Shown in pieces: positions 1 through 64,000 of a stretch of DNA of 64,000 nt. The position numbers and the translations under genes are program-made. Location of the stretch: the NCBI GenBank assembly GCA_041741375.1, contig JBGSKF010000143.1, positions 18,633 to 82,632 on the forward strand, in the 5' to 3' direction. This DNA is from Gemmatimonadales bacterium (GTDB lineage Bacteria; Gemmatimonadota; Gemmatimonadetes; Gemmatimonadales; GWC2-71-9). Numbering within the stretch: position 1 is the stretch's first letter; each line of letters begins with the position of its first letter. Under the pieces are notes generated by a model that saw only the letters and a list, made by a program, of their open reading frames with translations, had not been told where the DNA came from and made no database searches.

Positions 1-1525
1 GGGCCAGTCGGTCCGCCGCCTCATTCACGGGAAGGCGGGCCCGAAGGTGCTCCTTCTGGGTTGCGATGCCCACCGGGCAGTTGCTGGTGTGACAGGCGCG
101 CATGGCGAGGCATCCGATGGCCTGGATGGCGCTGTTGGAGACGGCCACGGCGTCCGCTCCGAGGGCGAGGGCCTTGGCAAAGTCTTCCGGCACCCGGAGG
201 CCGCCGGTGATGATGAGGGAGACGTCCGATCGCCCGGCCTGGTCGAGGTGGCGGCGGGCCCGGGCCAGGGCGGGAATGGTGGGGACGGAGATGTTGTCGC
301 GGAAGAGCAGCGGTGCCGCGCCGGTGCCTCCGCCGCGCCCATCGAGGATGATGTAGTCCACCCCGACCTCCAGCGCCGCGTCGATGTCCTCCTCGATGTG
401 CTGGGCCGAGAGCTTGTAGCCGATCGGAATGCCTCCGGTGTATTCACGCACTTGATCGGCAAAGGCCCGGATCGGATCGAGGGAGTCCCAGTCGGGAAAC
501 CGGGAGGGAGACACCGCCGGTTCCCCGGCCCGGAGTCCCCGCACCTCGGCGATCTCCCGTGTCACCTTGGGTCCCGGCAGGTGTCCTCCGGTCCCGGTCT
601 TGGCGCCCTGGCCTCCCTTGAAATGAAAGGCCTGCACCCGACGCAGCTTCTCCATCGCAAACCCGAACCGTCCCGAGGCGAGTTCGTAGAAATACCGGGA
701 GCATTCGGCCTGCTCCGCCGGGAGCATTCCCCCCTCGCCGGAACAGATCCCCGTTCCCGCCTGCTCCGCTCCCCGAGCCAGGGCGATCTTCGCCTCGGCG
801 GAGAGGGCCCCGAAGCTCATGTCACTCACCAGGATCGGGAGGGCGAGCCGAAGCGGCTTCGCGGCGCTCGGGCCGATGACGACGTCGGTGCCCACCGGGG
901 CCTCGTCGAGCAGGGGGACCCGGGCCAGTTGGGCCGTGACGAACTGGAGGTCCCTCCACTGCGGAAGCTCGGGGCCCGGCACCCCCATGGCGTCCACCCG
1001 TCCATGGTGCCCGGTGCGGGAGAGACCATGTGAGGCCAGCTCCCGAATCCACCCGGTGTGGGGCTCCTCGGGCGTCCCGTGGGCATCGGCCCAGGATCCC
1101 TGATAGGCCATCCGGTCGAATGGCTGGGGATGTTTCCGCTCCCAGGCTGCGATTTCGTCCTCATCCACCCACACCTGGTCCGCCTCGATCCAGGCCGAGA
1201 ACCGGTGAAGCTGCTCCTCGGGGTTGTAGGCGCTGATGCCGGTACGGAATCGAAAGTCCCACCGATGCACGCCGCAGATCAGGTCTTCCCCCTCCACCGA
1301 TCCGTCGGCCAGGAGGGCGCCGCGATGGAGGCACCGGCCGAAGAGCACGGAAACTTCCTCGGCATCGGGCCAGCGGACGATGACGAGATCCACGTTGGCC
1401 ACAAGGGCGTGGGTCGGGGTGACCGGGGGAAGTTCCGACCAGGTGGCGATGGGAACCTTGCGCATCACACTCTCCGGCGAGGGGATGGGAAATTCGGGGC
1501 CGGTACGGGTGTCCGGCTGCAACAT
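1..1525 (-). CDS. Rieske [2Fe-2S] domain fused to glutamate-synthase-like FMN oxidoreductase (GltB domain-2 family); C-terminus lies beyond the left window edge
   Basis: Not in the ORF track because there is no stop inside the window. Own translation of the minus frame from ATG at 1525 gives MLQPDTRTGPEF... It contains the Rieske motif CLHRG...CGVHRWDF, then ...GVDYIILDGRGGGTGAAPLLF..., typical of the GltS FMN domain family. Confidence 0.8.
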   Translation of the reverse strand, partial: MLQPDTRTGPEFPIPSPESVMRKVPIATWSELPPVTPTHALVANVDLVIVRWPDAEEVSVLFGRCLHRGALLADGSVEGEDLICGVHRWDFRFRTGISAYNPEEQLHRFSAWIEADQVWVDEDEIAAWERKHPQPFDRMAYQGSWADAHGTPEEPHTGWIRELASHGLSRTGHHGRVDAMGVPGPELPQWRDLQFVTAQLARVPLLDEAPVGTDVVIGPSAAKPLRLALPILVSDMSFGALSAEAKIALARGAEQAGTGICSGEGGMLPAEQAECSRYFYELASGRFGFAMEKLRRVQAFHFKGGQGAKTGTGGHLPGPKVTREIAEVRGLRAGEPAVSPSRFPDWDSLDPIRAFADQVREYTGGIPIGYKLSAQHIEEDIDAALEVGVDYIILDGRGGGTGAAPLLFRDNISVPTIPALARARRHLDQAGRSDVSLIITGGLRVPEDFAKALALGADAVAVSNSAIQAIGCLAMRACHTSNCPVGIATQKEHLRARLPVNEAADRLA

Positions 1526-1594
1526 AAACTCCCCCGCACGCCACGCTGGAGCGTGGCGATCCCAGGGGGTGTCCATCCCAGGGGGTGTCGATCC

Positions 1595-2095
1595 CTACGT
1601 GATCAGTGTCATCAGGGCACGAAGAACCATCCATGCCAGAACGACCGATGCGGCGGTCACGAGTGTCAGGCCCAGTGCCACGACCGCCATCCATCGTGCG
1701 CTGGCTGCCCCGGCGCCTCGGGGGTCGCGACAGTATGCCTCCAGCAACACCATGTTCCGCTGGTTGGCGCGAAACACCACATCATGAATGTCCCCGACCA
1801 CCGGAATGGTTCCCACCACCGCATCGCGGCCCAGGTTCCAGAGCATCCGGGCCAGGATGGCGGGAGGTGCGCCCCGGTGGCCGGCCTCCGCCAGGATCAG
1901 CGATCCGACCACGAGACCGATCACGTCGCCCAGACCGGGAATCACCCCGATCACGGGATCGATCCCGATCCGAATCCCGGTGCCGGGGATGCGTACCGCC
2001 GAGTCCATCCACCACGCCAGGCGTCGGAGGGAGCGGATCCGGGCATCCACCGACGAATCCGAAGGCGGAGGTGCGGGCGACCCGGAGAGGCTCAT
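1595..2095 (-). CDS. DUF4112 family membrane protein
   Basis: C-terminal 166 aa of ORF 1595..2527. Internal ATG at 2095 (MSLSGSPAPP...). Sequence VRIPGTGIRIGIDPVIGVIPGLGDV...GTIPVVGDIHDVVFRANQRN matches the DUF4112 pattern. ATGA overlap with the upstream gene. Confidence 0.6.
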   Translation of the reverse strand: MSLSGSPAPPPSDSSVDARIRSLRRLAWWMDSAVRIPGTGIRIGIDPVIGVIPGLGDVIGLVVGSLILAEAGHRGAPPAILARMLWNLGRDAVVGTIPVVGDIHDVVFRANQRNMVLLEAYCRDPRGAGAASARWMAVVALGLTLVTAASVVLAWMVLRALMTLIT

Positions 2096-3009
2096 CCTCG
2101 ATCCTCGGCGCGCTTCCGGTGATAGCGTGCGAGCCCTGCCCAGCTCGCCCTGACGCCATCGGGGTGCACCGGAAGCGGCATTCCCGGCGGAAGGTGTGCC
2201 CCGTATTCGCGGAGGAAATCCTCCGCGAAGGCGGTGGCCATCGCCCGCTCGTCCTGGCCAGTTCCGCATTCCTTCGCCACTCGAGCACTCCACCGCCGGA
2301 GACGAGTGTCGTGGTCGTTGAGATGGCGGGTGACATCGCGATAGGGACCGAAGTGAGCGAGGAAGAGGTGCGTGGGATGCCAGCGACGAATCGCCGCGGT
2401 GCTGGTGAGCATGGCCTCGACGTCGATGTCCGGCGGCGGGGTCACGGGGATCACCATGGTCGTGCGGGGGAACCGCTCTCCCGTGGCATCGCCCACGAAG
2501 ACGGTCCCCGTCGTGTCGTCCAGCCACGCCATGTGATGAACGGCGTGCCCCGGGGTGGCGAGCGAGCGGAAACGGCGCCCGCCGAGGTCAAACTCCTCAC
2601 CCCCGTCGAGGGGGACGAGGTTCCGCTCCGGCACCGGGTGGATGGCGCCCCAGAGAGAATCCATCTGGTCCCCATAGAGGCGGGTGGCGCTGGCCAGGAG
2701 CCGGGACGGGTCGAGGAGATGGCGGGCGCCCGCCCGGTGCACATGAATCCGGACCCGCGGGTTCCGCTCGGCCAATATCCCCGCGGCGCCGGCGTGATCG
2801 AGGTGGATGTGGGTCAGGAGGATCGCGGAAACGTCCTTCAGGGAGGCGCCGAGGTCCGCAAGCCCCTGTTCGAGGGCCGGGAGGGTGCTGGACGGGCCGG
2901 GATCGACCAGGATCGGGCCCTCCGCACCGTTGAGGACTCCGGTGGCGATGTACTCCGCCTGACCCTGAAAGTGGAGGTCGACCAGGTGAACGGCGGAATG
3001 AGGGGACAT
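2092..3009 (-). CDS. MBL-fold metallo-hydrolase
   Basis: ORF 2092..3198 trimmed to ATG 3009 (MSPHSAVHLVDLHF...). Contains the HxHxDH motif LLTHIHLDHAG and later conserved His residues. Confidence 0.8.
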   Translation of the reverse strand: MSPHSAVHLVDLHFQGQAEYIATGVLNGAEGPILVDPGPSSTLPALEQGLADLGASLKDVSAILLTHIHLDHAGAAGILAERNPRVRIHVHRAGARHLLDPSRLLASATRLYGDQMDSLWGAIHPVPERNLVPLDGGEEFDLGGRRFRSLATPGHAVHHMAWLDDTTGTVFVGDATGERFPRTTMVIPVTPPPDIDVEAMLTSTAAIRRWHPTHLFLAHFGPYRDVTRHLNDHDTRLRRWSARVAKECGTGQDERAMATAFAEDFLREYGAHLPPGMPLPVHPDGVRASWAGLARYHRKRAEDRG

Positions 3010-3101
3010 CGGGCTCCGGGTGTCGGAGTGAAGGGTTCCGGGGTGGGGAAGTATAGATTGTCTGGCAACGAAGGATGGTGCCGACGCACCAGGGAGACAG
3101 C

Positions 3102-3776
3102 ATGAGACGTTCATGGATCGGATGCGCACTGATGATCGGCGCCATTGTGGTGCCGGGCAGGTCGGACCTCGTGGCTCAGGATGGGGCCTCGAAACCAATG
3201 GTCATGTGGACTCCGCTGTCGGCCGTGGGGGTCCTTCGCGCCTCGGCGCAGGTGGACTCGGTCTTCATCGATCGGGTGGTACGGGAGGCGACCGTGGAGG
3301 GCGGGGATTGGGTCTCCTATCTTGCCGTCCGGCTCGGGGTCGACACCCTGCCCGAACCGAATGGAATCCGGGTCGCGGTCGACAGCGCCCGGATCTTCGT
3401 GGATGGGCGGCTCATGGATCTCCCCGCCGAAACCCGCGCGCTCTTCGGCCCCCTCTCGATGATGCTCGACTCCACGACCGCCCTCCGAGCCGAAATCGTC
3501 CTCGGGAACAGCGGCCCCGGCCTGGTGCGTTTCATCCTTCGCCGCATGCTGGTGAACGGATTCCCCATTCCGGAGTCGTTGCTCGGCCCCTTCCTGGCCC
3601 GGGTGGGGAAGCAATATCCCGTGCTCACACCCACGGGCAGGGAACTCCGGGTGCAGATCCCCGAGGACGGCGCGGTGCTTCTGCGGCCGGCCGGAGTGAT
3701 TCTGCAGCGCGAACTGGCCGAGGCCGCACTCTCCACCGACAGCACGACCCGCGCATCGGCGACCCGGCCGCGCTGA
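3102..3776 (+). CDS. hypothetical secreted protein
   Basis: ORF 3075..3776. ATG 3102 is preceded by gggaga. N-terminus [19 protein letters not shown] looks like a signal peptide. No recognisable domain. Confidence 0.4.
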
Positions 3777-3805
3777 ACCTCCGCCGGATGGAAGCGGGCA
3801 TGGAG

Positions 3806-3841
3806 GGTTTTGGGTGTTGGTGCTGGGTATTGGGTGTTGGG
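3806..3841. repeat. GGGT(G/A)TT-type heptad tandem array
   Basis: gggttttgggtgttggtgctgggtattgggtgttggg. Reverse complement of the CCCAAYA array at 23342. Confidence 0.8.
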
Positions 3842-3904
3842 CCTCTCCTCCCCCCCGGGGGATCTGAGGAGATTGCCGAGGAACTGGAGGCCCCGCGGTG
3901 GCGT

Positions 3905-4441
3905 ATGCGGAGCATGCCTGACCACGGAGCCCCTGTGCTGTGCCGCTTCCATGCCACCATGACCGTGCCCCGCCCCCGGGATCAGGTCTTCGCCTTCTTT
4001 GCCAGCGCCGACAATCTCGAGCGGATCACGCCACCCGAGCTACGATTTCAGATCCTGACACCCGGACCCATCGTCATTGCGGAGGGGAGCCTGATCGACT
4101 ACCGGCTGCGCTTGCACGGGGTTCCCCTGCGTTGGCGCACGCGCATTGCGCGCTGGGATCCGCCGCGCGAGTTCGTGGACGAGCAGCTGCGCGGACCCTA
4201 TGCGGTGTGGCACCACGCGCATCGGTTCCGGGCCCTCACCGACGGCGGAACTGGAGTGGAGGACGAGGTGCTCTACCGTCTCCCTTTCGGTGTGCTCGGT
4301 CGCCTCGTCACCCCCCTGGTGCGGAGGCAGGTGGAACAGATCTTTGCATACCGGCAGGCGCGGATTCGGGACCTGCTCACCCGGGAGTTGTCACTGCCGG
4401 AGCTCGTGCATTGCCCGGGGCCGGTTGGTGATGATGCCTGA
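3905..4441 (+). CDS. SRPBCC (cyclase/dehydrase-like) family protein
   Basis: C-terminal part of ORF 3113..4441 from ATG 3905. Contains ...[21 protein letters not shown]...[13 protein letters not shown]... Confidence 0.7.
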
Positions 4442-5143
4442 TACCCCCCGGCGCCAGAGCTGGAGGGCGCGACCCGGGTCGTCCACGGTCCAGACATGGA
4501 GGGGAGCGTCGTTGCTCCGTGCCAGGGCCACGGCCCGGGTCGTGGGGATCTCGAGGCCGTGCCACTGATCGGGTACCGCGAAACAGGCCACAGGGGGCAG
4601 GGAGACGGGGAGGCGGGTCCGGGCCCGGAGTGTGAGCCGGGCGATGTCCCGCCGGGAGGCCCCGACCGCGATCGGCCCTCCGCGGAACACGCCGAGGGCC
4701 CGGTGCTCGAAGGCGGCGACCACCACTCGCTTCGCGGCTCCGAGTCGCGTGACCACTTCGACCACCGCCGACTGCGCCGCTTCGGCCTTGATCTCGATCA
4801 GCAGCGGGAGGTCCCGTACTCCGTCCAGCACCTCCGCGAGGGAGGGCACCCGGACCTGCCGGGCGGCCCAGGTTGCATCGGAGTGGCGGGCTCCGGCGTT
4901 GGCCCGCTGGATCTCGGCCCAGGTGAGCGCGGCGACCGATCCGGTCCTGTCGGTGGTCCGGTCGAGAGTGGGATCGTGAATGACGACAGGGATCCGGTCG
5001 CGGGAGAGGTGGACATCCAACTCCAGGGCGTCGGCTCCATCCTCGAGGGCACACTGGAACGCGTCCAGTGTGTTCTCGGGTGCGCGATCAGAGGCACCCC
5101 GGTGGGCGATGACGAGCTGGACCTTCGGGTCGGTGAGCAGCAT
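4391..5143 (-). CDS. glycerophosphodiester phosphodiesterase family protein
   Basis: ORF 4391..5143. N-terminal [14 protein letters not shown] and [17 protein letters not shown] are GDPD hallmarks. Confidence 0.8.
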
Positions 5144-5252
5144 CAGGGGCGCATCGAATGACCATCGGGTGGAAGTGACGACGACCGCAAGCTACCTTCC
5201 TGACCGATCCTCCGACAGCCGTCACCCCCTCCAGACCTGGAGCCCACCCGCG

Positions 5253-6926
5253 ATGCCCTCCCCCTCCTCCCCCTCGTCCGACCCATTCTCCCTCAACCGG
5301 CGCAGCTTCCTCAAGTCGGGTGTCGCCGCCGGGGCCCTCACCGCGTCAGGAGCGACACTCGGCGCGGCGTGCGCTCCCGCCGCCCCGCCCGTGGATCCGT
5401 CCCGGGCGGCGCCCCCCGCCTTTGCCCTCGACGAGATCACGGTCGATGAACTGCAACGCCGGATGGCGTCGGGGGCGCTCACGGCGGTCTCCATCACGGA
5501 GCAGTACCTGGGCCGGATCGCCGCGGTCAACCGAGAGGGACCGAACCTCCGCGCGGTGCTGGAAACCAATCCCGATGCCCTCGCGGAGGCGGCGCGGCTC
5601 GACCAGGAAAGGAAGGATGGCCAGGTCCGGGGGCCGCTGCACGGGATCCCGATCCTGATCAAGGGGAACATCGCCACCGCGGACCGGATGACCACCACCG
5701 CGGGATCGCTCGCGCTCGAAGGAGTGATCGCCCCCGCCGATGCCTTCCTCGTGTCCCGGCTGCGCGAAGCGGGCGCCATCCTGCTCGGCAAGTCCAACCT
5801 CAGCGAATGGGCCAACTTCCGGTCCACCCGAAGCAGCAGCGGTTGGAGCGGGATCGGGGGACAATGCCGCAACCCCTACGCGCTCGATCGAAACACGTCG
5901 GGATCGAGCTCCGGTTCCGGCGCGGCGGCGGCAGCCAACCTCGCCGCGATCACGATAGGCACCGAGACCGACGGATCGATCACCTCGCCCTCGGGGGTCT
6001 GCGGCGTGGTCGGAATCAAGCCCACCCTCGGGCTCGTGAGCCGAACCGGCATCATCCCCATCGCCCACAGCCAGGATACCGCCGGCCCCCTGGCGCGCAC
6101 CGTTCGGGACGCCGCCATCCTCCTGGGGGCCATGGTGGGAACCGATCCGGCGGATGCGATCACCGAGGCGGCGGCGAGCCGGGGAGTGACCGACTACACC
6201 CAGTTTCTGGACCCGACCGGGCTTCGGGGCGCCCGGATCGGCGTGGTCCGGAAGGAGTACTCCGGGTTTCACCCCCGGGCCGATCTGGTTTTCGAGAGCG
6301 CCCTGGAGGCCCTGAAGGCCGGCGGGGTGGAACTGGTCGACCCGGCCGACATTCCCACCGCCGGCCAGTTCGATGAAGCGGAATACGAAGTGCTCCTCTA
6401 CGAGTTCAAGGCCGATCTCGAGGCGTATTTCGCCTCGCTCGGTTCCTCCACCTCACTGCGGACGATGGCTGATCTCGTCGCCTTCAACGAGGCCAACGCC
6501 GAGCGGTCGATGCCCTGGTTTGGACAGGAGATCATCATCGCCGCGGCCGCCAAGGGGCCCCTCACCGATCCCGCCTATCGGACGGCGCTCGCGAACTCCA
6601 AGCGGCTCGCCGGGCGCGAAGGAATCGATGCGGTGATGGATCGCCACCGGCTCGACGCCCTCGTGGCGCCCACCAACGCTCCCGCCTGGCCGATCGATTT
6701 GATCAATGGAGATCACTACCTGGGCGGAAGCTCGTCTCCCGCGGCCGTGGCGGGATACCCCAACATCACGGTGCCCGCCGGCGCGGTGTTCGGCTTGCCT
6801 GTCGGCATCAGCTTCTTCGGCCGGGCTTTCAGCGAAGGGGTGTTGCTTCGGCTGGCCCACGCCTTCGAGCAGGCCACCACCCGGCGGCGGCAGCCGACCT
6901 TTCTGAGGACGGTGGATCTGGGGTAG
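5253..6926 (+). CDS. amidase (amidase-signature family) with Tat signal
   Basis: ORF 4980..6926 trimmed to ATG 5253. Twin-arginine signal NRRSFLKSGVAAGAL, plus the amidase signature region GSSSGSGAAAAANL...GTETDGSI. Confidence 0.85.
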   Translation: MPSPSSPSSDPFSLNRRSFLKSGVAAGALTASGATLGAACAPAAPPVDPSRAAPPAFALDEITVDELQRRMASGALTAVSITEQYLGRIAAVNREGPNLRAVLETNPDALAEAARLDQERKDGQVRGPLHGIPILIKGNIATADRMTTTAGSLALEGVIAPADAFLVSRLREAGAILLGKSNLSEWANFRSTRSSSGWSGIGGQCRNPYALDRNTSGSSSGSGAAAAANLAAITIGTETDGSITSPSGVCGVVGIKPTLGLVSRTGIIPIAHSQDTAGPLARTVRDAAILLGAMVGTDPADAITEAAASRGVTDYTQFLDPTGLRGARIGVVRKEYSGFHPRADLVFESALEALKAGGVELVDPADIPTAGQFDEAEYEVLLYEFKADLEAYFASLGSSTSLRTMADLVAFNEANAERSMPWFGQEIIIAAAAKGPLTDPAYRTALANSKRLAGREGIDAVMDRHRLDALVAPTNAPAWPIDLINGDHYLGGSSSPAAVAGYPNITVPAGAVFGLPVGISFFGRAFSEGVLLRLAHAFEQATTRRRQPTFLRTVDLG

Positions 6927-6982
6927 GGAGTAGGGAATAGGGAATTATAGGGAATAGGGAATAGGGAGTAGGGAGTAGGGAT
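6924..6982. repeat. TAGGGA(A/G) heptad tandem array (about 8 units)
   Basis: tagggagtagggaatagggaattatagggaatagggaatagggagtagggagtagggat. The first triplet is the amidase TAG stop. Confidence 0.9.
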
Positions 6983-7057
6983 CTTGGGGCTCTCACAGAT
7001 CCCACTCCCTTCAAACGTCACAGTGGATCTCCAGGCCGCGAACGAACTCTCCCTTCC

Positions 7058-7975
7058 TCACGGTCCTGGTGGAAGCTGCCAGATCTCAACCAGATTGAGC
7101 ACGACGTAAGGGACCATCACCCGGCGCCGCCGGGTGTCGATGCCGATGTCCGCCGGCCGTCCGGGGAGTCGGGCGAGGACGCGGGCCGAGTCGGTGGTGA
7201 CGAGTTGCAGGGTGGAATCGACCTGGCTGGAGACGATCAGTTTCCCGTCCACGATCTCGACACCGTCCCGCCGACCTCCCGGGCTCGGTCCCACCACGGT
7301 CAGATCCCCGGTGTCGGCCCTCCACGCCAGAACGCTGTCCCCGCTCCAGGGGACCAGGATGAACCGGCTGGCGGCCGAGTCCCAGGTGATCCCGTTGGGA
7401 GAGGAGAGACCGGGGCCGCCGACGGCGATCTCCGCCACTCCTCCGTTGATCCGATAGACTCGGGACTCGCCGGTGTCGGTCACGTGGAGGGCTCCATCCG
7501 CGCCGATCGTGATGTCGTTCGGGAATCCCGGCGACAATGCCACGAGGGAGACCGAGGCCAGGTGGGCGCCGCTGCGCCGGTCGAAGCCGTGGACCGCCTC
7601 GAGATCAACGGCCCAGAGGGTGTCGCCCGAGAGGACCATGCCCCGCGGCGAATGCATCGGGGCCGACGCCGTTCCCGTGGCGAACCGGAGCGATTCCACC
7701 ACTCCCTCCCCGCTGACCCGGCTGATGAACCCGTTCCCGTCCCGTTCGCCGGCATCGCCGTTGAAGTTGGAGACGAAGAACACGTCCTGGTCCGGATCGT
7801 AGCGGACCGCCTCCGGGCCCGAGAATCCCTCTACCACAGCGACACGAGCACCCTCATCGAGCGGGCCCCACTCGGAGGCTACCTCGGCGGGAGCGGGGTC
7901 AGGAGTCTGGCAGCCGGCCAGGGCCAAGAGGAGGAAAACCGGCAGGGGCCGGGCACGGCGGAGTGGAGCTCTCAC
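7058..7975 (-). CDS. SMP-30/gluconolactonase/NHL-like beta-propeller lipoprotein
   Basis: C-terminal 305 aa of ORF 7058..8857. GTG at 7975 gives VRAPLRRARPLPVFLLLALAGC (lipobox). Repeated propeller-like strands follow. The upstream part of the ORF is antisense to the M42 peptidase. Confidence 0.6.
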   Translation of the reverse strand: MRAPLRRARPLPVFLLLALAGCQTPDPAPAEVASEWGPLDEGARVAVVEGFSGPEAVRYDPDQDVFFVSNFNGDAGERDGNGFISRVSGEGVVESLRFATGTASAPMHSPRGMVLSGDTLWAVDLEAVHGFDRRSGAHLASVSLVALSPGFPNDITIGADGALHVTDTGESRVYRINGGVAEIAVGGPGLSSPNGITWDSAASRFILVPWSGDSVLAWRADTGDLTVVGPSPGGRRDGVEIVDGKLIVSSQVDSTLQLVTTDSARVLARLPGRPADIGIDTRRRRVMVPYVVLNLVEIWQLPPGP

Positions 7976-8131
7976 GGAACGCCTCCATCGGTCAGGAACA
8001 TGGGGGAATGACACAAGGTGGCACCGGAACGACCCGAGGGGAAGGGGACCCCGGCGGGTGGCCCTCTCGATTGCCCCCGAGCTGGTGTCCCGCCTACCTT
8101 GGGGCTCCATCATACCAGCGGAGATCGTCCC

Positions 8132-9202
8132 ATGGAACCTCGTGCCCTGGCCTTTCTGAACTCCCTCCTGGATGCTCCGGGCCCCTCGGGGTTCGAGACG
8201 CTCCCGGCCAGGGTCTGGCGCACCGAGGCCGCCACCATCGCCGACACTGTCCGCGCCGATGTCAGCGGAAACTCCCACGCCACCCTCGGCGATCCCGACG
8301 CCCGGCCCCAGATCATGTTCGCGGGGCACATCGACGAAATCGGTCTCATGGTGGTGCACGTCGATGACGATGGGTTTCTGATGTTCGATCCGATCGGCGG
8401 GTGGGACCACCAGGTGTTCGTGGGGCAGCGGGTGACCCTCCTCGGCCGGGACGGCATGGTGGATGGGGTGATCGGCAAGAAGGCGATCCATCAGATCGAG
8501 CCGCCCGACCGGGAAAAAGTGTCCAAACCCGCCGACCTGTGGATCGACATCGGATCCACCTCGAAGCAGGAGACGCTGAGCCGGATCCGGATCGGCGATC
8601 CGGGAGTGCTGGCCGGGGGGGCGATGGCCTTTCCCAATGGACGGATCGTGAGCCGCTGCCTCGACAACCGGATCGGGGCCTTCGTGGTGCTCGAGGCGCT
8701 GCGATTGCTCTCCCACGACCGGCCCGCCGCCACCGTCACCGCCGTCGCCACCTCGCAGGAGGAGATCAGCTACACGGGAGGGGGGGCGCGCACCTCCGCC
8801 TCGGGCCTCCTCCCCACGGTGGCACTCGTCGTGGATGTGACCCACGCCTCGGATCACCCCGGCGCACCCAAGAAACGGCAGGGACCGGTCACCCTCGGCG
8901 GAGGACCGGTGCTGTCACGCGGAGCAGCCGTGAACGGGCCGGTGTTCGATCTGCTGGTGGACACGGCGGAGGCGGAAGGAATCCCCTACGCCCTCCAGGC
9001 GGCGCCCCGGATCACCGGCACCGACGCCGATGCCATCTTCACCGCCGCGGCCGGCGTCCCCACCGGACTCGTCTCCGTCCCCAACCGGTACATGCACAGC
9101 CCGAACGAGATGGTGGCGTTGGAAGATCTGGTGCTCACTGCCCGGCTGCTCGCCGCCTTCGCCCGGCGGGTCACCCCCGCCCACGACTTCATCCCGCGGT
9201 GA
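8132..9202 (+). CDS. M42 family metallopeptidase (glutamyl aminopeptidase / FrvX-like)
   Basis: ORF 8018..9202 from ATG 8132. Contains MFAGHIDEIGLMV, DNRIGAFVVLEAL and VATSQEEI. Confidence 0.85.
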   Translation: MEPRALAFLNSLLDAPGPSGFETLPARVWRTEAATIADTVRADVSGNSHATLGDPDARPQIMFAGHIDEIGLMVVHVDDDGFLMFDPIGGWDHQVFVGQRVTLLGRDGMVDGVIGKKAIHQIEPPDREKVSKPADLWIDIGSTSKQETLSRIRIGDPGVLAGGAMAFPNGRIVSRCLDNRIGAFVVLEALRLLSHDRPAATVTAVATSQEEISYTGGGARTSASGLLPTVALVVDVTHASDHPGAPKKRQGPVTLGGGPVLSRGAAVNGPVFDLLVDTAEAEGIPYALQAAPRITGTDADAIFTAAAGVPTGLVSVPNRYMHSPNEMVALEDLVLTARLLAAFARRVTPAHDFIPR

Positions 9203-9237
9203 ACAATCTTCTTGTCCCAATGGGACCGCCACGGCCC

Positions 9238-9316
9238 GTCATTCCCGCGAACGCGGGAATCCATTTTCCTCCTCAATCCCGCGTGTACATGGATCCCCGC
9301 TTCCGCGGGGATGACG
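9238..9316. repeat. REP/MITE-like palindromic element
   Basis: gtcattcccgcgaacgcgggaatcc ... ggatccccgcttccgcggggatgac. Two internal hairpins and inverted termini. A half copy lies at 13952. Confidence 0.7.
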
Positions 9317-9335
9317 ATTGATCCGCGATTTCCTT

Positions 9336-9406
9336 TCATTGATCATTGATCATTGATCGTTGGTCATTGATCATTGATCATTGGTCATTGATCATTGATC
9401 ATTGAT
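9336..9406. repeat. TCATTGA heptad tandem array (about 10 units)
   Basis: tcattgatcattgatcattgatcgttggtcattgatcattgatcattggtcattgatcattgatcattga. Overlaps the last codons and stop of the HEAT gene. Confidence 0.9.
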
Positions 9407-10885
9407 TCTTGCGATCGCCTCCTCCGCCGCACGCGCCACCACCTCATCCGAGTCCTTCTCCAGGGCACGGAGCGCGGGGACCGCGGCGGGCCCTGCCAGG
9501 GCGAGGGCACCCACCGCGCCGAGCCGCTCACTGCGCGGACGACTCCGGAAGCGCTTCGCCTCCGGCTGAGCCGCCCGCAGAATCGCCTGGATCGTGTCCG
9601 GAGTTCCGATCCGCCCCAGAGTCCGGAGCATCTCGCGCCGGACGTCGGAGTGGGTCTCCCGTTCCAGCAGCGCCGCCAGCACCATCCCGATGGAACGCCC
9701 GCGTCGCCGGCCATCGAGGTGCATCAAGGCCTCGAGGCGCACCGGGGCCGCGGGGTCCCGGAGCATCTGGCGGATCGGTTCCATTGCCTGGGAGGTGCCA
9801 AGTTTGGCCAGGGCTCCCGCCACCGAGCGACGCACCCTCTCATCCTCGTGATGAATCCTCCTGGCCAGTTCAGGGATCGCCTCCACCAGGTCCATGTCGC
9901 CGCAGAGATCCGCCGCGTTCCGCACCACGTACCACACCGGGTGGCTCAGGTAATCGATGATGATCCCCGCGTTTTCTTTCATCTGCGTCAGGGCTGTGTA
10001 ATATCCCCGCCGTTCCGCCATGCCATCCGCCGTCGCCAGCATCTCCATGAGCACCTCGGCGGAGCGGCCCCCGACGTGACGAAGCAAGGTGGTCGCTTCC
10101 CGCCGGCGGGTCCCGGTCCCCGTGGCTCGCGCCAGACGGTTCAGTGCCTCACCCCCGATCAGACGCTGGAGCTCGATCCGGCAGGTGCGCTGGAACTCCT
10201 GGGTCGCGGCCGACACCAGAAGTTCCTCGATGGCCACTCCCACTGTGAGAAGGTCATCCCACTGCTCGGTGTCCCGGGCCATCGTGCCCCTCTCGACCAG
10301 ATGGGCGAGTTCCTCCCGGGCCGGGGAGGTATCCACATCCACCGGGGCGGATGCCCCTTGGACCAGGTCGAAATCCCGGATCAGGTCGGCTGTGGTCTCC
10401 TCCCCATGCGAAACGACACCACTCGCCGGCGCCGGGGAACTCTCCAACGTGATGGGATCCTCCGCGGCCAGGTTGTGGATGACCAGATCGGTCCCGCTTT
10501 CACGCAGCGTCACCTGGGTCCTGACGGCATCCCCGAGAGAACCGGCGAACGAGGCGAACGAGGCGTACGTACCTCCCGGTGCCGCCAGAGCGCGTGCCAC
10601 TGCCAGGACAGGTCCCTCGCCACAATTCCGGGGGAATTCCACGACCCCGACATGGTGGATCAGCAATGTATCGCTGAGAAGGGTCGCGCCCGGGGCCTCG
10701 GGGTGGATCGCATGCCCATTCACCCAGAGGGTCCGGACCTCCGCCGCCATCGAGAGCCCCGTTTCGGCGATGCCTTGCAGAACGCGGTCGGTCACGGCCC
10801 GGACGGTTCGATCCTTACCCGGAATGTGGCCGAGAACGTGCACCAGAAGGGCGAAATCCGTTGTCAAGATGTGCGGCGTCATCAT
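9392..10885 (-). CDS. HEAT-repeat domain protein
   Basis: ORF 9392..10903 (TTG); first ATG at 10885. The C-terminal half shows HEAT-like repeats: VRRSVAGALAKLG, VRLEALMHL, VRREMLRTLGRIG, VVARAAEEAI. Confidence 0.65.
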   Translation of the reverse strand: MMTPHILTTDFALLVHVLGHIPGKDRTVRAVTDRVLQGIAETGLSMAAEVRTLWVNGHAIHPEAPGATLLSDTLLIHHVGVVEFPRNCGEGPVLAVARALAAPGGTYASFASFAGSLGDAVRTQVTLRESGTDLVIHNLAAEDPITLESSPAPASGVVSHGEETTADLIRDFDLVQGASAPVDVDTSPAREELAHLVERGTMARDTEQWDDLLTVGVAIEELLVSAATQEFQRTCRIELQRLIGGEALNRLARATGTGTRRREATTLLRHVGGRSAEVLMEMLATADGMAERRGYYTALTQMKENAGIIIDYLSHPVWYVVRNAADLCGDMDLVEAIPELARRIHHEDERVRRSVAGALAKLGTSQAMEPIRQMLRDPAAPVRLEALMHLDGRRRGRSIGMVLAALLERETHSDVRREMLRTLGRIGTPDTIQAILRAAQPEAKRFRSRPRSERLGAVGALALAGPAAVPALRALEKDSDEVVARAAEEAIARINDQ

Positions 10886-10906
10886 GTGACGTGACCAGAG
10901 CAAGGA

Positions 10907-11713
10907 TCATGCACGCTCAGTCGCCAATCGGTGAGCGAGTCGGTCACGTCTCCATTCCCACTCTCCAAGCTCAAGTTTCGCAACGATATCCAACAGCGGA
11001 TGCCGAGGAACACCGGGCGTGGCGGAGCGGGACAGCAATCGGGAAACCGGGAGGTCATGGACAATCTTTCCGCCCTCGAGAACCACACCCCGGTCCAGAG
11101 TTTCCGCTGCGAATACCGGATCATGTGTCACCGCGAAGACACTTCCCCCGCCGTGGAGATGCTCCCGAAGGAGACGATGGACCAGCTCGCGACTCCTCAG
11201 GTCCAGCCCCGCGGTCGGTTCATCCAGGATGAGGAGACTCGGCTCCGTCACCAATATTGTCGCCATGGCCACCAGGCGGCGGTGCGGAGCCGGAAGATCC
11301 CAGGGATTTTCCAACCGGGCGCCCGGAAGACCCACCCTCTCCAGCACCTCCGCCGTCCTCCTCCTCGTCTCTTCCCGGCCTACCCCCATCTGTTCGAGCC
11401 CGAAGGTCACCTCCGCCTCCACCGTTCGGGCAAAGAGTTGGGCCTCCGGGTGCTGGAAGAGGTAGCCCGCCCGACCGGCAAGATCCTCCGGGTGACGCCC
11501 CCCGGTGCCGGTCCCCAGCGTGGTGACGGTCCCCGAGGTGGGATGCAGGAGTGCCATGGCGAGGCGGGTCAGGGTGGTCTTGCCCGCGCCGTTGGAGCCG
11601 AAGAGGCCCACGGCTTCGCCGGCTCCCACCTGGAAGGAGACGGCGTCCAGCACCGGCGGGCCATTGCGGTAATGGAAGGAGACATCAGAGAAATCGAGAT
11701 GGGGTGTCGTCAT
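10907..11713 (-). CDS. ECF/ABC transporter ATP-binding protein (canonical Walker A, degenerate signature)
   Basis: C-terminal 268 aa of ORF 10907..12466 from ATG 11713. Walker A GSNGAGKTT, Walker B LLILDEPTAGLD, H-loop AVTHD. LPAPH replaces LSGGQ. Confidence 0.85.
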   Translation of the reverse strand: MTTPHLDFSDVSFHYRNGPPVLDAVSFQVGAGEAVGLFGSNGAGKTTLTRLAMALLHPTSGTVTTLGTGTGGRHPEDLAGRAGYLFQHPEAQLFARTVEAEVTFGLEQMGVGREETRRRTAEVLERVGLPGARLENPWDLPAPHRRLVAMATILVTEPSLLILDEPTAGLDLRSRELVHRLLREHLHGGGSVFAVTHDPVFAAETLDRGVVLEGGKIVHDLPVSRLLSRSATPGVPRHPLLDIVAKLELGEWEWRRDRLAHRLATERA

Positions 11714-12552
11714 CTCCGCCACCGTTCCAGAAACTCCTCCGTGAAGACGGGAAGGGGATTCCTGGTCCGGGGAGATTCGGGGATGAGCCGCCGAATCGAC
11801 TCCGCCAGCAGAGCCACACTGGTGTTTCCCGCCTCGCTTCCCCGGCAAGCCGTGGTGCGCAGCACCTCCCCGGGCCGTCCGTCGGCGGCGACCCGGCCAC
11901 CGGAGAGGAACACGAGGCGGTGTGCCACCGGAGCCAGGAGATCGGCATCCTCGCTCGCCACCACAACGGCGGCACCACGCCGCGCCTCCTCCCGGAGGAG
12001 GGCGGTCAACTGGTTGCGTCCCGCATCGTCGAGCGCCAGGGCCGGTTCGTCGAGGAGCCAGAGATCGGGATTTGTGGCCGCGAGTGCCGCCAGCAGGACG
12101 CGTCTCGTTTCCCCCCCCGACAGTGTCCCCGGGTGGCGGTCCCGGAGATGATCCACCGCGAGCCGGGTGAGGGAGCGATCCACCGTTGCCGTGATCCGGG
12201 AACGGGGCCAGCCGAGCGTGGCGGGGGTGAAGGCCACCTCCTCCCAGACGGTGTTGGCGACGCCGGAAAGCTGGAGCGTGGGGGACGGGAGCAACTGGGC
12301 CACACGGCCGGCCAGCGCGGCAGGCGCCGACGGGTCGGAGCCGAGGGTCCGGATCCGGCCCGACACGATCCCGCCCAGGTGTCGCGGCGCCGCCCCCGAC
12401 GCGAGGGCGAGAAGGGTGCTTGCCCCCGCCCCGGCCGGCCCGAAGAGCCAGGAAATCTCCCCGCATTCGAGGTCGAGCGTGAGGCCGCGGATCGCGGGGT
12501 CGGGAGTCTCCGGATAGCGGTAGGTAACCTCTTCGAAGCGCACGCCTCTCAT
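11710..12552 (-). CDS. ECF/ABC transporter ATP-binding protein (degenerate Walker A, intact signature)
   Basis: C-terminal 280 aa of ORF 11710..12888 from ATG 12552. GPAGAGAST (no Lys), LSGGETRR, LWLLDEPALALD. ATGA overlap with the next gene. Confidence 0.8.
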   Translation of the reverse strand: MRGVRFEEVTYRYPETPDPAIRGLTLDLECGEISWLFGPAGAGASTLLALASGAAPRHLGGIVSGRIRTLGSDPSAPAALAGRVAQLLPSPTLQLSGVANTVWEEVAFTPATLGWPRSRITATVDRSLTRLAVDHLRDRHPGTLSGGETRRVLLAALAATNPDLWLLDEPALALDDAGRNQLTALLREEARRGAAVVVASEDADLLAPVAHRLVFLSGGRVAADGRPGEVLRTTACRGSEAGNTSVALLAESIRRLIPESPRTRNPLPVFTEEFLERWRR

Positions 12553-13298
12553 CGGAAGATCCGGTACAGGATGGCGGCGATGACGGCCAGTGCGATTCCC
12601 CAGCGGAGCAGGTGATCCAGGAGTGTGACCGCGGGCGGTGCCAGGGGAGTCCGCGGCCGGCGGGAGGGGAGCCCCCGCGTCTCCAGTCCCAACGCCCTTT
12701 CGTCCACCTCGATCAAGGCGCCGAGCAGGAGGGGGACGAGAAGAGGCCGAAGGGCGCGGATCCGGCGCACGGGGGATCCGGTGAGCCGGAGCCCCCGGGC
12801 CCGCTGGGCCGCCAGGATGGCCCGGGTACGGTCCTGAAAGCGATGGATGGTGTGGAGGGTGGCGATGGCGAGCCAGGTTCCGGTCCACGCCACCCGCCCT
12901 CCCCGGGCGGCCACAGCGTCAAGAAGGCGTGAGGTGTCAAGGGTACGGTACCAGGTGAGGGTCACCAAAATGATGACGCCCAGCCGGCTCCCCTGCGTCA
13001 GGGAGAGGTACAGGCCGTCCCGGGCCAGGGTGCGACCCCCGAACATCACCGGGTTGGACCCCGGATCCGCCAGCACGGCGTGGATCAACACCAGAAAGAA
13101 CCAGAGTGGCGCCACCAGCAGGAACCCATGCCACAGCGTGTCCCGCACTCGGCTGGCCAGAACCACGAGTGCCACCACAAGGAAATGGAGGAGCGGCCCC
13201 TCCCAGGGGGGAAGTGCCAGCGAGAGGATCGCGGTGCCGGTGGCGAGCACGGCGCTGGTGAAGGGATGCACGCGTGTGGGTGACGGTCCCCCGGTCAT
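12549..13298 (-). CDS. energy-coupling factor transporter transmembrane (EcfT/CbiQ-like) protein
   Basis: C-terminal 249 aa of ORF 12549..13949 from ATG 13298. Multi-pass membrane protein with ...AAQRARGL... and the coupling-helix region ALIEVDERALGLETRG. Confidence 0.75.
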   Translation of the reverse strand: MTGGPSPTRVHPFTSAVLATGTAILSLALPPWEGPLLHFLVVALVVLASRVRDTLWHGFLLVAPLWFFLVLIHAVLADPGSNPVMFGGRTLARDGLYLSLTQGSRLGVIILVTLTWYRTLDTSRLLDAVAARGGRVAWTGTWLAIATLHTIHRFQDRTRAILAAQRARGLRLTGSPVRRIRALRPLLVPLLLGALIEVDERALGLETRGLPSRRPRTPLAPPAVTLLDHLLRWGIALAVIAAILYRIFR

Positions 13299-13876
13299 GA
13301 CAGCGGTTCCGATCCGATGGCCCGGGCCGCGAGGGGGAAACGGGCCCGCATCCGGCGCGGGAGCGACACGAGCAGGAAGCCGACCAGCGCGAACGACGCC
13401 GCCTTGTCCGCCAGGTCGGTGGCGAGACTCGCCGCCAGCACCGCCCGGTCGAGCGGCACCCCCATGCCGTTGAGAAGGGAGACGAGGGCCGTGACCCCCG
13501 TCGCGGTGACCCCCCGGAAGAGCAGGTAGGAGATGACCGCCGACACCGCTCCCGCCACCGTGCCGGTGAGCAGACCCCAGCCCACTGCGGGGAGCACCCC
13601 ACGGAATCCCGCCCGGCGCGCCGCGAGCCAGGTGGCCACCGCGATGATCACCTGGATCGGGGCAAAGGCGAGCCACTGGTACCCCGACAAGAGCCCCGAG
13701 AGGAGCTGGCTCAGGAGCCCGGCGGCGATCCCCGCGCCGAGTCCCCCCAGGGCGGTGGCGAGCATCGTCCCGACCGTGTCGAGATAGACCGGGAGCCCGA
13801 TTTCGGCCACCAGCCGCCCGATCACCAGGTTGATCGCCACCGCGGCGGGCACCAGCGCCAGGGTCCGGGGGCTCAT
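13295..13876 (-). CDS. ECF transporter S-component-like membrane protein (substrate unknown)
   Basis: C-terminal 193 aa of ORF 13295..14431 from ATG 13876. Highly hydrophobic. First gene of a four-gene unit linked by overlaps. Confidence 0.55.
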   Translation of the reverse strand: MSPRTLALVPAAVAINLVIGRLVAEIGLPVYLDTVGTMLATALGGLGAGIAAGLLSQLLSGLLSGYQWLAFAPIQVIIAVATWLAARRAGFRGVLPAVGWGLLTGTVAGAVSAVISYLLFRGVTATGVTALVSLLNGMGVPLDRAVLAASLATDLADKAASFALVGFLLVSLPRRMRARFPLAARAIGSEPLS

Positions 13877-13951
13877 CGGCGATGACGGGGGAGCGGTTTC
13901 GGTGTATGATCCATGGGCAGTAGTTGGGTATCGGTGAATGCAATGACAACC

Positions 13952-13976
13952 GTCATTCCCGCGCAAGCGGGAATCC
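13952..13976. repeat. half copy of the REP-like hairpin
   Basis: gtcattcccgcgcaagcgggaatcc, near-identical to the 9238 element arm. Confidence 0.6.
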
Positions 13977-13996
13977 AGTTCTCCAATCAGGTGTGC

Positions 13997-15271
13997 ATGA
14001 TGAAGATCCAGTCTCGCCTCGTTCTGGCCGGCATGGCGTTGGTCCTTGCCGCCGTCCCCGTTCAACCAATCCTCCACGCCCAGGCCACCGCCGTCACGGC
14101 CGACGTCGCCTACCTGGCGGCGGACCGCCTCGAAGGCCGCCGCATCGGATCTCCCGGGGCCGACAGCGCCGCCGAGTACATTGCCCGGCGGTTCGCGGCG
14201 CTCGGGCTCACGGCGCCCGAGGGCGGCTGGTTCCAGACCTTCACCGTGTCGCCTTCCGCGCCCGCGGCTCACGGAACTCCGTTCGGCGGTGTGCAGGGCC
14301 GGAACGTGATCGGCATTCTCCCCGGAAGCAACCCGGCGCTCCGTGACGAGTATGTGATCATCGGCGCGCATTACGATCACCTGGGGCTCGGGGGACCGGG
14401 GAGTCTCGATCCCGAGTCGCACGCCATTCACAACGGCGCCGACGACAACGCGTCCGGCACCGCGGCCCTCTTCGAGATCGCCCGGCGGCTCCGGGAGTAT
14501 CCTCCCGCCCGCTCCGTCCTCTTTCTCGCCTTCAGCGGCGAGGAACTCGGTCTCCTTGGCTCGGCGGAGTACGTCAAGGCGCCGGTGGTGCCGATCGCAC
14601 AGTCGGTGGCGATGATCAACCTCGACATGGTGGGCCGCTTGCGAAACGACCGGCTCATCGTGTACGGGGTGGAGACGGCGCGGGAGTTACGGCCTCTGCT
14701 CGATTCGCTCAACGTCCAAGCCGGGTTTGACATGCATGCGCAGGGAGACGGGTACGGCCCCTCCGATCACTCCTCGTTCTACGCCGCGCGGATGCCGGTG
14801 CTCCATCTCTTCACGGACCTGCACGAGGACTATCACCGCCCGAGCGACGACGCCGAGCGGATCGATGCGGAGGGGATCGTGCGGGTGGCGGCGTTCGCGG
14901 GCCAGATCGCCACGGCGGTGGGGAACCGTCCCCAGCGGTTGGCGGTGGTGGATCTCCCGAGGCCCGCGCCGCCGGTGGGATCGGAGAGTGCCACCGGCGG
15001 GTACGGGGCCTATCTGGGGAGCATCCCCGACATGACCGACAGTCCCGGGGGCGTGCGGTTGTCGGGTGTGCGGAGCGGGAGTCCGGCGGACCAGGCGGGG
15101 CTCGTGCAGGGGGATATCCTCATCCGGATAGGGGAGCACGACGTAGCCGACCTCATGGCGATGACCACGGCGCTCCGGGCCCATCGCCCGGGCGACACGG
15201 TGGAGGTGGTCTATCTCCGGAACGGTGAGCGTCACTCGGCGCGGGTCACCTTTGGCAAGAGAGAGGGCTGA
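13997..15271 (+). CDS. M28 family peptidase with C-terminal PDZ domain
   Basis: ORF 13913..15271 from ATG 13997. Signal peptide MMKIQSRLVLAGMALVLAAVP. Contains GAHYDHLG, NGADDNASG, FSGEELGLLGS and the PDZ-like GSPADQAGLVQGDILIRIG. Confidence 0.85.
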   Translation: MMKIQSRLVLAGMALVLAAVPVQPILHAQATAVTADVAYLAADRLEGRRIGSPGADSAAEYIARRFAALGLTAPEGGWFQTFTVSPSAPAAHGTPFGGVQGRNVIGILPGSNPALRDEYVIIGAHYDHLGLGGPGSLDPESHAIHNGADDNASGTAALFEIARRLREYPPARSVLFLAFSGEELGLLGSAEYVKAPVVPIAQSVAMINLDMVGRLRNDRLIVYGVETARELRPLLDSLNVQAGFDMHAQGDGYGPSDHSSFYAARMPVLHLFTDLHEDYHRPSDDAERIDAEGIVRVAAFAGQIATAVGNRPQRLAVVDLPRPAPPVGSESATGGYGAYLGSIPDMTDSPGGVRLSGVRSGSPADQAGLVQGDILIRIGEHDVADLMAMTTALRAHRPGDTVEVVYLRNGERHSARVTFGKREG

Positions 15272-15273
15272 CC

Positions 15274-15729
15274 GTGGCGGTGCTCGAGGGAGAACGGATA
15301 GTGGCGGCGCTGCGCGGGGCGTTCATGCACGAGGCCACGCGGGAGGAGCTGCTGCAGCTTGCCGCAGACCGGATTCGCGAGGCGGGCCCGCCGTATACTT
15401 CTGTCTATCTGTACATGCTCCACGGCGACACCCTGGTGCTGGAGGCGTACGCGGGTCGGGAGACGGACCATGTGCGGATCCCGGTCGGGACGGGGGTCTG
15501 CGGCACGGCGGTGGCGACCGGGGAGGACCAGAACGTGGGAGACGTGCAGGCGGTGGGGAACTACCTCGCGTGCAATCTCGACACCCGGTCGGAACTCGTG
15601 GTGCTGATCCGGCGGGGGGCGTTGATCCTGGGTCAGATCGACATCGACAGCGACGTGGCGGGGACGTTTGCGGAGGAGGAGGTGGCGGCGGTGCGGACGG
15701 TGGCGGACGGGCTGGCGATCCTGCTGTAG
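15274..15729 (+). CDS. GAF domain protein
   Basis: ORF 15274..15729 (GTG start 2 nt after the upstream stop). Contains ...IPVGTGVCGTAVATGEDQNVGDV...YLACNLDTRSELVVLI..., a free-methionine-sulfoxide-reductase-like GAF. Confidence 0.75.
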   Translation: MAVLEGERIVAALRGAFMHEATREELLQLAADRIREAGPPYTSVYLYMLHGDTLVLEAYAGRETDHVRIPVGTGVCGTAVATGEDQNVGDVQAVGNYLACNLDTRSELVVLIRRGALILGQIDIDSDVAGTFAEEEVAAVRTVADGLAILL

Positions 15730-15740
15730 GCGGTCTGTAG

Positions 15741-15805
15741 GGGCGCGGCGTGCCGCGCCCGGAATCGGGGTGTAGGGAATGGTACGGGCCGTTCGTGAAC
15801 GGCCC
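15741..15805 (+). terminator. two GC-rich hairpins downstream of the GAF gene (REP-like / terminator candidates)
   Basis: gggcgcggcgtgccgcgccc (15741-15760) and gggccgttcgtgaacggccc (15786-15805). No T-tract. Confidence 0.35.
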
Positions 15806-16207
15806 CGAGTCCCGTCGTCCGGGCCTTGATGTTTATGGAACTGCCTCAACGCAGAGGCGCAAGGGCGCAGAAGAGCCTGGTGCCCCCCCTCTCCCCGGAT
15901 GTAACCGCTGAGGGCGCGGAGGACGCAGAGGGTTGAGGGCACCCACGACACGTTCCCAGTCTCGGACGGCGGGCATCGGCAGGATGGGGGCCCATCCACC
16001 CCCCAACAAAAGCAGCCGATCTCAGCGCGCGAAACGTTGAGCGACGGGAATCGTTCGGAGACCCTCCGCGACCTCCGTGCTCTCTGCGGTGCCCTCTTCT
16101 AGGGGTGGAAACTACCGATAACACAGATGACGCAGAGGGATAACGGAGCGGCTCCCGCTTCCCGCTTCACACTTCGAACTTCCGATGGTCGTCTCCGGGA
16201 GGATGGC

Positions 16208-16735
16208 ATGCATAGTCGAGCGTTGATAGCGGCCCTCGGTTTGATGGTAGCTGCAGCTCCATCTGTGTCCGCCCAGGCGGCGCCCTTGGGCCAGTCGATC
16301 CAGGGAAGGACCTTTCAAGAAGTCCACGATCTGGACCGAGCGGTGATCGAATGGTTCACCGGCAATGTGCGAGGCGCCAGGAAGGCCGTTGTCCCTCCTG
16401 ATGTCACGGCGGGGCAGGGAGATGCCTTGCCGTTTGACGATTCCACCAGGGCCATGAAAGCGCGGGCGTCCATTACTCGGAATGGCGGCGTTAAGGCCGC
16501 CGCAGGGGCCGCTAAGGACTGCCTGGGGAGGTCGGAGGATGCGTGCTTCATGGCGGCTGACGTGGTGCTGGTGATGCGTCCGTTCCGTCGGCGAGGAGAG
16601 GGAGGCCGATTCCGCGCAGGATATGTGATTTTTACAAAGTATGGTGACACGATCCATCTCACGACGTGGTATGTTGGCTTTGAGGTGTCGGCGGAAGGGA
16701 TCACCGTGACCGATGTCATCGCGGCTATGAGTTGA
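16208..16735 (+). CDS. hypothetical secreted protein
   Basis: ORF 16127..16735 from ATG 16208. Signal peptide MHSRALIAALGLMVAAAPSVSAQA. Lies in an AT-richer region. Confidence 0.45.
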   Translation: MHSRALIAALGLMVAAAPSVSAQAAPLGQSIQGRTFQEVHDLDRAVIEWFTGNVRGARKAVVPPDVTAGQGDALPFDDSTRAMKARASITRNGGVKAAAGAAKDCLGRSEDACFMAADVVLVMRPFRRRGEGGRFRAGYVIFTKYGDTIHLTTWYVGFEVSAEGITVTDVIAAMS

Positions 16736-17028
16736 AGCGAGTTTTGGTCTCGGATCGGGGAGGTGTAGCCGGGCACCTCGTATGGTGCTGCGGGAAGCAC
16801 CGAAAGGGGTGTTGCGGCCTGGAGAATCGTTTGTTGGGGTTTGTGACCGTGAGCCCGGAGGCGTGGCGAGGAGCACAAGTCGGATTCGCAAGGCGCTTGG
16901 CGCCCGATTTTCTGGGGGATGCCTGTAACCCCTGACAGGGGAATGGCGGTAGGAAGTGGCACAACGCCCGCCCCCCACCCATCGCGTCGATTACGACAGG
17001 GGGAGGCACAGGCTTGTGAACTCGAGAC

Positions 17029-17057
17029 TTGCCGCCTCGATGCTGGTCTCGTAGGAT
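17029..17057 (+). promoter_or_regulatory. sigma70-like promoter, copy A (TTGCCG-17 nt-TAGGAT)
   Basis: ttgccg 17029-17034, 17-nt spacer, taggat 17052-17057. The same arrangement is conserved at 19058. Confidence 0.45.
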
Positions 17058-17094
17058 CAGGGGGTCTGTGAAACCCCCGTCATTGAGGTCGATA

Positions 17095-17517
17095 ATGCGC
17101 ATCTTGGCCATTCCCGTCACCCTCTTTCTCTCCCTCGCCGCCTCCGGCCCTCTCACGGCCCAGGCCGACCATGTGGGCCACGGCTTCGGTGAGGTCCTCC
17201 GCATCAAGGCCATGGTGCAACAGGATTCCCTCTACCGAAATGCCCCCCGGGACACCACTCTCCTTCTTCTGATCGAACGGGACGACACCGGGCGGATGCG
17301 CGTGGTCGGCACCGACGACCCTGATATTCCCGATGATGGTCATTTCCGCAATGTCAGCTGCGGGAGAGTGTGCGAGGGCTTCATCAAGCTGGCGAAAGTT
17401 GTGGGTACCGATATCCTTGGGGGTATCGCTGGCTTCTTCGGGAGTGGCGGCTCACTGGTGGGAACCCTTGCTGGGGCAGCGTCAGCCTCGACTGGATTCA
17501 TGCTCGCCGACATGTAA
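17095..17517 (+). CDS. secreted protein, paralog A (conserved N-domain, glycine-zipper-like C-tail)
   Basis: ORF 17029..17517 from ATG 17095. Signal MRILAIPVTLFLSLAASGPLTAQA. The N-domain is shared with 19124. The tail is ILGGIAGFFGSGGSLVGTLAGAASASTGFMLADM. Confidence 0.55.
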   Translation: MRILAIPVTLFLSLAASGPLTAQADHVGHGFGEVLRIKAMVQQDSLYRNAPRDTTLLLLIERDDTGRMRVVGTDDPDIPDDGHFRNVSCGRVCEGFIKLAKVVGTDILGGIAGFFGSGGSLVGTLAGAASASTGFMLADM

Positions 17518-17931
17518 TCGGTGGTTGGCTGGCGCCAGGCCATAGGCCAATATCGTGAGGACGCCGTCTGCACAAAAAGGCGCGCGTCTTCACGTTATTG
17601 CCTTTCAGGTGACGTCGGCATGTCTTCCGATGGCATCGCCGGCGTGAAAGAGCTCTCAACATCCCTGCCTAGGTCGGACCAGGCTCTGGAATTGCGCGTC
17701 TTGTTATGGCATGATTGAAACACGTTCCGCCCCCTGGCTTCGAAAGGTCGAGGGGAGGGACAGGTGGCACACGATGGCTCGGGGCCCGGACCTTGGACCG
17801 GAGACCGGGCGGGGAAAACGGGCCAGTCCTCCTCCGCAGGGTTGCCTGGAAAGGATCCCCGCGTGTTGGGGAAACGAGATCTCGCATGGGGAGGACTGAG
17901 ACCACGGGACCATGGAAGGGGTCGTCACGAA

Positions 17932-18909
17932 GTGGAAGACGCTGTCGCTCTGAGGAATGAAGGCCACTGTGGCCCTCCGCTCAAGACGGACGGGTCGTGG
18001 ATCGCGTTCACCGAAAGGGACGGGCGCGTCTGGCGGATCTGTGAGGTGTGCGGGAGGTGGACCCCTCTCTCTGATGACCTCACGGTGGAGGGACTGGCGC
18101 AACGGTTTGCTGCGGCGGACGACATCGTGTCGGGCCCGGGGTTCTCGACGGCCGCGACCCCAGGTGGTGGCGTGGTGATCCGGATGGAGGACGCCATGGC
18201 CGACTGGGTAGCGCATCCTCTCGAGAAGGCGGAAGAGCCGATCTGGAATCGCCGGAATGTTGAGCTCGGATGGATCGCGGCCAAGAGTGTGGTGATCGCT
18301 GCGGCCCTGCTCTGGCGGCGTGAACTGTGGGATCCCTTTCCGAATTTCTTGGCCTGGCTGGGTGCTCTTATCCTCATTCTCGGGATCGAGCGGGTCCGCC
18401 TGACCGCCGGGTTGCGGCTTGCCGGGCGGGTTGTACGAGGGAGGCGGGCAATCAAGGATGCGGTCCTTGTCCCCATGCTGGGCCCCTGTGGTCACGAGAT
18501 CACCGTGGGCGTGAGAACGGGGGGACCTGATCCGATCACTCTGAGTGATGCGGAGGCCGAGGAGGCACTCCTCAAGATACTGCGACGCGTGAACCGGCTG
18601 GGCTTGGATCTCGACCTCGGTCAAAAGGAACGCAAGGCGGCACGATCTGCTGTTCGCGCGGCGGGTGGCCCGAGGGGATTCCTCGCCACACTCGTTTCTG
18701 ACGGGGAGCGGCCAGTGCGGCAACTCAGCCGTGTCGAACAATTTGCCCTGGAACTCTCCGTGCGTCACGTTGCCGAGGAGGGCCGGGTCCGTTCCCTGAT
18801 ACGGTTTGTGGCAGGGAAGGGTGGATGGATACCGAAGGGAAACGCCATGGGGGAGATCCAGGGGGAAGCACGGCCCGACCTCGCGGTGCAAGGGGGTCGG
18901 CAGCCCTGA
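17932..18909 (+). CDS. hypothetical membrane protein with CxxC motif
   Basis: ORF 17764..18909. Plausible GTG start at 17932 after ggaagggg. Contains RICEVCGRW plus two hydrophobic helices (IAAKSVVIAAALLW, FLAWLGALILILGI). Confidence 0.35.
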   Translation: MEDAVALRNEGHCGPPLKTDGSWIAFTERDGRVWRICEVCGRWTPLSDDLTVEGLAQRFAAADDIVSGPGFSTAATPGGGVVIRMEDAMADWVAHPLEKAEEPIWNRRNVELGWIAAKSVVIAAALLWRRELWDPFPNFLAWLGALILILGIERVRLTAGLRLAGRVVRGRRAIKDAVLVPMLGPCGHEITVGVRTGGPDPITLSDAEAEEALLKILRRVNRLGLDLDLGQKERKAARSAVRAAGGPRGFLATLVSDGERPVRQLSRVEQFALELSVRHVAEEGRVRSLIRFVAGKGGWIPKGNAMGEIQGEARPDLAVQGGRQP

Positions 18910-19057
18910 GGACCGCCCGGATGAAACGACAGATGACACGGATGACGCGGAGGGCGTTCGACGGATGACCCATCTCCCCCCCATCCCCCCCTCCGTCCAA
19001 GTACTCGTACTCTTACGCGAGTTGCTGCCAAGTTCCACAACCGTTTGTTTCTCGCTC

Positions 19058-19086
19058 TTGCCGCCTCGATGCTGGTCGCGTAGGAT
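19058..19086 (+). promoter_or_regulatory. sigma70-like promoter, copy B (TTGCCG-17 nt-TAGGAT)
   Basis: ttgccg 19058-19063, taggat 19081-19086. Part of the duplicated block. Confidence 0.45.
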
Positions 19087-19123
19087 CAGGGGGCCGGTGA
19101 AACCCCTGTCATCGAGGTCACCC

Positions 19124-19513
19124 ATGCGCGTCATGGCCATGTCCGTCACCCTCCTTCTCTCCCTCGCCGCCTCCGGTACTCTCGCGGCCCAGGCCGACCA
19201 CGTAGGCCACGGCTTCGGCGAGGTCCTCCGTATCAAGGCGATGGTGCAGCAGGACTCCCTCTACCGGGCGGCCCCCCGGGACACCACGCTCCTTCTTCTG
19301 ATCGAGCGGGACGACACCGGGCGGCTGCGCGTGGTCGGCACCGCGGCGGACCGTCCGGCCCTGCGACTCCTGAGCCTCGAACGGGGGAGAGGGGCGCTGA
19401 GCGGGCACTTCCCGCCGGGAAGGGGGGTCCCGGCCCGGGTGTACTACTACGTGGTACAGGGGGTCGCGCGCTCCCCTCGTGCCCTGATTCCCGCCGAGGG
19501 AACAGGTAGCTGA
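19124..19513 (+). CDS. secreted protein, paralog B (same N-domain, unrelated C-tail)
   Basis: ORF 18806..19513 from ATG 19124. Begins MRVMAMSVTLLLSLAASGTLAAQADHVGHGFGEVLRIKAMVQQDSLYR... Confidence 0.45.
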   Translation: MRVMAMSVTLLLSLAASGTLAAQADHVGHGFGEVLRIKAMVQQDSLYRAAPRDTTLLLLIERDDTGRLRVVGTAADRPALRLLSLERGRGALSGHFPPGRGVPARVYYYVVQGVARSPRALIPAEGTGS

Positions 19514-19551
19514 CCCCGTCGGCATCCGGCCTGACGGATCCTTTCCCTCCC

Positions 19552-19590
19552 CGTACCCGTACTCGTACCCGTACTCGTACTCGTACACGA
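19552..19590. repeat. CGTAC(T/C) hexamer tandem array
   Basis: cgtacccgtactcgtacccgtactcgtactcgtacacg. A short related copy lies at 19001-19016. Confidence 0.8.
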
Positions 19591-19694
19591 GCGGTTCCTT
19601 CGAGGCCACTTCTTGACTTGTCCACGACTTCAGGCGTTCGTAAGTGTGACTCCATTCAAGAGAACGGGTCCCGAATCAGCGGAGGGGAGTCGCC

Positions 19695-19979
19695 ATGTCC
19701 ACCAGCACAACGATTCATGCCTTTGTCCTTGCCGTGTCTGGCGGTGGCTTGCTGGCGAGTGCCGTTCTGGACATGCGAGGACGCGATCGAGCCGTGATAC
19801 TGCTCCTGGTTCCCCTCCAGCTTGCCCTGGTCATCCAGTCGGTGGGGGCCCTGTTCCTGTCGGGGCGGAGTGCGATCGCTGCCGTCATTGTCTCCATGGT
19901 GCTGTTGATTCCTGCCGCTGTCCATAGCATGCGGTTGATTCGGCAATACAGAGCCAAGTCGGCTGTTGGTTCTCGATGA
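19695..19979 (+). CDS. small three-helix membrane protein
   Basis: ORF 19695..19979. Three hydrophobic segments. 4-nt overlap with the next ORF. Confidence 0.4.
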   Translation: MSTSTTIHAFVLAVSGGGLLASAVLDMRGRDRAVILLLVPLQLALVIQSVGALFLSGRSAIAAVIVSMVLLIPAAVHSMRLIRQYRAKSAVGSR

Positions 19980-20535
19980 CTCGCTTCGGCCCGCCGTTAC
20001 TCGCCTTGTTCGTCGCTTCTGCCCTTGTCCACACCACCCGGCCCGCTGGCCTGACGGCGCAAACAGGCCCGGCACGGCCATCGGTCTGGCTTCAGGGCGG
20101 GGTCGCTCCACGATCGGACGCGATGGTTTCCGCCGGGCTGGAGGTTCGGGGAGGCTGGGGCCATCGGGTGACGCCGGTCCTCGCGGTGGTCGGTGTCTGG
20201 CGCGCCTCCGGATGTGACCAGGTGGTCGGCGTCCCGTGCGACGACAGCGGATGGGCGCCGAGCATCGGTGCCCTGATCTCCGTGACCCCGCCGGCAGGGT
20301 CGGCGCGGCGTACGTTGCCCCCCGGGTGGGGGCCATCTTCTACGACGGCTTCGAACGCGGGGTCTGGAACCCGAGTCTCGGGCTCGGCGTGGCGTGGGCC
20401 GGGCAGGGGGCGGTCGGTTTCATGGGCGAAGTGCGGTACAATGCGGTCACCGATTCCCGCTCGAGAAACCGCCCGAACCGTCCCGACACGGGGGACTTCG
20501 TGACGTTCCTTGTTGGACTCACCCTACGGATGTGA
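19976..20535 (+). pseudogene. small outer-membrane beta-barrel-like protein, frameshifted
   Basis: Signal peptide MTRFGPPLLALFVASALVHT is in frame 19976. The beta-barrel-like C-terminus (...GLGVAWAGQGAVGFMGEVRYNAV...FVTFLVGLTLRM) is in frame 20236. The frames switch near 20285. Confidence 0.4.
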
Positions 20536-20536
20536 C

Positions 20537-20923
20537 ATGAGCGCAAAGGGATTGAAGGTTTTTCTGCTGTCGCTTGCGAGCCTGGGGTGCGGTTTGGTCG
20601 ACTCGGACACCGACATCTTCGTGATCCGGGTCGACAGCGTCTCGGTTCCTGCCGCCATCGCACCGGCCGACACCATCACCGTTCGCTTTTTCGGGTCCAT
20701 CGGGCCCAACGGATGCTATTCCCTCGTCGGCGTCCCCACCACGCGCACCCCAGCCTTGTTGGAGGTCCGATTCAATGGCAAGAGGGTGGACGCACTCTGT
20801 ATCCAGACGCCCATCTTCCTCGATCACACGCAGCGATTGGTGCCGCCGTTTGTGGATCCGTTCACCATCCGGGTCCTGCAACCCGATGGAGCGGCACTCG
20901 AACACATCGTGCGGGTTGAATAA
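20537..20923 (+). CDS. hypothetical lipoprotein
   Basis: ORF 20510..20923 from ATG 20537. Lipobox in MSAKGLKVFLLSLASLGC. Confidence 0.5.
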   Translation: MSAKGLKVFLLSLASLGCGLVDSDTDIFVIRVDSVSVPAAIAPADTITVRFFGSIGPNGCYSLVGVPTTRTPALLEVRFNGKRVDALCIQTPIFLDHTQRLVPPFVDPFTIRVLQPDGAALEHIVRVE

Positions 20924-20941
20924 GGCCAGCGGGAGGATCGA

Positions 20942-21211
20942 GTGCGTCTGTCGCGGCGGGAACGACGCCTCCTGGTGCGGCTGGTCCGTGCGGGAGGGAG
21001 GAGCCATCCCATCCCGAACTGGGAACCCGGGGAGAGATCCACAGGAGCGCGCCTCTGCGACATGGGTCTCCTGGTTCCCGATGGCGACCAGAAGTTCTTC
21101 GTCGATGTGAATGCCTTTCATCGTGCGCGCCGGGTGTGGCGGCTCCGGGCGGCGGCCGTCTGGATCCTCGTCGCGCTTGTGTTGGGCGTGGTGGGAAGGA
21201 TGATACTGTGA
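20942..21211 (+). CDS. small hypothetical protein with C-terminal TM helix
   Basis: ORF 20942..21211 (GTG). C-terminal AAAVWILVALVLGVVG. Confidence 0.3.
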   Translation: MRLSRRERRLLVRLVRAGGRSHPIPNWEPGERSTGARLCDMGLLVPDGDQKFFVDVNAFHRARRVWRLRAAAVWILVALVLGVVGRMIL

Positions 21212-21240
21212 TCCGCATGCAGAGGCGGAAAACCTCGGGA

Positions 21241-21615
21241 CTAGGCAGTCGGTGGAAAGGGACCGATGGTGTCCTGGCGGCTTTCGGCAAGCTGTACCAA
21301 CGGCTCACCGGCCTCGAGCAGGGTGAGTGCGTCTTTGAATGTCAGCGTGAGGAAACGGCGGAGTGCGATGTTGGAGGTGTTTCCACATGTCACCCAGACG
21401 ATCTGGGGTGGCGCTCCATGTCGCTGGACCAGTTCACAGAAGTCGGCATCCTTCGAGAGGATGATGGCACCGGCTGCTCGTGCCTCGCGGAAGATCTCAG
21501 CGTCCGGGGCGTCGCGAAGACCAAGGGAGCGGACCGCAATGGCCTCGATGCCATACTCCGATTCAAGCCAGGCGCACAGGCCGGGAGGAAGTTGTGCGTC
21601 GAGCCAGACCTTCAC
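21241..21615 (-). CDS. DUF5615 (PIN-like) toxin-type protein
   Basis: ORF 21241..21615. MKVWLDAQLPPGL...ILSKDADF pattern. 4-nt overlap with the upstream DUF433 gene. Confidence 0.75.
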   Translation of the reverse strand: MKVWLDAQLPPGLCAWLESEYGIEAIAVRSLGLRDAPDAEIFREARAAGAIILSKDADFCELVQRHGAPPQIVWVTCGNTSNIALRRFLTLTFKDALTLLEAGEPLVQLAESRQDTIGPFPPTA

Positions 21616-21836
21616 GCGGCCACGATGGGGTGATCCAACTGGCGGCTTGCAAACCGCAAGCTGGCATCGATGTCCTCGGCCACGAGGTCAGGATAATCAG
21701 CGAGGATCTGCTCGCGGGAGACCCCGGCCGCCAGCAAGTCAAGTACATCGGTGACCCGAATCCGCATCCCCCGGATGCAGGGACGGCCACCGCACTGGCC
21801 AGGATCGACGGTGATCCGATCCGCAAGCTGGGTCAT
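21612..21836 (-). CDS. DUF433 antitoxin-type protein
   Basis: ORF 21612..21896 from ATG 21836. ITVDPGQCGGRPCIRGMRIRV is the DUF433 hallmark. Confidence 0.8.
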   Translation of the reverse strand: MTQLADRITVDPGQCGGRPCIRGMRIRVTDVLDLLAAGVSREQILADYPDLVAEDIDASLRFASRQLDHPIVAA

Positions 21837-22058
21837 GGGTTCCTCCGGAGGTAATTTCCATTGGGAAAGATATCCTCGTCCCGACCAGCCCCTCAAGGGA
21901 GGACCCGGATGCTCTCGACAGCAAGGAGGAACTCGTGGTCACCTTCAACAGGGCGGTGTCGCAGCAACGGGCATCACACCTCGGACGACGGGAAGTACTC
22001 CTCCATGGTTCTCAGATCCCCTCGCGGGGCTCGGGGCAGGCTCCTCACTGCGTTCGGA

Positions 22059-23294
22059 ATGGCTTCCCTCTCACAGCCCCTCTCCCTCTCCCTCTCCCTC
22101 TCCCTCTCTCTCCTCCTCGGCTGCAGCGCACCGGAGGTCGATCCGCCGTCGGTGAGCACCGCCGACTCCGCGGGCGTCACCCTCGTCCACGTCCATCGGC
22201 TCGATGACCTCGACCTCCCGGTCTGGAAATCCGAGGTCGTCTTCTCCACCGGCTCTTCCGACTCGCTACTCTTCAACCGATTCGGTGTCGCCCTCTTCCT
22301 CCCCGACGGCTCCCTCCTCGTGGGGTCCGGCGTCGATCTCTTCCAACTCGACGCAAACGGTGCGTTGCGGCGCCGGATCGGACGCGCGGGAGATGGCCCC
22401 GGGGAGTTCCGCGGAATTGGACGCCTCCTGGTCACCGAGGACTCCCTGATCGCCGTGAGCGAAGCCTGGTTCGGGTCCGGGCGCATGACCGTGCTGCGGC
22501 CCGACGGGTCGGTGGCACAATACATCGCCCGGTTAGGCGGCGCGGTCTCCACCACCGAACGGGAGCCGATTGCGATCCTGGGCCGCGGAGTGATTCTGTC
22601 GACGTTCGGGCAATTCATGCCCAACCGGGGGGAACTGCCCGGCGTCCCCTCGGGCGAGCTGGAGCGGGATCCGATGCCTCTCTTCATCCACGACTCCACC
22701 GGCACGATCCGCGACACCCTCGGCTCCTGGCTCGGTCTGGAACGGGCCCGCCTGCTCCGGGACGGCCACACGGTCCGGATCACGGTACCCTTTGCCCGGA
22801 GCGTGGTCCACGACGGCCGAGGCGGGGTGGCGGTCATCGGGCCCACCGACTCGCTCGATCTGTCGGTGTATGACGGGGGGCGTCTGGCCCTGCGGATCAC
22901 CGGAACGGCACCCCATCGTCCCGTCACTCCGAAGCACCTCGAAGGGTGGCGGGCCGTGATGCAGACCTGGAATGGGAGTGATGGCCAGACCTTCCTCGAC
23001 CTGATGAAGAACGCTCCCCGGGTTCCCGAGCTCCCCGCAGTGGGTGCCGTGGTGGTGGACGACCAGCGGAATCTCTGGGTCGGCGGGTATGCTTCGGTGG
23101 GGGACACGGTGCGCACCTGGACCGTCTTTTCGCGGGAGGGCGTGCCGCTCGCACGGATCGACCTGCCGGCCGTGACCGATCCGGTGTTCCACGGGCCCCA
23201 TGAGCTGCTCGATGTCCAGGGGGATCGACTCGCGGTGCTCCGACCGGGTGAGGACGGGGAAGCAATCATCAAAGTCTGGCAGCTGCGGCGGTGA
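22059..23294 (+). CDS. six-bladed beta-propeller family lipoprotein
   Basis: ORF 21861..23294 from ATG 22059. Signal MASLSQPLSLSLSLSLSLLLGC. Contains the GDGPGEFRGIGRL motif and repeated blades. Confidence 0.65.
   Translation: MASLSQPLSLSLSLSLSLLLGCSAPEVDPPSVSTADSAGVTLVHVHRLDDLDLPVWKSEVVFSTGSSDSLLFNRFGVALFLPDGSLLVGSGVDLFQLDANGALRRRIGRAGDGPGEFRGIGRLLVTEDSLIAVSEAWFGSGRMTVLRPDGSVAQYIARLGGAVSTTEREPIAILGRGVILSTFGQFMPNRGELPGVPSGELERDPMPLFIHDSTGTIRDTLGSWLGLERARLLRDGHTVRITVPFARSVVHDGRGGVAVIGPTDSLDLSVYDGGRLALRITGTAPHRPVTPKHLEGWRAVMQTWNGSDGQTFLDLMKNAPRVPELPAVGAVVVDDQRNLWVGGYASVGDTVRTWTVFSREGVPLARIDLPAVTDPVFHGPHELLDVQGDRLAVLRPGEDGEAIIKVWQLRR
22079..22116. repeat. CTCTCC hexamer array inside a signal-peptide coding region
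   Basis: ctctccctctccctctccctctccctctctctcctcct, encoding (SL)n. Confidence 0.85.
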
Positions 23295-23298
23295 ACCG

Positions 23299-24531
23299 AT
23301 GACCAACTTGAAGGGCTCCCAAATGGGGAGTGGAGGCTGGGCCCAATACCCAATACCCAACACCCAGTACCCAATACGCAGTACCCGGTGGACGGGGTTG
23401 GGGGTGGTGCTCCTGGCCTTGGCTGCATGTACGGAACAGAAGGCTCCGCCGCCAGCCCTCTCGTCCGCCGATCTCGCGGAATGCTTTGCGGACGGGACCG
23501 AGGATCCCTGGCGCCCCGGCGCTGATGTGGAGTTGACCGGTACTCCCGCCGAATGGGCCCCGTTGTCTGCCGGAGGTCTGGTGGCCTTTGGAGAGGGGAT
23601 CATCGCCTACGACAGACACGCCGGCTCCGTGCATCTGATCCGGTCCCTCACCGAGCCCGCGGACTCTTTCGGGAGACTGGGGCAGGGGCCCGGCGAGTTT
23701 GCGTCGCCCGGAAACCGCGTCCTTTCGACCCCCGGGGTCGAGTGGATCGACCTGTTTCAGGACACCCTTGCCGTGCTCGATGGACGCGAGGTCCAGCTCT
23801 TCCGGACCGATGGCACCTTCCTCTCCCGGCTTCGAAGTTTCGACGACGCTGCAGGGCACATGCAGGTGTCGCGGAGGGTGCGCCGGGTACCCGGAGGGGT
23901 GGTGCTCGATCTCGAGCCCTGGGAGGGGAGGCGCGGTCCCGGGGGAGAGGTGCCACCGCGGCAATTCGATCTCTGGGCAATCCGGAACGACGCCGAGCGG
24001 CTCTGGTCCCTGTCACTCCCCGCCTTGCCGGTGTCACGCGACGGAGGAACCTATCACGGAGTCAACGAGGCGGATCCGCTGTGGGACCTCTCCGGACCCT
24101 GCTTCATCGTGAGCGACGGAGCGACGCCCCGCCTCTTCGTCGGGAGGATCGACCGGCGGGGTGTGGATACCATCCAGATCGAACTCCCGCCTGTCAGAAC
24201 CTCTCTCCCGCGGGACGATGAGAGTCGGGAAATGCTGCAACAACTCGGTGTGCGCGCAAGCACCCTTCCAGCACCGTCCGCTCGACGGAGGGTTCTGGAC
24301 ATGGTCATCGACCCCGCCGGCTGGGCGTGGATCCTCCCGGTTCAGGAGCGGTTGCCCGATGGGAGAGTGACCGTGGGCCGGATGGCGTTAAGAAGCGGGC
24401 ACACTCTGACCGACACGGTGCCGGTGTTTCCGAAGACATTCGGCGCTCCGGGGGTCCTCTGGGGATGGGCCGCGCCCGATTCGCTCGGCGATCAGCGTCT
24501 CGTCAGGGTGTCTCTTCGCCCGGCCAGGTAG
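23299..24531 (+). CDS. six-bladed beta-propeller family lipoprotein (paralog)
   Basis: ORF 23200..24531 from ATG 23299. Lipobox in ...GLGVVLLALAAC. Contains the GQGPGEFASPGN motif. Confidence 0.6.
   Translation: MTNLKGSQMGSGGWAQYPIPNTQYPIRSTRWTGLGVVLLALAACTEQKAPPPALSSADLAECFADGTEDPWRPGADVELTGTPAEWAPLSAGGLVAFGEGIIAYDRHAGSVHLIRSLTEPADSFGRLGQGPGEFASPGNRVLSTPGVEWIDLFQDTLAVLDGREVQLFRTDGTFLSRLRSFDDAAGHMQVSRRVRRVPGGVVLDLEPWEGRRGPGGEVPPRQFDLWAIRNDAERLWSLSLPALPVSRDGGTYHGVNEADPLWDLSGPCFIVSDGATPRLFVGRIDRRGVDTIQIELPPVRTSLPRDDESREMLQQLGVRASTLPAPSARRRVLDMVIDPAGWAWILPVQERLPDGRVTVGRMALRSGHTLTDTVPVFPKTFGAPGVLWGWAAPDSLGDQRLVRVSLRPAR
23342..23386. repeat. CCCAA(T/C)A heptad array within the N-terminal coding region
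   Basis: cccaatacccaatacccaacacccagtacccaatacgcagtaccc. Confidence 0.8.
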
Positions 24532-24585
24532 GCAGGATCACCGCATTCGTGGTGCGGCCCGGGCGAACTCATGAACAAGGAATCA

Positions 24586-24678
24586 ACCACAGAGACACAG
24601 AGAACACAGAGGTGCGTCAGGCAAGCCAGAACCCTTCGCCTGAGCCAACGCTCTCTGTGCCCTCTGTGTCTCCGTGGT
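24586..24678. repeat. MITE-like hairpin element, copy 1
   Basis: Arms accacagagacacagag and ctctgtgtctccgtggt (one mismatch) about 60 nt apart. Copy 2 lies near 25603-25690. This is the source of the HRDTENTE-type spurious ORFs. Confidence 0.6.
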
Positions 24679-24750
24679 GAACCCACTTACGGCGAGGGGT
24701 GTGGGGCTTCGTGCCTTCGTGGCTTCGTGTGAAGGATGTTGCCCCTACAC

Positions 24751-24840
24751 GCTGGGCGAATGTGATTCGCCCCTACCGCCCCTGGGCGAATGTGATTCGC
24801 CCCTACCGCCCCTGGGCGAATGTGATTCGCCCCTACACCG
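24751..24840. repeat. 30-bp tandem repeat x3, each with the hairpin gggcgaatgtgattcgccc
   Basis: Three contiguous units (g/c)ctgggcgaatgtgattcgcccctac(c/a)(g/c)c(c/g). The last unit contains the VapC stop codon. Confidence 0.9.
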
Positions 24841-25246
24841 GCATGATCACGGGTATCCGCTGCCGGCGGTTCCGGCGATAAATGGCGAAGTCTCGATCGA
24901 GGGTGACGACCACGCTGTCCCCGTCGAGTTCACTCATCCGGACCAGGCAGGCATCGGCGAGTGACATCGGCACCGAGGCGTACCGCGCCATCAGGGCGCG
25001 CAGGGCGGGAATCTCCGCGGACATCGAGAACACAGGCTCGATCACCCGGTGCTCGAGCAGGGCGAGCACGGCGTCCTGTCCACCCGGGAAGCGCCGCAGG
25101 AGAAAGCAGGTTTCCGACAGGACGGCCTCGCAGGTGCCGAGCGGCGGTTCGATGGTGTCGAACACCTCGCGCGCCCAGCGGTGATGCCGGTCGCGACGGT
25201 TCAGCAGCGCGACCAGAGGACCGGTGTCGACCAGGACATGGCTCAC
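24833..25246 (-). CDS. vapC: PIN-domain toxin (VapC-like), copy 1
   Basis: ORF 24833..25246. MSHVLVDTGPLVALL... with acidic residues in a PIN arrangement. 4-nt overlap with the antitoxin. Confidence 0.85.
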   Translation of the reverse strand: MSHVLVDTGPLVALLNRRDRHHRWAREVFDTIEPPLGTCEAVLSETCFLLRRFPGGQDAVLALLEHRVIEPVFSMSAEIPALRALMARYASVPMSLADACLVRMSELDGDSVVVTLDRDFAIYRRNRRQRIPVIMPV

Positions 25247-25482
25247 GTACCGTAGCCGGACAAGTGCCTGGGGTTGGTGGAGAGATCCTGGGGTCCCTCG
25301 ATGGTCTCGGCGACCTCATCCGTGATGGAGGTCACCGATCGGGCGGGGCAAGCAGTGAAGGCCACCAGAGCCTCGCGTACCAGGCTGGAGCGGCTGGTGT
25401 TCCTCTGCTGCGCCAGGTCGGTCAGCAGCTCGTCGAGCCCGGGAGGGAGCTTGAAGGAGACGGTGCGCATCGGTTTCGGCAT
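25243..25482 (-). CDS. ribbon-helix-helix (CopG-like) antitoxin, copy 1
   Basis: ORF 25243..25608 from ATG 25482. MPKPMRTVSFKLPPGLDELLTDLAQQRNTSRSSLVREAL. Confidence 0.8.
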   Translation of the reverse strand: MPKPMRTVSFKLPPGLDELLTDLAQQRNTSRSSLVREALVAFTACPARSVTSITDEVAETIEGPQDLSTNPRHLSGYGT

Positions 25483-25513
25483 GGTATTACCTTTCGTACA
25501 TAATCGTAATACC
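25483..25513 (-). promoter_or_regulatory. inverted repeat abutting the antitoxin start (candidate operator), copy 1
   Basis: ggtattac (25483-25490) and gtaatacc (25506-25513) with a 15-nt spacer. The arms are conserved in copy 2. Confidence 0.45.
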
Positions 25514-25759
25514 ACCAAGTGGACAGTCAAGACTCCTTCCCCACGTCTGTACCATCCTGCCCTCTGTACCTCTGCGGCGAACCCCCTCATGATGGACGAA
25601 TCAACCACAGAGACACAGAGAACACAGAGGGTACGTCAGGCAGGCCAGAGCCATCGCCTGCGCCAGTGCTCTCTGTGTCTCCGTGGTGGACCCACTTACG
25701 GCGAGGGGTGTGGGGCTTCGTGCCTTCGTGGCTTCGTGTGAAGGATGTTGCCCCTACAC

Positions 25760-25819
25760 GCTGGGCGAATGTGATTCGCCCCTACCGCCCCTGGGCGAAT
25801 GTGATTCGCCCCTACACCG
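25760..25819. repeat. 30-bp tandem repeat x2 (same unit as 24751)
   Basis: Two units. The last overlaps the VapC copy 2 stop. Confidence 0.9.
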
Positions 25820-26225
25820 GCATGATCACGGGTATCCGCTGCCGGCGGTTCCGGCGATAAATGGCGAAGTCCCGATCGAGGGTGACGACCACGCTGTCCC
25901 CCTCGAGTTCGCTCATCCGGACCAGGCAGGCATCGGCGAGCGACATCGGCACCGAGGCGTACCTCGCCATCAGGGTGCGCAGTTCGGGAATCTCGGCGGA
26001 CATCGAGAACGCCGGCTCGATCACCCGGTGCTCGAGCAGGGCGAGCACGGCATCCTGTCCGCCCGGGAACCGGCGGAGGAGGAAGCAGGCTTCCGACAGG
26101 ACGGCCTCGCAGGTGCCGAGCGGCGGTTCGATGGTGTCGAACACCTCGCGCGCCCACCGGTGATGCCGGTCCCGACGATTCAGCAGGGCGACCAGCGGAC
26201 CGGTGTCGACGAGGACATGGGTCAC
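25812..26225 (-). CDS. vapC: PIN-domain toxin (VapC-like), copy 2
   Basis: ORF 25812..26225. Differs from copy 1 at 6 of 137 residues. Confidence 0.85.
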   Translation of the reverse strand: MTHVLVDTGPLVALLNRRDRHHRWAREVFDTIEPPLGTCEAVLSEACFLLRRFPGGQDAVLALLEHRVIEPAFSMSAEIPELRTLMARYASVPMSLADACLVRMSELEGDSVVVTLDRDFAIYRRNRRQRIPVIMPV

Positions 26226-26461
26226 CTGCCGTAGCCGGACAGGTGCCTGGGGTGGATGGAGAGATCCGGGGGTCCCTCGATGGTCCCGGCGACCTGATCC
26301 GTGATGGAGGTTACCGATCGCGTGGGACGTGCGGTGAAGGCCACCAGAGCCTCGCGCACCAGACTGGAGCGGCTGGTGTTCCTCTGCTGCGCCAGTTCTG
26401 TCAGCAGCTCGTCGAGCCCGGGAGGGAGCTTGAAGGAGACGGTGCGCATTGGTTTCGGCAT
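26222..26461 (-). CDS. ribbon-helix-helix antitoxin, copy 2
   Basis: ORF 26222..26539 from ATG 26461. Differs from copy 1 at 9 of 79 residues. Confidence 0.8.
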   Translation of the reverse strand: MPKPMRTVSFKLPPGLDELLTELAQQRNTSRSSLVREALVAFTARPTRSVTSITDQVAGTIEGPPDLSIHPRHLSGYGR

Positions 26462-26492
26462 GGTATTACCTCTTGTACAAGAACGTAATACC
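26462..26492 (-). promoter_or_regulatory. inverted repeat abutting the antitoxin start (candidate operator), copy 2
   Basis: ggtattac (26462-26469) and gtaatacc (26485-26492). The spacer contains the palindrome cttgtacaag. Confidence 0.45.
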
Positions 26493-26559
26493 AACAAGCG
26501 GGCGGTCAACCCTTTCCCCCTGCCCCGACCCTCCCACACCTCGGGCGAATGTAATTCAC

Positions 26560-26625
26560 CCCTACACCCTACACACTACACCCCATTCCCTATTCCCTAC
26601 TCCCGACTCCCTACTTTCGCCCCTA
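26560..26625. repeat. CCCTAC-type degenerate heptad array
   Basis: cccctacaccctacacactacaccccattccctattccctactcccgactccctactttcgcccctac. The last unit gives the hydrolase TAG stop on the minus strand. Confidence 0.8.
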
Positions 26626-27579
26626 CGGGGTGTCGGCGCGCCGGAGAAAATCCCGGACCAAGCCGTAGATCGCCTCGGGGTTGTCATTCTCTGTTGCATG
26701 CCCCGCGCCGGGGATCACCGCGAACTGGGCGCCCGGCACGAGCCGGGAGAACTCCTCCGTCGCGGCCGGGGTCGCCTCGTCGAATTCGCCGGTGACGAAC
26801 AGGGCCGGCACCCGGATGCTTCGGAGCCAGTCGGTCCCATCGAAGGTTTTGAGCGTACCGGTCGAGGTGAACTCGCTCGGGCCCCACATGTAGTTGTAGA
26901 CAAAGCTCCCGCTCCGCTGACGGGCGCTGTCGGCGTCGGCGGCGAATCGCGGCGGCGTCCGGCGCAGGAACTGCGCGTAGTAGGCCTCCATCGCCGCCTG
27001 ATACTCCGGGTGGTCGGTGGTGCCCGCCGCCTCGTGCTCGGCGATGTGCCGTTGCATCGAGTCCGGGAGAAACCGGATCAGCGAGTCGGCGTCATGCTCC
27101 CAGCGGGCCGTGGTGACCAGCGGACTGGAGAAGGTGACGCTGCGGACTCCGGTGGGATTGGTGCCCATGTAGGCCTGGAGCAGCATGGCGCCCCAGGAAC
27201 GGCCGTAGAGGTGAACCTCCGTGAGGCCCAGGGAGTCCCGCAGGGCCTGCAGCTCCTGCACGTAGCGATCCACGGTGTAGAGGGTGGTGTCGGTGGGGTG
27301 ATCCGACTTGCCCGATCCCAGCTGGTCGTACCGGATCACCGGTCGGTCGTCGCCCAGGATGGCCCAGCCCTTGAGGCCGAAACTGGAACTGCCCGGGCCG
27401 CCATGGATCACGACGAGCGGGGTGCCGGGACCGTTCCCCATCCGGGCCCAGTAGATCCGGCCGCCGGGTACGGTGATGAATCCCTCGTCCGCGGGAGGGA
27501 GGGGGGGGACCGGAGGCGCCGCCGTGCACGAGAGCAGAACGGCGGCAAGGGAGAGGGGGAGCATTGGGCTCGATCGCAC
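26623..27579 (-). CDS. proline-iminopeptidase-family alpha/beta hydrolase, lipoprotein
   Basis: ORF 26623..27579. MRSSPMLPLSLAAVLLSC, HGGPGSSS, nucleophile elbow GRSWG, C-terminal GAGH. Confidence 0.8.
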   Translation of the reverse strand: MRSSPMLPLSLAAVLLSCTAAPPVPPLPPADEGFITVPGGRIYWARMGNGPGTPLVVIHGGPGSSSFGLKGWAILGDDRPVIRYDQLGSGKSDHPTDTTLYTVDRYVQELQALRDSLGLTEVHLYGRSWGAMLLQAYMGTNPTGVRSVTFSSPLVTTARWEHDADSLIRFLPDSMQRHIAEHEAAGTTDHPEYQAAMEAYYAQFLRRTPPRFAADADSARQRSGSFVYNYMWGPSEFTSTGTLKTFDGTDWLRSIRVPALFVTGEFDEATPAATEEFSRLVPGAQFAVIPGAGHATENDNPEAIYGLVRDFLRRADTP

Positions 27580-28007
27580 GGCAGGTCCTGGGAAACGGTG
27601 GGAGAGGGGGAGGTGGACGAGAGATCATATCGTGGGAACTCAACGGAGGGAAGTGAAGAACCCGGTTGCCGACCCTGGCTATGAGTCATCCCGAGCCGGC
27701 GGCGAGGGATTCGTGAACGTCGTTAGGGTGCTTCCCGTCATCCGGACCGTGAAGAGCGTTGCGGCAGGAGGGCCGAAGCACGGGGTCGAACAACTCACTG
27801 AATACACGGAGACGGTACCGGAGGGAAGGGGTGTGGGGTGCCGAGCCGAGCCTTCAAACCGGGAGAAACTGAAGGCTCACGCGAAGCCGCGAAGGGCACG
27901 AAGGAAAGGCGGAGTGGGCACCCGGCCGTGTGACCGGCCGCAGGGCCAAACCCGGGGCGAGAGCCCCGGGGAAAAGACTATCTCATGCCGGGATTGGCGT
28001 CACTTCG

Positions 28008-28706
28008 CTATCTTCGCCCAGCCCCCAGCCCCCAGCCCCCAGCCCCCAGCCCCCGCCGGACGGCCGCCTCCAATGGCCACTCCCACCCCGGCCGTTGGTT
28101 GTAGTCACGGAGCGATACTCCAAGTCCGCGAACCAGGTCGCGGAGGTGGGTGGCGGCGGTTAACGCTTCCTCGGCAAGAGCGTCGACGGTGGGACGGCAC
28201 CGTGGCAGGGTGGCCACCCGGTAAAGGCGGACCAGATCGCTGACCCGGCGGTGGAGCACCTTGGGCACGATCCGCTGGAGGTTGCGGAGGCTGAGACCCT
28301 CCGGAATCGGATGGGGTGAGGTGGTGACAGCCTCGCAGACGATGTCCTCCAGGATCGGGTTTCCAAGACGGGCGGCGAGCCATGCCCCCATTCGCTCTGG
28401 CGACAAGCGAGGCCGTGCGTTGACGGCGGCCACGATCTCAGCCGGGGAGATGGAGGTCCCGGTAGGAACCAGTGCCAGCTGTCGCTCGCGGAAGTCGAGT
28501 GGAGGGGAAAGAGGTTCAGGCCCATTTGCCGGGATGGCGGAAACGACAGGGACCATGAGAGGGAGGCTGGCGATTCCGTCGTGCAGGTAGGTCGTTGCAA
28601 TGCTGGAAGAGGGTGAGAGGATCCCGATCGTGCCGAGTGGATGATCGGCGACCGGCGCACCGACAGCAATGGTGTCGTAGGGTGGTGGCACATGATACGG
28701 TCTCAT
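28008..28706 (-). CDS. hypothetical protein (C-terminus encoded by the repeat array)
   Basis: ORF 28008..28706. No recognised domain. Ends ...RRGLGAGGWGLGAGRR inside the CCCCAGC array. Confidence 0.3.
   Translation of the reverse strand: MRPYHVPPPYDTIAVGAPVADHPLGTIGILSPSSSIATTYLHDGIASLPLMVPVVSAIPANGPEPLSPPLDFRERQLALVPTGTSISPAEIVAAVNARPRLSPERMGAWLAARLGNPILEDIVCEAVTTSPHPIPEGLSLRNLQRIVPKVLHRRVSDLVRLYRVATLPRCRPTVDALAEEALTAATHLRDLVRGLGVSLRDYNQRPGWEWPLEAAVRRGLGAGGWGLGAGRR
28017..28055. repeat. CCCCAGC heptad tandem array
   Basis: cccagcccccagcccccagcccccagcccccagccccc. Confidence 0.85.
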
Positions 28707-29272
28707 CTTGGCATCCCTCCGCGCTTAACCAGTTAAACATCACCATCCTCCAGCCCCAATCTATGCCCTTCTGCAAAGATACTCACAAGAGCGTAGTCCG
28801 CAAGACGGCTCCGTGCCCTTGGGCTGCAGTGTTCTGGAAGTCAGCTTACTGCGATTGTCGGGAGGTCACGTTACAGACGGAGAAGTGTGCCCCTGAAAGC
28901 GTTGCCGTCGGCAAAGCATGACGACAACGACCGGGCAAATCGTTGTCGAAGAACCCGACCAGGGGTCATTCCGGGGGCGTTCCTGGAATCTCCAGGCGGA
29001 GGACCAGTATCCGCTCCTCGAGTGGAACCTTCGCCGAGAAGCGGTATGCATCGTCGTTGACCCGGATGTCGAGAGGGAGGCCAACCGGAACGGAACAGAG
29101 ATGGAAGCGGCCCTCCGCACCGACTGTGATCTCGGCAGTCCGCATGCTCGATTTCACTCCCACCCCTTCGCCGACGACGAAGGCGCTGGCCTGGTTCCAG
29201 GAGATTGTCATGGAGAGGGGTGTCGAGTCCCCCGGGTTGATCACCTGGCCCAGGATTCCGCCCACCCTTTCA

Positions 29273-30748
29273 TCACGGGCAATGCGGGCTCCGCACTGTT
29301 CCCGTGAGCCATGTCGTGGAGGAGGGTGTTGCCAGATCGAGGCGGGCTGTCCCGCCCGGTTGCACGGACACCTCGTGACGGGAAGGAATCCCGAACACCT
29401 GCAGGCGAGGATGCGACACACGGACACGCATCTGCCCGCTCGTGGCGATGCTCAGGGAAAACCCCCCGTTCGCGTCTGTGACGACCCCGTTGGCGCCCCC
29501 TTCCAGGGCCACCTCGACTCCACTGAGGCCGGTACCGGCGACGGAATCGTGAATGACCCCGGCAATCGTGCCGCTACTCACCAACGCAGGGCGCCGTCTC
29601 CCCTGAGCATTCACCAGCTCCGCACTTCCGGTCTGTTCAACCACTCCTTGCTGTAGAAAACGTCTTTGGAGATCAGGAGACACTCTGTCCAGGTCGACGT
29701 CCCCGAACCGCGTGACCCAGCGACGCCCCGATCCGGACATTCTCCTGACGTTGTCGCTCGGCGTTGGCCCCACCATCACCACCACCCTGGGAATCCGGAT
29801 CATCCAGTCGTTCACGATCCAGCCAAGGCCCTCGACCCTCTGAAAGCGCACAAAGCCGTCGGCGTGGAGACCATCCCAGGGTGGTGGCACGTTGACAAAC
29901 TTGAACTCCACTTCCTGGAGAAGATTCTCGACGGCGTCCAGCCAGAGAGTCCCCGTGATGTCAGGGACGGTGCGCCCAGGGGTGGGCATGAACTGCAACC
30001 CGACACGATGGATCCCACCGGTCCGGTCCTCGGTCAGCGCAAAGCAGTGAGTCTCGAGAAAGCCATCGTGGAGAAGGATTCTCGCGTCGGGTGCATAGAA
30101 CATGCGACTGTCCCCCTCCTCCCGGGAGAACCCCTCGCTCATCAGGGTGTCGACGGGAAGGGTATGGAAGGGAGCTCCCGTGCCTCGTCGCACATACGAG
30201 GTGTCCTCCCGCACCAGGCGGCCCCCGGCGTCCCGTTCCCGCTCGTACCCGGTCACCTGCAGAACCGGGCGGAACTGTTGTCGCGTCAGAACCGCGGACG
30301 TGAGGGCCTTCCGTGCCTCCTCCCAGACGGCACTGATGTCCCGGCGGGCCACTCCTCCGGTCGTGCACTTCGATTCCGCCTGGACGGTCACCTCGGGGAG
30401 CGTGAATCGAGTCATCGGCAGGGTGAGGCGGAGAGTCACGGTGCGGCCCGCGAAGAGTTCCACCGGGTCGGAGGTGCGCCCGACGAAGCCGATGCGGTCC
30501 CCGCGGACCAGGTATCGGCCCGGTTGCGGGGCGGAAAGCGTGACCTGACCGACCTGGTCGGTCAGTCCCTGGGCGACCCTGACCCCTGACACCAGGAGCA
30601 GGGAGACCAGGCTGCTGGCGGCCGGGTTGCCCGATCCCTCTTCGACCACGATGACGCGGATGGTCTGGGCCGTCACGGGGCTCAGTTCCAGTGTCAATGC
30701 AAAGAGCCCGACAAGTGCCGTGCGATATCTCCAGGTCTTCAGCATCAT
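29273..30748 (-). CDS. CarboxypepD_reg-like multi-domain secreted protein (probably continues to 28966 after a frameshift)
   Basis: ORF 29273..30841 from ATG 30748. Signal MMLKTWRYRTALVGLFALTLELSPVTAQ. Contains IRVIVVEEGSGNPAASSLVSL and GVIHDSVAGTGLSGVEVAL...TDANGGFSL. Confidence 0.6.
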   Translation of the reverse strand: MMLKTWRYRTALVGLFALTLELSPVTAQTIRVIVVEEGSGNPAASSLVSLLLVSGVRVAQGLTDQVGQVTLSAPQPGRYLVRGDRIGFVGRTSDPVELFAGRTVTLRLTLPMTRFTLPEVTVQAESKCTTGGVARRDISAVWEEARKALTSAVLTRQQFRPVLQVTGYERERDAGGRLVREDTSYVRRGTGAPFHTLPVDTLMSEGFSREEGDSRMFYAPDARILLHDGFLETHCFALTEDRTGGIHRVGLQFMPTPGRTVPDITGTLWLDAVENLLQEVEFKFVNVPPPWDGLHADGFVRFQRVEGLGWIVNDWMIRIPRVVVMVGPTPSDNVRRMSGSGRRWVTRFGDVDLDRVSPDLQRRFLQQGVVEQTGSAELVNAQGRRRPALVSSGTIAGVIHDSVAGTGLSGVEVALEGGANGVVTDANGGFSLSIATSGQMRVRVSHPRLQVFGIPSRHEVSVQPGGTARLDLATPSSTTWLTGTVRSPHCP

Positions 30749-31461
30749 GGTCACCCAGGCGGAACAGTGACCCCACCCGCACCGATCCAAGCGGGTGGAA
30801 CGCTCGTGGGCACTGCGGAAAGGCGCCACGAGGATGTCCATCTGATATCAGATACCATAATAGAGAGATTGTGGGAGTCGCGCCAGCACGAATCTGCGCC
30901 AGAAGCGCAGCCCTGGCTCAGCCCACCCCTGACCATCCCCCAGCTCGATGTGGGGGTAAAGCTGACGGGATTCGGTGGGAAGTGGCGTCGAATCGGCCGC
31001 TGGGTGAACCCGACAGCCCGGCGGTCCGCCGCGTACCTCGGTGTGTCCGTGATTCTCAGGCAGCGACACTCTCCTGGCGCGGATCCGTGCTGGCGGCACT
31101 TGGCTGGAAGCGTTAGCGTGATGGGCGGGCATAGCGAACGGACGGCGGAACTCAGTCGAGCACCTCGATAGGGATGGAACTGGACTCGGCGTCTGCTGCT
31201 TGCGAGAGAGAAGGATGTCAGCCCATCTCAGGGAGCAGCGCCGTTCTTGGCGCGAATCCGTGCTGGCGGCACTCAACCTGAAGCGTTAGCGTATTAGCCG
31301 TCGCCAAGCAGGGGAATCGCACCCTGGGGTCCGGCCTTGTGAGGTGGAGGGTTATCGTGACTCATATGGACAGCGCTGCACGAATTGCAACCAGCCAACG
31401 CCCACGGTTTTCTCAGGGCTGGCACGGGGTCAAGAGAGGTCCCTTGGCGCGTAGTCGTGTA

Positions 31462-31914
31462 TTGGATCATCGAACGTGGCCGTGGGTCCGACTGTTGCTG
31501 GTGATTGGCTCCACAATGGTCGGGTGCTCGTCGAACGACATCGAACGGTTGCCACTGTCGGACGGTGCGCGGTTGAGTGACCTTACTTCGGGCGACAACG
31601 TGGCGATCCTCGTAATCGACCCGGCTGAGTGTGGCTCCTGCTCTCCAATTGTAACAACATGGATCCAACGGCACAGAGTGGATCCAGCGCAGGTGAAGTT
31701 GGTGTTGAGTCGGGCTCCCACGAGTCGAGAGCGCATCGATCTGAAACTGCAGCACATATCGGAAGACGGGGTGTTGAAGGATGGACTCGCTCGTCGGCTG
31801 ATCCTTGGATCAGGTGGGAGACGGCATCGCCCGGTGGCCATTGTCATGGAGAATGGCACCGCGGTGACCAGGTCGGACTTGGCCAGTGCACCTTGGGAAT
31901 CTGGAGGGCAATGA
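31462..31914 (+). CDS. thioredoxin-fold-like lipoprotein with CxxC
   Basis: ORF 31339..31914. TTG at 31462 gives (M)DHRTWPWVRLLLVIGSTMVGC (lipobox). AILVIDPAECGSCSP resembles a redoxin active site. Confidence 0.4.
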   Translation: MDHRTWPWVRLLLVIGSTMVGCSSNDIERLPLSDGARLSDLTSGDNVAILVIDPAECGSCSPIVTTWIQRHRVDPAQVKLVLSRAPTSRERIDLKLQHISEDGVLKDGLARRLILGSGGRRHRPVAIVMENGTAVTRSDLASAPWESGGQ

Positions 31915-31984
31915 CCGCGATTCGTTAGGTGCCAGCAGGTTGTGTGCCACGGCGGCATGCAAGAACCCTAGCAAGGAGAGCAGG

Positions 31985-32174
31985 ATGCGTCGTATCGTGC
32001 TGTTGACGGGTCTTTTTGGCCATCGGGTTCCTTGGAACCCTGTCCACCCGCACCTCGGCGGCCAGCGGAGGGCAGTACTGGGCTGATCTCTTCGGTTTCC
32101 CTGACTGCGTCTACAGTTGCGGGAACAATTCGGGGCACGACAAGTGCACGTGCTCCGAACCTCTCAACCCGTGA
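31985..32174 (+). CDS. small secreted four-cysteine peptide, readable only across a 1-nt shift in a T5 run
   Basis: aaggagag Shine-Dalgarno 5 nt before ATG 31985 (MRRIVLLTGL...). Dropping one T of 32013-32017 joins it to ...LAIGFLGTLSTRTSAASGGQYWADLFGFPDCVYSCGNNSGHDKCTCSEPLNP, stop at 32172-32174. Confidence 0.35.
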
Positions 32175-32210
32175 CGGTGAGTGCGGGTTGAGGAGTCGAC
32201 CCGCTGGAGT

Positions 32211-32248
32211 GCTTGTCCGGGGGCTGTGCGCATAACCCCCGGACAAGC
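32211..32248 (+). terminator. 13-bp perfect stem hairpin downstream of the small peptide ORF
   Basis: gcttgtccggggg (32211-32223), 12-nt loop, cccccggacaagc (32236-32248). No T-tract. Confidence 0.45.
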
Positions 32249-32367
32249 ATCGTCGTTGGAGAGAGGTTCGGCGGCGAGGTCGCGCCCGGGGGTCGTGTAG
32301 AAGTCCCCAGTGAACATGTAGAAGTTAGTCATCACCCGCCATCCCATGGAGTGACAATTACCTACCT

Positions 32368-33485
32368 ATGAAACAACCACATATCCTTCTGCTCGTCCTG
32401 GCCCTCGTGTCGACTTCTTGTATCGCCCCCTCAGGGTCGGACTCCAACTCCGGATCCGAAGAAGGTGCACCCGCACTCTCTCTCGTTGACTCCACCATTC
32501 TGCTCCTTCCAGACTCGGTACCCTGGGCAGGTTCGTCCATGTGGCGCGGGATGGAAGGAGACGGACCTACCTGAGTGATGTGGCATCGGGCAGGGTGATC
32601 CGGTTCAGCCGCAATGGCAATCTGGAGGCCATCTGGGGAAGGCGAGGATCTGGCCCAGGGGAATACAGGAGCATAGGGATGGTACACCCCCTCCCTGGCG
32701 ATACCCTTGCCGCCGTTTTCGATGAGGCATCCGCTCGTATTGACGTGCTTAGTCTCGATGATGGGGCGCTCCGGCGGACTCTGAGCGTGCCATTCCGAAG
32801 CACAGGAAAACAATGGACTTGGAAGGGAGATCGTGCTGTCTTCAGTCTTCCAGGCAGTCCATCGCTGATCGGAGTGTGGCATGCCGGACAGGACTCAACG
32901 GAGGTGTTGGGGATGGTACCGCCGGAGGTCATGGCGGGCTTGCCAACCTACATGCAGTACGGGCACTTGGAGCTGATCCCGTGGAGCGACGGGTTCCTTG
33001 CCCAGGTGCCCACCATGCCGGGTCTTCACCAGCTCGATGCCGCTGGCCTTGTCGTGGGTCATGTGCCTCTCCCGGCCGTGAAAAGGCGCGGACAGCCAAC
33101 GGACCTCCTGTTGCGCCATCAGGAAAAGGAATCCGCGGGACAACCGTTTGCGTACATCGGATCTGCAGCTGCCACCCTGGGCCATCTTTCCAGCGGAGAG
33201 GTGGCCGTAGTCCAGGTGGATATTGATGTAGAGAACGGCCCGCAGCGACAGGAGTTCACGAACCTGCGCTATTACGTCTCTATCGTCTCGGCCGACCTGC
33301 AACGAACATGTGCCGATGCCCTCGTCCCCTTCACCAGTGACTCTCCATTCCCAATCCCCCACCTGACTGGGGATACCTTGGTTGCTTTGGCTAGGGTAGT
33401 AAGCCCGAACGACAGCGTGCATACCATCGTGTACCGGTACGCGATCAGCTCCAACGGGTGCCGGTGGATGCCGAATCAAAGGTAG
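32368..33485 (+). pseudogene. six-bladed beta-propeller family lipoprotein, frameshifted after the signal peptide
   Basis: Lipoprotein signal MKQPHILLLVLALVSTSC is in ORF 32368..32574. The propeller body (GSGPGEYRSIG...) is in ORF 32541..33485. The frames differ by one nt. Confidence 0.55.
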
Positions 33486-34102
33486 GTCTGGACGGGGACC
33501 CTCCTCAGCGAACTGTTCCCGCCTCCGTCGTGGCGAAGGTGTGATGATGGATGCATGGCGCCATCCTCCCGGTCCAAGGACTCACCACCATCAGCGCCCA
33601 AGGAAGATGCGTCTTGAGTGTACACCGGAGCGTCACTCCGGCGAAGGCCACGTAGCGCAAAGTGCGGTGATGCCGGAAGTGCTGTGCGCTGCGCCCGCAG
33701 ATGCCACTACGCTCGGTCGCCATCCGAATTGCTAGCGGGTGGCGGCCGGGTCGCGTACGAGGCGGATGACCTCCAGGCTCACTCGACCCAGAAGTACGCG
33801 TGCCTTTGGAACCGTGTTGTTGTGATCGCACTCCAGGTATGGCTGGATTGGGAATGGCAATCGACGGGAGGGCTGGGACGCGGAAAGGTGGATGCCACAA
33901 GGAACTGCTGGGCGTCGGTGTACTCCTCTCCGGAGAGCTGGACGCCGCTCATGCGTCGTGGATTGCCAAGGTCTCGTTAGGTCTTGTAGGGGCGGCGACG
34001 GTTCCGTAAGAAACGTTGTATCTTGCCCGGCGGGCAGTGCAATGCGGTCGGCTGTGGGCTGTGTGGCTACCGGACGAGCGCGATGTTCCAAGGAGAGACG
34101 AC

Positions 34103-34940
34103 ATGGGTTGGAAGCGGCACGGTCTTATTGGCCCGATGAACGGCTCTCGATGGGGGGCGGGGACGAGCCTGATGGCGCTGGTTCTGGGCGTCCCTCCGCT
34201 CCATGCCCAGGGAGGTCTGAGAGGCAAGGTGGTTGACTCCGAAGGCGTGCGCCTCCCGGGAGTGGAAGTGGTGCTGCCGGAGGTGGGGCGTCAGGCGATG
34301 ACCGACAGTTCGGGCCTGAACCGCGTCATGGATATTCGAAAAGGCCGGTTCGAGGTCCTGTTCCGGCGGGTGGGGTACCAGCCCCTCCGGTTGCTGGTGA
34401 GTTTCACCGGGGGTTCAGGCGATGCCGTAGTGAATGTCGAGATGTCGCCGGAGGCCGTGGTGTTGCCGGAGGTGGAGACCAAGGCCCGGGGGCCGGAGGA
34501 GGTGCCCGTGAAGCTTCGGGAATGGGCCCGGCGCCGGCAGTTCAACGTGGGCGGGAAGTTCTGGGACGATTCGCTGTTGCGAACCCAGGAGTACAGACAG
34601 CTCCCGGAAGTGCTCCATGCCGTTCCCGGTGTCAGGATCATCCGGGCGATGGGTGGCCGGTATCTGGCCATCGGGGGGGGGGCGGGGAGCGAACGGCGTG
34701 CGAGGGGGTATGGATCCGAGGATTCCACCCGCGTGCTACGTCGAAGTATATCTCGATGGGGCGCGGCTCTCGTCGGCAGGAGTTCCCGTTAATCTCGACA
34801 ATATCCCGGTCCAGCAGATCGCCGCCATGGAGTTGTATCGCTCTGCCTCCGAGATGCCCGTCGAATTCAACTCCCCGGGAGCATCCTGTGGCGTCCTTGC
34901 CATCTGGACCCGGGTGGAAAGTGAGAAGGATGAAGGTTGA
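34103..34940 (+). pseudogene. CarboxypepD_reg plus plug-like secreted protein, interrupted at a G10 tract
   Basis: aaggagag before ATG 34103. N-part is in ORF 34016..34792 (GLRGKVVDSEGVRLPGVEVVL). C-part is in ORF 34617..34940 (CYVEVYLDGARL...CGVLAIWTR). The switch is at the G10 run 34673-34682. Confidence 0.6.
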
Positions 34941-35034
34941 AGGGAGAGGGGGGATCGGGCCCTCGCGATGAGGGGATTGTGGCTATCGCCTTACCGTCCA
35001 CCGCCCATAGCCAAATCGCCGGTAACGGTGGTCC

Positions 35035-35135
35035 CCCCACTCCCCACTCCCTATAGCTCCCTATCGCATATTCCCTACCGCCTACTCCCTACCGCCTACT
35101 CCCTACCGCCTACTCCCTACCGCCTACCCCTACCC
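35035..35135. repeat. CCCTAC-type array including CTACTCCCTACCGC x4
   Basis: ...ttccctaccgcctactccctaccgcctactccctaccgcctactccctaccgcctacccctacccctca. Abuts the ADOP stop codon. Confidence 0.85.
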
Positions 35136-35136
35136 C

Positions 35137-37584
35137 TCACCCGCCCCGCATCACCATCGCCGGATCCACCCGCGCAGCACGCAGCGCCGGAAGCCAGCAC
35201 GCCACGAGCCCCACCGTCACCATTACCAGTGCTACGAGGATCAGTGTCACCGGATCGTGCGGGGCCACGCCGAACAGGAGACCGCGGATGATGCGGGTCG
35301 CGAACAGCGCCCCGGCGATCCCCAGCACCAGGCCGATGCCGAGCAGTGTGCCACCCTCGCGGATCACCATTCCCTGCACCCGGCTCTGGTCGGCGCCCAG
35401 GCTCATCCGGATCCCGATCTCCAGGGTCCGGGCGCTCACCGAGAATGCCAGCACCCCGGCGATGCCGACGGCGGCGATGAGCACCGCCAGGAGTCCGAAG
35501 GCGCCGATGAGGGCGGCGTTCAGGCGGCGGGGCGCCACGCTCTGGCCCTTGATCTCCGACAGGGTCAGCACGTTCTCGATCGGATCCCGGGGGGCGATGT
35601 TCCGCACCAGCCGGGTCGCAGCCGCTCCCAGAGCGGACGCATCCTGCTCGGAGCGGATCACCAGGCCGCCGGCGAACACCACCTCCTGGGCAAAGGGCTG
35701 GAACAGAACGGGGCGTGGCTCGACATCGAGTCCTCCGTCCCGCGTGTCGCCCACCACGCCAACCACCGTGCGCCAGTCGCCCGTCACCGGAATGAATCGC
35801 AGCACGTCCCCGGTCCACGCCACCCGCTGACCGATCGGGTCCCGGTCCCCGAAGAGCCGTTTGCTCAGCGTCTCGTTGAGGATCACCACCAGGGCGCTCC
35901 CCTCGATGTCGGTGGAGGTGAACTCCCGTCCCCGCAGCACCGGGATCCCGGCCGCCCGGAAATACTCGGGACTCGCCGTGCGATACTCGGCGCGCGGGAT
36001 CGCCTCGCCGACGGCCAGGGCCCGCCCTTCCGCCTTCAACTCGAGTTGGAAGTCCGAGGAGCGGAGGGGGATCACCGAACCGACTCCCACGTCGCGCACC
36101 CCGGGGATCGCGGCGATCTCGTACTTCATCCGGTCGTAGAGCGCCCTGGTGGCGTCGTTGTCTCCATCTCCGCCGCTGACCGGCACTTCCATCGTGAGGA
36201 CCTCGCTCTCGCCCCCGGTGAGACCGGTGTCCACCTCCGAGAGTCGGAGCATGGTGCGGGTCAGGAGGCCCGCTCCGGTCAGGAGGATCACGGAGACGGC
36301 GACCTGAGCCACGACAAGCGCGCGTTGGAGCCGTTGGCGGCGCAGGGTGCCGCTGGCGCGCGCCACGCCCTGGGCCATCCAGGTGCCGAGGGTTCCCTCC
36401 CGGGCGAGCCGCGGCGCGAAGGAGAGGAGGAGGGCCACGGCCACGGTCAGCACCAGGGTGAAGCCCAGGACCATGGCGTCGAGCCGGATTTCCCCGGCCC
36501 GGGGAGAAACCCGTTCCGCGAAGGCGATGAGGAGCTGCAACCCGCCCGCGGCCAGTACGAGACCCAGGACGGCGCCACCCAGGGCCAGCACCAGGTTCTC
36601 CACCAGAAGCAGGCGGCGGAGGCGGCCGGCCCCGGCCCCCAGCGCGGCCCGGATCACCAGTTCATGCTCGCGTCGCACCCCGCGCATCAGGGTCAGGTTG
36701 GCGACGTTGGCGGCGGAAATGATCATCACGAAGGCCGCGGCGCCCATCAGGAGCCAGAGGGTCAGGCGCGCGCGCTCGCCGAGCACCTCGTGGAAGGGAG
36801 TGAGGGTGACGCGGTATCCGGACGCGGCATCGTAGGCGTCGGGGTGATCGGCCTGGACCCGGGCGCGGATCGTCTCCACCTCGCTGCGGGCCTGGGGCAG
36901 CGTGGCGCCGGGAGCCAGGCGGGCGATCATCTCCGTCATCCGGTGGGTTCGGCCCGTCACCATCATGGCGCTGGTGTGGTGCTCGCTGATCACCATGTTC
37001 ATCAGCGCATCCATCCGGTTCGGGAAGGTGGGGGCAGGCTCCACCACGCCAACCACCGTCACCGCTCGTCCGTCCACCAGGATCGTCTGTCCGACGATCC
37101 CACTGTCCCCCTGGAACCGCTTCAACCAGTACTCGTGGGTCAGGACCATCACGGGAGGCACGGCGGTGCCGTCGTCTCCGTCGGTCAGCAGCCGGCCCAG
37201 GGCCGGAGCGAGGCCCATGACCTGGAAATAGTTTCCGGTGACGAGCCCGACGGTCATCCGGACCGCGTCGTTGTCCCCCTGGAGGGTGTAGGTCATGGGG
37301 GAGTACTCGGCGATCCCCCCAAGGGTACTGGCGCCTTCCCGGAAGTCGTCGATTTCGGGCACGGAGAAGAGCACGTTCTCTCCGCCCGGGCCTTCGACCG
37401 ACTGGCGGAGGTAGACCAGCCGGTCGCCGTCGCGATGGGGAAGGGGACGGAGGAGCACGCCGCGCACCACGCTGAAGATGGCGGTGTTGGCGCCGATGCC
37501 GAGCCCGAGCGTCAGGACCACGGTGAGGGTGAAGCCGTGGGCCTTGGCGAGGGAGCGCAGGGAGAAGCGGAGATCAGCGAGCAT
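35137..37584 (-). CDS. ADOP-family duplicated MacB/FtsX-like ABC permease
   Basis: ORF 35137..37584 (815 aa). MLADLRFSLRSLAKAHGFTLTVVLTLGLGIGANTAIFSVV..., two FtsX modules. Confidence 0.9.
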   Translation of the reverse strand: MLADLRFSLRSLAKAHGFTLTVVLTLGLGIGANTAIFSVVRGVLLRPLPHRDGDRLVYLRQSVEGPGGENVLFSVPEIDDFREGASTLGGIAEYSPMTYTLQGDNDAVRMTVGLVTGNYFQVMGLAPALGRLLTDGDDGTAVPPVMVLTHEYWLKRFQGDSGIVGQTILVDGRAVTVVGVVEPAPTFPNRMDALMNMVISEHHTSAMMVTGRTHRMTEMIARLAPGATLPQARSEVETIRARVQADHPDAYDAASGYRVTLTPFHEVLGERARLTLWLLMGAAAFVMIISAANVANLTLMRGVRREHELVIRAALGAGAGRLRRLLLVENLVLALGGAVLGLVLAAGGLQLLIAFAERVSPRAGEIRLDAMVLGFTLVLTVAVALLLSFAPRLAREGTLGTWMAQGVARASGTLRRQRLQRALVVAQVAVSVILLTGAGLLTRTMLRLSEVDTGLTGGESEVLTMEVPVSGGDGDNDATRALYDRMKYEIAAIPGVRDVGVGSVIPLRSSDFQLELKAEGRALAVGEAIPRAEYRTASPEYFRAAGIPVLRGREFTSTDIEGSALVVILNETLSKRLFGDRDPIGQRVAWTGDVLRFIPVTGDWRTVVGVVGDTRDGGLDVEPRPVLFQPFAQEVVFAGGLVIRSEQDASALGAAATRLVRNIAPRDPIENVLTLSEIKGQSVAPRRLNAALIGAFGLLAVLIAAVGIAGVLAFSVSARTLEIGIRMSLGADQSRVQGMVIREGGTLLGIGLVLGIAGALFATRIIRGLLFGVAPHDPVTLILVALVMVTVGLVACWLPALRAARVDPAMVMRGG

Positions 37585-37932
37585 CCGATACTCCTTTCAG
37601 TGGTCGGGGATGGGGTCAGGTCCTCAGCGAAACTAATTACCCGAAATGGGTTTCGGGCTTTTAAGTCGAGGCCCGGCCGCGGAGCGGCCGAAGAGCATGG
37701 CCCACGGCTTTAGCCGTGGGAGCAGGAGGCATCGACACTTTCCCGCGCCCCGTTGGGGCGCAAGACAACGGGGCGCGAATGGGACACACCCTGCGCCCGT
37801 TCGCCGACGCTCTCCCTGGCCAAGGTCATGCACACCTCAAGGGTGGCTCGTCGTGGTCGGTCGACGATGAGCTGCGAGGCCCACGTGGACTGACTTGCGC
37901 CCCTACGGGGCGCCACGCTCCTTTCCTGTCCG

Positions 37933-38190
37933 TCAGCCTTTGCCCCACCTCGCCACCAGCCCCTGCAACGTCGCCGAGGCCGTGCTCTCGTCATGGGGCA
38001 CCAGGAGGTACGTCCACGGCTTCTCAGCATATTCCGCCGCAAACACGCTCGCATGCCCACACCACTCCACCGCCGCTTGGGCCTTGGCCTGGACCTCGGG
38101 ATCCTCCATCTCATTGGCCGCCTTCACCTCGACCAGGAGTCCTCGTTCCCCCGCTTCCATCGCGAAGTTGGGTTCGTATTGACACTCCAT
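37933..38190 (-). pseudogene. remnant of a type III res gene (C-terminal about 80 codons only)
   Basis: ORF 37933..38190 (...LLVEVKAANEMEDPEVQAKAQAAVEWCGHASVFAAEYAEKPWTYLLVPHDESTASATLQGLVARWGKG) parallels the C-terminus of the intact res at 40212. Confidence 0.75.
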
Positions 38191-38385
38191 GCCGCCAGCG
38201 TGCTACTTGGCCGTTCGTGCAGCCTCAGCGAACACTCCTGATCGGCTGGGATCATGAAGACTGTACACCGCTCGGGAGCGGTGGCGCCTGAGGCCGTGCT
38301 TGAAGATGTGCTCTCGAACCCAGGCCCGCGGTGAAAGCTCAGGACGCCGTTGAGCCTTGCTGAAGTGTAACCCGTCGGAGACCGG

Positions 38386-39129
38386 CTATGGGCGAGGCCA
38401 GCCATCCGGATCGTGGGGGTCGAATGGACGTTTCATCGCCACAAGATACGGGTGGTCCTTGGCCCAAAATGATGCTTCGACCATGCGAGCCACAGGGAGG
38501 ATGAGGACGCTTTCAGCCCCTGCCTCCAGCAGGCATCCGGCCGAGCTGAGTGCCGTGGCTCCCGTCACCCACGTATCTTCGATCAAGACGATGCGCTTTC
38601 CGGTAGTCTTCTCCGACGCCCGGAATGCGGAGGGCTTGTACTCCTTGCGCCCGAGGGTTTCCGTCCTCTTGAACCTCACTGCCTCCACGAGCGCGTCCGC
38701 GAGCGGTCTGACGCGTGCCAGCGCCAACCGGAGTGGCTGGTGTTCGAAATCGACGCCGCGCTTTGAAGGAACTACAGTGATGAAGGACGGATCGCCACCC
38801 AGGGCGCTACGAATCTTCCCCTGGTGTGTCATCGTGTATTCGTATACGAGCGATGCGATGAGAGCGCCGTGCTCCTTCTGAAGCGTCTTGTAGGTTTGGA
38901 GTCTGGTGTACCAGGGACTCGGGTTGATGGCGGCGGTAATCGGCACGACACACTTCTGGAAAACCTCCGGAACCCCCGCCTTCCGGAAGAGCATGTGACA
39001 CGCGTGGCACATCTCGTACTCGTTCACCGGCCCGAGGCAGCAGCGGCAGACAGAGCCGGAGTTATCGAGTTTCGGAACGCTGCCGAGGATGCCGGCTGCT
39101 TGCGCCAGAATTTCTCGGGTTGTCGGCAT
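38386..39129 (-). CDS. ComF-type phosphoribosyltransferase with N-terminal zinc ribbon (ShosT-like)
   Basis: ORF 38386..39129. CRCC...CHAC zinc ribbon. PRTase motif IVLIEDTWVTGATAL. Confidence 0.75.
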   Translation of the reverse strand: MPTTREILAQAAGILGSVPKLDNSGSVCRCCLGPVNEYEMCHACHMLFRKAGVPEVFQKCVVPITAAINPSPWYTRLQTYKTLQKEHGALIASLVYEYTMTHQGKIRSALGGDPSFITVVPSKRGVDFEHQPLRLALARVRPLADALVEAVRFKRTETLGRKEYKPSAFRASEKTTGKRIVLIEDTWVTGATALSSAGCLLEAGAESVLILPVARMVEASFWAKDHPYLVAMKRPFDPHDPDGWPRP

Positions 39130-39135
39130 CCGGAA

Positions 39136-40071
39136 TCAAACGCCGACGGTGATCGGTCCCCGTAGTGCCACATCAAGGCGTTCAATCACATCGGCTGCCG
39201 ATGTGATCTCAACAGCCCTGGTTCCGAACGCCCCCTCGGTCACGTACTTCCTGGCCCACTCCCGAGTCCTCACCAGCTCGGAATGCAGGAACACGGTACG
39301 GCCATGCTGCAGCGCAACACGGGCTTGAATTCGTGCCCCGGATGTGTCTGAGGCCTCAACGACGATGGTCGCGAGTGACAGTCCGGACATCACGACGTTC
39401 CGCATCGGAAACGTCCACTTGGTCGGAGGTTGGTCCGGTGTGAACTGCGATATCAGCGTGCCTCCGGAAGCGAGGATCTCCTCCGCGAGGGTTGCATTCT
39501 CCGCAGGGTAGAGGCGTTTGAGCCCGCTGCCGAGCACCGCACAGGTTACTCCTCCAGCCTGCAGGGTGGCACGGTGAGCTGCCGTGTCTATCCCAACAGC
39601 CAGGCCGGAGAGGATGACAAAGCCATCACTGACGAGTTGTGAAGTGATCTCCGCCGCGATTCCCAGTGCCTTCGGTCCTGCGGCACGCGCCCCGACGATG
39701 GACACAGACCGTGTTCCCAAGGCAGCAGGCAACACGCCCCGGATGAAGAGGAGCGGTGGGCGGTTGAAGACGTCGTGAAGTGGCTCGGGGTATCCACTAT
39801 CCAGCACCGTCACCGGTTCCAGTCCCTGCGCACGCCAGACGGCGAGATCCTCTCTGGCCCGTTGCAGGTCCTCCGCTGTCACGGCGCCTATGAACTGATG
39901 TACTGGCTTTGGCCAGGCAAATAACCGATCCTCCTCGGCAAGTTCGACCAGACGCAACGCCGAACCAGTATGGCCGATCAGTGCCCCGAGGTGCTCCTGG
40001 GGAACAACCCGTGCACGCTGGAGCGCCAAGGTGGCCGCAGTCTCGTCAAGTGGGAAGTCGGCCGCTACCAT
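39136..40071 (-). CDS. DprA/Smf (SLOG) family protein (ShosA-like)
   Basis: ORF 39136..40230 from ATG 40071 (ggagga Shine-Dalgarno). SIVGARAAG...SGLAVGIDTAAHRATLQAGGVTCAVLGSGLKRLYPAEN. Confidence 0.8.
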   Translation of the reverse strand: MVAADFPLDETAATLALQRARVVPQEHLGALIGHTGSALRLVELAEEDRLFAWPKPVHQFIGAVTAEDLQRAREDLAVWRAQGLEPVTVLDSGYPEPLHDVFNRPPLLFIRGVLPAALGTRSVSIVGARAAGPKALGIAAEITSQLVSDGFVILSGLAVGIDTAAHRATLQAGGVTCAVLGSGLKRLYPAENATLAEEILASGGTLISQFTPDQPPTKWTFPMRNVVMSGLSLATIVVEASDTSGARIQARVALQHGRTVFLHSELVRTREWARKYVTEGAFGTRAVEITSAADVIERLDVALRGPITVGV

Positions 40072-40211
40072 CGTTCCTCCGTGCTGGCGACTCGGGTGGC
40101 CCTGTCCATGGGGTATGAAGCAATGCACCCGAATATATACCGAAATAGCCGCTTCCGAAAGCTCCACCCTTCTGCCCCAACCCGAAACATACGAGGACTC
40201 CTTGGCCCCAT

Positions 40212-42896
40212 CTACTCCCCTCTCCCCCACTTCGCCACCAGCCCCTGCAACGTCGCCGAGGCCGTGATCTCGTCATGGGGCACCAGGAGGTAGGTCCACG
40301 GCTTCTCGCCATATCCCGCCGCAAACACGCTCGCATGCCCGCACCACTCCACCGCCGCCCGGGCCTTGGCCTGGACCTCGGGATCCTCCATCTCATTCGC
40401 CGCCTTCACCTCGATCAGCAGCTTCCGGTCGGTGGTTTCCGCAACGAAATCCGGTTCGTAGGACTGGGACTGGCCGTGGCCCCAGAAGATCCGCGGCGGC
40501 GGCCCGGCGAGCCGAGCCCACTTCACCACCTCCGGCGCGTCATCGAGCAGAACCGCCATCCGCCGCTCGGCGTCCGAATCGAACCGGGCCTCCCTGTAGA
40601 TGGACTTCCGGAAGTGCCCGAACCGCATCCCCCGGATCCGGCTCGGCGCCTGCACCGCAAACCGGACATCGCGCACCTTCTCCGCCTGGTCCGCCGTGCT
40701 CGCCTGGGGGGGAAGCTGCTCGAATCCCTTGCTGATCCGCGCCTCGTAGCCCACCGCATCCTCCCAGGCATGTTCCGCGAGCTGCGCATGCACCAGCTCC
40801 CCAATCTGGCGCTCGTAGAACTGGAGCACGTTCTTCACCGCGTCATCGTCCGGCAGGTAGCTCCGGAGCCGCGCCACCACCTGCCCCGCCAGCTTGTACA
40901 GCAGCTCGGAGTGGCTGTCATACGACACGTCGGGCCGGCCCACCAATGACCGCACCACGAAGTTCTCCAACCGCGGCTCATCCATCCGCGACGTGACACC
41001 CGAGAGCGTTTCCCGTGTGCTTTCGGAGAGGTGCTGAATCAGAATGTCGTTGTCCACCGGCTGGAAGTTGATCTTCGAGACGTCGAGCTCGAAGTCGCGG
41101 AATCCCGTTCGTACCTCCCCCTTCGGCACCACGAGGATCCGCGGGATGTCGATGTTGATCAGGCTGTAGATTTCCACCGCTTTCGACACCGGCGCGTCGA
41201 GATCCTCGGTGGAGCGGAGCGGGAGTTCCGCCTGAATTCCGGCGAGATGTTCCCGAACAGCCTGGACCAGACGGCTTCGCGGTTCATCATCGAGGAGGGA
41301 GCGGGTGGAGGGATAGTGCGCAAAGGCTGGGTGGTGAATCACCTCCAACGTGGCCCGTGCCACCTGGATGTCCTCCTCCGAGGTGAACACCGGCGGGGGA
41401 GCCTCCGGTGCGCCGTCGGTCACGGGGGGAGGGAGGAACATTGCCTGCGCGGGAGACGGCACCACCACCGCCACCCGGCCCACGGGGAGCGATTCCTCGT
41501 TCCCGATGTATACCGGCACATACCGGATCGCCGAGTCGGAACGGTTGGCCTCGTCGATGATCTCCTGGAACCGGTCGTGCGCCACGATGGTGAGCCGGTC
41601 CACCGCCGAGACACCGGTGCGCCGGCCGTAGGGGAGCCGGAGTCCCCGTCCGATGGACTGCTCCACCAGAGTGCGGCTTGTGGCGGTGCGGAGCGGCACG
41701 ATGGTGTAGAGGTTGGTGACGTCCCATCCCTCCTTCAGCATGTTCACGTGAATCACGATCTCGGTCGGTTCGGCGGGGTCCTCCACCTTGAGGAGCCGCT
41801 CGACGTTCTCCTCCCTCTCGTCCCCGCGGAGCGTCGAGTGCACCGTAATGACCTTGGCCGCATACTGGCCGCCGAAGAACGCCTCTCCCTTGATCCGCGC
41901 CTCGAGTTCCGCGGCGTGGGTCGTGTCCTTTGCCACCACGAGCATGAACGGCTTGACCTGCGGCTTCCCCTCCCGGATGGCGTAGGTCTGCAGCTCGGCC
42001 TTCACCGCCTCATGGATCCGGACCCCGTCCTCCAGCTTGAGCAGTTCCAGTTGCTCCTCGGTATACACCCCGGCGTCGAAGTTCTCCCGGGTGGCCACGG
42101 CAGGCTCCTTCACGAAGCCGTCGCGGAGAGCGTGGGTCAAGGGGTAGGAATAGATCACGTTCTTGAACGGCACCGGGGGCCGGGCGCCCCGTTCGATCTG
42201 CGGCGTGGCGGTGACCTCGAGCCCCAGGACCGGCTTGAGCTCATTGATGGCGTTCATTCCGGCGGCGGCGCGGTAGCGGTGGGACTCATCCATGAGCAGC
42301 ACGAGATCGGGGAGCTTGGAGAGGTACTCGAAGTAGCTCTCCCCGATGTACTCGTTGAGTCGCTTGACCCGGGGGGCGCTCCCACCCCGTACCTCGGTGT
42401 TGATCTTGGAGATGTTGAAGAGGTTGATGTTCACATCCCCCTCGCCGAAGAGATCGCCGCGCAGCGCCCGGCCGCTCTCCCAGTTGTCCCCGGTGATGAG
42501 TTCCGGCGGGTGGGTGGCGAACTCGGCGAGCCCCTGGAACACGTATTTCGGGGTGTTCGGGGTGAAGTCCGCGATCAGCTTGTTGTAGATGGTGAGGTTG
42601 GGGGCCAGCACGAAGAAGTGCCGGATCCCCTTGACCCGCCGGAGCCAGGCGATGAAGGCGCCCATGAGCCGAGTCTTGCCGACCCCGGTGGCGAGGGCGA
42701 AGCAGAGGGAGGGGAAGTCGCGTTCGAAGTCCTGCACCGAGGGGTACGCGGCGCTGACCCGTTCCAAGGCCGCGGCGACGTCCTGGTTCTTGGTGAGGGG
42801 GATCAGTTCGGTCGCGGCGGCGAGGATCTCCAGCGCCTCCCGCTGGGGCGCGCGGAGCGAGAGCCGTCCGGCCACTGCCGCGACTTCCCGGCTCAT
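40212..42896 (-). CDS. res: type III restriction enzyme Res subunit (DEAD/DEAH helicase-nuclease)
   Basis: ORF 40212..42896. Motif I ATGVGKT, motif II LLMDESHRY, helicase C region. 4-nt overlap with mod. Confidence 0.85.
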   Translation of the reverse strand: MSREVAAVAGRLSLRAPQREALEILAAATELIPLTKNQDVAAALERVSAAYPSVQDFERDFPSLCFALATGVGKTRLMGAFIAWLRRVKGIRHFFVLAPNLTIYNKLIADFTPNTPKYVFQGLAEFATHPPELITGDNWESGRALRGDLFGEGDVNINLFNISKINTEVRGGSAPRVKRLNEYIGESYFEYLSKLPDLVLLMDESHRYRAAAGMNAINELKPVLGLEVTATPQIERGARPPVPFKNVIYSYPLTHALRDGFVKEPAVATRENFDAGVYTEEQLELLKLEDGVRIHEAVKAELQTYAIREGKPQVKPFMLVVAKDTTHAAELEARIKGEAFFGGQYAAKVITVHSTLRGDEREENVERLLKVEDPAEPTEIVIHVNMLKEGWDVTNLYTIVPLRTATSRTLVEQSIGRGLRLPYGRRTGVSAVDRLTIVAHDRFQEIIDEANRSDSAIRYVPVYIGNEESLPVGRVAVVVPSPAQAMFLPPPVTDGAPEAPPPVFTSEEDIQVARATLEVIHHPAFAHYPSTRSLLDDEPRSRLVQAVREHLAGIQAELPLRSTEDLDAPVSKAVEIYSLINIDIPRILVVPKGEVRTGFRDFELDVSKINFQPVDNDILIQHLSESTRETLSGVTSRMDEPRLENFVVRSLVGRPDVSYDSHSELLYKLAGQVVARLRSYLPDDDAVKNVLQFYERQIGELVHAQLAEHAWEDAVGYEARISKGFEQLPPQASTADQAEKVRDVRFAVQAPSRIRGMRFGHFRKSIYREARFDSDAERRMAVLLDDAPEVVKWARLAGPPPRIFWGHGQSQSYEPDFVAETTDRKLLIEVKAANEMEDPEVQAKARAAVEWCGHASVFAAGYGEKPWTYLLVPHDEITASATLQGLVAKWGRGE

Positions 42897-44515
42897 GTTT
42901 CGTTCTCCGCGAAGATCTCCGCCTGGTCCGGAACGACCCGCGGGGCATCGGGGAGGTCCCGGATCTCCAGGGAGTAGTCATCCCGGCCCCACTCGCACTT
43001 GGAGAGCACCGCCTGGGGAATCTTCTTGAGGGTCAGGTTGGGCCATTGGCTCGCCTTCCCCTTGAACGCGCCGCAGCAGACCAGCAGCGACCGCTCGGGC
43101 CCCACCTCCTCGCTCAACTGGTCGAGTTGCGCCTTGGTGAGGGTCTGGGTGGTGACGTAGAGGAAGTCCCGTTCGGTGGACTGCCCCTGCTGCCACCACC
43201 GCTCCTCGCTCGGCGCGTAGCGGAACCCTTCCAGCTTGGCCACCGCCTCTGCAAGCATCGCGGCGTTGTATTCCTTCGACACCACCCAGTTGCCCCAGCG
43301 GTCCTGTTCCATGAGGGAGGGGGCGAGCCGGTAGTAGCGGAACCCACCGCCGCCCTTCCACTTCACCGCCTCGGTAATTCCGCCCGGATCCTCGCCGTCG
43401 ATCACCTTGCGGAGGCGGGGGATGATGTGGGTGTGACAGTGTTCTCCGAGCTCGATCATGATCCAGCGGCGTCCCATCTTGTGGGCCACGGCGCCGGTGG
43501 TGCCGGAACCGGCGAAGGAGTCGAGGACGAGGTCGCCACGATTCGATGCGATCTGAAGTATTCGGGAAATGAGCCTCTCTGGCTTGGGGGTAAGAAACGC
43601 CTCCTCTTTGCCAAACAGCTCGTGGATCTCCTTCCGGGCTTCGTCCGTATGCCCGACCTCCTCATGTGGCCACCATGTCCACGGCACCATTCCTTCGACT
43701 TCGTCGAGAAAGCGGATCACATTGGGCTGGCTGTTATTGTCCTTGCCAAAGTAGATACGACCCGTGGCGAGTAGTTTCTGGTACTCAGTCTCGACCATTG
43801 ACCAACATCGACCCTCCGGCGGCAGATGCTCTTTCCCGCCGGGTGCTGTGATTACATACATCTGATTCGGTCGATACCCCTGTGCTGTCATCGGGGTCGG
43901 CCGCCAGCGCCCACGAATGTTGCCATCGGGATTCTTGTATACCCTCGCCTGTGCCTCGGTTATCGGAACTCGATTCCTTGTCGCCTTAAACCTGCTGGTG
44001 TCCCTGGCGTACACCAAGACATAGTCGTGCGCGTCCCCGATTGCTTCTCGGTTTTCGCGCGAATAGCGCTTTTGCCAAATGATGTTGGCGATGAACTGGC
44101 TTCGTCCGAAGATCTCATCACACAACACCTTCAGGTAGTGCGCCTCGTTGTCGTCGATGGTGATCCAGAGGGAACCGTCCTCGGAGAGGAGGTTCCGGAT
44201 GATCTCCAGCCGGTCCCGCATCAGGGAGAGCCAGAGGGAGTGTTCCAGGCCGTCGTCGTAGTGGGTGAAGGCGCTGCCGGTATTGTAGGGCGGGTCGATG
44301 AAGACGCACTTCACCTTGCCGGTGAATTCCTGTTCCAGGGCCTTGAGGGCCAGGAGATTGTCGCCGAAGATGAGGCGGTTGTCGAAGAGGTCGTGGTCGG
44401 TGACCCGGTGGGGGGCGTGATGGGACTTGGCCGGGTCCTCGATGAGGATCCGGGGTTCGAGGCGGGGGCGCTGGCCCTTGCCGACCCAGGTGAGTTCAAG
44501 GCGGGTGCGAGCCAT
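42893..44515 (-). CDS. mod: type III DNA methyltransferase Mod subunit (beta-class N6A/N4C)
   Basis: ORF 42893..44515. Catalytic VFIDPPYNTG precedes the AdoMet motif VLDSFAGSGTTG. Confidence 0.9.
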   Translation of the reverse strand: MARTRLELTWVGKGQRPRLEPRILIEDPAKSHHAPHRVTDHDLFDNRLIFGDNLLALKALEQEFTGKVKCVFIDPPYNTGSAFTHYDDGLEHSLWLSLMRDRLEIIRNLLSEDGSLWITIDDNEAHYLKVLCDEIFGRSQFIANIIWQKRYSRENREAIGDAHDYVLVYARDTSRFKATRNRVPITEAQARVYKNPDGNIRGRWRPTPMTAQGYRPNQMYVITAPGGKEHLPPEGRCWSMVETEYQKLLATGRIYFGKDNNSQPNVIRFLDEVEGMVPWTWWPHEEVGHTDEARKEIHELFGKEEAFLTPKPERLISRILQIASNRGDLVLDSFAGSGTTGAVAHKMGRRWIMIELGEHCHTHIIPRLRKVIDGEDPGGITEAVKWKGGGGFRYYRLAPSLMEQDRWGNWVVSKEYNAAMLAEAVAKLEGFRYAPSEERWWQQGQSTERDFLYVTTQTLTKAQLDQLSEEVGPERSLLVCCGAFKGKASQWPNLTLKKIPQAVLSKCEWGRDDYSLEIRDLPDAPRVVPDQAEIFAENET

Positions 44516-44551
44516 ATTGGCGTTCCTTATGTGACCCGTGGGTGAGGCCCG

Positions 44552-45058
44552 TCAGGACGTCGCCAAGTCGCCTGGGGGTTCCAGAGGAAGGGACCCCTGC
44601 TCGACGATCGGTTTGCGGATTGGTATCCCCACCAGCCTTCCCATCTGGAGCAGCTTGGTGTCATAGGTGAGAAACTCGTCAACATCCAACTCCAGAGCCG
44701 AAGCAAGGTGAATGGCGTCGGGTGGCCTCAGGTTTTGTCCATTCGTCAGTGCCTGACGAATGAGACCCCGGGCCTCACGAGCCAGGGAGGGATGCAGCTC
44801 AATCATCTTCACCGGTGATCCCGGTACCCATAGCGCATCAATACTCTGTTCGACTTCCGGGCTCAGTGTGCGACTGTCCTTCTCTTCCTTGGCGAAAGCC
44901 ACTTCTGTCATGGAGAGAACGGAGGTGGCAATCCGGCGCTTCCCGGCGTGGGCCTGCTCAAGCAGTTCCCGCAAGTCGGCGGTGCGGTCGCGGGCCCCCT
45001 CGATATAGGAGAGGAAGAGACAGGCATCCCAATATGAGGCCGGGACATCACCAGGCAT
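44552..45058 (-). CDS. PIN-domain protein
   Basis: ORF 44552..45058. WDACLFLSYIEG...SVLSMTEV...PDAIHLASAL...FLTYD. 11-nt overlap with the upstream gene. Confidence 0.75.
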   Translation of the reverse strand: MPGDVPASYWDACLFLSYIEGARDRTADLRELLEQAHAGKRRIATSVLSMTEVAFAKEEKDSRTLSPEVEQSIDALWVPGSPVKMIELHPSLAREARGLIRQALTNGQNLRPPDAIHLASALELDVDEFLTYDTKLLQMGRLVGIPIRKPIVEQGSLPLEPPGDLATS

Positions 45059-45830
45059 CGCGCACCAGCCTTATCGCCTCCTCTGCGGAAATCGTATTCG
45101 CGGCCGGAGCGATACCCATTGCCCGTCGCCAGCCTTCACGCTCCCCGTCCGCAACGAGCGACACCCTGGTCACGTTCCGGACCGCAAGCGGTCGTCCCGT
45201 TTCAGGATCGCGACTCACCAGGCCGACCACTTCGGCACGATGACCCCAGATATCCCGCATCGTCTCCTCGTACCCCGGACGGAGGTAGCACGATACCGCC
45301 TTGTCGTGCAGTTCATCGAACAGGGTGAAACGAAGCCCTCCACGATGGCTCAGCGTCTCAACCCGGCCGGTAACAGTACCAATCGCTGGCTGCAGTGCGA
45401 CGGTCGGAACAGCAGGCGATTCCCTGACGAGTTGCAGGTGACCCCTCGGCCGAACAATCACCTCGCGGTACTCCGTCTCAAACCGAATGGAAGGAACCGT
45501 ACCACTCTGGATCAGGCGCAGAAAGGTCTTGGATGCGCTTCGGACCCGCGGCGTGAGTTGCTCCACAGTATCATTTCGGATCGCCTCCCCCGTGGATTCG
45601 TAGGCTCGCACGACCTGATCCACTTGGCTCGCGGGCCCGATGCCACGAATCGTTGCCACCGCACTGCTCGTGTACAGGCTGTCCACGACCCACTGGACGC
45701 TGCTCAGGGGGTGTTCTCCCCCTACCTCGGTGGCAAGCGCAGCAACGAGCGATTCAAGCCCTGCCATGGCGTCGGAGAACGCCTTCAGGGAGACCTGACC
45801 GTCGACGGCCAGCGTGAGGGTGTCCGCCAT
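45048..45830 (-). CDS. unknown protein coupled to PIN (antitoxin-like C-tail)
   Basis: ORF 45048..45992. ATG 45830 is preceded by aggaaggg; alternative starts reach 45992. No recognised domain. The C-terminus ISAEEAIRLVRDAW resembles VapB-type tails. Confidence 0.5.
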   Translation of the reverse strand: MADTLTLAVDGQVSLKAFSDAMAGLESLVAALATEVGGEHPLSSVQWVVDSLYTSSAVATIRGIGPASQVDQVVRAYESTGEAIRNDTVEQLTPRVRSASKTFLRLIQSGTVPSIRFETEYREVIVRPRGHLQLVRESPAVPTVALQPAIGTVTGRVETLSHRGGLRFTLFDELHDKAVSCYLRPGYEETMRDIWGHRAEVVGLVSRDPETGRPLAVRNVTRVSLVADGEREGWRRAMGIAPAANTISAEEAIRLVRDAW

Positions 45831-46282
45831 GTATGCCCTTCCTGCCGGGAACCGTGGGATTGAGCCAAGCCGCCGAGAAATGGGGTGCCGATGGCGGATG
45901 GCGCCGCTGATCAAAATATACAGCGTTTCGGCGAGATCATGCTCTTCCTGGGGCATGCTCAGCGAACTTCGAGCAGCGTCGTAAACGGCCACCGCGCTGG
46001 TCGTTGGCGGCCCAAGTGCGTTCGAGGCGCTGTCCGGCCATCAGGGAATGATTACCTCGGGGTGTGACAATGGGAACCGTGGTTCGGCCGCCGGCTCCTC
46101 ATTCGTTGCTCCCCTTCCTCCACGGATTTCTTGTTTCCCCGGTCTCCCTCGTGCTCTTTCTGGGCGTTATCGGCATTGAGAGTCCGGCCTTCAGCGTTCA
46201 GGACGGTTTCTCCTCCAGGCTGTAATGGTCAAGTCCCAGTCTGACGGTCGGCCGCCCTTCCTGGCAAACGTGGGTAGGCTGG

Positions 46283-46917
46283 CTAGTCAAAGCAATCCGA
46301 GAGCCACCGGCTGTCGATGCGGATGAACGAGTTCACCGCGCTCGCCAGCTGCGCTCCCGGACCGGCGGAAACCGCGTAGACGCGCTTGCCGTGACGCCGT
46401 ACCGCCTCGACCGCTGGTGTGAAATCGCCGTCCGCTGAGAGTAGGTAGGCCGAATCGAATTGATCTCGTTCGGCCATGACGACCATGTCGACGGCCAACA
46501 TCACGTCGACAGCCTTCTCTACGAAGACGATCGGATTGGCATTGTGAGACGCGAGTCTCAGACAGCGCGCGATAAACTACAGGGTCGAGTCGCACCGGAA
46601 GCGTGCTCAGCAGTTGACGAAGCTCTTTCGCAACCGGTTGGGTGCGTGCCTGGATTCCAGTCGGCCGAAATGAATCGAGACCCTCGCATCTGAGGCCTTC
46701 AAAGCATCTACGAACCTCCGTTGCTTTGCGTACAGGTCAGGGTTTCCTTGCTGCTTTACCTCCCGATGTAGTAGCGAATCCCGGACAAGCTCCTTGGTCC
46801 GAGCAGCTTTGCGGCAAGTTTCGTGTAGCTCAACTGGAACAGATCGCTGAGGCCGATGTCCTTCAGCGAGTGGTACCAATTGTTGCCGTCGATGAAGAGG
46901 ACCGCGCGACCCGGCAT
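46283..46917 (-). pseudogene. NYN/LabA-like domain gene with at least three frameshifts
   Basis: Own translation gives four segments in different frames. (1) MPGRAVLFIDGNNWYHSLKDIGLSDLFQLSYTKLAAKLLG...YYIGR, ending in a stop. (2) VKQQGNPDLYAKQRRFVDALKASDARVSIHFGRLE. (3) AKELRQLLSTLPVRLDP. (4) NPIVFVEKAVDVMLAVDMV...SADGDFTPAVEAVRRHGKRVY. Confidence 0.7.
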
Positions 46918-47371
46918 GCAGGAGAGTCCTGGGGAAGAAGAACCCCGGCGTGTGGCCTTGCGACCAGACCCCGGGGGGATAAAGCCGATCTCCCGTGAGA
47001 GACCGTAGTTGAAAGATCGGCCAGCGGCTGCAAACTGTCAAGTTGCAGCACCAGCCAACCGTCAAGTGTTGCTTGACAGTTGCGTCCCGGCCGAGCTCAC
47101 CATTCTCATAAATGCTTTGTGCATAAACACTTACATTTCCGATTCTTCGGGTTTCGCGTGGGCCCCGGGGCTCTTGCCCTGGGCTCGGCGGGCGGGGGGC
47201 CGTTCACAAGGCCGGGTGCTCCTCGCTGCTCCCGGTGGTGTGACTCACCTCACTCGGCCGAGCAAGGGGCGTCAGCCAGTGCCGTGGGGCGGTTCTCGGA
47301 TGCCCAGAATCCCGTCATGCCGTGAACGAGCGTGTTCCGGGACCCGGTTCCGCCCTCATCGCCACCGGTTG

Positions 47372-47584
47372 TCAGTCCCAGTCGATACCATCGATGATGC
47401 CGGAAAAGTCGGCTCGTTGCCTCACGATGCCGATGAATTTGTGCGTTGGCTGGAACTCGGGTTCTTCATGCCAGTCGAATTCACGTTTTCGTCCGTCGAT
47501 CACCGGTGGCGCGGAGGACGCCCGACGGGGTGAGTCGACCGAAAGCGTGACGGTTCCGGGTACGTGGCTCTCGGTGTCGTTCAT
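47372..47584 (-). CDS. small hypothetical protein (second gene of a coupled pair)
   Basis: ORF 47372..47584. ATGA overlap with the upstream ORF. No recognised domain. Confidence 0.4.
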   Translation of the reverse strand: MNDTESHVPGTVTLSVDSPRRASSAPPVIDGRKREFDWHEEPEFQPTHKFIGIVRQRADFSGIIDGIDWD

Positions 47585-47931
47585 AACTGTGAAGTATCGG
47601 GTTCCGGGGGTGTTCGCGCAACCCAGTCGCCAAGCGCCCCGACCCGGCGAAGGGCGGCAAGCACCTCGGGAGGAAGTTCGTCACCCAGTGCATAAGATCC
47701 ATGGCTGCTCTCATGGCCGTACAGACCGGCGAGGTTCAACGTTCCATCGCGCCCCACCGCGATGGCGAGGACACGTCGGGGACCGAAATCCCACTCGAAA
47801 CGGAACTCGCCGTCCTGGTCGATCGCCACATAGGGCCGGGCAACGCATGCAGGGAGGGAACGCACGAAGCGCCACGCGCATGGCATGGTGCCGGGACCAA
47901 CCAAGGGCGTATCGTTGGGCGGCGCGGTCAT
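47581..47931 (-). CDS. hypothetical protein (first gene of a coupled pair)
   Basis: ORF 47581..48120. ATG candidates at 47931, 48045 and 48120. Core sequence YVAIDQDGEFRFEWDFGPRRVLAIAVGRDGTLNLAGLYG. Confidence 0.4.
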   Translation of the reverse strand: MTAPPNDTPLVGPGTMPCAWRFVRSLPACVARPYVAIDQDGEFRFEWDFGPRRVLAIAVGRDGTLNLAGLYGHESSHGSYALGDELPPEVLAALRRVGALGDWVARTPPEPDTSQL

Positions 47932-48254
47932 TCCCCGTACTCGTGACTGGAGGGATGCCTTCAAGGTAACGGGAACGACCGAGTCGAGCAAGCGGGAAAT
48001 GAGAACATAAACTGTTTTGTTGCAAGACGTTACGATGGTTGGCATCGGATCCGCTCCTGTCGAGCCACGAGAATGGCGCCTCAGTTGTGACGTGATCCCT
48101 AAAGTGTGGTTGCGTAGCACGAATCATGCTGTGAAGGATAGGAGATAGCACTTTCAGGGGACATTGCGCACATTTTCGGCACAAAAAGCACATTGCGGTT
48201 GCTATATTGTTCTCCAGGTGCTGGATGTCACTCTCCCGAAGCCCAGGAAGAACG

Positions 48255-49610
48255 ATGCTCCTCTCCTTTCGCTTCAAGAACTTCCGCTCGTTCAGGGACG
48301 AACAGGAATTCTCGATGGTGGCGAGCAACCTGAAGGGCCCCACCGAGCCACTCATCGAGACCGGCCGGAAAGACCTGAAGGTTCTTCCCGTGGCGGCGGT
48401 CTATGGGGCGAACGCCTCCGGGAAAACGAATTTCCTCAATGCGCTCGATTTCATGGCCTGGGCCGTCCGCGAATCCTTTCGTTCCTGGACGCCGGGCGGA
48501 GGAATTCCTGTTGAGCAGTTCAAGCTCGATACCGAGGGTGGCGTGCAGGCGATGCGTTTCGAGGTTGACCTGCTCCTCGACGCGGTTCGCTTCCAGTACG
48601 GCTTCCGCCTCGACCCCTCGCGCATTCTCGAAGAGTGGCTTTATGCGTTTCCGGAAGGGCGGCGTCAGCTCTGGTTCAGCCGTGAGCACGGTGACAGGAC
48701 CGAGCAGTTCAAGTTCGGGAAGAACCTGACCGGTCCGAACCAGTCGGTTCGTGAGGTGACGCGAGAGAACAGCCTCTTCCTCTCTGCAGCGGCGCAGAAC
48801 AACCATGGACGGGTTTTTCCAGTTTACCATTGGTTCGCGCATTACCTGGATGTCATCTGCGGCAGCCGGGCTGACTTGCTTCGTGATTCGACCAGGTGCT
48901 CCCTGGGCTCAGGATCACGCCAGCCGCTGATGGAGTTTCTGGCGGCTGCGGACCCAGGAATCACTAACGTCGAGTTCGAGGACGAGCCGGCAGGTATCCA
49001 GCGTTTGTTCAGATTCCCTGCCACCATTCACGAGGCATCTCGCCCGCACCATCTGCGGGCGGTAATCAACTCTGCCCCATCTCCGGGGGAGGTATCACCG
49101 AAGGGCTCCGGACTCCGCCCGGGCAGGACCACCCTTCCCGGGGTTCCGAGAATCACCTTTTCGCACTCCACAGGAGTGGGTGGGGCGGAGGTCAAGTTCG
49201 GGATCGAGGAGGAGTCTGAGGGAACCCGCGCCATCCTGGCCCTCGCGGTTCCGATCGTCCTCTGTCTGGAGCGAGGTAGTGTTCTCCTGGTTGACGAGCT
49301 GGAGGCGAGTCTCCACCCCTTGCTCGCCCGGGAGGTGATCCGGCTCTTCAGCCGGCGGGAGTCGAACCCGCGAGGGGCGCAGCTCATCTTCAACACACAC
49401 GATACGAATCTGCTCGATCCCGACCTCCTGCGGCGCGATCAGATCTGGTTCTGTGAGAAGGATCGTGAGGGAGCATCCAGGCTCTATCCACTCTCGGACT
49501 TTCGGCCGAGAAGAATGGAAAACGTGGAGCGTGGCTACCTGCAGGGCCGTTACGGGGCCATCCCGTTTCTCGGAGACCTGATTCCCTCGCTGGGTGAAAG
49601 CAGCGAATGA
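48255..49610 (+). CDS. AAA_21/ABC-type ATPase (AbiLi-like)
   Basis: ORF 48207..49610 from ATG 48255. MLLSFRFKNFRSFRDEQEF, Walker A GANASGKTN, Walker B LLVDELEASLHP, FNTHD. Confidence 0.85.
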   Translation: MLLSFRFKNFRSFRDEQEFSMVASNLKGPTEPLIETGRKDLKVLPVAAVYGANASGKTNFLNALDFMAWAVRESFRSWTPGGGIPVEQFKLDTEGGVQAMRFEVDLLLDAVRFQYGFRLDPSRILEEWLYAFPEGRRQLWFSREHGDRTEQFKFGKNLTGPNQSVREVTRENSLFLSAAAQNNHGRVFPVYHWFAHYLDVICGSRADLLRDSTRCSLGSGSRQPLMEFLAAADPGITNVEFEDEPAGIQRLFRFPATIHEASRPHHLRAVINSAPSPGEVSPKGSGLRPGRTTLPGVPRITFSHSTGVGGAEVKFGIEEESEGTRAILALAVPIVLCLERGSVLLVDELEASLHPLLAREVIRLFSRRESNPRGAQLIFNTHDTNLLDPDLLRRDQIWFCEKDREGASRLYPLSDFRPRRMENVERGYLQGRYGAIPFLGDLIPSLGESSE

Positions 49611-50254
49611 GTCGTGGCCGAGGGCGGGGAGGAAGCAGGGAGAACCTCCGGAGGAAGCCACCCACTCGTGACCCCCGCCCTCGCATTCTGGTGCTGTGCG
49701 AGGGCGCGAAGTGCGAGCCTGGCTACCTGAGGGCGTTCTGCCGACATTTCCGAGCTACGTCGGTCGTTCTTGACAAGGCGGCCGGTCTTGATCCCAAGGC
49801 ATTGGTGGAGGTCGCGCGTACTCGCCTTCGGGAATCCCGGCGCGAGGCGAAGCAATATCGGGACAAGAACCTGGAGTTTGACCAGGTATGGTGCGTTGTG
49901 GATGTCGACGATCACCGCCGATTGCAGGAAGCTCGGATCATGGCGCGGGACAATGGCATCGAGCTCGTGATCTCGAACCCCTGCTTCGAGTTGTGGCTGA
50001 TCCTGCATTTTCGAGATCAGACAGCGTACATCGACCGGTTTCAACTCAAATCGGCGTGCCGGAACCTGTCGGAGAGCGACCGCGCTGGATATCCACCGTT
50101 TGCGATCTGCGTTTCTCACTACGACACGGCGGTTGGCCGGGCCCGGCAACTTGACGACCGCAACGACAGGGATGGCGAGCCGGGCAGGAACCCCTCGACG
50201 AGCGTGTACCGCCTGACTGAACGGATTCTGGAGATCGTGAACCTTTCGACCTAG
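49607..50254 (+). CDS. RloB-like protein (AbiLii-like)
   Basis: ORF 49607..50254. ILVLCEGAKCEPGYL... and VWCVVDVDDH are typical of the RloB family. 4-nt overlap with the ATPase. Confidence 0.8.
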   Translation: MSRGRGRGGSRENLRRKPPTRDPRPRILVLCEGAKCEPGYLRAFCRHFRATSVVLDKAAGLDPKALVEVARTRLRESRREAKQYRDKNLEFDQVWCVVDVDDHRRLQEARIMARDNGIELVISNPCFELWLILHFRDQTAYIDRFQLKSACRNLSESDRAGYPPFAICVSHYDTAVGRARQLDDRNDRDGEPGRNPSTSVYRLTERILEIVNLST

Positions 50255-50591
50255 CAGGCTCACCGGCAGAGCGTAACGGAGACATCCGGTGCTTCGACGC
50301 TTGCTGCACCCCGGTGGGCGGTCCCTGGCGGGACGACCGTGGGGCCTCGCGGTTCCAGGGTAGCGCCTCCGGCGCAACCCTGGGCTCAAAGAACGATGCC
50401 CCGTTGGGGCATGGGGACGGATTTCGGCGTATTTCGGACACCGAGTTCGGTTTTGGTCATATAGCGCTCAAAGACGCAATGGCCTGACTGATGGTTCGAT
50501 TGTTGCGATTGTTGCGATTATGCCGTATCTTGTGTCTGCGGACGTAGCGGACAACGAAAGTCTCATTATTGACCTTGGGAGGAACCCCAAC

Positions 50592-51050
50592 ATGCTTCCC
50601 GCCACTCATCGCCCGAACGACCCTGCGGTCCCCAGTACCGAGGATGCGCACCTGGCCGAACAGGGCAGCCGATTGCTCGCTGCCTGCATCGGGCGGGGGC
50701 CCACGGCCAGACTGCGGGTCATTGACGGGGAAAAGGACATCACCGTGCCCGTCGCGGCACTCCATCTCCTGGTGGACATCCTCGCGCAGATGGCCCGGGG
50801 CAACGCGGTGACCGTCGTCCCGATCAACGCCGAACTGACCACCCAGCAGGCGGCCGATTTCCTCAACGTCTCCCGTCCCTTTCTCATCGGCTTGCTGGAA
50901 CAGGGAAAGGTGCCGTACCGGAAGGTGGGCACCCACCGGCGGGTGCGGTTCGATGACTTGGTCAAGTACCGCGAGGTGAGCTTGGCGGATCAGAAGGCGG
51001 CGGCTGATGAGCTGACCAGACAGGCACAGGAACTGGGGCTGGGATACTGA
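50592..51050 (+). CDS. excisionase/MerR-type HTH antitoxin
   Basis: ORF 50520..51050 from ATG 50592. LTTQQAADFLNVSRPFLIGLLEQGKVPYRKVGTHRRV. Confidence 0.7.
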   Translation: MLPATHRPNDPAVPSTEDAHLAEQGSRLLAACIGRGPTARLRVIDGEKDITVPVAALHLLVDILAQMARGNAVTVVPINAELTTQQAADFLNVSRPFLIGLLEQGKVPYRKVGTHRRVRFDDLVKYREVSLADQKAAADELTRQAQELGLGY

Positions 51051-51053
51051 CGG

Positions 51054-51623
51054 GTGGCCAGTTTCGTCGCGGTGTTCGACGCTTGCGTTCTCTACCCGGC
51101 TGCGGTCCGCGACCTGCTCGTCCGGTTGGGCAAGTCCGGGCTCTTCCGGGCTCGATGGTCCGACCTGATTCACGAGGAATGGGTCGGGTCTCTCCTCGAA
51201 CAGCGACCGGATCTCAACCACAATCAGCTTCAGCGCACCGTGGCACTTATGAACAGGGCAATCCCGGATGCCACGGTGACGGGCCACGAGGGTCTCATTG
51301 AAGGGCTGCATCTGCCGGATCCGAAGGACCGGCACGTCCTTGCAGCTGCGATCAGATGCCAGGCGGGTGTGATCGTTACCTACAACCTCAGAGATTTTCC
51401 ATCCGACGTGCTCGACCTCTACGGGCTCGAGACCCAGCACCCCGACGAGTTCGTCACCCATCTGTTCGATCTCGACCCGGCACGGGTCTGTGCGACTGTC
51501 CGGGATCAGCGGGCCGCGCTTCGATCACCACCGGTGTCCTTGCCAGAGCTGCTGGACACCTTCCGGCACGCAGGCCTCGCGACCTCCGTGTCGGCGCTGG
51601 AGTACATGTCGGAGCTGCTCTGA
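51054..51623 (+). CDS. PIN-domain toxin with C-terminal extension
   Basis: ORF 51054..51623 (GTG). VFDACVLYPA...DPKDRHVLAAAI...IVTYNLRDF. Confidence 0.75.
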   Translation: MASFVAVFDACVLYPAAVRDLLVRLGKSGLFRARWSDLIHEEWVGSLLEQRPDLNHNQLQRTVALMNRAIPDATVTGHEGLIEGLHLPDPKDRHVLAAAIRCQAGVIVTYNLRDFPSDVLDLYGLETQHPDEFVTHLFDLDPARVCATVRDQRAALRSPPVSLPELLDTFRHAGLATSVSALEYMSELL

Positions 51624-51627
51624 GCCC

Positions 51628-54516
51628 TTATGCGAGTACCCACCGGATCGTGAACAGCGTCCGCCGGGCGGTACTCTGCTCCAGCTTCCCCTCGATCCCC
51701 TCGATCAGGGCGTCCCGCCGAGCATCGATCGCGTCCTGAGCCTCGAAGAGAGTGCGTCGCTTCTGGTTCCGCTGGGTCTCCAGCGTCTTGATCCGCTTCT
51801 GGCCCTCCAGCTTTTCCTCCAGCGTCTGCATCAGCGCCGCCGCCCGCCGTGCCTCGCGGATCTCCCGGTCCATTTCCTTGATATCCCGTTCCAACCCCAC
51901 CTTCAAGTCGTCCGCCCAGCCGTCCAGCTTGGTCGCCTCGGCCTCGAAAAACCGGGCATTCCGTTCCGAGATGGTCCGCCGGATCTCCCCCTCCTGCTGC
52001 CCCCCGATCGCCGCCAGCGATGCCGGCACGTTCTCGGGATCGGCCGAGCCGGTGACCATGCCAGGAAGCGACAGAAGCCGCGAAACGATGTCGGGGTCGA
52101 GTGCCTCCCCGGTGTCGGTCTGTGCCGCCAGCAGGATGTGGTCTTCCCCCTGATCGAGCGTCTCGATGCTCAGCAGCGTCGCTGTCAACCAGCCGGATGT
52201 CCCGACCAGCGGCTCCAGAACGGAGATCCTCCCCTCATGGTCACTATACCGGAACTCGACCGTCGCAGGCCGGAGTGTGCGTGCGCCCGCGCGCTCCAGC
52301 AGCCACTGCGCCAGGGGGTGGCTCAAGCGGTACAGGTGCGCGTCGCCGGTCCGGCGGGGGAGTTCGTACCGCCCCAGGGGGACCTCGGTGTCCAGGACCC
52401 CGTCCGGCAGGCGGTGCAGGTCGAAACTCGCGTCGTCCAGAAAGTCTGCGTCCGCGCCGAGCTCGTGGCGGGTCAGTTCGATGAGCAGGCGTTCGTACCG
52501 GTTGAGTGAGGCCCTGGCGTCACTGTCGCGGGTCCGGAGTTTTTCGCGGACCTCGTCGTCGAAGTTCTCCAGGAGCTGTTGCCGGGTCCGTGCCATCGAT
52601 TCGCTGATTTCCAGGCTCAATTCCAGCTGCAGCTCATCGAAGGCCTGTTGAATTTCCTCGGGATGCCGGCAGGTCTGGTAGATGGCCGCGATCCGCTTCT
52701 CGAAATCAACTCCCGATTCCAGGGCGCCCAGGATGTCATCGCTGGCCCCGAAGACTCCCTCGAACAGCCGGAACTTCCGGGACAGCAGCTCATACACCCG
52801 TTGATCCGCTGCGTTCTTGCGGTTGATGAAGTTGACCACCACCACGTCGTGCCGCTGGCCGTACCGGTGGCACCGCCCGATCCGTTGTTCGATGCGTTGC
52901 GGGTTCCAGGGGAGGTCGTAGTTCACCACCAGGGAACAGAACTGCAGGTTGATCCCCTCGGCGCCGGCCTCGGTGGCGATCATGATCCGGCCCTGTTCGC
53001 GGAAATAGTCGACCAGCGCCGAGCGCATGTCCGCGGTGCGGGAGCCGGTGACGTGCTCGGTATCGCGATGCCGCTCGATCCACTCGGCGTAGATCGCCCG
53101 GGAGCGCTCGTCGGTGTTGGAGCCGTTGAACAGGACGATCCCCTCGCAAAAGGGGCTGTCCATGAGCAGGCGGAGGAGGTAGCTCTGGGTCCGGCGGCTC
53201 TCCGTGAAGATGATCGCCTTCTCGGCGCCGCCCAGCTCGGCGGTCCGGCGGAAGGCGACCTCCAACGCCCTGATCAGAGCCTTTCCCTTGGCATTGTGCT
53301 CGACGGAGGTTGCCAGCGCTATGAACGTATCGAGGTCCGCCATCTCGTGAACGATGCTCTCGCGGTCCTCGGCGGAAAGATCGTCGCCCGGAGGATCCTC
53401 CGGCCATTCCTCGGCCGTTTCGTCCAGCGCTTCGTAGTCGTGGTCCAGCTCCTCATCCAGTCGCTCCGACGGTTCCTCCTGTTGGAGTCGGCGGTGCAGG
53501 CGCTCCCGCATCGTCGTCAGGGCGCCCGCAATGGCGAAAGTCGATGACGCGAGAAGTTTCCGCAGCACCAGCGTGATGAGGGACCGCTGGCCGGCGGGGA
53601 GGGCCTGCAGGTTGGGGCGCTGCAGATACTCCGACACGAGGTGGTAGAGCCGGTCCTCGCCCTCTTCGGGGGTGAATTCTTCCACGAGAGGGAGCCGCCG
53701 GGTGTACGGGATGTAGGCGGTCACCTGGCGGCGCAGGGTTCGATGGCAGAGGGGACGGAGGCGGGCCCGCAGCTGGTCGAAGGCGCCGGGATGGTCCAGC
53801 GAGGAGAATTGGTCGCGGAAGCTCCGAATATCCCCGAAGAGATGATCATCGATGACGCTGACGAGCCCATACAGTTCCATCAGCGAGTTCTGAAGGGGCG
53901 TGGCGGTCAGCAGGAGCTTGTGACGTCCGGCCAGGGCCTGCTTCAGGGTATTCGCGATGACGTTCGCCGGTTTGTATACGTTGCGGAGGCGGTGGGCCTC
54001 GTCAATCACGACCAGATCCCAGGGCACGGAGCGGACGTCGTCCGCCTTGCTGCGGGCAAACTGGTAGGAACAGATGACGATGTCGGGCGCTTCGAACGGT
54101 CGGACCTCTCCCTGCCTGACAGAGGCGTTGTAGGACCTCGATTCCAGGATGCGGCAGGGAAGGAAGAACTTTTCGGTGAGTTCCTGCAGCCACTGCTTGC
54201 GGAGATTGGCCGGGGTGATCACCAGGATCCTCCGCTTCCGTTCCGCCCACCGTTGGGCCATCACCAGGCCCGCTTCGATGGTCTTTCCCAACCCCACCTC
54301 ATCGGCCAGGAGGGCTCCCTGGGCCAGGGGCGACGCGAAGGCAAAGAGGGCCGCATCCACCTGGTGCGGGTTCAGATCCACCTGCGCACTGGCCACGGCA
54401 CCGGCCAGGCGCTCGGGACTGTCCGGCGGGAACCGGCGGGTGAGCTGGTGGGCAATGAACATCGCGTGATAGTCCGTCAGCATCGTCACACCACCTCCGT
54501 TTCCAGTCATGGTCAT
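51628..54516 (-). CDS. SNF2-family helicase with long C-terminal domain and coiled coil
   Basis: ORF 51628..54516. LADEVGLGKT, VVIDEAHRLRN, LLLTATPLQN, helicase C QRIGRCHRYGQ. About 340 aa of C-terminal extension ends in a coiled coil. Confidence 0.9.
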   Translation of the reverse strand: MTMTGNGGGVTMLTDYHAMFIAHQLTRRFPPDSPERLAGAVASAQVDLNPHQVDAALFAFASPLAQGALLADEVGLGKTIEAGLVMAQRWAERKRRILVITPANLRKQWLQELTEKFFLPCRILESRSYNASVRQGEVRPFEAPDIVICSYQFARSKADDVRSVPWDLVVIDEAHRLRNVYKPANVIANTLKQALAGRHKLLLTATPLQNSLMELYGLVSVIDDHLFGDIRSFRDQFSSLDHPGAFDQLRARLRPLCHRTLRRQVTAYIPYTRRLPLVEEFTPEEGEDRLYHLVSEYLQRPNLQALPAGQRSLITLVLRKLLASSTFAIAGALTTMRERLHRRLQQEEPSERLDEELDHDYEALDETAEEWPEDPPGDDLSAEDRESIVHEMADLDTFIALATSVEHNAKGKALIRALEVAFRRTAELGGAEKAIIFTESRRTQSYLLRLLMDSPFCEGIVLFNGSNTDERSRAIYAEWIERHRDTEHVTGSRTADMRSALVDYFREQGRIMIATEAGAEGINLQFCSLVVNYDLPWNPQRIEQRIGRCHRYGQRHDVVVVNFINRKNAADQRVYELLSRKFRLFEGVFGASDDILGALESGVDFEKRIAAIYQTCRHPEEIQQAFDELQLELSLEISESMARTRQQLLENFDDEVREKLRTRDSDARASLNRYERLLIELTRHELGADADFLDDASFDLHRLPDGVLDTEVPLGRYELPRRTGDAHLYRLSHPLAQWLLERAGARTLRPATVEFRYSDHEGRISVLEPLVGTSGWLTATLLSIETLDQGEDHILLAAQTDTGEALDPDIVSRLLSLPGMVTGSADPENVPASLAAIGGQQEGEIRRTISERNARFFEAEATKLDGWADDLKVGLERDIKEMDREIREARRAAALMQTLEEKLEGQKRIKTLETQRNQKRRTLFEAQDAIDARRDALIEGIEGKLEQSTARRTLFTIRWVLA

Positions 54517-55679
54517 GATGGTGCGCCAGGGTTCGTCACCCGCCGCACCGGCACCTGCTGCCTGAGCACATCCGCGCCGGCAGCATAGCCACGCTCTGAT
54601 CGGCTGGCGAGGCCCATCGCGACCAGCGTCTCCAGATCCCGCTGCAAAGTCTTCCCCGACAGCGTTGCGTAGTCCCGGGCAATCGCCGGTGTCAGTTCCA
54701 TGACCTCCCTCACCGTGAGTACCCGGTCCCTCGGCAGCGCCAGCGCCAGCCGTCGTTGCCGCACGAAGGCCGACTTTTTGGTGTACTGCTTCTCCGCGAA
54801 CTGGTCGTAGATCAACTTGATCCAGGTGATGTCGAACTGGTTGGCTTGAATGGTCTGGAGAGTGCGCAGGAGCCCGTCACGAAACCCCTGGACCGCGTAG
54901 TCGATGAACGCGCTGAGATCCCGGCGGTCATGGGCCAGTTGGATCTGGCGGTAGTACTCCGTCCGCGTCTCGTTGTAGTGATTGGAGAGGATGTGCGAGG
55001 CGATGTCGGGGTTCCCCGCCCGCAGCAGGAGGTAGAACTCGACCAGGCGGCCAGTGCGTCCGTTGCCATCGGCGAAGGGGTGGATCCACTCAATGTACAC
55101 ATGGGTCACGATGGCCTGGATCACCGCCTCCGCGAAGGTTTGACCGTCCTCATACCGGAACTGCCGCGGCAGCCAGTCACAGAGCCGGGTCACCAGTTCC
55201 GGCACGTCCTGGTATGCCGGGGTGCGGTAGGGCCCCACCCGCCGGTGATCTTCCCGAAAGCGCCCCGGGATGGCATCGAAGTGCGGGCCCAGCTCCTTGC
55301 CGATCATCTGGTGGAAGCGGCGGAGCAGATCCGCCGAGATGCGTTCGGCGTTCCCCTGGACGGCCACCTCCTGGAGCAGAATGTTGAACGCGTCCAGGAT
55401 GTTCCGCACCTCCTGCTCCTGGTACTGCTTGCTGGGCGGGAGAGACTTTCCCTCGACGACCTGCTCAATCTCCTCCTCGGAGAGGGTGTTGCCCTCGATG
55501 GCGGTCGTGGCTTGAGCCCCCTTGGTCAGGGATACCAGCAGCAGGCGGCGATGGTACTCCGGCAGGAGCGGGGCGTTGGCGATCGCCTGGACGATGGCGT
55601 CGCACTGCCCCAGCTCGTAGTGTGTTTTTGAGCTGAGGTTCCAGTGCCTGTTGAAGTGGAGGTGATCGTATGCACTCAA
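54513..55679 (-). CDS. Fic-domain protein with N-terminal inhibitory motif and C-terminal winged helix
   Basis: ORF 54513..55679 (TTG). Fic motif HPFADGNGRTGRL. (S/T)xxxE(G/N)-type motif TTAIEGN. ATGA overlap with the SNF2 start. Confidence 0.9.
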   Translation of the reverse strand: MSAYDHLHFNRHWNLSSKTHYELGQCDAIVQAIANAPLLPEYHRRLLLVSLTKGAQATTAIEGNTLSEEEIEQVVEGKSLPPSKQYQEQEVRNILDAFNILLQEVAVQGNAERISADLLRRFHQMIGKELGPHFDAIPGRFREDHRRVGPYRTPAYQDVPELVTRLCDWLPRQFRYEDGQTFAEAVIQAIVTHVYIEWIHPFADGNGRTGRLVEFYLLLRAGNPDIASHILSNHYNETRTEYYRQIQLAHDRRDLSAFIDYAVQGFRDGLLRTLQTIQANQFDITWIKLIYDQFAEKQYTKKSAFVRQRRLALALPRDRVLTVREVMELTPAIARDYATLSGKTLQRDLETLVAMGLASRSERGYAAGADVLRQQVPVRRVTNPGAPS

Positions 55680-55703
55680 GACATCACCCCGGACAGTTGA
55701 AGA

Positions 55704-55727
55704 GACAAATAATATAGCCTATTTGTC
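55704..55727 (-). promoter_or_regulatory. perfect 8-bp inverted repeat overlapping a TATATT box upstream of fic
   Basis: gacaaata (55704-55711) and tatttgtc (55720-55727). On the minus strand it reads gacaaataggctatattatttgtc, about 25-50 nt before the TTG start. Confidence 0.4.
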
Positions 55728-55840
55728 CCCTACGCTATAACGCTATGCGTGTCAGCCTGATAGTAAATCGCTTTTATTATGACATTCTGGACAATAAAGT
55801 GGACATTTCCTTGGATAATCCTGCCGGAGACAAGGACGAT

Positions 55841-55891
55841 CTGCGCGAGAATGTCCACCAGGAGATGGAGTGCCGCGACCGGCACGGTGAT
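55841..55891 (-). pseudogene. fragment of an HTH-antitoxin gene, inverted copy of 50739-50789
   Basis: 49 of 51 nt match the reverse complement of 50739-50789. Encodes ITVPVAALHLLVDILAQ, then diverges without an HTH. Confidence 0.6.
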
Positions 55892-56242
55892 GATCAGATC
55901 GTGACTCACAGGCTGGCGGCCTGGCCGCAGAGCGGCCGCTTCACTGTACTGGTTCCCATGGCTGAAGCCGCAGGCCATCTCCTGTGGCCCAACCCCAGAT
56001 CCTGTCCTAATACTAGAGTCATGATTGTGATCTTATTCTGATGTGTTGCTCTATCTGGTTGGATTGCAATGCTTTATGCCATGCAACGATCTTTCTGACC
56101 ACTGTGCACCATGAAATACTTTCACGGTGATAGGCGAGCCCAGTAGCCCGCAGGGCTCCGGTGGCCAGGCGGGTAGGGGAACCAGTCTGGGCAGAATTCA
56201 CTCTGCGTCGTCGGTGTCATCAGTGGTTTCTTCCGGGGGGGG

Positions 56243-56292
56243 TAGGACATAGGACGTAGGACATAGGACGTAGGACATAGGACATGGGACAT
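56243..56292. repeat. TAGGAC(A/G) heptad tandem array
   Basis: taggacataggacgtaggacataggacgtaggacataggacatgggaca. Confidence 0.85.
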
Positions 56293-56304
56293 TGTCCCAA
56301 ACAC

Positions 56305-56363
56305 CCCACTCCCTACTCCCGATTCCCTACTCCCTACTCCCGATTCCCCACTCCCCACTCCCT
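56305..56363. repeat. CCCTACT-type heptad array
   Basis: ccccactccctactcccgattccctactccctactcccgattccccactccccactccc. Confidence 0.85.
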
Positions 56364-56375
56364 TATGTTTGACTC

Positions 56376-57236
56376 GTGCCAAATTCCGTCAGCGACACTC
56401 CTCACGCCCGAACTGCTCACCGGGAGGTACGCGGGGTCTCTCTCTTCGAGCGACGCCTCGGGTCGGGGCCGCCAGTGGTGGTGCTCCACGGGGGGCCCGG
56501 AGCTCATCATGACTACCTCCTCCCCGGTTTCGATACCCTCGCCACCGGTCGGGAGCTGATCTACTACGATCAGCGGGGCGGGGGGCAGTCGGCGGTGGAC
56601 CGGGAGGTTCCGGTCGGGTGGCGGGAACAGGTGGCCGATCTCGATGCGCTTCGCGACCTCTGGGACCTGGAGACGCTCACCCTCACCGGCTACTCCTGGG
56701 GCGGCCTCCTCGCCCTCCTCTACGCGCTGGAGCATCCGGGGCGCGTCGAGCGGCTCGCGCTGGTTTCTCCCGCGCCCTGCTGGCGCGGGGCAAGAGCGGC
56801 CTTCGAGGAACGGTTCGCCGAGCGGAGCAGGGCACCCGCGATTCTGACCGCGCGGCAGGAACTGCGGGAGAGCGGTTTGCAGGCCGAGAACCCCGAGGCG
56901 TACCAGCGTCGTTCCTTCGAATTGACCGTCGCCGGCTACTTCCACGATCCCGCTCGGGCCCGCGACCTGACCCCGTTCCGCGTCACCGGTCGCACTCAGC
57001 AGGAGGTCTGGTCCAGTCTCGGCGACTACGATCTCCGGCCCCGGCTCGCGGAACTCACCATGCCCTCCCTCGTGATTCACGGGGAAGACGACCCCATTCC
57101 GACCAGCGCCGCGGAGACCCTGGCGCGGGGACTCGGAGCCGAGTTCGTTCCCCTCCCGGCGTGCGGCCATGTACCATACGTCGAGTCGCTCGATCTCTTT
57201 CGCGAGGAGCTCCACCGGTTCCTTCCGCATGACTGA
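56376..57236 (+). CDS. alpha/beta hydrolase (proline iminopeptidase-like)
   Basis: ORF 56376..57236 (GTG). VVVLHGGPGAHHDY, nucleophile elbow GYSWGG, C-terminal ACGHVPY. Confidence 0.8.
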   Translation: MPNSVSDTPHARTAHREVRGVSLFERRLGSGPPVVVLHGGPGAHHDYLLPGFDTLATGRELIYYDQRGGGQSAVDREVPVGWREQVADLDALRDLWDLETLTLTGYSWGGLLALLYALEHPGRVERLALVSPAPCWRGARAAFEERFAERSRAPAILTARQELRESGLQAENPEAYQRRSFELTVAGYFHDPARARDLTPFRVTGRTQQEVWSSLGDYDLRPRLAELTMPSLVIHGEDDPIPTSAAETLARGLGAEFVPLPACGHVPYVESLDLFREELHRFLPHD

Positions 57237-57891
57237 GCCCCGTTCCACGCCGTTCCGGCATCTCCTGGCCCCGGTGGCCGAGGAGCGGTTTCCGGCGGTG
57301 AGTGAAACGCTGTGTGAGACGGGTGTCGATGCCCGGGATCGGGATGCCTTTCTCCTGGCCCCACCGGTGGCGGAGATGATTCGCGACCTGCGGCCGGAGG
57401 AAGGTCTGGGGGATGCGATCGACCCCTTCGTGGCGCTGATCCATGCCGCGTATCTTCACTGGGCGACGGGTGCGGTGGAACAGGAGGTGACCGGGCCGCG
57501 GCTCGCCGAGGCGCTTGCGGGGTTGCCGGGGACTCCGATCCCTCTCGACACCGGCACCCCGTACCTGCAACTTCCTCCCAGACGCCTGTGGGGTACCCCG
57601 GTGGAGGGTCAGCCCGCCGAGCCTCTCGATGGATGTTTCGTGACCCGGATGCGCGATCAACTCGCCGTGGTGGCTGCCTTCGGCTTTCATCCGGCGCGGT
57701 TCGGGTTGACGGTGGTGGAGGTGACCGGCGCCGATCCCGGTTCCCTAACGCGGCCCGATGGATCAGCTCTCTTTGCCCCCACCTTGCCGGGAGGTGCCGA
57801 GGCGGGCCTCGCGAGCGTGACCGGAATGGAGGAGCTGCTCTGTCTGGTCTGGCGTCTGGTGGGAGAGGGACTCGAGGGAAGGAGCCGATGA
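57229..57891 (+). CDS. hypothetical protein
   Basis: ORF 57169..57891 from ATG 57229. Overlaps the upstream stop, and has an ATGA overlap with polX. No recognised domain. Confidence 0.5.
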   Translation: MTEPRSTPFRHLLAPVAEERFPAVSETLCETGVDARDRDAFLLAPPVAEMIRDLRPEEGLGDAIDPFVALIHAAYLHWATGAVEQEVTGPRLAEALAGLPGTPIPLDTGTPYLQLPPRRLWGTPVEGQPAEPLDGCFVTRMRDQLAVVAAFGFHPARFGLTVVEVTGADPGSLTRPDGSALFAPTLPGGAEAGLASVTGMEELLCLVWRLVGEGLEGRSR

Positions 57892-59627
57892 TGCACACAG
57901 CCGTGATGGACAAGGCCGCGGTGGCGCAGGTGCTGGAGCAGATCGCGGCGATGATGGAACTGGTGGGCGAGAACCCCTTCCGGGTGAGGGCCTTCCGCAC
58001 GGCGGCCCGGGCGCTGGGGGGGCTGCACGGGGAGATCGCCCCCGCGCTGGCGGACGGAACCGTCGCGTCGATGAGCGGGATCGGCCCCGCGATTCTGCAG
58101 ATCGTGACGGACCTGGTGGGGACCGGGCACTCCCGGGTGCTGGAGGATCTCCGGGAGCGGGTCCCGCCGGGTCTTGTGGAGATGCTGGGCATCCCGGGGC
58201 TCGGCGTGTCCCGGATCCGGCAGATTCACGACCTCCTCGACATCGATTCCCTGCCGGAGCTCGAAACGGCCGCGCGGACCGGCCGACTCGCCGAGGTTCC
58301 CGGATTCGGCCCGAAAACGTGCGAGAACGTCCTCAAGGGAATTGCCTTTCTGCGCCGGGCGAGCGAGTTCCGGTTATTGCATCACGCCCGGGCCGAGATG
58401 GATCGCCTGGTGGGGATGCTGGAGGAGGTGCCGGGGGTGCTGCGGGCGATCCCGGCGGGAGAGGTGCGGCGCTGGAGCGAGGTGGTGCGGGACCTGGTGG
58501 TGGTGCTGGTGACGGATTCCGCTCCCGAGGAGGTGCTCCGCGCTCTCGGCGAGGTGCCGGGGATCAGCGAGTACTCCGAGCACGATGAGCGGGTGGCCAC
58601 GATCCGGGTGGCGGGTGGATCGGTGGCGCGGGTGATCGTGACGCCCCCGGTCAATCTCGGCGCCGTGCTGGTGCAGGCCACGGGGAGCGAGGGACATGTG
58701 GCCGAGCTGGGGGTGGTCGCGGCGGATCGGGGTTCCTCCCTGCGCGGCGGGGCGCTCTGGCAGGGGAGCACCTTCATCCCGACCCCCGATGAAGCCACCC
58801 TGTATCGCCATCTCGGCCTGCCGGAAATCCCGCCCGAGTTGCGGGAAGGCCGGGGGGAGACGCGGCGCTATGCGGGGGGCGTGCCGATGCTGGTGACGGA
58901 GAAGGACATCCTGGGATTGCTGCACTGCCACACCACCTACTCGGACGGCACCACCTCCGCAGAGGAACTGGCGCTCGCGTGCCACGAGGCGGGCTACCAG
59001 TACGTGGGCATCACCGATCACTCCCAGAGTGCCGCCTACGCCGGGGGCATCCGGACCGAGGACCTCCCCGCCCAGTGGACCGAGATCGACGAGGCGAACA
59101 CCCGGTTGGAGGGGATCCGGATCCTCAAGGGGATCGAGGCCGACATCCTGCCGGACGGGGGACTCGACTACGACGACGCGACCCTCGCGGGGTTCGACTT
59201 CGTCATCGCCTCGGTGCACAGCCGCTTCGGGCTCGACGCCGAGGCGATGACCGCGCGGGTGCTCGCGGCGATCGACAATCCGTACGTGGCGATCCTCGGG
59301 CATCCGAGCGGACGCTTGCTCCTGTCCCGCGATCCCTATCCCCTCGACTTTCCCGCGATCTTTGCCCGGGCCGCGGCCCGCGGGGTCGCCATCGAAATCA
59401 ACGCCGATCCCCACCGCCTCGACCTCGACTGGCGCCTCCTGGGCCAGGCCCGCGAGGCGGGGGTGATGATCTCCCTTGGCGCCGACGCCCACAGCCCCGC
59501 CGGCCTGGAACACATGCGCTATGGAGTGGCGATGGCCCGGAAGGGTGGTCTCGGCCCCGGGGACATCCTCAACACCCGGCCGGTCGAGGCGTTTCTCGCC
59601 TTTGCCCGGGCCCGGCGCCCGGAGTGA
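57888..59627 (+). CDS. polX: family X DNA polymerase with C-terminal PHP domain
   Basis: ORF 57588..59627 from ATG 57888 (gggaaggag Shine-Dalgarno). HhH motifs GIGPAI and GFGPKT. PHP domain HCHTTYSDG...ITDHS. Confidence 0.9.
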
Positions 59628-59629
59628 CG

Positions 59630-60304
59630 GTGGCACGCCGGACCGCGGCGGTCCCCTCCCCCCCGTCTCCCGCTCCCGCGCTCCGCACCCGGGCACGTGC
59701 CGTCCTCAGGCACCTGAAGAAGGCCTATCCCGATGCGCACTGCGCTCTGGACCATCGGACCCCGTTCGAACTCCTGGTGGCCACGATTCTCTCGGCCCAA
59801 TGCACCGACGTCCGGGTCAACCTCACGACCCCGGCCCTCTTCTCCCGGTACCCGACCCCGCGGGATCTGGCCGGCGCCGATCCGGGCGAGCTCGAGGCGC
59901 TCATCCGGCCGACCGGGTTCTTCCGGATGAAGGCGAGGAACCTGATCGGGATGGCGACGGCACTGGTGGAGACGCATGGGGGCGAGGTTCCCCGGACCAT
60001 GGAGGCGCTCCGGGACCTTCCCGGCGTGGGCCGGAAGACGGCGAATGTGATCCTCGGCAACGCCTTCGGGATGAACGAGGGGATCACCGTCGACACCCAC
60101 GTCGGACGGATCGCGCGTCTTCTCGAACTGACCCGGGCCACCGACCCGGAGCAGGTGGAACGGGATCTGATGGTCCTCATACCGCGGGGAGAGTGGACTC
60201 TCGTCTCCCATCTTCTCATCAGCCATGGCCGCGCCGTCTGCATCGCGCGCCGCCCCCGGTGTGACGACTGTGTCCTGCGCTCGGTCTGTCCGTCCGCCAC
60301 CTGA
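59630..60304 (+). CDS. nth: endonuclease III
   Basis: C-terminal 224 aa of ORF 58979..60304 from GTG 59630. Hh[17 protein letters not shown] and Fe-S cluster [17 protein letters not shown]. Confidence 0.9.
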
Positions 60305-60398
60305 ACGGCCCGGGCGACGTCCCCCATTACTATTCGGGCAGGTTTCACTCTGCTGGTTCACGGTGCACGGCACACAGACCCAAGGACACGACCGCCTC

Positions 60399-60845
60399 AT
60401 GAGCATTGCCACGATTGTCACTTCGCGCGGGACGATGACCGTTGAACTCTTCGACGACGAGGTCCCCGGGACAGTGGAAAACTTCCGGAAACTCGCCCAG
60501 GACGGGTTCTACGACGGTACCCGGTTCCACCGGGTGATCCCGAATTTCATGATTCAGGGCGGGGATCCTCTGAGCCGGACTCCCGGAGCGCGCGGAGTCG
60601 GGACCGGTGGCCCGGGGTACAAGATCAAGTGTGAAACCGACCGCAATGTGCACACCCATGTGGAGGGGACTCTCTCCATGGCGCATGCGGGACGGAACAC
60701 CGGCGGGAGCCAGTTCTTCATCTGTCACGGGCGGCAGGCCCATCTCGACGGCGTGCACACCGTGTTCGGGCAGGTAACCGAGGGGTTGGACGTGGTGCAC
60801 CAGATCCAGCAGAACGACGAGATCATCACTCTGGCCGTGAGCTGA
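60399..60845 (+). CDS. cyclophilin-type peptidyl-prolyl isomerase
   Basis: ORF 60225..60845 from ATG 60399. [22 protein letters not shown]. Confidence 0.9.
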
Positions 60846-61315
60846 CCCTGCAGATCGACTTCGCGGTCCTCGCCGACTATGCCCTGATCGACCAGCACGG
60901 GAAGCTGTCGGTTCTGGGGATGTTTCAGCACGTCTGGGTGGAGAGTTTCCCCGCAGTGCACGCCCGCACTCACCTGGTGCTCCGGGTCAGCGGGCGACGG
61001 ACCGAGATCGGGCAGCACCGCATCCGGATCCGGTTCCTGGACGACCAGGAGCAGGAGTTGCTGGGTGGTGAGGGCACCGTGCATTTCGGGGAGCCGCGGG
61101 CGGGAGTGACCGAGATCGAGGCGGGTGCGGTGCTGGTGTTCGACGTGCCGCTGCCCCGGGCGGGTCTCTACCATTTCCAGGTTGACCTGGGCCAGGCGAA
61201 GGCGCGGCGCATTCCGCTCTCCGTGTCCCAGGTGCAGCACGAGGGATCCAGCGGAGGAGGAGGCGAAGGGGGAGACGACGAGGAAGGTGATGCCCGTGAG
61301 GAGGGACCGTCATGA
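60842..61315 (+). CDS. hypothetical protein, probably CTG-initiated
   Basis: ORF 60920..61315 starts at MFQHV, but coding-looking sequence [26 protein letters not shown] precedes it in frame with no ATG/GTG/TTG. CTG 60842 overlaps the upstream TGA. Confidence 0.45.
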
Positions 61316-61899
61316 CGGGGGAATGGACCCGGGACCGGGCCCTCGCGCTGATGCACGAGATGACGGAATCAGTGGCGCTACGACGCCACATGTACGGGGT
61401 GGAGATCGCGATGCGCGCCATGGCGTCGCGATACGGGGAGGATCCCGAGGCCTGGGGTGTGGTCGGGCTCCTGCACGATCACGACTACGAGCGGTTTCCC
61501 AACGCGGAGCGGGCCCCCGATCGGGAGCATCCGGCGGAAGGGGTCCGGCGCCTGGCTGAAGCGGGACTTCCCGAGCCGTGGTGCCGGGCGATCCTGGGGC
61601 ATGCGGCGTACACCGGGGTGCCGCGGGAGTCGCTGCTGGCCCGGGCCCTCTTTGCGGTGGATGAGCTCTCGGGGTTTCTGGTGGCCTGCGCCCTGGTCCG
61701 GCCCGACCGGAGCCTGGCGGGGCTCGAGGTCCGGAGCGTGGTGAAGAAACTCAAGGACAAGGGGTTTGCGCGCGGTGTGAGCCGTGAGGATGTGCGGACG
61801 GGGGCGGAGGAACTCGGGATGCCGCTGGAGGAGTTGATCGTCATAGTGCGGGATGCCCTGATCCCTCACGAGGCACTGCTGGGTCTCGGCGTGGTGTGA
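61312..61899 (+). CDS. HD-domain phosphohydrolase
   Basis: ORF 61312..61899. GLLHDHDYERF. ATGA overlap upstream and GTGA overlap downstream. Confidence 0.8.
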   Translation: MTGEWTRDRALALMHEMTESVALRRHMYGVEIAMRAMASRYGEDPEAWGVVGLLHDHDYERFPNAERAPDREHPAEGVRRLAEAGLPEPWCRAILGHAAYTGVPRESLLARALFAVDELSGFLVACALVRPDRSLAGLEVRSVVKKLKDKGFARGVSREDVRTGAEELGMPLEELIVIVRDALIPHEALLGLGVV

Positions 61900-63308
61900 C
61901 TCCGGTGCCCGTGCCCAGGCTTGCGTCCGATGGAGGGGATGCCCTGACGCGGGCGCTGGACCGGGCCGCCGGGTGCCGACCGATTCCCGGCAACGAGGTC
62001 ACCCCCCTGGTGGATGGTCCCGCCATCTTCGAGGCGGGGCTCGCGGCAATCGCGGGGGCCACCCGCTGGATCCATGTCGACAACTACATCTTCCGGGGAG
62101 ACCACACCGGCCGGAGGTTTGCCGAGGCGCTGGCCCGGCGGGCCCGGGACGGGGTGCGGGTCCGGCTTCTGGTCGATTGGCTCGGATCGTTCGGGACGCC
62201 AAACGCGTTCTGGACCCTGCTCCGGGCGGCGGGGATCGAGGTGCGGCACTTCGGTCCCCCGCGGCTCCTCGATCTGGCGCAGAACCTGACACGAAATCAC
62301 CGCAAACTGATCATCGCCGACGGGGTGGTCGCCCTGACGGGCGGCTTCTGCATCGGGGATGAATGGGCCGGGGACCCGCGCACCGGGACGCTGCCGTGGC
62401 GCGAGACCGGCGTGCTGGTACGAGGACCCGCGGCTGCCCAGCTCGACCAGGCCTTTGCCGGCCCCTGGCGCGCGACCGGAGGGAACATCCCGCCTCACGA
62501 AACCCCGGGGGACGTCCCCGCGTCCGGTTCGAGTGTGGTCCGGGTGGTGGCCGGGGAGCCGTGGCGACTCCGGGCCTTCCGCACCCTGGAACTCATGCTG
62601 GCCTTGAGTGCCCGGCGGATCTGGCTCACCGACGCCTATTTCGTGGCGCCGCGCCGGGTGCGTGACGCGCTCCATGCCGCCGCGCGCGAGGGTGTCGATG
62701 TCCGGATTCTGGTTCCGGGAGCGAGTGACCTCCCCGTGGTGCGCAATCTCACCCGCACGGGGTACCGGAGCCTGCTCCGGCACGGGGTCCGGGTGTTCGA
62801 GTGGCAGGGACCGATGCTGCATGCCAAATCGGTGGTGGTGGACGGGCGCTGGGTGCGGATCGGGTCGAGCAACGTGAACGCGTCGAGCTTTCTGGGGAAC
62901 TGGGAAATCGACGTCCTCATCGAGGACGGGCCCCTCGCCGAACAAATGGAACGACAGTTTCGTCGCGACCTTGACCAGAGTGCCGAAGTGGTGCGCCGCC
63001 CGCGCGGTCCGGAAACCCTGGGTCGGCTCCAGCCGGTGACGCTGTCGGTGGATGCCGTCGACCCGGACATCGTCCTCCGCCATCACCCCAGCGGGAGGGA
63101 ACGCCGCCGCCGGGCGCTGCAGACCCTCTGGTCCGTGGCGGCCGGGACCCGGTGGTCGATTCTGGTGCCGGCCAGTGTCACGGCCTTCGGGGTCGGGGCC
63201 CTCTTCTTCTTCCTGCCTCGCACCATGGCGGTGGTGTTCGGGGTGCTCTTTCTCTGGCTCGCTCTGGGGGCCGCTCTCGCCGCGATCCACCGGCCGGACG
63301 TCTCATGA
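61896..63308 (+). CDS. phospholipase D / cardiolipin-synthase-like protein with C-terminal TM helices
   Basis: ORF 61896..63308 (GTG). Two HKD motifs, NHRKLIIADG and LHAKSVVVDG. Confidence 0.85.
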   Translation: MTPVPVPRLASDGGDALTRALDRAAGCRPIPGNEVTPLVDGPAIFEAGLAAIAGATRWIHVDNYIFRGDHTGRRFAEALARRARDGVRVRLLVDWLGSFGTPNAFWTLLRAAGIEVRHFGPPRLLDLAQNLTRNHRKLIIADGVVALTGGFCIGDEWAGDPRTGTLPWRETGVLVRGPAAAQLDQAFAGPWRATGGNIPPHETPGDVPASGSSVVRVVAGEPWRLRAFRTLELMLALSARRIWLTDAYFVAPRRVRDALHAAAREGVDVRILVPGASDLPVVRNLTRTGYRSLLRHGVRVFEWQGPMLHAKSVVVDGRWVRIGSSNVNASSFLGNWEIDVLIEDGPLAEQMERQFRRDLDQSAEVVRRPRGPETLGRLQPVTLSVDAVDPDIVLRHHPSGRERRRRALQTLWSVAAGTRWSILVPASVTAFGVGALFFFLPRTMAVVFGVLFLWLALGAALAAIHRPDVS

Positions 63309-63880
63309 GTCAACATTCACCCCCGACCCCGCGTACTCCGGATGTGGACGAGGCGAGGGACGCGCGAGCAGCCGTGGCCGGGGATGGCGAGGCCTTCGGG
63401 CGGCTGGCGGAGCGGTACGGTCTCGCGGCTCGCCGGGTGGCCATGGCGGTCCTCCGGAACCAGGAGGAGGCGGACGACGCGGTGCAGGATGGCCTCCTGG
63501 CCGCATGGCGGGCGATCGACCGGTTTGATCCCGCCCGTCCCTTCCGGCCCTGGTTGATGCGGATCGTGTCCAACGCCGCCCTGGATGCGGTCCGGCGGAG
63601 GCAGGTGCGGCGCACGGAGGAGATTCCGCACGCCGTGGAGAGCCGGGATGTCCTGCCCGACCGGGCCGCCGATCACTCGCTGATCCGGGAAACCCTGGAT
63701 GCGGCGCTGGCGGAATTGCCGGAACGGCAGCGGATCGCGGTGGTGTTGTTCGATGTCGAGGGATATGGACATGCAGATATTGCGGAGGTACTGCAGGTGC
63801 CGGAAGGGACGGTGCGGTCATATGTGTTTCACGCCCGCCGAGCCCTTCGGAAAACCTTGGCTCCGTTCATGGAGGAATGA
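63305..63880 (+). CDS. ECF-type RNA polymerase sigma factor
   Basis: ORF 63152..63880 from ATG 63305. Region 2 DDAVQDGLLAAWRAIDRFD, region 4 IAEVLQVPEGTVRSYVFHARRAL. Confidence 0.9.
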   Translation: MSQHSPPTPRTPDVDEARDARAAVAGDGEAFGRLAERYGLAARRVAMAVLRNQEEADDAVQDGLLAAWRAIDRFDPARPFRPWLMRIVSNAALDAVRRRQVRRTEEIPHAVESRDVLPDRAADHSLIRETLDAALAELPERQRIAVVLFDVEGYGHADIAEVLQVPEGTVRSYVFHARRALRKTLAPFMEE

Positions 63881-64000
63881 TGAGCGACTCACCCTTTGAC
63901 GTGCGACCGGATGCGGCCCTCGGCGACCTGCTCCGGAAACATTTGACGGGTTCGGACGTCTCCCTGTTCCGGGAGCGGATGCTCCGAGCCCTTGCGGATG
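63877..64000 (+). CDS. probable anti-sigma factor (N-terminal fragment, runs off the right edge)
   Basis: ATGA overlap with the sigma factor stop. MMSDSPFDVRPDAALGDLLRKHL... Assigned by position only. Confidence 0.35.
   Translation, partial: MMSDSPFDVRPDAALGDLLRKHLTGSDVSLFRERMLRALAD

Follow-up and report, generated by a model that had tools for sequence, protein, structure and literature searches.

In cyanobacteria, Mazel et al. reportedly described in 1990 the tandem heptanucleotides STRR1 (CCCCART), STRR2 (TTKGTCA) and STRR3 (CAACAGT). Three Calothrix heptamers are cited in PMC4692102. Rehm et al. (2015, PMC4692102) reported G-rich heptamers in Xanthomonas (GGGAATC) and Nostoc (GGGGAYT), whose G strand is sense less than 50 bp past a stop or antisense less than 50 bp before an ORF; the Xanthomonas loci are 83-90% shared between species, they lie in more stable contexts, and a regulatory role was not found. 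According to the summaries in PMC4679880 and PMC4692102, Mrazek et al. (2007) found heptanucleotides to be the most abundant among units of 5-11 nt, over-represented in non-pathogens whose genomes are large and of high GC content, and sporadic in their phylogenetic distribution, and polymerase slippage was proposed; as summarised there, this is a statistical class rather than a mechanism, and Gemmatimonadota are absent from the genomes discussed. TAACTGA repeats occur in marine Beggiatoaceae, cyanobacteria and Bacteroidetes (MacGregor 2015, PMC4679880), and Geobacter metallireducens carries GGGACCG x4 elements (PMC2700814).

The window analysed here, a 64-kb stretch of DNA from an uncultured Gemmatimonadota bacterium (MAG), carries repeats that resemble these systems in many respects. 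The initial annotation knew of no description for a GC-rich lineage, a statement contradicted by the G4-forming heptamers with the same placement in GC-rich Xanthomonas and, as far as the two summaries go, by the heptamer excess in large high-GC genomes. Like the arrays of the window, the Xanthomonas and Nostoc repeats contain a single G3-4 tract in each 7-nt unit, comprise 2-26 units and lie between genes, with the G strand sense past stops and antisense before ORFs (within 50 bp); they form single arrays and inverted pairs, their copy number varies among relatives, and the host can be GC-rich. On the other hand, the window has the units GGGARTA, GGGTRTT and GGGGCTG instead of GGGNATC, its 64 kb hold several families, both G-rich and non-G, and the phylum is Gemmatimonadota. 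Whereas Xanthomonas species share most of their loci, those of the window lack such conservation: one unit gives way to another between conspecific strains, and relatives at 79-83% identity have no arrays. As in the cyanobacterial STRRs, there are several tandem heptamer unit types per genome; exact STRR2 units are present (two TTGGTCA units in array A3, TGACCAA in the further locus L212), A1 and A6 are one base away from STRR1, and (TAGGGAR)4 is often found as an exact array in filamentous cyanobacteria. The host here is, however, not a cyanobacterium, most units fall outside the canonical three, and HIP1 enrichment is absent here, unlike the cyanobacterial setting. The TAACTGA and GGGACCG arrays likewise adjoin coding boundaries and are patchy across phyla, but they have one dominant unit per genome, and those of TAACTGA lie mainly just 5' of start codons in forward orientation.

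Tandem Repeats Finder recovered all 11 of the previously listed arrays in the window at their positions, nine with period 7 and two with period 6 (19550 and 22078) (Table 1). When the window was simulated 50 times with a second-order Markov model, no period-6 or period-7 array reached the cut-off (score >=46 and >=5 copies), and the best simulated score was 37, as compared to 46-128 observed. A G3/C3 run is present in 7/9 period-7 units, where base composition would predict 0.32 (p=0.006). By sequence, arrays 6924, 26560, 35035 and 56305 form the family RTAGGG-N, and 3805 and 23342 the family TRYTGGG. In A6, A10, A11 and A12 the same program also detected longer periods, of 14 and 21 nt, which indicate multi-unit block duplication.

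Table 1. Repeats of the 64-kb window and their gene context (unit sequences refer to the strand named)
Feature	Position	Strand	Unit and copies	Orientation or composition	Context
A1	3805-3841	+	GGGTGTT/GGGTATT x5.4	G-rich strand sense	Between co-directional genes; 28 nt past stop of ORF 3075-3776(+), 98 nt ahead of SRPBCC gene 3940-4431(+)
A2	6924-6981	+	TAGGGAR (TAGGGAA) x7.9	G-rich strand sense	First TAG is stop codon of amidase gene 5253-6926(+); convergent gap, minus-strand neighbour gene ends at 7058
A3	9336-9406	-	TCATTGA on +, TCAATGA on -; x10.1	No G-runs	Encodes last 4 codons and TGA of HEAT-repeat gene 9392-10903(-)
A4	19550-19586	+	CCCGTA/CTCGTA hexamer x6.2	C-rich strand sense	Between two + genes, 36 nt past one stop and 26 nt ahead of next start
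A5	22065-22118 (22078-22112 by Tandem Repeats Finder)	+	CCCTCT hexamer x5.8		In frame in lipoprotein signal peptide (MASLSQPLSLSLSLSLSLLLGC) of gene 22059-23294(+)
A6	23342-23386	-	CCCAATA/CCCAGTA on +, TATTGGG/TACTGGG on -; x6.4	G-rich strand antisense	47 nt past stop of 22059-23294(+), 11 nt ahead of putative ORF 23398-24531(+)
30-bp repeat	24752-24836	+	Hairpin GGGCGAATgtgATTCGCCC + CCCTAC; x2.8
A8	26560-26615	-	CCCTACT-type on +, AGTAGGG on -; x8.0	G-rich strand sense	7 nt past stop of abhydrolase 26623-27579(-)
A9	28017-28054	-	CCCAGCC on +, GGGGCTG on -; x5.4, 100% perfect		Encodes last ~13 codons (GLGAGGWGLGAG) of ORF 28008-28706(-), uncharacterised family
A10	35035-35142	-	CCCTAC-type on +, GGTAGGG/AGTAGGC on -; 14-nt super-unit x5.6, ~14 units in all	G-rich strand sense	Includes TGA stop of MacB/FtsX permease gene 35137-37584(-)
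A11	about 56242-56292	+	TAGGACA/TAGGACG x7.1	No G-runs	83 nt ahead of abhydrolase gene 56376-57236(+)
A12	56304-56363	-	CCCTACT/CCCGATT/CCCCACT on +; 21-nt super-unit x8.6	G-rich strand antisense	Ends 12 nt ahead of GTG start of abhydrolase gene 56376-57236(+)

The arrays had been placed at gene 3' ends, which holds for those at 3805, 6924, 26560, 28017 and 35035, and in all five the G-rich strand is sense at or after the gene end, as had been stated. That at 22079 is coding, and those at 23342, 56305 and 19552 lie before starts, 11-26 nt ahead of the start codon, with a C-rich sense strand. A5 falls outside the intergenic heptamer class; the orthologue in strain locus L002 keeps an imperfect version of it. 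All seven arrays in the window to which the polarity applies obey it (G strand sense after a stop, antisense before a start), and the bias in strand and position was reproduced in a census of arrays from 120 other genomes, mostly cyanobacteria and annotated with a crude ORF caller. In this census the G strand was sense in 43/51 stop-abutting arrays (43 vs 8) and antisense in 17/18 start-abutting ones (17 vs 1), and the polarity was confined to G-rich units, the non-G heptamer arrays being divided 13 vs 10. The suggestion that arrays punctuate replication found no support, as the cumulative GC skew rises through the whole window, yet the G-rich strand is + for two arrays and - for five; array orientation tracks genes rather than replication. 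No terminator signal was found accompanying the arrays in the window. Array-bearing loci from many phyla, 0.97 Mb in total, contained 377 period-7 arrays of 109 unit types, with a G or C run in only 48/235 of the other heptamer arrays, and in an unbiased 572-kb Gemmatimonadota sample arrays of >=4 copies had period 7 more often than any other. The many unit types, together with the excess of period 7, suggest that the period matters rather than the sequence.

Comparison of strains demonstrated copy-number change in situ and turnover of arrays between strains. The A8 site holds only the seed GTAGGGG (1 copy) in L002, four copies in L130 and eight in the window. The 30-bp repeat is the local seed of A8; its hairpin is found again at 25763, 25793 and 26543, and A8 has been inserted into the 5' arm of the pre-existing hairpin GGGCGAAT. 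A4 also varies in copy number, with 3 units in L002 and 6 in the window at one and the same site. L002 and L130 share a 5-unit array with differing ACAATGA/TCAATGA patterns. At the permease stop, GGTAGGG, TRTTGGG or ACAATGA arrays occur among strains 96-100% identical in amino acids, so that a site that is G-rich in the window carries ACAATGA in sister strains; some array was present in 5/5 conspecific strains and none in 83% relatives. L131 has GGGTATT/GGGTACT arrays in identical orientation at the A12 site. In the 93% relative L008, an ACAATGA array directly follows the peptidase stop in place of A3, and in L007, a relative at 79%, this site is a gap of 7 bp without array, and no arrays occur across 21 kb.

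We consider it probable that these are slippage-born heptanucleotide repeats whose orientation is filtered via transcription or translation. An array would begin from a short local seed, often the stop-codon sequence, and would grow or shrink by slipped-strand mispairing or unequal exchange. Favoured units would be those that fold when looped out, as G-quadruplexes (G3N4) or as hairpins with TGATCA or GTAC cores, and arrays would survive only at harmless places, namely intergenic gaps and the final few codons that a gene can spare. In the case of G-rich units, the orientation may be filtered by selection tied to transcription or translation, leaving the G strand mRNA-sense directly past stops and antisense directly ahead of starts. 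Slippage as the engine, its promotion by structure and the nature of the orientation filter are what we infer, and the preference for 7 nt is left unaccounted for.

The statement that most arrays match the quadruplex consensus is correct for 7/11 under the strict motif (G3+N1-7 x4, by regex), namely 6924, 22078, 23342, 26560, 28017, 35035 and 56304; 9336, 19550 and 56243 fail outright, and 3805 fails on one loop, its five G-runs being broken by a single 11-nt loop with a weak predicted G4. The |G4Hunter| values of the G-rich arrays were 1.2-2.7, the ViennaRNA G4 model placed quadruplexes in the minimum-energy fold of seven arrays, and the G-rich arrays are quadruplex-competent by computation. 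Putative quadruplex sequences lie at 6920-6989 in A2 (two predicted G4s) and 23342-23372 in A6, and A9 has the strongest predicted G4 (-57.8 kcal/mol). A3 is predicted to fold without G4 into a hairpin of -22 kcal/mol via a TGATCA palindrome, A4 has only three C-runs, no such motif and a predicted GTAC-palindrome hairpin, and the A11-A12 hairpin was not better than those of shuffled sequences (z=-1.2).

It is nevertheless unlikely that the G-rich arrays are functional RNA or non-template DNA quadruplexes that set the 3' ends of mRNAs or protect them, cause pausing or termination of transcription, and are kept from the sense strand of 5' UTRs. Besides the computed competence and the polarity specific to G-rich units, this proposal gains from the CD-proven G4s of analogous repeats (PMC4692102) and from A9 and A3, which are placed within 3' UTRs because each is bounded by a stop codon and a terminator-like hairpin: that of A9 at about 27935-27960, downstream of the array, and for A3, flanked by the HEAT-repeat gene stop on one side and two hairpins on the other, that at 9241-9260, which resembles a terminator of the M42 peptidase gene. 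But non-G arrays hold the same kinds of position (A3, A11; ACAATGA in L002, L130 and L008), conspecific strains differ in units, 79-83% relatives keep the genes without arrays, and Rehm et al. likewise found no regulatory role (PMC4692102). The quadruplex reading of the initial annotation is supported in its computed competence and strand bias, but the quadruplex is not the common denominator, as the shared positions of non-G arrays and the unit swaps in sister strains indicate. A quadruplex function is plausible for some arrays. The A9 gene family is an exception, in which (GGGGCTG)n is retained at the 3' end over deep divergence (32-75% amino acid identity); every member has at its 3' end a G-rich array of heptamers that contains at least 3-4 G-tracts, including P0280 with the other G-rich unit GGGGAGT. 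The G-specific polarity, the arrays at 5/5 permease stops and the (GGGGCTG)n retention argue, against the slippage reading, that at least some arrays are maintained and not merely tolerated.

There is only a small chance that illegitimate or ectopic recombination has its hot spots, or has left its scars, at the arrays, which would then mark sites at which foreign DNA enters or is exchanged. Synteny with L002 breaks no more than 50 bp from A6, the 30-bp repeat, A8 and A10; A6 borders a 1.3-kb segment missing from L002, and A10 borders 7.5 kb missing from L002 and L130, which stands in place of their ACAATGA array. Unit families shared by several loci could also pair ectopically. The region is, however, a hypervariable island regardless (defence genes, TA modules, duplications), and the overlap is not clearly beyond chance because breakpoints and arrays are both intergenic. 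Gene order is conserved around A1-A4, a 15-kb island (40357-55365) has no array at its junctions, and Xanthomonas repeats lie in more stable, not less stable, contexts. The location of several arrays at synteny breakpoints with L002 is not predicted by slippage.

More doubtful still are multimeric sites for a protein or RNA reading 7-nt registers in a transcriptional or post-transcriptional regulon, as proposed for Beggiatoaceae TAACTGA and the heptamers upstream of Nostoc recO/recF (PMC4679880; bioRxiv 10.1101/2022.06.06.494920). Arrays do adjoin start or stop codons, and TAGGGAR and TGACCAA (= STRR2) are found again in distant phyla, but one reader protein cannot fit all of at least eight unrelated units in the window and 109 in the census, orthologous sites show unit swaps, and the functions of flanking genes are unrelated. 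We regard as highly improbable fail-safe stop arrays, in which a 7-nt unit with TAG/TGA gives stops in all three frames within 21 nt and, in a GC-rich genome with few stops, catches ribosomes that read through or shift frame: TAGGGAR, AGTAGGG, TCAATGA, ACAATGA and GAAGTGT have a sense-strand stop and stop-bearing arrays begin at or within 12 nt of a real stop, but GGGTGTT, TATTGGG and GGGGCTG have none, and in non-G arrays with stops on one strand the stop strand was sense at 13 and antisense at 10 gene ends, which weakens the idea.

The reading as slippage-born repeats would make the arrays, in all likelihood, long simple-sequence repeats of the same kind as the cyanobacterial STRRs and the G-rich heptamers of Xanthomonas and Nostoc. 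Gemmatimonadota are a new host for a repeat class already described in Xanthomonas, cyanobacteria and Geobacter.

The tandem arrays of the window belong to a class of bacterial repeats that is already known, and the Gemmatimonadota are a new phylum for this class. Every array listed in the initial annotation was recovered by Tandem Repeats Finder (TRF), nine of them with a period of 7 nt and two with a period of 6 nt, and the G-rich ones reduced to fewer sequence families than had been listed (RTAGGG-N and TRYTGGG). The arrays contained 5-14 copies, scored 46-128 and were 37-108 bp long, and all were internal with genes on either side. Second-order Markov simulations of the window (n=50) were scored for period-6 and period-7 arrays; none of the 50 yielded a score of at least 46, the simulated maximum being 37. 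The window arrays are thus long simple-sequence repeats (SSRs), i.e., head-to-tail units of 5-11 nt that extend further than composition predicts. Several arrays scored better at 14 or 21 nt than at 7 nt, which indicates duplication of blocks two or three units long. The G+C content of the window was 60-71%, and no tRNA or Rfam matches were found in it. Gene context rests on codon statistics, Pfam matches and the genes called in relatives.

Tandem arrays of the window, their relation to the adjoining genes, the strict quadruplex motif (four G3+ tracts with N1-7 loops, regular expression) and the minimum-energy fold predicted for the G-rich strand or the unit in brackets (ViennaRNA with G4 term)
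Array	Start	Period	Unit or family	Strand	Relation to gene	Strict motif	Predicted fold
A1	3805	7	TRYTGGG	+	G strand sense, 28 nt past stop	absent (single 11-nt loop)	quadruplex (weak)
A2	6924	7	RTAGGG-N	+	G strand sense, array opens with amidase TAG	present	quadruplex
A3	9336	7	TCATTGA	-	supplies last four codons and stop of HEAT-repeat gene	absent	hairpin via TGATCA palindrome (TCAATGA)
A4	19550	6	CGTACY		C-rich hexamer, 26 nt 5' of start codon	absent	hairpin via GTAC palindrome (GTACGR)
A5	22079 (TRF 22078)	6	CTCTCC	+	in-frame repeat within lipoprotein signal peptide	present (coding)	
A6	23342	7	TRYTGGG	-	G strand antisense, 11 nt 5' of putative ORF	present	quadruplex
A8	26560	7	RTAGGG-N	-	G strand sense, 7 nt past abhydrolase stop	present	quadruplex
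A9	28017	7	GGGGCTG	-	G strand sense, codes final ~13 codons of ORF 28008-28706(-)	present	quadruplex (-57.8 kcal/mol)
A10	35035	7	RTAGGG-N	-	G strand sense, permease TGA inside array	present	quadruplex
A11	56243	7	TAGGACR			absent	unstructured (TAGGACA)
A12	56304	7	RTAGGG-N	-	G strand antisense, 12 nt 5' of abhydrolase gene	present	quadruplex

The arrays had been proposed to match mostly the G-quadruplex (G4) consensus, with G4Hunter scoring as a check, and this scoring was run alongside the regular expression and the G4 model of ViennaRNA. The strict motif was present in seven of the eleven arrays and absent from four. The whole window contained 23 strict motifs versus 15.5 +/- 3.8 in simulated sequences, the surplus being attributable to the arrays, and a run of three G or C was found in 7/9 period-7 units versus 0.32 expected (p=0.006). 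A11 and A12 were also considered as one long hairpin, which proved no better than shuffles (z=-1.2). A5 is outside the intergenic heptamer class. The end of the HEAT-repeat gene reads ARINDQ-stop in the window, where it is encoded by A3, versus TVVSD-stop in a relative.

Rehm et al. 2015 (PMC4692102) described G-rich intergenic heptamers in the GC-rich Xanthomonas and in Nostoc, so the earlier statement that no description was known for a GC-rich lineage does not stand. Those repeats lie sense within 50 bp past a stop codon or antisense within 50 bp 5' of an ORF. CD showed that they fold into G4s, and they are transcribed, but no function was found for them (PMC4692102). The window arrays share with them a G3+ tract per unit with at least four tracts and loops of at most 7 nt (A2, A6, A8, A9, A10 and A12), as well as the sense position past stops (A1, A2, A8, A9 and A10) and the antisense position before starts (A6 and A12). 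The units differ, being GGGNATC and GGGGAYT in the study of Rehm et al. and GGGARTA, GGGTRTT, GGGGCTG and GGGAGTA in the window. The loci of Rehm et al. are common to related species and occupy stabler contexts, whereas the window loci show unit swaps between strains, are absent in 79-83% relatives and lie in several cases at synteny breaks. According to the summaries of Mrazek 2007 in PMC4692102 and PMC4679880 (MacGregor 2015), heptanucleotides are the most abundant long SSRs and are commonest in large, high-GC genomes of non-pathogens, and their proposed origin is slippage connected with the footprint of the polymerase; period 7 also predominates in the window, with nine arrays versus two of period 6. 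Geobacter metallireducens carries 49 copies of a GGGACCG x4 element (PMC2700814), and Nostoc heptamers 5' of recO and recF had modest effects on reporters (bioRxiv 10.1101/2022.06.06.494920). No paper on such repeats in Gemmatimonadota was found.

The short tandem heptamers of cyanobacteria (STRR) differ from the window arrays in their host. A3 contains two exact TTGGTCA units, the others being one base off, and A1 and A6 are one base off STRR1, to be read against about 0.8 chance near-matches expected for eight families by our own estimate; the other window units are unrelated to STRR1, STRR2 and STRR3. An exact TGACCAA is present in L212, another contig of the genome of strain L002. HIP1 (GCGATCGC) is the hallmark sequence of cyanobacteria. 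A cyanobacterial origin of the window was rejected because HIP1 is not enriched in it (3 observed vs 4.5 expected) and the proteins match Gemmatimonadota; the MacB/FtsX permease (35137-37584, - strand) is identical to a protein encoded on a 91-kb NCBI contig, the named relatives are all Gemmatimonadota MAGs, and the M42 peptidase agrees.

Contigs of conspecific strains (permease 96-100% identical in amino acids) and of more distant relatives were compared with the window. All five conspecific strains have an array of some kind at the permease stop, namely GGTAGGG/AGTAGGC immediately 3' in the window and L001, TGTTGGG/TATTGGG in L129 and ACAATGA/TCAATGA in L002 and L130, and in L131 the sequence begins GGGGCAGG, where the contig ends; the 83% relatives have no array at this stop. 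At the abhydrolase stop, L002 shows no more than the seed GTAGGGG, which lies at a hairpin foot, and AGTAGGG is repeated four times in L130 and eight times in the window, inside the hairpin arm. The A4 hexamer has three units in L002 versus six in the window, and 5' of the 56376 gene L131 carries GGGTATT/GGGTACT versus the AGTAGGG-type units of the window, with place and orientation unchanged. ACAATGA follows the M42 peptidase stop in the 93% strain L008, and in the window TCATTGA lies 130 bp farther; a 79% relative has a 7-bp gap past this stop and no arrays within 21 kb. The arrays therefore arise locally, alter their length fast and are replaced within the species. Inverted pairs of arrays, exact reverse complements 18-47 nt apart that could form long hairpins, occur in other Gemmatimonadota and in one Planctomycetota genome (L177 7996-8096, L182 4383-4494, L193 7830-7906 and L055 2997-3081).

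Arrays at 23342, 24752, 26560 and 35035 coincide with synteny breaks against L002. This association is suggestive and is not claimed here, because breaks and arrays alike fall between genes and the region is itself a variable island, which includes what looks like a defence island of 15 kb, toxin-antitoxin modules in duplicate and an insert of 7.5 kb. The 15-kb block (40357-55365) is missing from L002 with a precise junction. Its genes code for a Res-like helicase of type III restriction, a DNA methylase (N6/N4), a PIN protein, the pairs AAA_21 + RloB and HTH_17 + PIN_3, and an SNF2 helicase with a Fic protein after it. No exact match was on record for the protein of ORF 40212-42896. A tandem duplication of about 1 kb (24568-26615, 96-99% identical) spans a PIN-toxin module and includes 30-bp repeats made from the hairpin GGGCGAATgtgATTCGCCC; it also includes small 8-9-nt repeats, CACAGAGA and CTTCGTGC, which are found in L002 too. 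The REP-like hairpin GGGCGAATnnnATTCGCCC was rejected as a general companion of the CCCTAC arrays, being restricted to 24.7-26.6 kb. The 7.5-kb segment (27589-35143) is of lower GC, carries CarboxypepD_reg-domain genes and lies between the permease and abhydrolase genes, which are adjacent without it in L002 and L130; a paralogous cluster with six heptamer arrays in 16.7 kb is present on L212. A dispersed element (27919-27973, 47163-47238 and L212 2747-2801, copies 82-91% identical) contains the terminator-like hairpin CCCCGGGGCtctcGCCCCGGG, after which comes TTT. Two pairs of direct repeats, likewise dispersed and 87-89% identical, were found at 17028-17314 and 19057-19343 and at 37937-38178 and 40219-40460, the latter pair overlapping both the left junction of the 15-kb block and the Res-like ORF at its 3' end.

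One genome per species was scanned for GGGARTAGGGARTAGGGARTAGGG, which gave at least 120 stretches (0.97 Mb). Among the matches listed, filamentous cyanobacteria are the majority, and the others come from Gemmatimonadota, Planctomycetota, Acidobacteriota, Chitinophagaceae, Anaerolineae, Elusimicrobiota and one Thermoplasmata archaeon. In the 0.97 Mb of matches listed, TRF found 377 period-7 arrays of 109 unit types versus at most 38 of any other period, and a G or C run was carried by only 48 of the 235 non-ascertained heptamer arrays. The common property is therefore the 7-nt register and not the quadruplex, and quadruplex function, which had been offered for the arrays as a family, is excluded as a general explanation. 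Sampling without bias, with the peptidase as anchor, covered 80 Gemmatimonadota loci (572 kb) and gave 23 period-7 arrays over 14 loci, i.e., 40 per Mb; at four or more copies period 7 was the commonest, with 18 arrays versus at most 11 for any other period. With nine arrays in its 64 kb, the window exceeds this sample about 3.5-fold in density (Poisson p=0.0014).

For the strand census, arrays were swapped for filler that has stop codons on either strand, which puts the two orientations on an equal footing, and ORFs of at least 100 aa in loci of at most 55% G+C left 113 usable arrays with a G/C run. The gene caller was crude, the arrays were not independent and the sample was mostly cyanobacterial; within these limits, a gene lay within 30 nt 5' of the G strand in 60 cases and 3' of it in 9. 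The G strand was sense in 43/51 arrays abutting a stop codon (43 vs 8) and antisense in 17/18 abutting a start codon (17 vs 1), so the bias in strand and position suspected in the initial annotation is real. Heptamers without a G run that carry a stop codon on a single strand showed no polarity (13 vs 10; Fisher p=0.018 vs the G-rich set), and the bias is thus tied to G-richness.

The ORF that ends in A9 is a real gene, with 37 homologues among 1.8 billion representatives. The proteins of this family are about 220-300 aa long, members including 28008-28706(-) of the window and L212 8001-8669, and the family has no Pfam or NCBIfam match. Of the 13 homologues retrieved (32-75% identity), twelve terminate in ...RxGLGAGGW(GLGAGGW)..., which is (GGGGCTG)n translated through three frames, the first repeat being mutated to GLGTPGW in P0252; the thirteenth, P0280, carries (GEWGVGS)n, the translation of (GGGGAGT)n. 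Beyond the array, one conserved flank (GNCGAARATARCGA) encodes the tail in any of its three frames, as AKIAK-stop, RR-stop or [AD]E[DN]S.... In the DNA of two members (window and L212) the heptamer register is perfect and the flank conserved, the proteins being 39% identical. A terminator-like hairpin lies about 45 nt downstream of A9. The AlphaFold model of the protein is confident, with a pLDDT of 78, and its top PDB match, the AraC-type CdpR (5chh), is not significant (E=0.15), so it is from the sequence that the C-terminal half looks AraC/HTH-like. The persistence of this array, unlike the turnover elsewhere, is the chief reason why a functional reading stays alive.

As the most probable explanation, we propose that the window arrays are locally seeded heptanucleotide SSRs, whose growth would be driven by slippage with structure-prone units favoured, and which would be tolerated solely at coding boundaries; transcription or translation would filter the orientation of the G-rich arrays. 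For a subset of the arrays, it is plausible, if unproven, that the quadruplex functions at mRNA 3' ends. It is improbable, in our judgement, that G-rich heptamer arrays are actively maintained as punctuation of gene boundaries and read by machinery common to distant phyla, where the reader may be, e.g., a helicase, nuclease or RNA-binding factor that is specific for G4s or G tracts and sets mRNA 3' ends. If this were true, the (GGGGCTG)n or (GGGGAGT)n kept at every A9-family 3' end while the tail frame cycles through all three, the array at the permease stop in five conspecific strains and the G-specific polarity would be signatures of function and not of tolerated slippage. The arrays as fail-safe stop codons were rejected, since stop-strand polarity is absent among the non-G arrays. 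Punctuation of replication had also been suggested; the G-rich strand is the + strand in two arrays and the - strand in five, and the cumulative GC skew climbs across the entire window, so that orientation tracks genes and not replication. Against intrinsic terminators, terminator-like sites overlap no array and their counts are at or below shuffle expectation. Against phase-variation contingency loci, the arrays are sited past stop codons or within the final codons, the units of A5 keep the frame and the flanking genes are metabolic or housekeeping; a change of frame in A9 alters only the tail of 2 to about 45 residues (longest in P0244) after the last repeat-encoded residue. Telomeric repeats were ruled out because the arrays are short, internal and gene-flanked and not at the ends of linear replicons, and CRISPR because the units are contiguous without unique spacers.

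Four Logan short-read contigs (L001, L008, L129 and L131) terminate inside or right at a heptamer array. A practical effect is that the arrays break short-read assemblies, which are thereby fragmented, and arrays are expected to be under-counted in MAGs. A poorly understood and widespread class of bacterial repeats now extends to the Gemmatimonadota, and the conspecific strains, with one, four and eight copies at one site and unrelated units at another, offer a natural experiment in which the birth, growth and replacement of heptamer arrays could be measured. The G-specific polarity held up in an independent sample that spans several phyla, and together with the A9-family array it is the best available argument that some of these repeats act at the RNA or DNA level; both suggest concrete constructs for testing quadruplex function in bacteria.

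Follow-up and report, generated by a model that had tools for sequence, protein, structure and literature searches.

Heptanucleotide tandem repeats and a GTAG-headed hairpin repeat begin at the stop codons of several genes in a Gemmatimonadales bacterium

The window analysed here is a stretch of 64,000 nt from a Gemmatimonadales bacterium (contig JBGSKF010000143.1, positions 18,633–82,632, assembly GCA_041741375.1). Within it, the stop codons of several genes are the exact starting points of 7-nt tandem repeats or of a small hairpin repeat with a GTAG head (Table 1). All five juxtapositions of repeat and gene end named in the original prediction are present in the window sequence at the positions given there, and the gene identities are backed by Pfam. 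The amidase gene matches Pfam Amidase at 7.8e-90, and the NCBI assembly contains a 557-aa product identical to our translation P0116.

Table 1. Genes and repeats of the window (positions are those of the window)
Feature	Position	Strand	Remarks
GGGTGTT array, stop-free	3805..3841	.	31 nt past a gene end
Amidase gene	4980..6926	+	longest ORF from 4980; likely start 5253; stop TAG 6924–6926
TAGGGAR heptamer array, ~8 units	6924..6981	+	TRF and sequence
(TCAATGA)x10 array	9336..9406	-	TRF score 121 and sequence
HEAT-repeat protein gene	9392..10903	-	Pfam HEAT_2 5.5e-22; 115 homologues
CCCAAYA array, stop-free	23342..23386	.	50 nt past one stop, ~11 nt before next predicted start
Three 30-nt tandem GTAG-headed REP-type hairpin units (GTAGGGGCGAATCACATTCGCCCAGGGGCG)	24752..24836	-	TRF 100% identity
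VapC/PIN toxin gene, copy 1	24833..25246	-	Pfam PIN 4.1e-13
RHH antitoxin, upstream of VapC-1	25243–25608		Pfam RHH_1
Two REP hairpin units	25763..25814	-	first GTAG = VapC-2 stop 25812–25814
VapC/PIN toxin gene, copy 2	25812..26225	-	Pfam PIN
Composite element after hydrolase	26543..26625	-	sense order: TAG, half-REP, heptamers, degenerate REP
Alpha/beta-hydrolase gene	26623..27579	-	Pfam Abhydrolase_1 6.2e-29; orthologues L002–L009
(CCCCAGC)x5.4 array	28017..28054	-	TRF 100% identity; no stop on either strand
G-rich array (14-nt TAGGGAG+TAGGCGG, degenerate TAGGGG units)	35035..35142	-	TRF and sequence
ADOP-type MacB/FtsX permease gene	35137..37584	-	Pfam MacB_PCD and FtsX; 120 orthologues
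Facing arrays, TAGGACA x7 then CCCTACT x8.6 (AGTAGGG on minus strand)	56243..56363	.

Where the repeats lie at gene 3′ ends on the sense strand, they consequently open with the stop triplet or contain it further in. The TAG of the amidase gene opens the TAGGGAR array (GAT CTG GGG TAG GGA GTA GGG), which consists of purines only, with one GGG tract per 7 nt and without a Watson–Crick fold (fold z = +2.1). In the HEAT gene, the array encodes the last four codons, INDQ, and the TGA at 9392–9394 (together 9392–9406; AGA ATC AAT GAT CAA TGA TCAATGA); stops occur on both strands of this array. The TGA of the ADOP gene (35137–35139) is adjoined by the G-rich array (CGG GGC GGG TGA GGGGTAGGGGTAGGCGGTAGGGAG), and the junction is identical in the independent assembly L001. 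By simple arithmetic, a perfect stop-bearing 7-nt unit presents a stop in three frames inside 21 nt, as the original prediction had pointed out.

The TAG codons of the hydrolase and of both VapC genes had been assigned to CCCCTAC heptamers. They do lie within this motif, but it forms the GTAG head of a hairpin repeat of REP type (GTAGGGGCGAATCACATTCGCCC), with the form GTAGGGGCGAAT-NNN-ATTCGCCC, and is not a plain heptamer unit. The hairpin (−12.8 kcal/mol, z = −3.6), for which a pattern search returned six matches against 0.58 expected, is tandemly repeated in 30-nt units, of which three follow VapC-1 and two follow VapC-2; the first GTAG of the three-unit copy supplies the VapC-1 stop (24833–24835). 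The VapC-2 cassette is a tandem duplicate of the VapC-1 cassette (89% nucleotide identity, blastn of cassette against cassette). Behind the hydrolase gene, the TAG (26623–26625) and the half-hairpin GGGCGAA precede eight xGTAGGG-type heptamers (26560–26615), which begin 7 nt past the TAG, and a degenerate full REP, GTAGGGGTGAATTACATTCGCCC. The same layout recurs in relative L023; at the site where half-REP, array, and VapBC stand in the window and L023, L002 has only TAG and an intact REP. The exact REP was found in at least 120 metagenome contigs of 33–67% GC.

Other arrays do not contribute a stop. The CCCCAGC array lies near the C-terminus of ORF 28008 (28008–28706), as predicted, but is read through as GLGAGGWGLGAG; the stop follows 6 nt beyond the array, two codons (RR) further (tail GLGAGGWGLGAGRR-TAG). 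This ORF, called in the NCBI assembly, is an orphan with weak coding signal in a singleton cluster, and a Pfam search with it gave no match. The stop-free GGGTGTT array is orthologous to a 14.6-unit CCCAAYA array of L015, and the stop-free CCCAAYA array of the window lies within a segment that L002 lacks. Two genes turn their 5′ ends toward the spacer with the facing arrays, which therefore stand at no gene 3′ end.

In the window and the loci retrieved up to that point, period 7 was dominant, with 54 TRF rows of at least three copies compared to at most 12 for any other period. Ten independent arrays with a sense-strand stop start between −20 and +10 nt from the stop codon; a conservative placement test gave a combined p of ~0.02, with a null that is itself questionable and a small sample of ~10 independent sites, all on MAG or metagenome contigs. 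Array lengths differ by whole units, and arrays have been exchanged among close relatives. L007 and L008 differ in the ACGATAG array (12 versus 3.7 units) and in the GGCGACA array (14.6 versus 6.7), and the orthologous HEAT arrays of L015 and L018 have 4–5 units. A single CCCAGTA unit is the only difference between L015 and L016 over 12,681 nt, in agreement with the anticipated variation in unit number. Behind the single amidase stop, three relatives carry three different arrays. Short-read MAGs break or mis-join at repeats: the L001 and L022 contigs terminate inside the ADOP array, whose far side, like the 7.5-kb segment, is backed by the window's own assembly only. That the junctions are assembly artefacts is nevertheless scarcely credible, as they repeat across independent assemblies (the window and L001; L015, L016, and L017, from NCBI, ENA, and JGI) and several species-level relatives carry orthologous arrays.

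The original prediction held that arrays inserted in, or growing into, the 3′ ends of genes re-terminate them at a new place through all-frame stops and thereby replace the ancestral stop and C-terminus. Array-less orthologues of ADOP, amidase, and (to within one codon) HEAT, however, keep the stop position. Of the 120 ADOP orthologues (at least 73% identity), 105 stop exactly seven residues past a (V/I)DP motif, two are off by 1–2 residues, and 13 were unplaced by the motif search; in the array-less L024–26, TAA occupies the same codon. The array-less amidase orthologue L147 reads ADLG-TGA at the position of VDLG-TAG in the window, and the VDLG tail agrees with the family consensus. For HEAT, the array contains the TGA in the window as well as in L015 and L018; L020, which has no array, shows TAA at this position with a tail of equal length, and the stop of the array-less L148 is one codon earlier. 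The stop position is thus fixed and equal to that of array-less relatives; the choice among TAA, TGA, and TAG and the final 1–4 codons are all that tracks the neighboring unit. TAG goes with TAGGNNN arrays in the amidase genes of the window (TAGGGAR) and L015 (TAGGCGG), and TGA with the stop-free GGGTGTT array in L021. The ADOP genes end with CAG-TAA without an array, CAG-TGA with TGAACAA, and GGG-TGA with GGGGTAG; the TGA is followed by GGGGTAG in the window, L001, and L022, and by six (A/T)CAATGA units in L002 and L023. The HEAT codon follows the unit as well, with GAA in GAACAAT and GAT in GATCAAT units. For these three genes, this is the outcome that the original prediction had named as its own refutation.

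This co-variation of units and last codons is compatible with re-termination, as are several length differences. The hydrolase tails ADTP and VDAP are two codons shorter than VDGKRR, VEGKRN, and VDGRPR of array-less orthologues (L004, L006, L009), array-bearing tails differ in length (L003, +3; L007/L008, −1), both VapC proteins are 1–3 residues below the 140-aa mode, and the HEAT gene of L019 is two codons shorter. Yet the array-coded tails look native: INDQ, INEQ, and VSEQ resemble LSEQ, VTEQ, and LND of distant HEAT homologues, in which the motif xx(S/N)(E/D)Q is found again, and the tail IDDRR resembles VDGKRR. Moreover, growth by slippage adds units and spreads the flanks without overwriting them. 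We consider re-termination quite unlikely overall, and for ADOP, amidase, and HEAT the evidence has largely refuted it; hydrolase and VapC alone leave room for a small truncation.

Alternatively, the arrays could be selected 3′-end elements obliged to begin at the stop, acting as G-quadruplex or long-hairpin RNA in termination or stabilization, or as multi-frame back-up stops that limit read-through and frameshift products. The sense-strand orientation of stop-bearing arrays points in this direction, as does the TAGGGAR mRNA strand with its regular GGG tracts and lack of Watson–Crick pairing, in line with the G4-forming GGGNATC repeats (Rehm et al., 2015, PMC4692102). The two convergent, inverted arrays of L015 make a 48-bp hairpin pairing both stops (ΔG −51 kcal/mol, z = −7.8), and relatives at 84–90% identity keep an array at the same site, though the units differ. 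Relatives at 56–83% identity, however, have neither arrays nor a substitute at the same sites, the window has lost one arm of the HEAT/M42 pair, and many arrays are stop-free, near 5′ ends, or in a divergent spacer. Unit diversity is too great for a single structure, and U-tract terminators are absent behind the arrays. We regard such selection as unlikely.

The same unit families occur at unlinked sites, (A/T)CAATGA at ADOP, HEAT, and M42 and TAGGNNN at amidase, ADOP, hydrolase, and 56304. This would fit a single mobile or enzyme-driven system of arrays and REPs that inserts at stops and carries unit families to new sites in the same and in other genomes, for example by RAYT/HUH-type or template-switch copying seeded by stop-codon microhomology. 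TAGGGNN units and the REP head share GTAGGG and are interleaved behind the hydrolase gene, a count confined to REP-bearing metagenome contigs gave 76 period-7 arrays versus 14 of period 6, and synteny with L002 breaks at arrays and REPs. But a scan of ~50 window ORFs detected no Y1 transposase, integrase, or reverse transcriptase, the enrichment of arrays near REPs is weak (8 of 76 within 100 nt, compared to 4.2% of bases), and the REP TAG terminates a long ORF in only ~10 of 141 cases on metagenome contigs. Such a system is very improbable.

Cyanobacterial STRR heptamers (CCCCAGT, TTGGTCA, and CAACAGT in Calothrix and Anabaena) likewise form several tandem families dispersed in intergenic DNA. 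We take the CCCCAGC and (T/A)CAATGA/TTGGTCA-like units of the window to resemble STRR1 and STRR2, although the window belongs to another phylum and to a genome of 61–70% GC. For GTAG REPs, which like ours are short, GC-rich, imperfect palindromes with a 5′ GTAG, located 3′ of ORFs and grouped in tandem or inverted order, the termini often furnish the TAG stop of flanking ORFs (Di Nocera et al., 2013, PMC3733652). The hydrolase gene and the two VapC genes, each with a TAG supplied by a REP, show exactly this behavior; the window copies differ in being tandem 30-nt units at a single locus and in that a heptamer array with the same GTAGGG head splits or precedes one of them. The TAACTGA direct repeats of Beggiatoaceae, cyanobacteria, and Bacteroidetes are also intergenic 7-nt tandems with stops in three frames in forward orientation (MacGregor, 2015, PMC4679880). 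They comprise one unit family versus the many, different ones found here, and in Beggiatoa mostly point to a downstream start codon, whereas the stop-bearing arrays of the window stand at 3′ ends. The G-rich GGGNATC/GGGGAYT repeats of Xanthomonas and Nostoc, reported in a study that also mentions Calothrix heptanucleotides, have a G3 tract per 7 nt, lie between co-oriented or convergent ORFs (with inverted pairs between convergent genes), and preferentially occupy the sense strand no more than 50 bp from the stop, some overlapping it (Rehm et al., 2015). The window arrays are alike in these respects, but TAGGGAR and TAGGCGG units themselves hold a stop, a G-quadruplex in the window is putative, and the arrays coincide with indel joints where the published flanking loci were more stable.

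We consider it probable that the intergenic spacers of this genome carry two kinds of short repeats, 7-nt arrays of the STRR or long-SSR type in several unit families and the GTAG-headed REP-type hairpin, and that the arrays were born or captured in short spacers next to ancestral stops. Judging from array-less relatives, whose convergent spacers measure 7 nt (L148) and 13 nt (L147), the ancestral spacers may have been so short that an array born there would inevitably touch or begin at a stop. Replication slippage would then add units and move the genes apart. Swapping one stop for another should be neutral, and altering a tail that the protein can spare almost neutral, which would leave the junction free to move into the stop and the final few codons by slippage or unit-to-unit conversion. 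Stop-free units would be incapable of this and would remain outside the ORF or be read through, as in ORF 28008. The hydrolase and VapC stops would represent the head of the REP, and REP copies and arrays may also mark joints of cassette gain or loss (the VapBC duplication or deletion, the 7.5-kb segment). Unit families shared between unlinked sites make local birth alone insufficient, so that copying between sites or sequence selection is needed. In present-day spacers of 130–440 nt, stop-bearing arrays are likewise found at the stop and not mid-spacer (combined p ~0.02); the explanation must therefore assume that the remaining spacer was added later. The L015 hairpin, with its designed and not neutral look, also counts against this explanation.

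The view that arrays expand or insert at gene ends and have replaced the ancestral stops is thus only partly supported: the repeats physically hold the stop triplets, but by sequence comparison the stop positions are ancestral, as relatives already have stops at those places. No evidence requires a function, and a role of some arrays in 3′-end RNA structure is possible. Repeats at stop codons are an ordinary, already published behavior of bacterial intergenic repeats, here found in a new lineage.

The juxtaposition of repeats and stop codons in the window is real. As originally predicted, the amidase TAG forms the first triplet of its array (..CTG GGG TAG GGA GTA GGG AAT AGG G..), and the gene for the HEAT-repeat protein ends ..GCA AGA ATC AAT GAT CAA TGA TCAATGA CCAATGA.. 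on the minus strand, with its stop and four codons within the array. The gene for the ADOP-type permease ends ..CGG GGC GGG TGA GGGGTAGGGGTAGGCGGTAGGGAG.., the TGA adjoining the array. The TAG codons of both VapC genes had been ascribed to CCCCTAC heptamers; they are indeed supplied by a repeat, but it is a hairpin repeat (REP) in 30-nt tandem units whose GTAG head contains the stop, and both 3' ends read ..CCG GTG TAG GGGCGAATCACATTCGCCC AGGGGCG GTAG GGGCGAAT... The hydrolase gene ends ..CCG TAG GGGCGAA; eight xGTAGGG heptamers come next, and after these a degenerate full hairpin. ORF 28008 was thought to end inside the CCCCAGC array. Its coding sequence runs through this stop-free array but terminates with RR-TAG 6 nt past it.

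Positions of genes, repeats and variable segments in the window
Feature	Position	Strand	Context
Amidase, stop codon	6924-6926	+	
HEAT-repeat protein	9392-10903	-	
CCCGTA/CTCGTA x6	19550-19586		hexamer-based repeat
CCCTCT x6	22065-22118		hexamer-based repeat; inside or at the start of predicted gene 22059-23294
VapBC cassettes	24560-25700; 25580-26640		tandem duplicate
Long imperfect hairpin	24590-24700 (and 25600-25700)		downstream of REPs
REP sites	24752-24836; 25763-25811; 26543-26565		
VapC-1	24833-25246	-	
VapC-2	25812-26225	-	
Alpha/beta hydrolase	26623-27579	-	
7.5-kb segment	27588-35144		between ADOP and hydrolase genes
ORF 28008	28008-28706	-	
ADOP-type MacB/FtsX permease	35137-37584	-	
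Defence/variable island	38386-55728		
Facing arrays TAGGACA x7 and CCCTACT x8.6 (AGTAGGG on minus strand)	56243-56363		spacer between the 5' ends of Fic and alpha/beta-hydrolase genes
PolX-type DNA polymerase	57888-59627		~1.5 kb downstream of the arrays at 56.3 kb

The closest public relatives of the window (GC content 61–70%) are Gemmatimonadales MAGs. Contig L002 (JBDIWC010000025) shares 93–98% nucleotide identity with it across syntenic blocks, the hydrolase proteins of other relatives are 70–84% identical, and proteins identical to the products of the amidase, ADOP and ORF 28008 genes occur on a 91,167-bp NCBI contig. Pfam agreed with the gene names proposed for the amidase, the HEAT protein, both PIN/VapC proteins, the hydrolase and the ADOP. 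Both PIN/VapC genes are paired with RHH antitoxins, and the ADOP-type permease consists of MacB_PCD and FtsX domains. ORF 28008 has no Pfam family and is an orphan of uncertain status. Rfam searches at the gathering threshold and ARAGORN gave no matches in the whole window.

According to the original prediction, heptamer arrays land in or grow into the 3' ends of genes, re-terminate them and replace the ancestral stops; identical stop positions in orthologues without arrays were named as the outcome that speaks against it. We therefore compared the 3' ends with those of related contigs. Among 120 ADOP orthologues (≥73% identity), 105 end exactly 7 residues past a (V/I)DP motif, mostly with ..RGQ or ..RRQ, while 2 differ by 1–2 residues and 13 were left unplaced by the motif search. 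The array-less contigs L024–L026 (83%) read ..CGG GGG CAG TAA CCCGGAG, L002 and L023 (96–97%) read ..CGA GGA CAG TGA ACAATGA.. with six (A/T)CAATGA units, and the window, L022 and L001, which comes from sequencing run SRR28170468, read ..GGC GGG TGA GGGG... The position of the ADOP stop codon is common to all, while the arrays differ or are absent. The amidase tail past FLPT comprises 2 to 8 residues among 120 homologues, and VDLG agrees with the family consensus (ADLG, VDLTPA, ADLGG). Comparison of the amidase DNA from the window, L015 (..GAT CTC GTC TAG GCGGTAGGCGA..), L021 (90%; ..GAT TTG GGG TGA GGGCGGGTGTTGGGTGTT..) and array-less L147 (65%; ..GAT CTC GGC TGA TCGATCGG..) revealed a single stop position, behind which lie three different arrays or none.

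The HEAT proteins of L015 and L018 (84–87%) end with ..SEQ or ..NEQ-TGA inside (A/T)CAATGA arrays of 4–5 units, and that of array-less L020 (83%) ends with ..AALLPG-TAA at equal length. The stop lies one residue earlier in L148 (56%) and two earlier in L019 (87%); in the family alignment, the window stop is at most one column from the mode. Distant family members carry the tails TLSEQ, HVTEQ, ALSEA and HLND, and the INDQ of the window therefore looks native, not array-made. Hence, the stops of ADOP and amidase, and essentially that of HEAT, have not moved, and for the most part arrays did not re-terminate the genes. For the hydrolase and VapC, a small truncation of at most 3 codons is possible. 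Hydrolases of the array-less contigs L004, L006 and L009 end with V(E/D)G(K/R)xx, 6 residues past RR/RS, and in the window and in L002 this distance is 4 residues. In L003, the protein ends 9 residues past RR/RS, and an AGGTGAA array of its own begins at the last codon; the terminal IDDRR of L007 and L008 is wholly encoded, with its stop, by three ACGATAG units. VapC homologues end 0–4 residues past IPxxMP, both window copies at +1.

What does follow the array is the identity of the terminal bases. As stop triplet, array-less orthologues of ADOP and HEAT have TAA; TGAACAA or TCAATGA units go with TGA, and TAG accompanies TAGGNNN or ACGATAG units or an adjacent REP. Among its last sense codons, HEAT has GAA (E) beside GAACAAT units (L015, L018) and GAT (D) beside GATCAAT (window). 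Likewise, the last ADOP codon is CAG (Q) with TGAACAA and GGG (G) with GGGGTAG, and the change from CAG to GGG is accompanied by two synonymous changes in the two preceding codons. Since both the stop triplet and the last codons match the adjoining unit, the array affects which bases encode the end of the gene, not where it ends.

Tandem Repeats Finder (TRF) detected nine period-7 arrays in the window, each with 5–15 head-to-tail copies. In a count of TRF rows with at least 3 copies, covering the window and a set of further loci, 54 had period 7 and at most 12 had any other single period; no period-7 array was found by TRF in five non-Gemmatimonadales loci. The arrays are mostly intergenic, and several unit families are present at unlinked loci: (A/T)CAATGA at ADOP, HEAT and M42 (a peptidase gene convergent with HEAT), TAGGNNN at amidase, ADOP, hydrolase and position 56304, and CCCAAYA at 3805 and 23342. 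Unit numbers are polymorphic. The sole difference between L015 (NCBI) and L016 (ENA) over 12,681 nt is one 7-nt gap, (CCCAGTA)5 versus (CCCAGTA)4, and 12 ACGATAG units stand behind the hydrolase gene in L007 versus 3.7 in L008. With tandem 7-nt units, a period-7 excess, intergenic families and unit polymorphism, the arrays correspond in these respects to heptanucleotide repeats of the long-SSR/STRR type. The two hexamer-based repeats listed in the table also occur in the window.

What places the arrays at stops? Of the arrays that carry a sense-strand stop, ten independent ones start between –20 and +10 nt from the stop codon, and at these anchored sites the overlap with the ORF is at most 20 nt. 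Three other such arrays start elsewhere, two of them being second arrays of the same spacer. Stop-free arrays lie 2–110 nt from the stop and never overlap it. Stop-bearing arrays are not restricted to gene 3' ends, as the facing arrays near 56.3 kb are flanked by two 5' ends. A gene downstream of these arrays encodes the PolX-type DNA polymerase, with HHH_8, DNA_pol_B_thumb and PHP domains. A conservative uniform-placement test of the anchoring gave a combined p of ~0.02, on which we do not rely because uniform placement in the present spacer is an inappropriate null: in array-less relatives, only 7 nt separate HEAT from M42 (L148) and 13 nt the amidase gene from its neighbour (L147). The ADOP–hydrolase spacer of L002 is nearly filled by a 46-nt array. 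An array born in a spacer of 7–13 nt would necessarily touch the stop, and the spacer would be lengthened afterwards by unit gains and other insertions. We infer that this geometry of short ancestral spacers is enough to account for arrays at stops. It leaves the unit families common to unlinked sites unaccounted for, which need inter-array copying or selection.

The REP at the VapC and hydrolase 3' ends, GGGCGAAT-CAC-ATTCGCCC, folds into an 8-bp stem (–12.8 kcal/mol, z = –3.6) and has the 20–40 nt imperfect palindrome with GC-rich stem-loop of GTAG-REPs. All six copies in the 64-kb window lie within 24.7–26.6 kb, and each carries GTAG immediately 5' of the palindrome. The exact 23-nt motif GTAGGGGCGAAT-NNN-ATTCGCCC occurs on at least 120 metagenome contigs (L027–L146) with GC contents of 33–67%, the flanks of the copies being without similarity and inverted pairs frequent. 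In 141 metagenome copies, GTAG is present by construction of the search pattern. Only ~10 of the 141 have their TAG after a long open frame, indicating that stop supply by the REP is occasional, not the rule. The REP-bearing contigs contain 76 period-7 versus 14 period-6 arrays in 697 kb, including TAACTGA-type units; this uncontrolled count suggests that REP and heptamer arrays co-occur at the genome level across phyla. A local association was rejected as too weak to claim, with 8 of the 76 arrays within 100 nt of a REP versus 4.2% of bases.

Where synteny between the window and L002 breaks, repeats are found. In L002 and L023, ADOP is directly followed by the hydrolase, and the 7.5-kb segment is therefore extra in the window. 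This segment is weakly coding and of lower GC content (61–63%), and contains orphan ORFs as well as two proteins with CarboxypepD_reg domains; its presence or absence coincides with a joint switch of the array type and the final three ADOP codons. After the hydrolase gene, L002 has the TAG and one intact REP, then sequence found past VapC in the window, the arrangement that a deletion between REP copies would leave. A cassette composed of VapB(RHH)-VapC with REP units and a long hairpin of 110 nt is duplicated in tandem at 89% nucleotide identity, with three REP units in one copy and two in the other. Two tandem cassettes are present in the window, at least one in L023 and neither in L002, and the REP copies appear to have served as joints for recombination. 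The long hairpin (CCACGGAGACACAGAGGGCACAGAGAGC ... GCTCTGTGTTCTCTGTGTCTCTGTGG; –58.6 kcal/mol, z = –4.6) also occurs after the hydrolase gene in L002 and has no Rfam match. An integron attC reading of cassettes and hairpins was dropped, as inspection by eye revealed neither the RYYYAAC/GTTRRRY core nor IntI. The defence or variable island encodes DprA, type III restriction Res and Mod methylase, PIN, AAA_21 (AbiEii-like) with RloB, HTH with PIN_3, an SNF2 helicase and Fic; L002 joins window 55728-55366 straight to 40356-38386 and lacks ~15 kb of it.

Stop-bearing heptamer arrays and GTAG-REP might be two products of one horizontally spreading, actively stop-codon-targeting system that relies either on an enzyme of the HUH/RAYT type or on template switching primed by microhomology at stop codons. 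If true, this would explain the unit families common to unrelated genes, the arrays swapped behind a fixed stop, and the co-occurrence of identical REP and period-7 excess in genomes of 33 to 67% GC. Y1_Tnp had no Pfam match among the ~50 ORFs scanned, all from this window of the source genome, and no transposase, integrase, RAYT or reverse transcriptase was found by Pfam in the 7.5-kb segment and most other window ORFs; the matches were CarboxypepD_reg proteins and the defence island. We consider such a common system improbable.

A function for some arrays is possible, although the data do not require it. The amidase array has nine GGG tracts, the first at the stop, and the ADOP and hydrolase arrays are also G-rich on the sense strand. 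Consisting of purines only, with GGG each 7 nt and no Watson–Crick fold (ViennaRNA, z = +2.1), the TAGGGAR array could by its sequence form a G-quadruplex on the mRNA strand. In L015 (11470–11590), the inverted arrays of the convergent HEAT and M42 genes fold as a 48-bp hairpin that pairs both stops (–51.3 kcal/mol, z = –7.8). The M42 arm is cut to a single unit in the window (TGAACAATC at 9200). A scan near the arrays revealed no excess of intrinsic terminators, and no U-tract terminators accompany them.

Repeat behaviour of this kind is known, and the window presents a lineage-specific case of it. Flanking ORFs often take their TAG stop from the termini of GTAG-tagged REPs (Di Nocera et al., 2013, PMC3733652). 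Thirteen sets of TAACTGA heptamer repeats overlap the stop of the upstream gene, and the argument that such units present stops in all three frames has been made (MacGregor, 2015, PMC4679880). G-rich heptamers of Xanthomonas and Nostoc preferentially occupy the sense strand no more than 50 bp from the stop, overlaps included, and form inverted pairs between convergent genes (Rehm et al., 2015, PMC4692102). Like the latter, sense-strand arrays of the window with at least four G3 tracts at 7-nt spacing lie at most 50 bp from a stop, but their units are TAGGGAR, TAGGCGG and xGTAGGG, not GGGNATC or GGGGAYT. TRF detected no TAACTGA array in the window; the likeness to those repeats is that the forward orientation offers stops in all three frames, so that only the very end of the upstream ORF is overlapped. 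Our literature search yielded no description of such arrays from Gemmatimonadota and no paper with the REP sequence string.

With stop-supplying GTAG-REPs and stop-overlapping heptamer repeats already published, no new kind of biology emerges, and the only lead with more potential is a possible cross-phylum link between REP and heptamer arrays (≥120 contigs, 33–67% GC). The stop position is held constant while the sequence encoding it is exchanged among relatives, which provides a clean small example of a function under selection whose underlying bases turn over neutrally. In repeat-rich lineages such as these Gemmatimonadales, hypervariable repeats shape the 3' ends of genes, the identity of their stops and the final residues of their proteins. 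Gene calling and pangenome clustering are thereby affected, as is assembly, because contigs break in the arrays.

Follow-up and report, generated by a model that had tools for sequence, protein, structure and literature searches.

Gene A, a 140-codon gene within the 64-kb stretch of DNA analysed here (the window), is probably an old in-frame fusion joining the front of a B-type gene to the tail of a lipoprotein (designated X), rather than an allele of a cassette system. Both parents were found for this chimera, collinearity switches from one to the other at a single point and there is a compositional step at the joint. The 5′ part of the gene matches its neighbour, gene B, up to position 17314, from which point the 3′ part matches the X gene of a related locus (L011). 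Taken as a whole, the locus shows a clear gene fusion within an islet of orphan genes that is prone to rearrangement, and not a recognisable toxin-cassette system. Its features are listed in Table 1.

Table 1. Features of the gene A/gene B locus (positions in the window)
Feature	Position	Strand	Remark
p202, exported orphan protein, conserved left neighbour of the variable segment	16127..16735	+	
Repeat copy 1: promoter-like element, 5′ UTR, signal peptide, gene A codons 1-73	17028..17314	+	
Promoter-like TTGCCG-17-TAGGAT, gene A	17029..17057	+	Hexamers 17029-17034, 17052-17057
Gene A, 140 aa, B-type 5′ part and X-type 3′ tail (chimera)	17095..17517	+	
Predicted Sec signal peptide of A, 24 residues, AQA before and D after the cleavage site	17095..17166	+	Sequence; hydropathy peak residues 3-22
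X-derived tail: acidic Pro linker, CxxxC, amphipathic helix, 33-residue uncharged Gly/Ala/Ser-rich segment	17314..17517	+	
p381, membrane protein: N-terminal CEVC, two hydrophobic segments, large C-terminal part	17932..18909	+	Longest ORF from 17764
Repeat copy 2: same elements before and within gene B	19057..19343	+	
Promoter-like TTGCCG-17-TAGGAT, gene B	19058..19086	+	Hexamers 19058-19063, 19081-19086
Gene B, 129 aa, conserved full-length family form	19124..19513	+	All other homologues share the B tail
(GTACYC)n hexamer array after B	19550..19586	+	Three more units at 19001-19016
p94, three hydrophobic segments, conserved right neighbour of B	19695..19979	+	

The duplicated block

A repeat search identified a direct repeat of 287 nt, the two copies of which are 89% identical without gaps, lie 2029 nt apart (blastn E = 5e-107) and differ at 31 positions. 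No third copy was found by blastn in the 64-kb window. Near-copy blocks had been placed by the original prediction at 17029-17330 and 19058-19340; the copies are real, but these ends were off by 16 and 3 nt. As read from the sequence, each copy has a TTGCCG-17-TAGGAT element, a 5′ untranslated region (UTR), a GAGG ribosome site 6 nt 5′ of the ATG (17095 in A and 19124 in B), a Sec signal peptide and 73 codons, so that the promoter-like element, leader and N-terminal part said to be common to both genes are indeed present, the last amounting to 73 shared codons. Both copies have sharp ends and identity breaks off abruptly past codon 73, in keeping with the complete divergence that had been described beyond the shared part. 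The possibility that the tail of B is a frameshifted copy of that of A was rejected; all three frames of each tail were compared and no resemblance was found in any of them, therefore B is not a frameshifted A.

The promoter-like element agrees with the sigma-70 consensus at 8 of 12 positions, below the 9 of 12 required by the consensus scan, and hence went unreported there. The first 37 nt of the block, which hold the promoter core, are identical at 36 positions between the A and B copies, and because the two elements are nearly identical A and B should be co-regulated. The hexamers and their 17-nt spacing are retained in the related loci L004 and L001, with a spacer of variable sequence. Both proteins are predicted to be exported by the Sec pathway and cleaved after AQA, and the signal peptide itself shows relaxed constraint between A and B (dN/dS 2.95). 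A hairpin in the 5′ UTR (GGGGG...CCCCC) was dropped as a conserved element, not being retained in L001, and neither Rfam nor tRNA scans gave a match in the window.

The two parents of gene A and their joint

Lipoprotein X is a protein of approximately 296 aa possessing a lipobox-like LLAVMGC motif and a C-terminal tail with a CxxxC motif and a glycine zipper. In relatives it occupies the same place as gene A, directly upstream of p381, and its N-domain is absent from the whole window. Locus L011, with the gene order X-p381-B, runs collinear with the window from exactly 17314, the end of the repeat. Residues 74-140 of A are 84% identical to the X tail of L011 and 54-56% identical to those of L002 and L009, with C..C, IKLA.VVGTD, GGI.GF and AST..ML being invariant between A and the latter two. 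GC3 is 0.82 in the 5′ part of A versus 0.63 in its tail, and it is also 0.63 in the X gene of L011. At the junction, gene A reads ...GGCACCG followed by ACGACCC and X reads ...GTGGCG followed by GACGACCC. The A-type form is represented in the databases by a single sequence and is confined to this population.

The ancestral locus would have carried X, then p381, then B. A 287-nt stretch at the front of a B-type gene, promoter-like element included, would have been fused in frame to the final 67 codons of X through 1-2 nt of microhomology exactly where the acidic Pro-rich linker of X begins, and this would have stripped X of its own promoter, its lipobox and its N-domain of approximately 230 aa. 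Most simply, the fusion would have come from a deletion running from a B-type copy upstream into X, since the gene order of L002 is B1...X-p381′-B2. Once cleaved, A may serve in the periplasm as a soluble carrier of the X tail, the carrier being half of the B fold; the 33 uncharged Gly/Ala/Ser-rich residues of the tail would most likely form a helical hairpin in an envelope membrane, with the p381 transmembrane hairpin alongside. The pair of direct repeats left behind may have been substrates for recombination, yielding the other locus states seen in relatives.

Fusion genes arising by partial duplication or deletion between neighbouring genes are known and domain shuffling is a general concept. 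Like such genes, A has identifiable parents and a joint that is sharp, in frame and marked by 1-2 nt of microhomology and a compositional step; its recruited 5′ part would supply both promoter and export signal, and the leftover direct repeats at the locus would mediate further deletions. Unlike them, A and both of its parents come from orphan families of no known function, and the intermediate and derived states are known only from metagenome contigs of a narrow Gemmatimonadales lineage.

Gene B and the N-terminal family

Among approximately 15 billion proteins, every homologue of the shared N-terminal part other than A carries a B-type tail. These sequences form eight clusters, seven of which are B-type with one conserved tail (truncated in one case), the eighth being A as a single sequence; the B-type tail is uniform in P0002-P0008 and in further copies of the locus. 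When 1.84 billion representatives were scanned exhaustively with HMMER, the N-terminal part was found solely in the B cluster and the tail solely in the X cluster; cluster sizes are 1-5. Three further HMMER matches (P0009, P0010, P0012) were set aside as artefacts, being long repetitive proteins. Metagenome contig scans with p381 and the B family gave no match, and a genome contig scan with p381 returned as its sole match an already known Gemmatimonadales MAG contig.

AlphaFold gave a pLDDT of 38 for A alone and of 51 for B (8 sequences). By these low-confidence models the breakpoint would lie inside the single small domain of B, of which A would retain the helix and two of four strands, and because the breakpoint cuts through this domain the shared block is, on the model, not a domain cassette. 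The description of A as holding half a domain, and of its tail as a helical hairpin, is made at the level of predicted secondary structure. For the B model Foldseek gave no PDB match below an E-value of 0.4, and therefore no fold is assigned to B.

The tail module and its neighbour p381

The glycine-zipper-like segment noted earlier in A proved to be a conserved and portable module present on two N-termini, namely that of A and that of X in L002, L009 and L011. Small-xxx-small spacing is apparent in the A tail (G119xxxG123xxxG127 and others), with a Kyte-Doolittle hydropathy of 1.0-1.4 over 19 residues, which is under the usual transmembrane threshold. Pfam glycine-zipper models gave no match at E-values up to 10 for three tail variants or X, and nothing was found in PDB sequence and profile searches with p381, X and the tail. 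Glycine-zipper lipoproteins of the outer membrane include SlyB, Pcp and YfgH (bioRxiv 10.64898/2025.12.22.696046; 10.64898/2026.06.08.730324). Like these envelope-stabilising lipoproteins, the parent X combines a lipobox-like signal with a predicted hydrophobic hairpin resembling a glycine zipper. They differ in that the zipper of X and A sits at the extreme C-terminus and is preceded by CxxxC, and in that A has the motif together with a signal-peptidase-I site, the lipobox having been lost.

The CxxC membrane protein noted earlier between A and B is p381, which has the motif CEVC and two hydrophobic segments; its longest ORF encodes 381 aa, although the protein is most likely one of 325 aa starting from the GTG at 17932. 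Small membrane proteins had likewise been noted after B and a 94-aa ORF with three hydrophobic segments is found there. A homolog of p381 lies immediately downstream of the tail gene at all four tail-bearing loci (the window, L002/L010, L009 and L011), and p381 also occurs without a tail gene in L004-L006 and L013 and as a truncated copy in L002. In a single comparison, the p381 that accompanies tail type 1 (window, L011) and the one that accompanies type 2 (L002) are 41% identical over the transmembrane hairpin (residues 105-160) versus 70-74% over the flanking domains, and in the more distant p381 of L013 the hairpin is still 68% identical. As a lead from sequence comparison, the CxxxC and glycine-zipper tail appears to be a portable module with p381 always downstream of it, the p381 hairpin seemingly diverging with tail type. 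The cognate partner of the tail, if any, would be the 325-aa p381 and not the small membrane ORFs after B. Pfam, NCBIfam and PADLOC returned nothing for A, B, p381 and the neighbouring ORFs, nor did Pfam and PADLOC for X. The (GTACYC)n array recurs behind B-type genes in L001, L002, L012 and L014.

Locus states in relatives

Three states of the locus were found in relatives, these being an intact X-p381-B order, a single collapsed copy of the repeat, and, upstream of p381 in L004 and L002, degraded relics of promoter and signal peptide. In L001 there is just one block and 17315-19056 is missing; the flank upstream is A-like and the block mostly B-like, which favours recombination between the repeats as the origin of the single copy. 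The order of events is tentative; the single copy of L001, for instance, may be either a deletion or ancestral. Decay is also seen in the frameshifted B gene of L011 and the truncated p381 of L002. In the window, p175 looks frameshifted.

Selection and alternative explanations

In their mature parts A and B differ with a dN/dS of 0.10 (dS 0.32), and the A tail differs from the X tail of L011 with a dN/dS of 0.25 (dS 0.40). Codon changes specific to A in the mature part comprise four synonymous and two non-synonymous ones. These values suggest purifying selection on both halves of A; the substitutions are few, and the low dN/dS may in part come from the B and X lineages alone. The A block is an outgroup to all B copies, being 87-91% identical to them versus 89-95% among the B copies themselves, which together with the relics in L004 and L002 speaks for an old fusion.

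It is highly improbable that the arrangement arose during metagenome assembly, by a false join of two strains across the 287-nt repeat. In favour of such an error, the sequence comes from a metagenome-assembled genome, short-read assemblers can be misled by repeats this long and relatives with a single block exist (L001). Nevertheless, no sequence is shared at the joint between block and X tail at 17314 that could cause a false join, and the block copies differ at 31 positions and so represent distinct loci. In addition, contigs from independent assemblies of other runs reproduce the same 3.5-kb and 2.7-kb stretches (L007, 100% identical to 16051-19576; L008, 99.85% identical to 16643-19318), and as these agree the A/B arrangement is judged not to be an assembly accident. 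It is also unlikely that A is a non-functional by-product, a fusion ORF born of a deletion and still open by chance and youth. Such an origin would fit the single database sequence of the A type, the retention of just part of the B domain, the visible decay of neighbours (the frameshifted B, the relics and the truncated p381 described above) and the apparent frameshift in p175. However, A stands at a dS of 0.3-0.4 from both parents, too much for a young fusion, and still has an unbroken frame of 140 codons with the dN/dS values given above, the A-specific changes in the mature N-terminal part are mostly synonymous, the promoter core has stayed the same as that of B at all but one position despite approximately 26% divergence at synonymous sites, and the fusion point falls exactly on the linker boundary.

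A functional explanation of a different kind would make the tail a membrane-depolarising antibacterial module and p381 its immunity protein, with the X N-domain and the B half-domain as interchangeable carriers, the locus being an array with orphan immunity genes. The p381 homolog directly after four of four tail genes and its occurrence elsewhere without them, the divergence of its hairpin between tail types against conserved flanks, and the purifying selection on the tail are consistent with this, and toxins with a C-terminal glycine zipper are known, namely TelE (PMC10434224) and EsxX (PMC12744356), which are T7SS LXG effectors of Gram-positive bacteria. The uncharged Gly/Ala/Ser-rich segment with small-xxx-small spacing at the extreme C-terminus of A resembles theirs, a likeness seen from sequence alone, but A has no LXG domain, T7SS or sequence similarity to them. 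Against a toxin role, no toxin, bacteriocin, immunity or defence model was matched, the Sec signal or lipobox would in a diderm carry the protein only as far as the periplasm or envelope, and Pfam on the large ORFs scanned in the window revealed no C39-ABC exporter and no gene for T5, T6 or T7 secretion. Across 15 billion proteins there are just two types of tail and two N-termini. Typical immunity proteins are small, whereas p381 is large and, judged by the positive-inside rule, probably lies mostly in the cytoplasm, and the co-variation of hairpin and tail is one comparison. A toxin and immunity pair is for these reasons considered quite unlikely. The broader proposal, that the tail and p381 form an undescribed membrane toxin-immunity or obligate-partner module confined to Gemmatimonadales, delivered by Sec or as a lipoprotein and found in arrays with orphan p381, also has a low probability; there, the carrier N-terminus would be exchangeable and the tail-p381 pair constant, as gene A would exemplify.

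Comparison with polymorphic toxin systems

In polymorphic toxin systems (CDI, Rhs, MafB, LXG) the N-terminal region is conserved, the C-terminal toxins vary and immunity genes lie downstream. The locus shares with them an N-terminal region common to A and B followed by different C-termini, a tail found on two N-termini, and a membrane-protein gene (p381) that is always downstream of the tail and also found without it. However, A and B have no trafficking, secretion or toxin domain, their family has two C-termini only with all other members uniform, the block they share takes in the promoter and breaks off inside a domain, and A and X would be exported by Sec or as a lipoprotein only, with no dedicated secretion system nearby. 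The architecture of a polymorphic toxin or bacteriocin with swappable C-termini, which had been proposed for this locus, fails because the C-termini of the N-terminal family are uniform elsewhere (one B-type tail), a pattern that the original prediction had itself named as speaking against it.

At the locus there was no match to toxin, bacteriocin, immunity, defence or secretion-system families, the tail matched no recognised toxin fold or family in Pfam (E-values up to 10), PADLOC or a PDB profile search, and A, B and X had no match in Pfam or NCBIfam to an N-terminal trafficking domain. A class II bacteriocin or microcin was also considered for A and rejected; the leader is a Sec signal ending in AQA, there is no bacteriocin match in Pfam and the window has no C39-ABC gene. 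The window does have an 815-aa ABC-type gene (35137-37584), which resembles a MacB/FtsX-type permease annotated in L001.

Significance

The fusion of a B-type front to the tail of lipoprotein X is a well-documented case of natural gene birth by fusion in an uncultured phylum. Visible at one locus are both parents, the exact joint, the recruited promoter-like element and signal peptide, signs of selection and alternative states. Two orphan modules are defined as well, namely the B-type domain, predicted to be periplasmic, and the CxxxC and glycine-zipper tail with its constant neighbour p381. The present finding is chiefly of evolutionary and annotation value. To our knowledge, no toxin-immunity or membrane-partner system of the tail-p381 kind has been described in Gemmatimonadota; were the pair to be such a system, it would constitute a new envelope module for this phylum.

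Origin of gene A

The original prediction of a duplicated promoter, signal peptide and N-terminal part was confirmed as an ungapped direct repeat of 287 nt, 89% identical and offset by 2029 nt (repeat search of the window; copy 1 against copy 2 by blastn, E = 5e-107), with no third copy detected by blastn across the 64 kb. In each copy the regulatory signals are followed by a coding share of 73 codons in total, the two copies opening genes A and B respectively. The predicted divergence of the tails also held, as A and B lack similarity in every reading frame past codon 73, which excludes the tail of B being a frameshifted form of A. The entire arrangement is present with 100% and 99.85% identity in two independent assemblies of other sequencing runs (L007 and L008), ruling out an assembly artefact; furthermore, nothing in the sequences meeting at the new joint is common to both and able to force a false join, and the arrangement is therefore considered real.

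For the tail of A, a homolog was found in the C-terminal end of lipoprotein X (~296 aa; signal MGTTLRASVLLMLLAVMGC|SG). In related contig L002, X lies directly 5' of a homolog of p381, the membrane-protein gene between A and B, and that homolog is followed by a B-type gene; L011 has the gene order X-p381-B. DNA of L011 is collinear with the window from nucleotide 17314, exactly the repeat end, through p381 (87% over 1594 nt), and residues 74-140 of A share 84% identity with the C-terminal 67 residues of L011 X (X DDPTIPDDGRFRNFACGSLCKGLIKLAQVVGTDILGGIAGFFGSGGSPVGTLAGAASASTGFMLGDM, A DDPDIPDDGHFRNVSCGRVCEGFIKLAKVVGTDILGGIAGFFGSGGSLVGTLAGAASASTGFMLADM). The joint reads ...GGCACCG|ACGACCC in A, ...GGCACCG|CGGCGG in B and ...GTGGCG|GACGACCC in X, giving a microhomology of 1-2 nt. 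GC3 falls from 0.82 in the 5' part of A to 0.63 in its tail, which is the value of L011 X (B, 0.85; window G+C, 65%). The N-domain of X (~230 aa) is absent from the whole window. Based on these comparisons, namely the tail homology, the collinearity, the joint sequence and the step in GC3, we read A as a B-type 5' block (promoter, 5' UTR, signal peptide and 73 codons) joined in frame to the part of X that comprises its linker and tail. With the L002 order being B1...X-p381'-B2, a single deletion from an upstream B copy to X would suffice to produce A-p381-B, although this is a candidate route only.

Coordinates of features in the window and in related contigs (L-numbers)
Feature	Position	Strand or remark
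Direct repeat, 287 nt	17028-17314; 19057-19343	
Promoter-like TTGCCG-17 nt-TAGGAT	17029-17057; 19058-19086	read from sequence
Ribosome site GAGG, 6 nt 5' of ATG	ATG at 17095; 19124	read from sequence
Signal peptide, 24 residues, end AQA|D	one per repeat copy	read from sequence
Gene A, 140 aa	17095-17517	
p381	17932-18909	
p381 homologs	L002 13826-14815; L013 2078-3022	
Gene B, 129 aa	19124-19513	
B-type gene of L011	L011 2161-2540	frameshifted
Palindromic element	15896-16100; L001 3790-3996; L002 10516-10720; L004 5458-5660, 2800-2969; L011 3128-3322; L012 1-99, 2352-2499	two more in L002
Right-end fragment of element	18923-18952	
(GTACYC)n array	19001-19016, 19550-19586; L001 2431; L002 10430-10457; L012 655; L014 737	
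p175; overlapping ORF	19976-20503; 20236-20535	joint span 19976-20535
DUF433/DUF5615 pair	21241-21896	minus
Tandem duplication, 976 nt	24568-25542; 25586-26519	
137-aa proteins	24833-25246; 25812-26225	minus
Direct repeat, 203 nt	37937-38139; 40219-40421	
ShosTA-matching genes	38386-39129; 39136-40230	minus
Type III restriction gene; methylase	40212-42896; 42893-44515	
AAA_21 ATPase + RloB-like	48207-50254	
HTH protein + PIN protein	50520-51623	
SNF2-family helicase + Fic-domain protein	51628-55679	minus
Inverted repeat, 54 nt	50738-50791; 55839-55892	

Distribution and rearrangement of the locus

Eight proteins were matched when 5.8 billion protein clusters were searched by indexed words; all but A of the window possess the B tail (...VPARVYYYVVQGV.RSPRALIP) at a length of ~129 aa, except for one truncated copy. 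Exhaustive HMMER scanning of 1.84 billion cluster representatives confined the N-part to the B cluster and the tail to one 296-aa protein (P0011); three further matches, all long repeat proteins, were rejected as artefacts. Clusters hold 1-5 sequences, p381 has only four homologous clusters, and the relatives derive from one metagenome-assembled Gemmatimonadales bacterium and a few metagenome contigs. Neither A, B and p381 nor the tail and the ORFs close by had a match in Pfam, NCBIfam, PADLOC or PDB.

Rearrangements are concentrated in this region, whose genes encode orphan proteins of the exported and membrane kinds. The sequence upstream of B-type genes is of at least five different kinds, in three of which the block is joined at one and the same nucleotide, at the -35 hexamer. 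The junctions repeatedly carry a palindromic element of ~190 nt and a (GTACYC)n array. L001 has exactly one block, mostly B-like, with the upstream flank of A and the downstream side of B, 17315-19056 being missing; this fits a deletion via recombination between the repeats. In L002 and L004-L006, p381 is directly preceded by what is left of a promoter, ribosome site and signal peptide, diverged to 76-84% identity and fused to it, and L002 has a second, truncated p381. The B-type gene of L011 is split between two frames (residues 1-91 and 79-127) and is apparently a pseudogene, in the one locus still with intact X.

The palindromic element is MITE/REP-like (31-bp outer stem, consensus fold -86 kcal/mol, no compensatory changes), with a single copy in the window and several per related locus, at rearrangement junctions beside B-type genes. 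Just past the p381 stop lies a piece of the right-hand end of this element (GATGACACGGATGACGCGGAGGG). The hexamer array lies ~40 nt 3' of B-type gene stops, its unit number differing among loci, and three units also sit 5' of the B promoter; the window has nine matches against 0.8 expected, seven of them at the A/B locus. Exported p175 and its overlapping ORF jointly match one 186-aa gene in L001 and L012, which points to a frameshift or sequencing error in the window.

Other repeats and putative defense genes

Just right of the orphan cluster is a DUF433/DUF5615 (PIN-like) pair (Pfam E = 2e-25 and 1.5e-21), a putative toxin-antitoxin module. The 976-nt tandem duplication (88.7% identical) repeats an entire toxin-antitoxin-like pair, the two 137-aa proteins, matching in sequence, being putative PIN/VapC toxins by eye, each with a small upstream partner ORF. 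The 203-nt repeat (93% identical) arises from duplication of the type III restriction gene next to it, at the 3' end of that gene, and flanks two genes matching the ShosTA defense system (ShosA/DprA-like, E = 3e-59; ShosT-like phosphoribosyltransferase, weak, E = 4e-3), a layout that would fit insertion of the pair at the res end. On its right side, the last third of the window (48207-55679) looks like a defense island, part of which is flanked by the 54-nt inverted repeat (96% identical).

Age and selection

The block of A is an outgroup to every B-type copy (87-91% identity, versus 89-95% among B copies). Between A and B, dS is 0.32 with dN/dS 0.10 for the mature N-part, and 0.05 with 2.95 for the signal peptide; between the tails of A and L011 X the values are 0.40 and 0.25, with nearly all replacements outside the glycine-rich segment. 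For B and its L004 ortholog dS is 0.05, dN/dS being uninformative (0 non-synonymous changes). In the mature N-part, A alone shows four synonymous and two non-synonymous codon changes. The promoter core (37 nt, -35 hexamer to CAGGGGG) has one difference between copies, versus ~26% of synonymous sites differing, and L004 and L001 retain the hexamers and 17-nt spacing with variable spacer sequence. Small as the counts are, they are suggestive of an old fusion with both halves under continued constraint and a conserved regulatory block. A is probably a chimeric gene of old origin that has apparently been maintained, within an islet prone to rearrangement and restricted to this lineage.

Possible function and relation to known systems

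Given the duplicated regulatory and export signals, A and B would be co-regulated and Sec-exported. A low-confidence model of B (pLDDT 51) has a helix (31-49) and four strands (58-62, 68-73, 81-86, 89-93), of which mature A would keep the helix and first two strands. Past the joint, A continues with an acidic Pro-rich linker and a CxxxC motif that may form a disulfide in the periplasm. An amphipathic helix (GFIKLAKVVGTD) comes next, and then a stretch of 33 uncharged residues, rich in Gly, Ala and Ser, with small-xxx-small spacing. At 1.0-1.4, the hydropathy of this stretch stays below the value classically required of a transmembrane segment, a common trait of glycine-zipper segments. The tail probably forms a membrane-embedding hairpin, which in X would act with the lipid anchor and in A would have moved to a new soluble carrier.

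The original prediction likened the locus to polymorphic toxin cassettes. The tail did prove to be a conserved module, but A and B are not members of such systems: they have no trafficking domain and no toxin-family match, no secretion system was found within the window, and the family is without C-terminal diversity, its C-termini being uniform elsewhere, a state that the original prediction itself named as refuting it. Nor is A a class II bacteriocin or microcin, its leader being of the Sec type and a C39-ABC exporter being absent, and with no HMM match it falls outside recognisable glycine-zipper lipoprotein families. In function, the tail possibly resembles the C-terminal glycine-zipper toxins TelE (PMC10434224) and EsxX (PMC12744356) or the glycine-zipper envelope lipoproteins SlyB and YfgH.

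The constant neighbour of the tail, p381, has an N-terminal CEVC and a two-helix membrane hairpin, its domains being placed mostly in the cytoplasm by the positive-inside rule. Identity between the p381 proteins accompanying tail type 1 (window, L011) and the one accompanying type 2 (L002) is 41% in the hairpin and 70-74% in the flanking domains, the hairpin being the fastest-diverging part of the copy next to the divergent tail type; in the L013 p381, which is more distant overall and has none of A, B and X in its vicinity, the hairpin is 68% identical. As a single comparison, this is a hint that tail and hairpin are in contact. The tail gene is always accompanied by p381, which sometimes occurs without it, a pattern that fits a toxin-immunity dependency and also simple synteny among close relatives; that tail and p381 constitute a novel membrane module, of toxin-immunity or partner type, delivered by Sec or lipoprotein export, is considered unlikely. 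A behaves like other fusion (chimeric) genes, with both parents identified, collinearity switching at one point and a step in composition and divergence at the joint.
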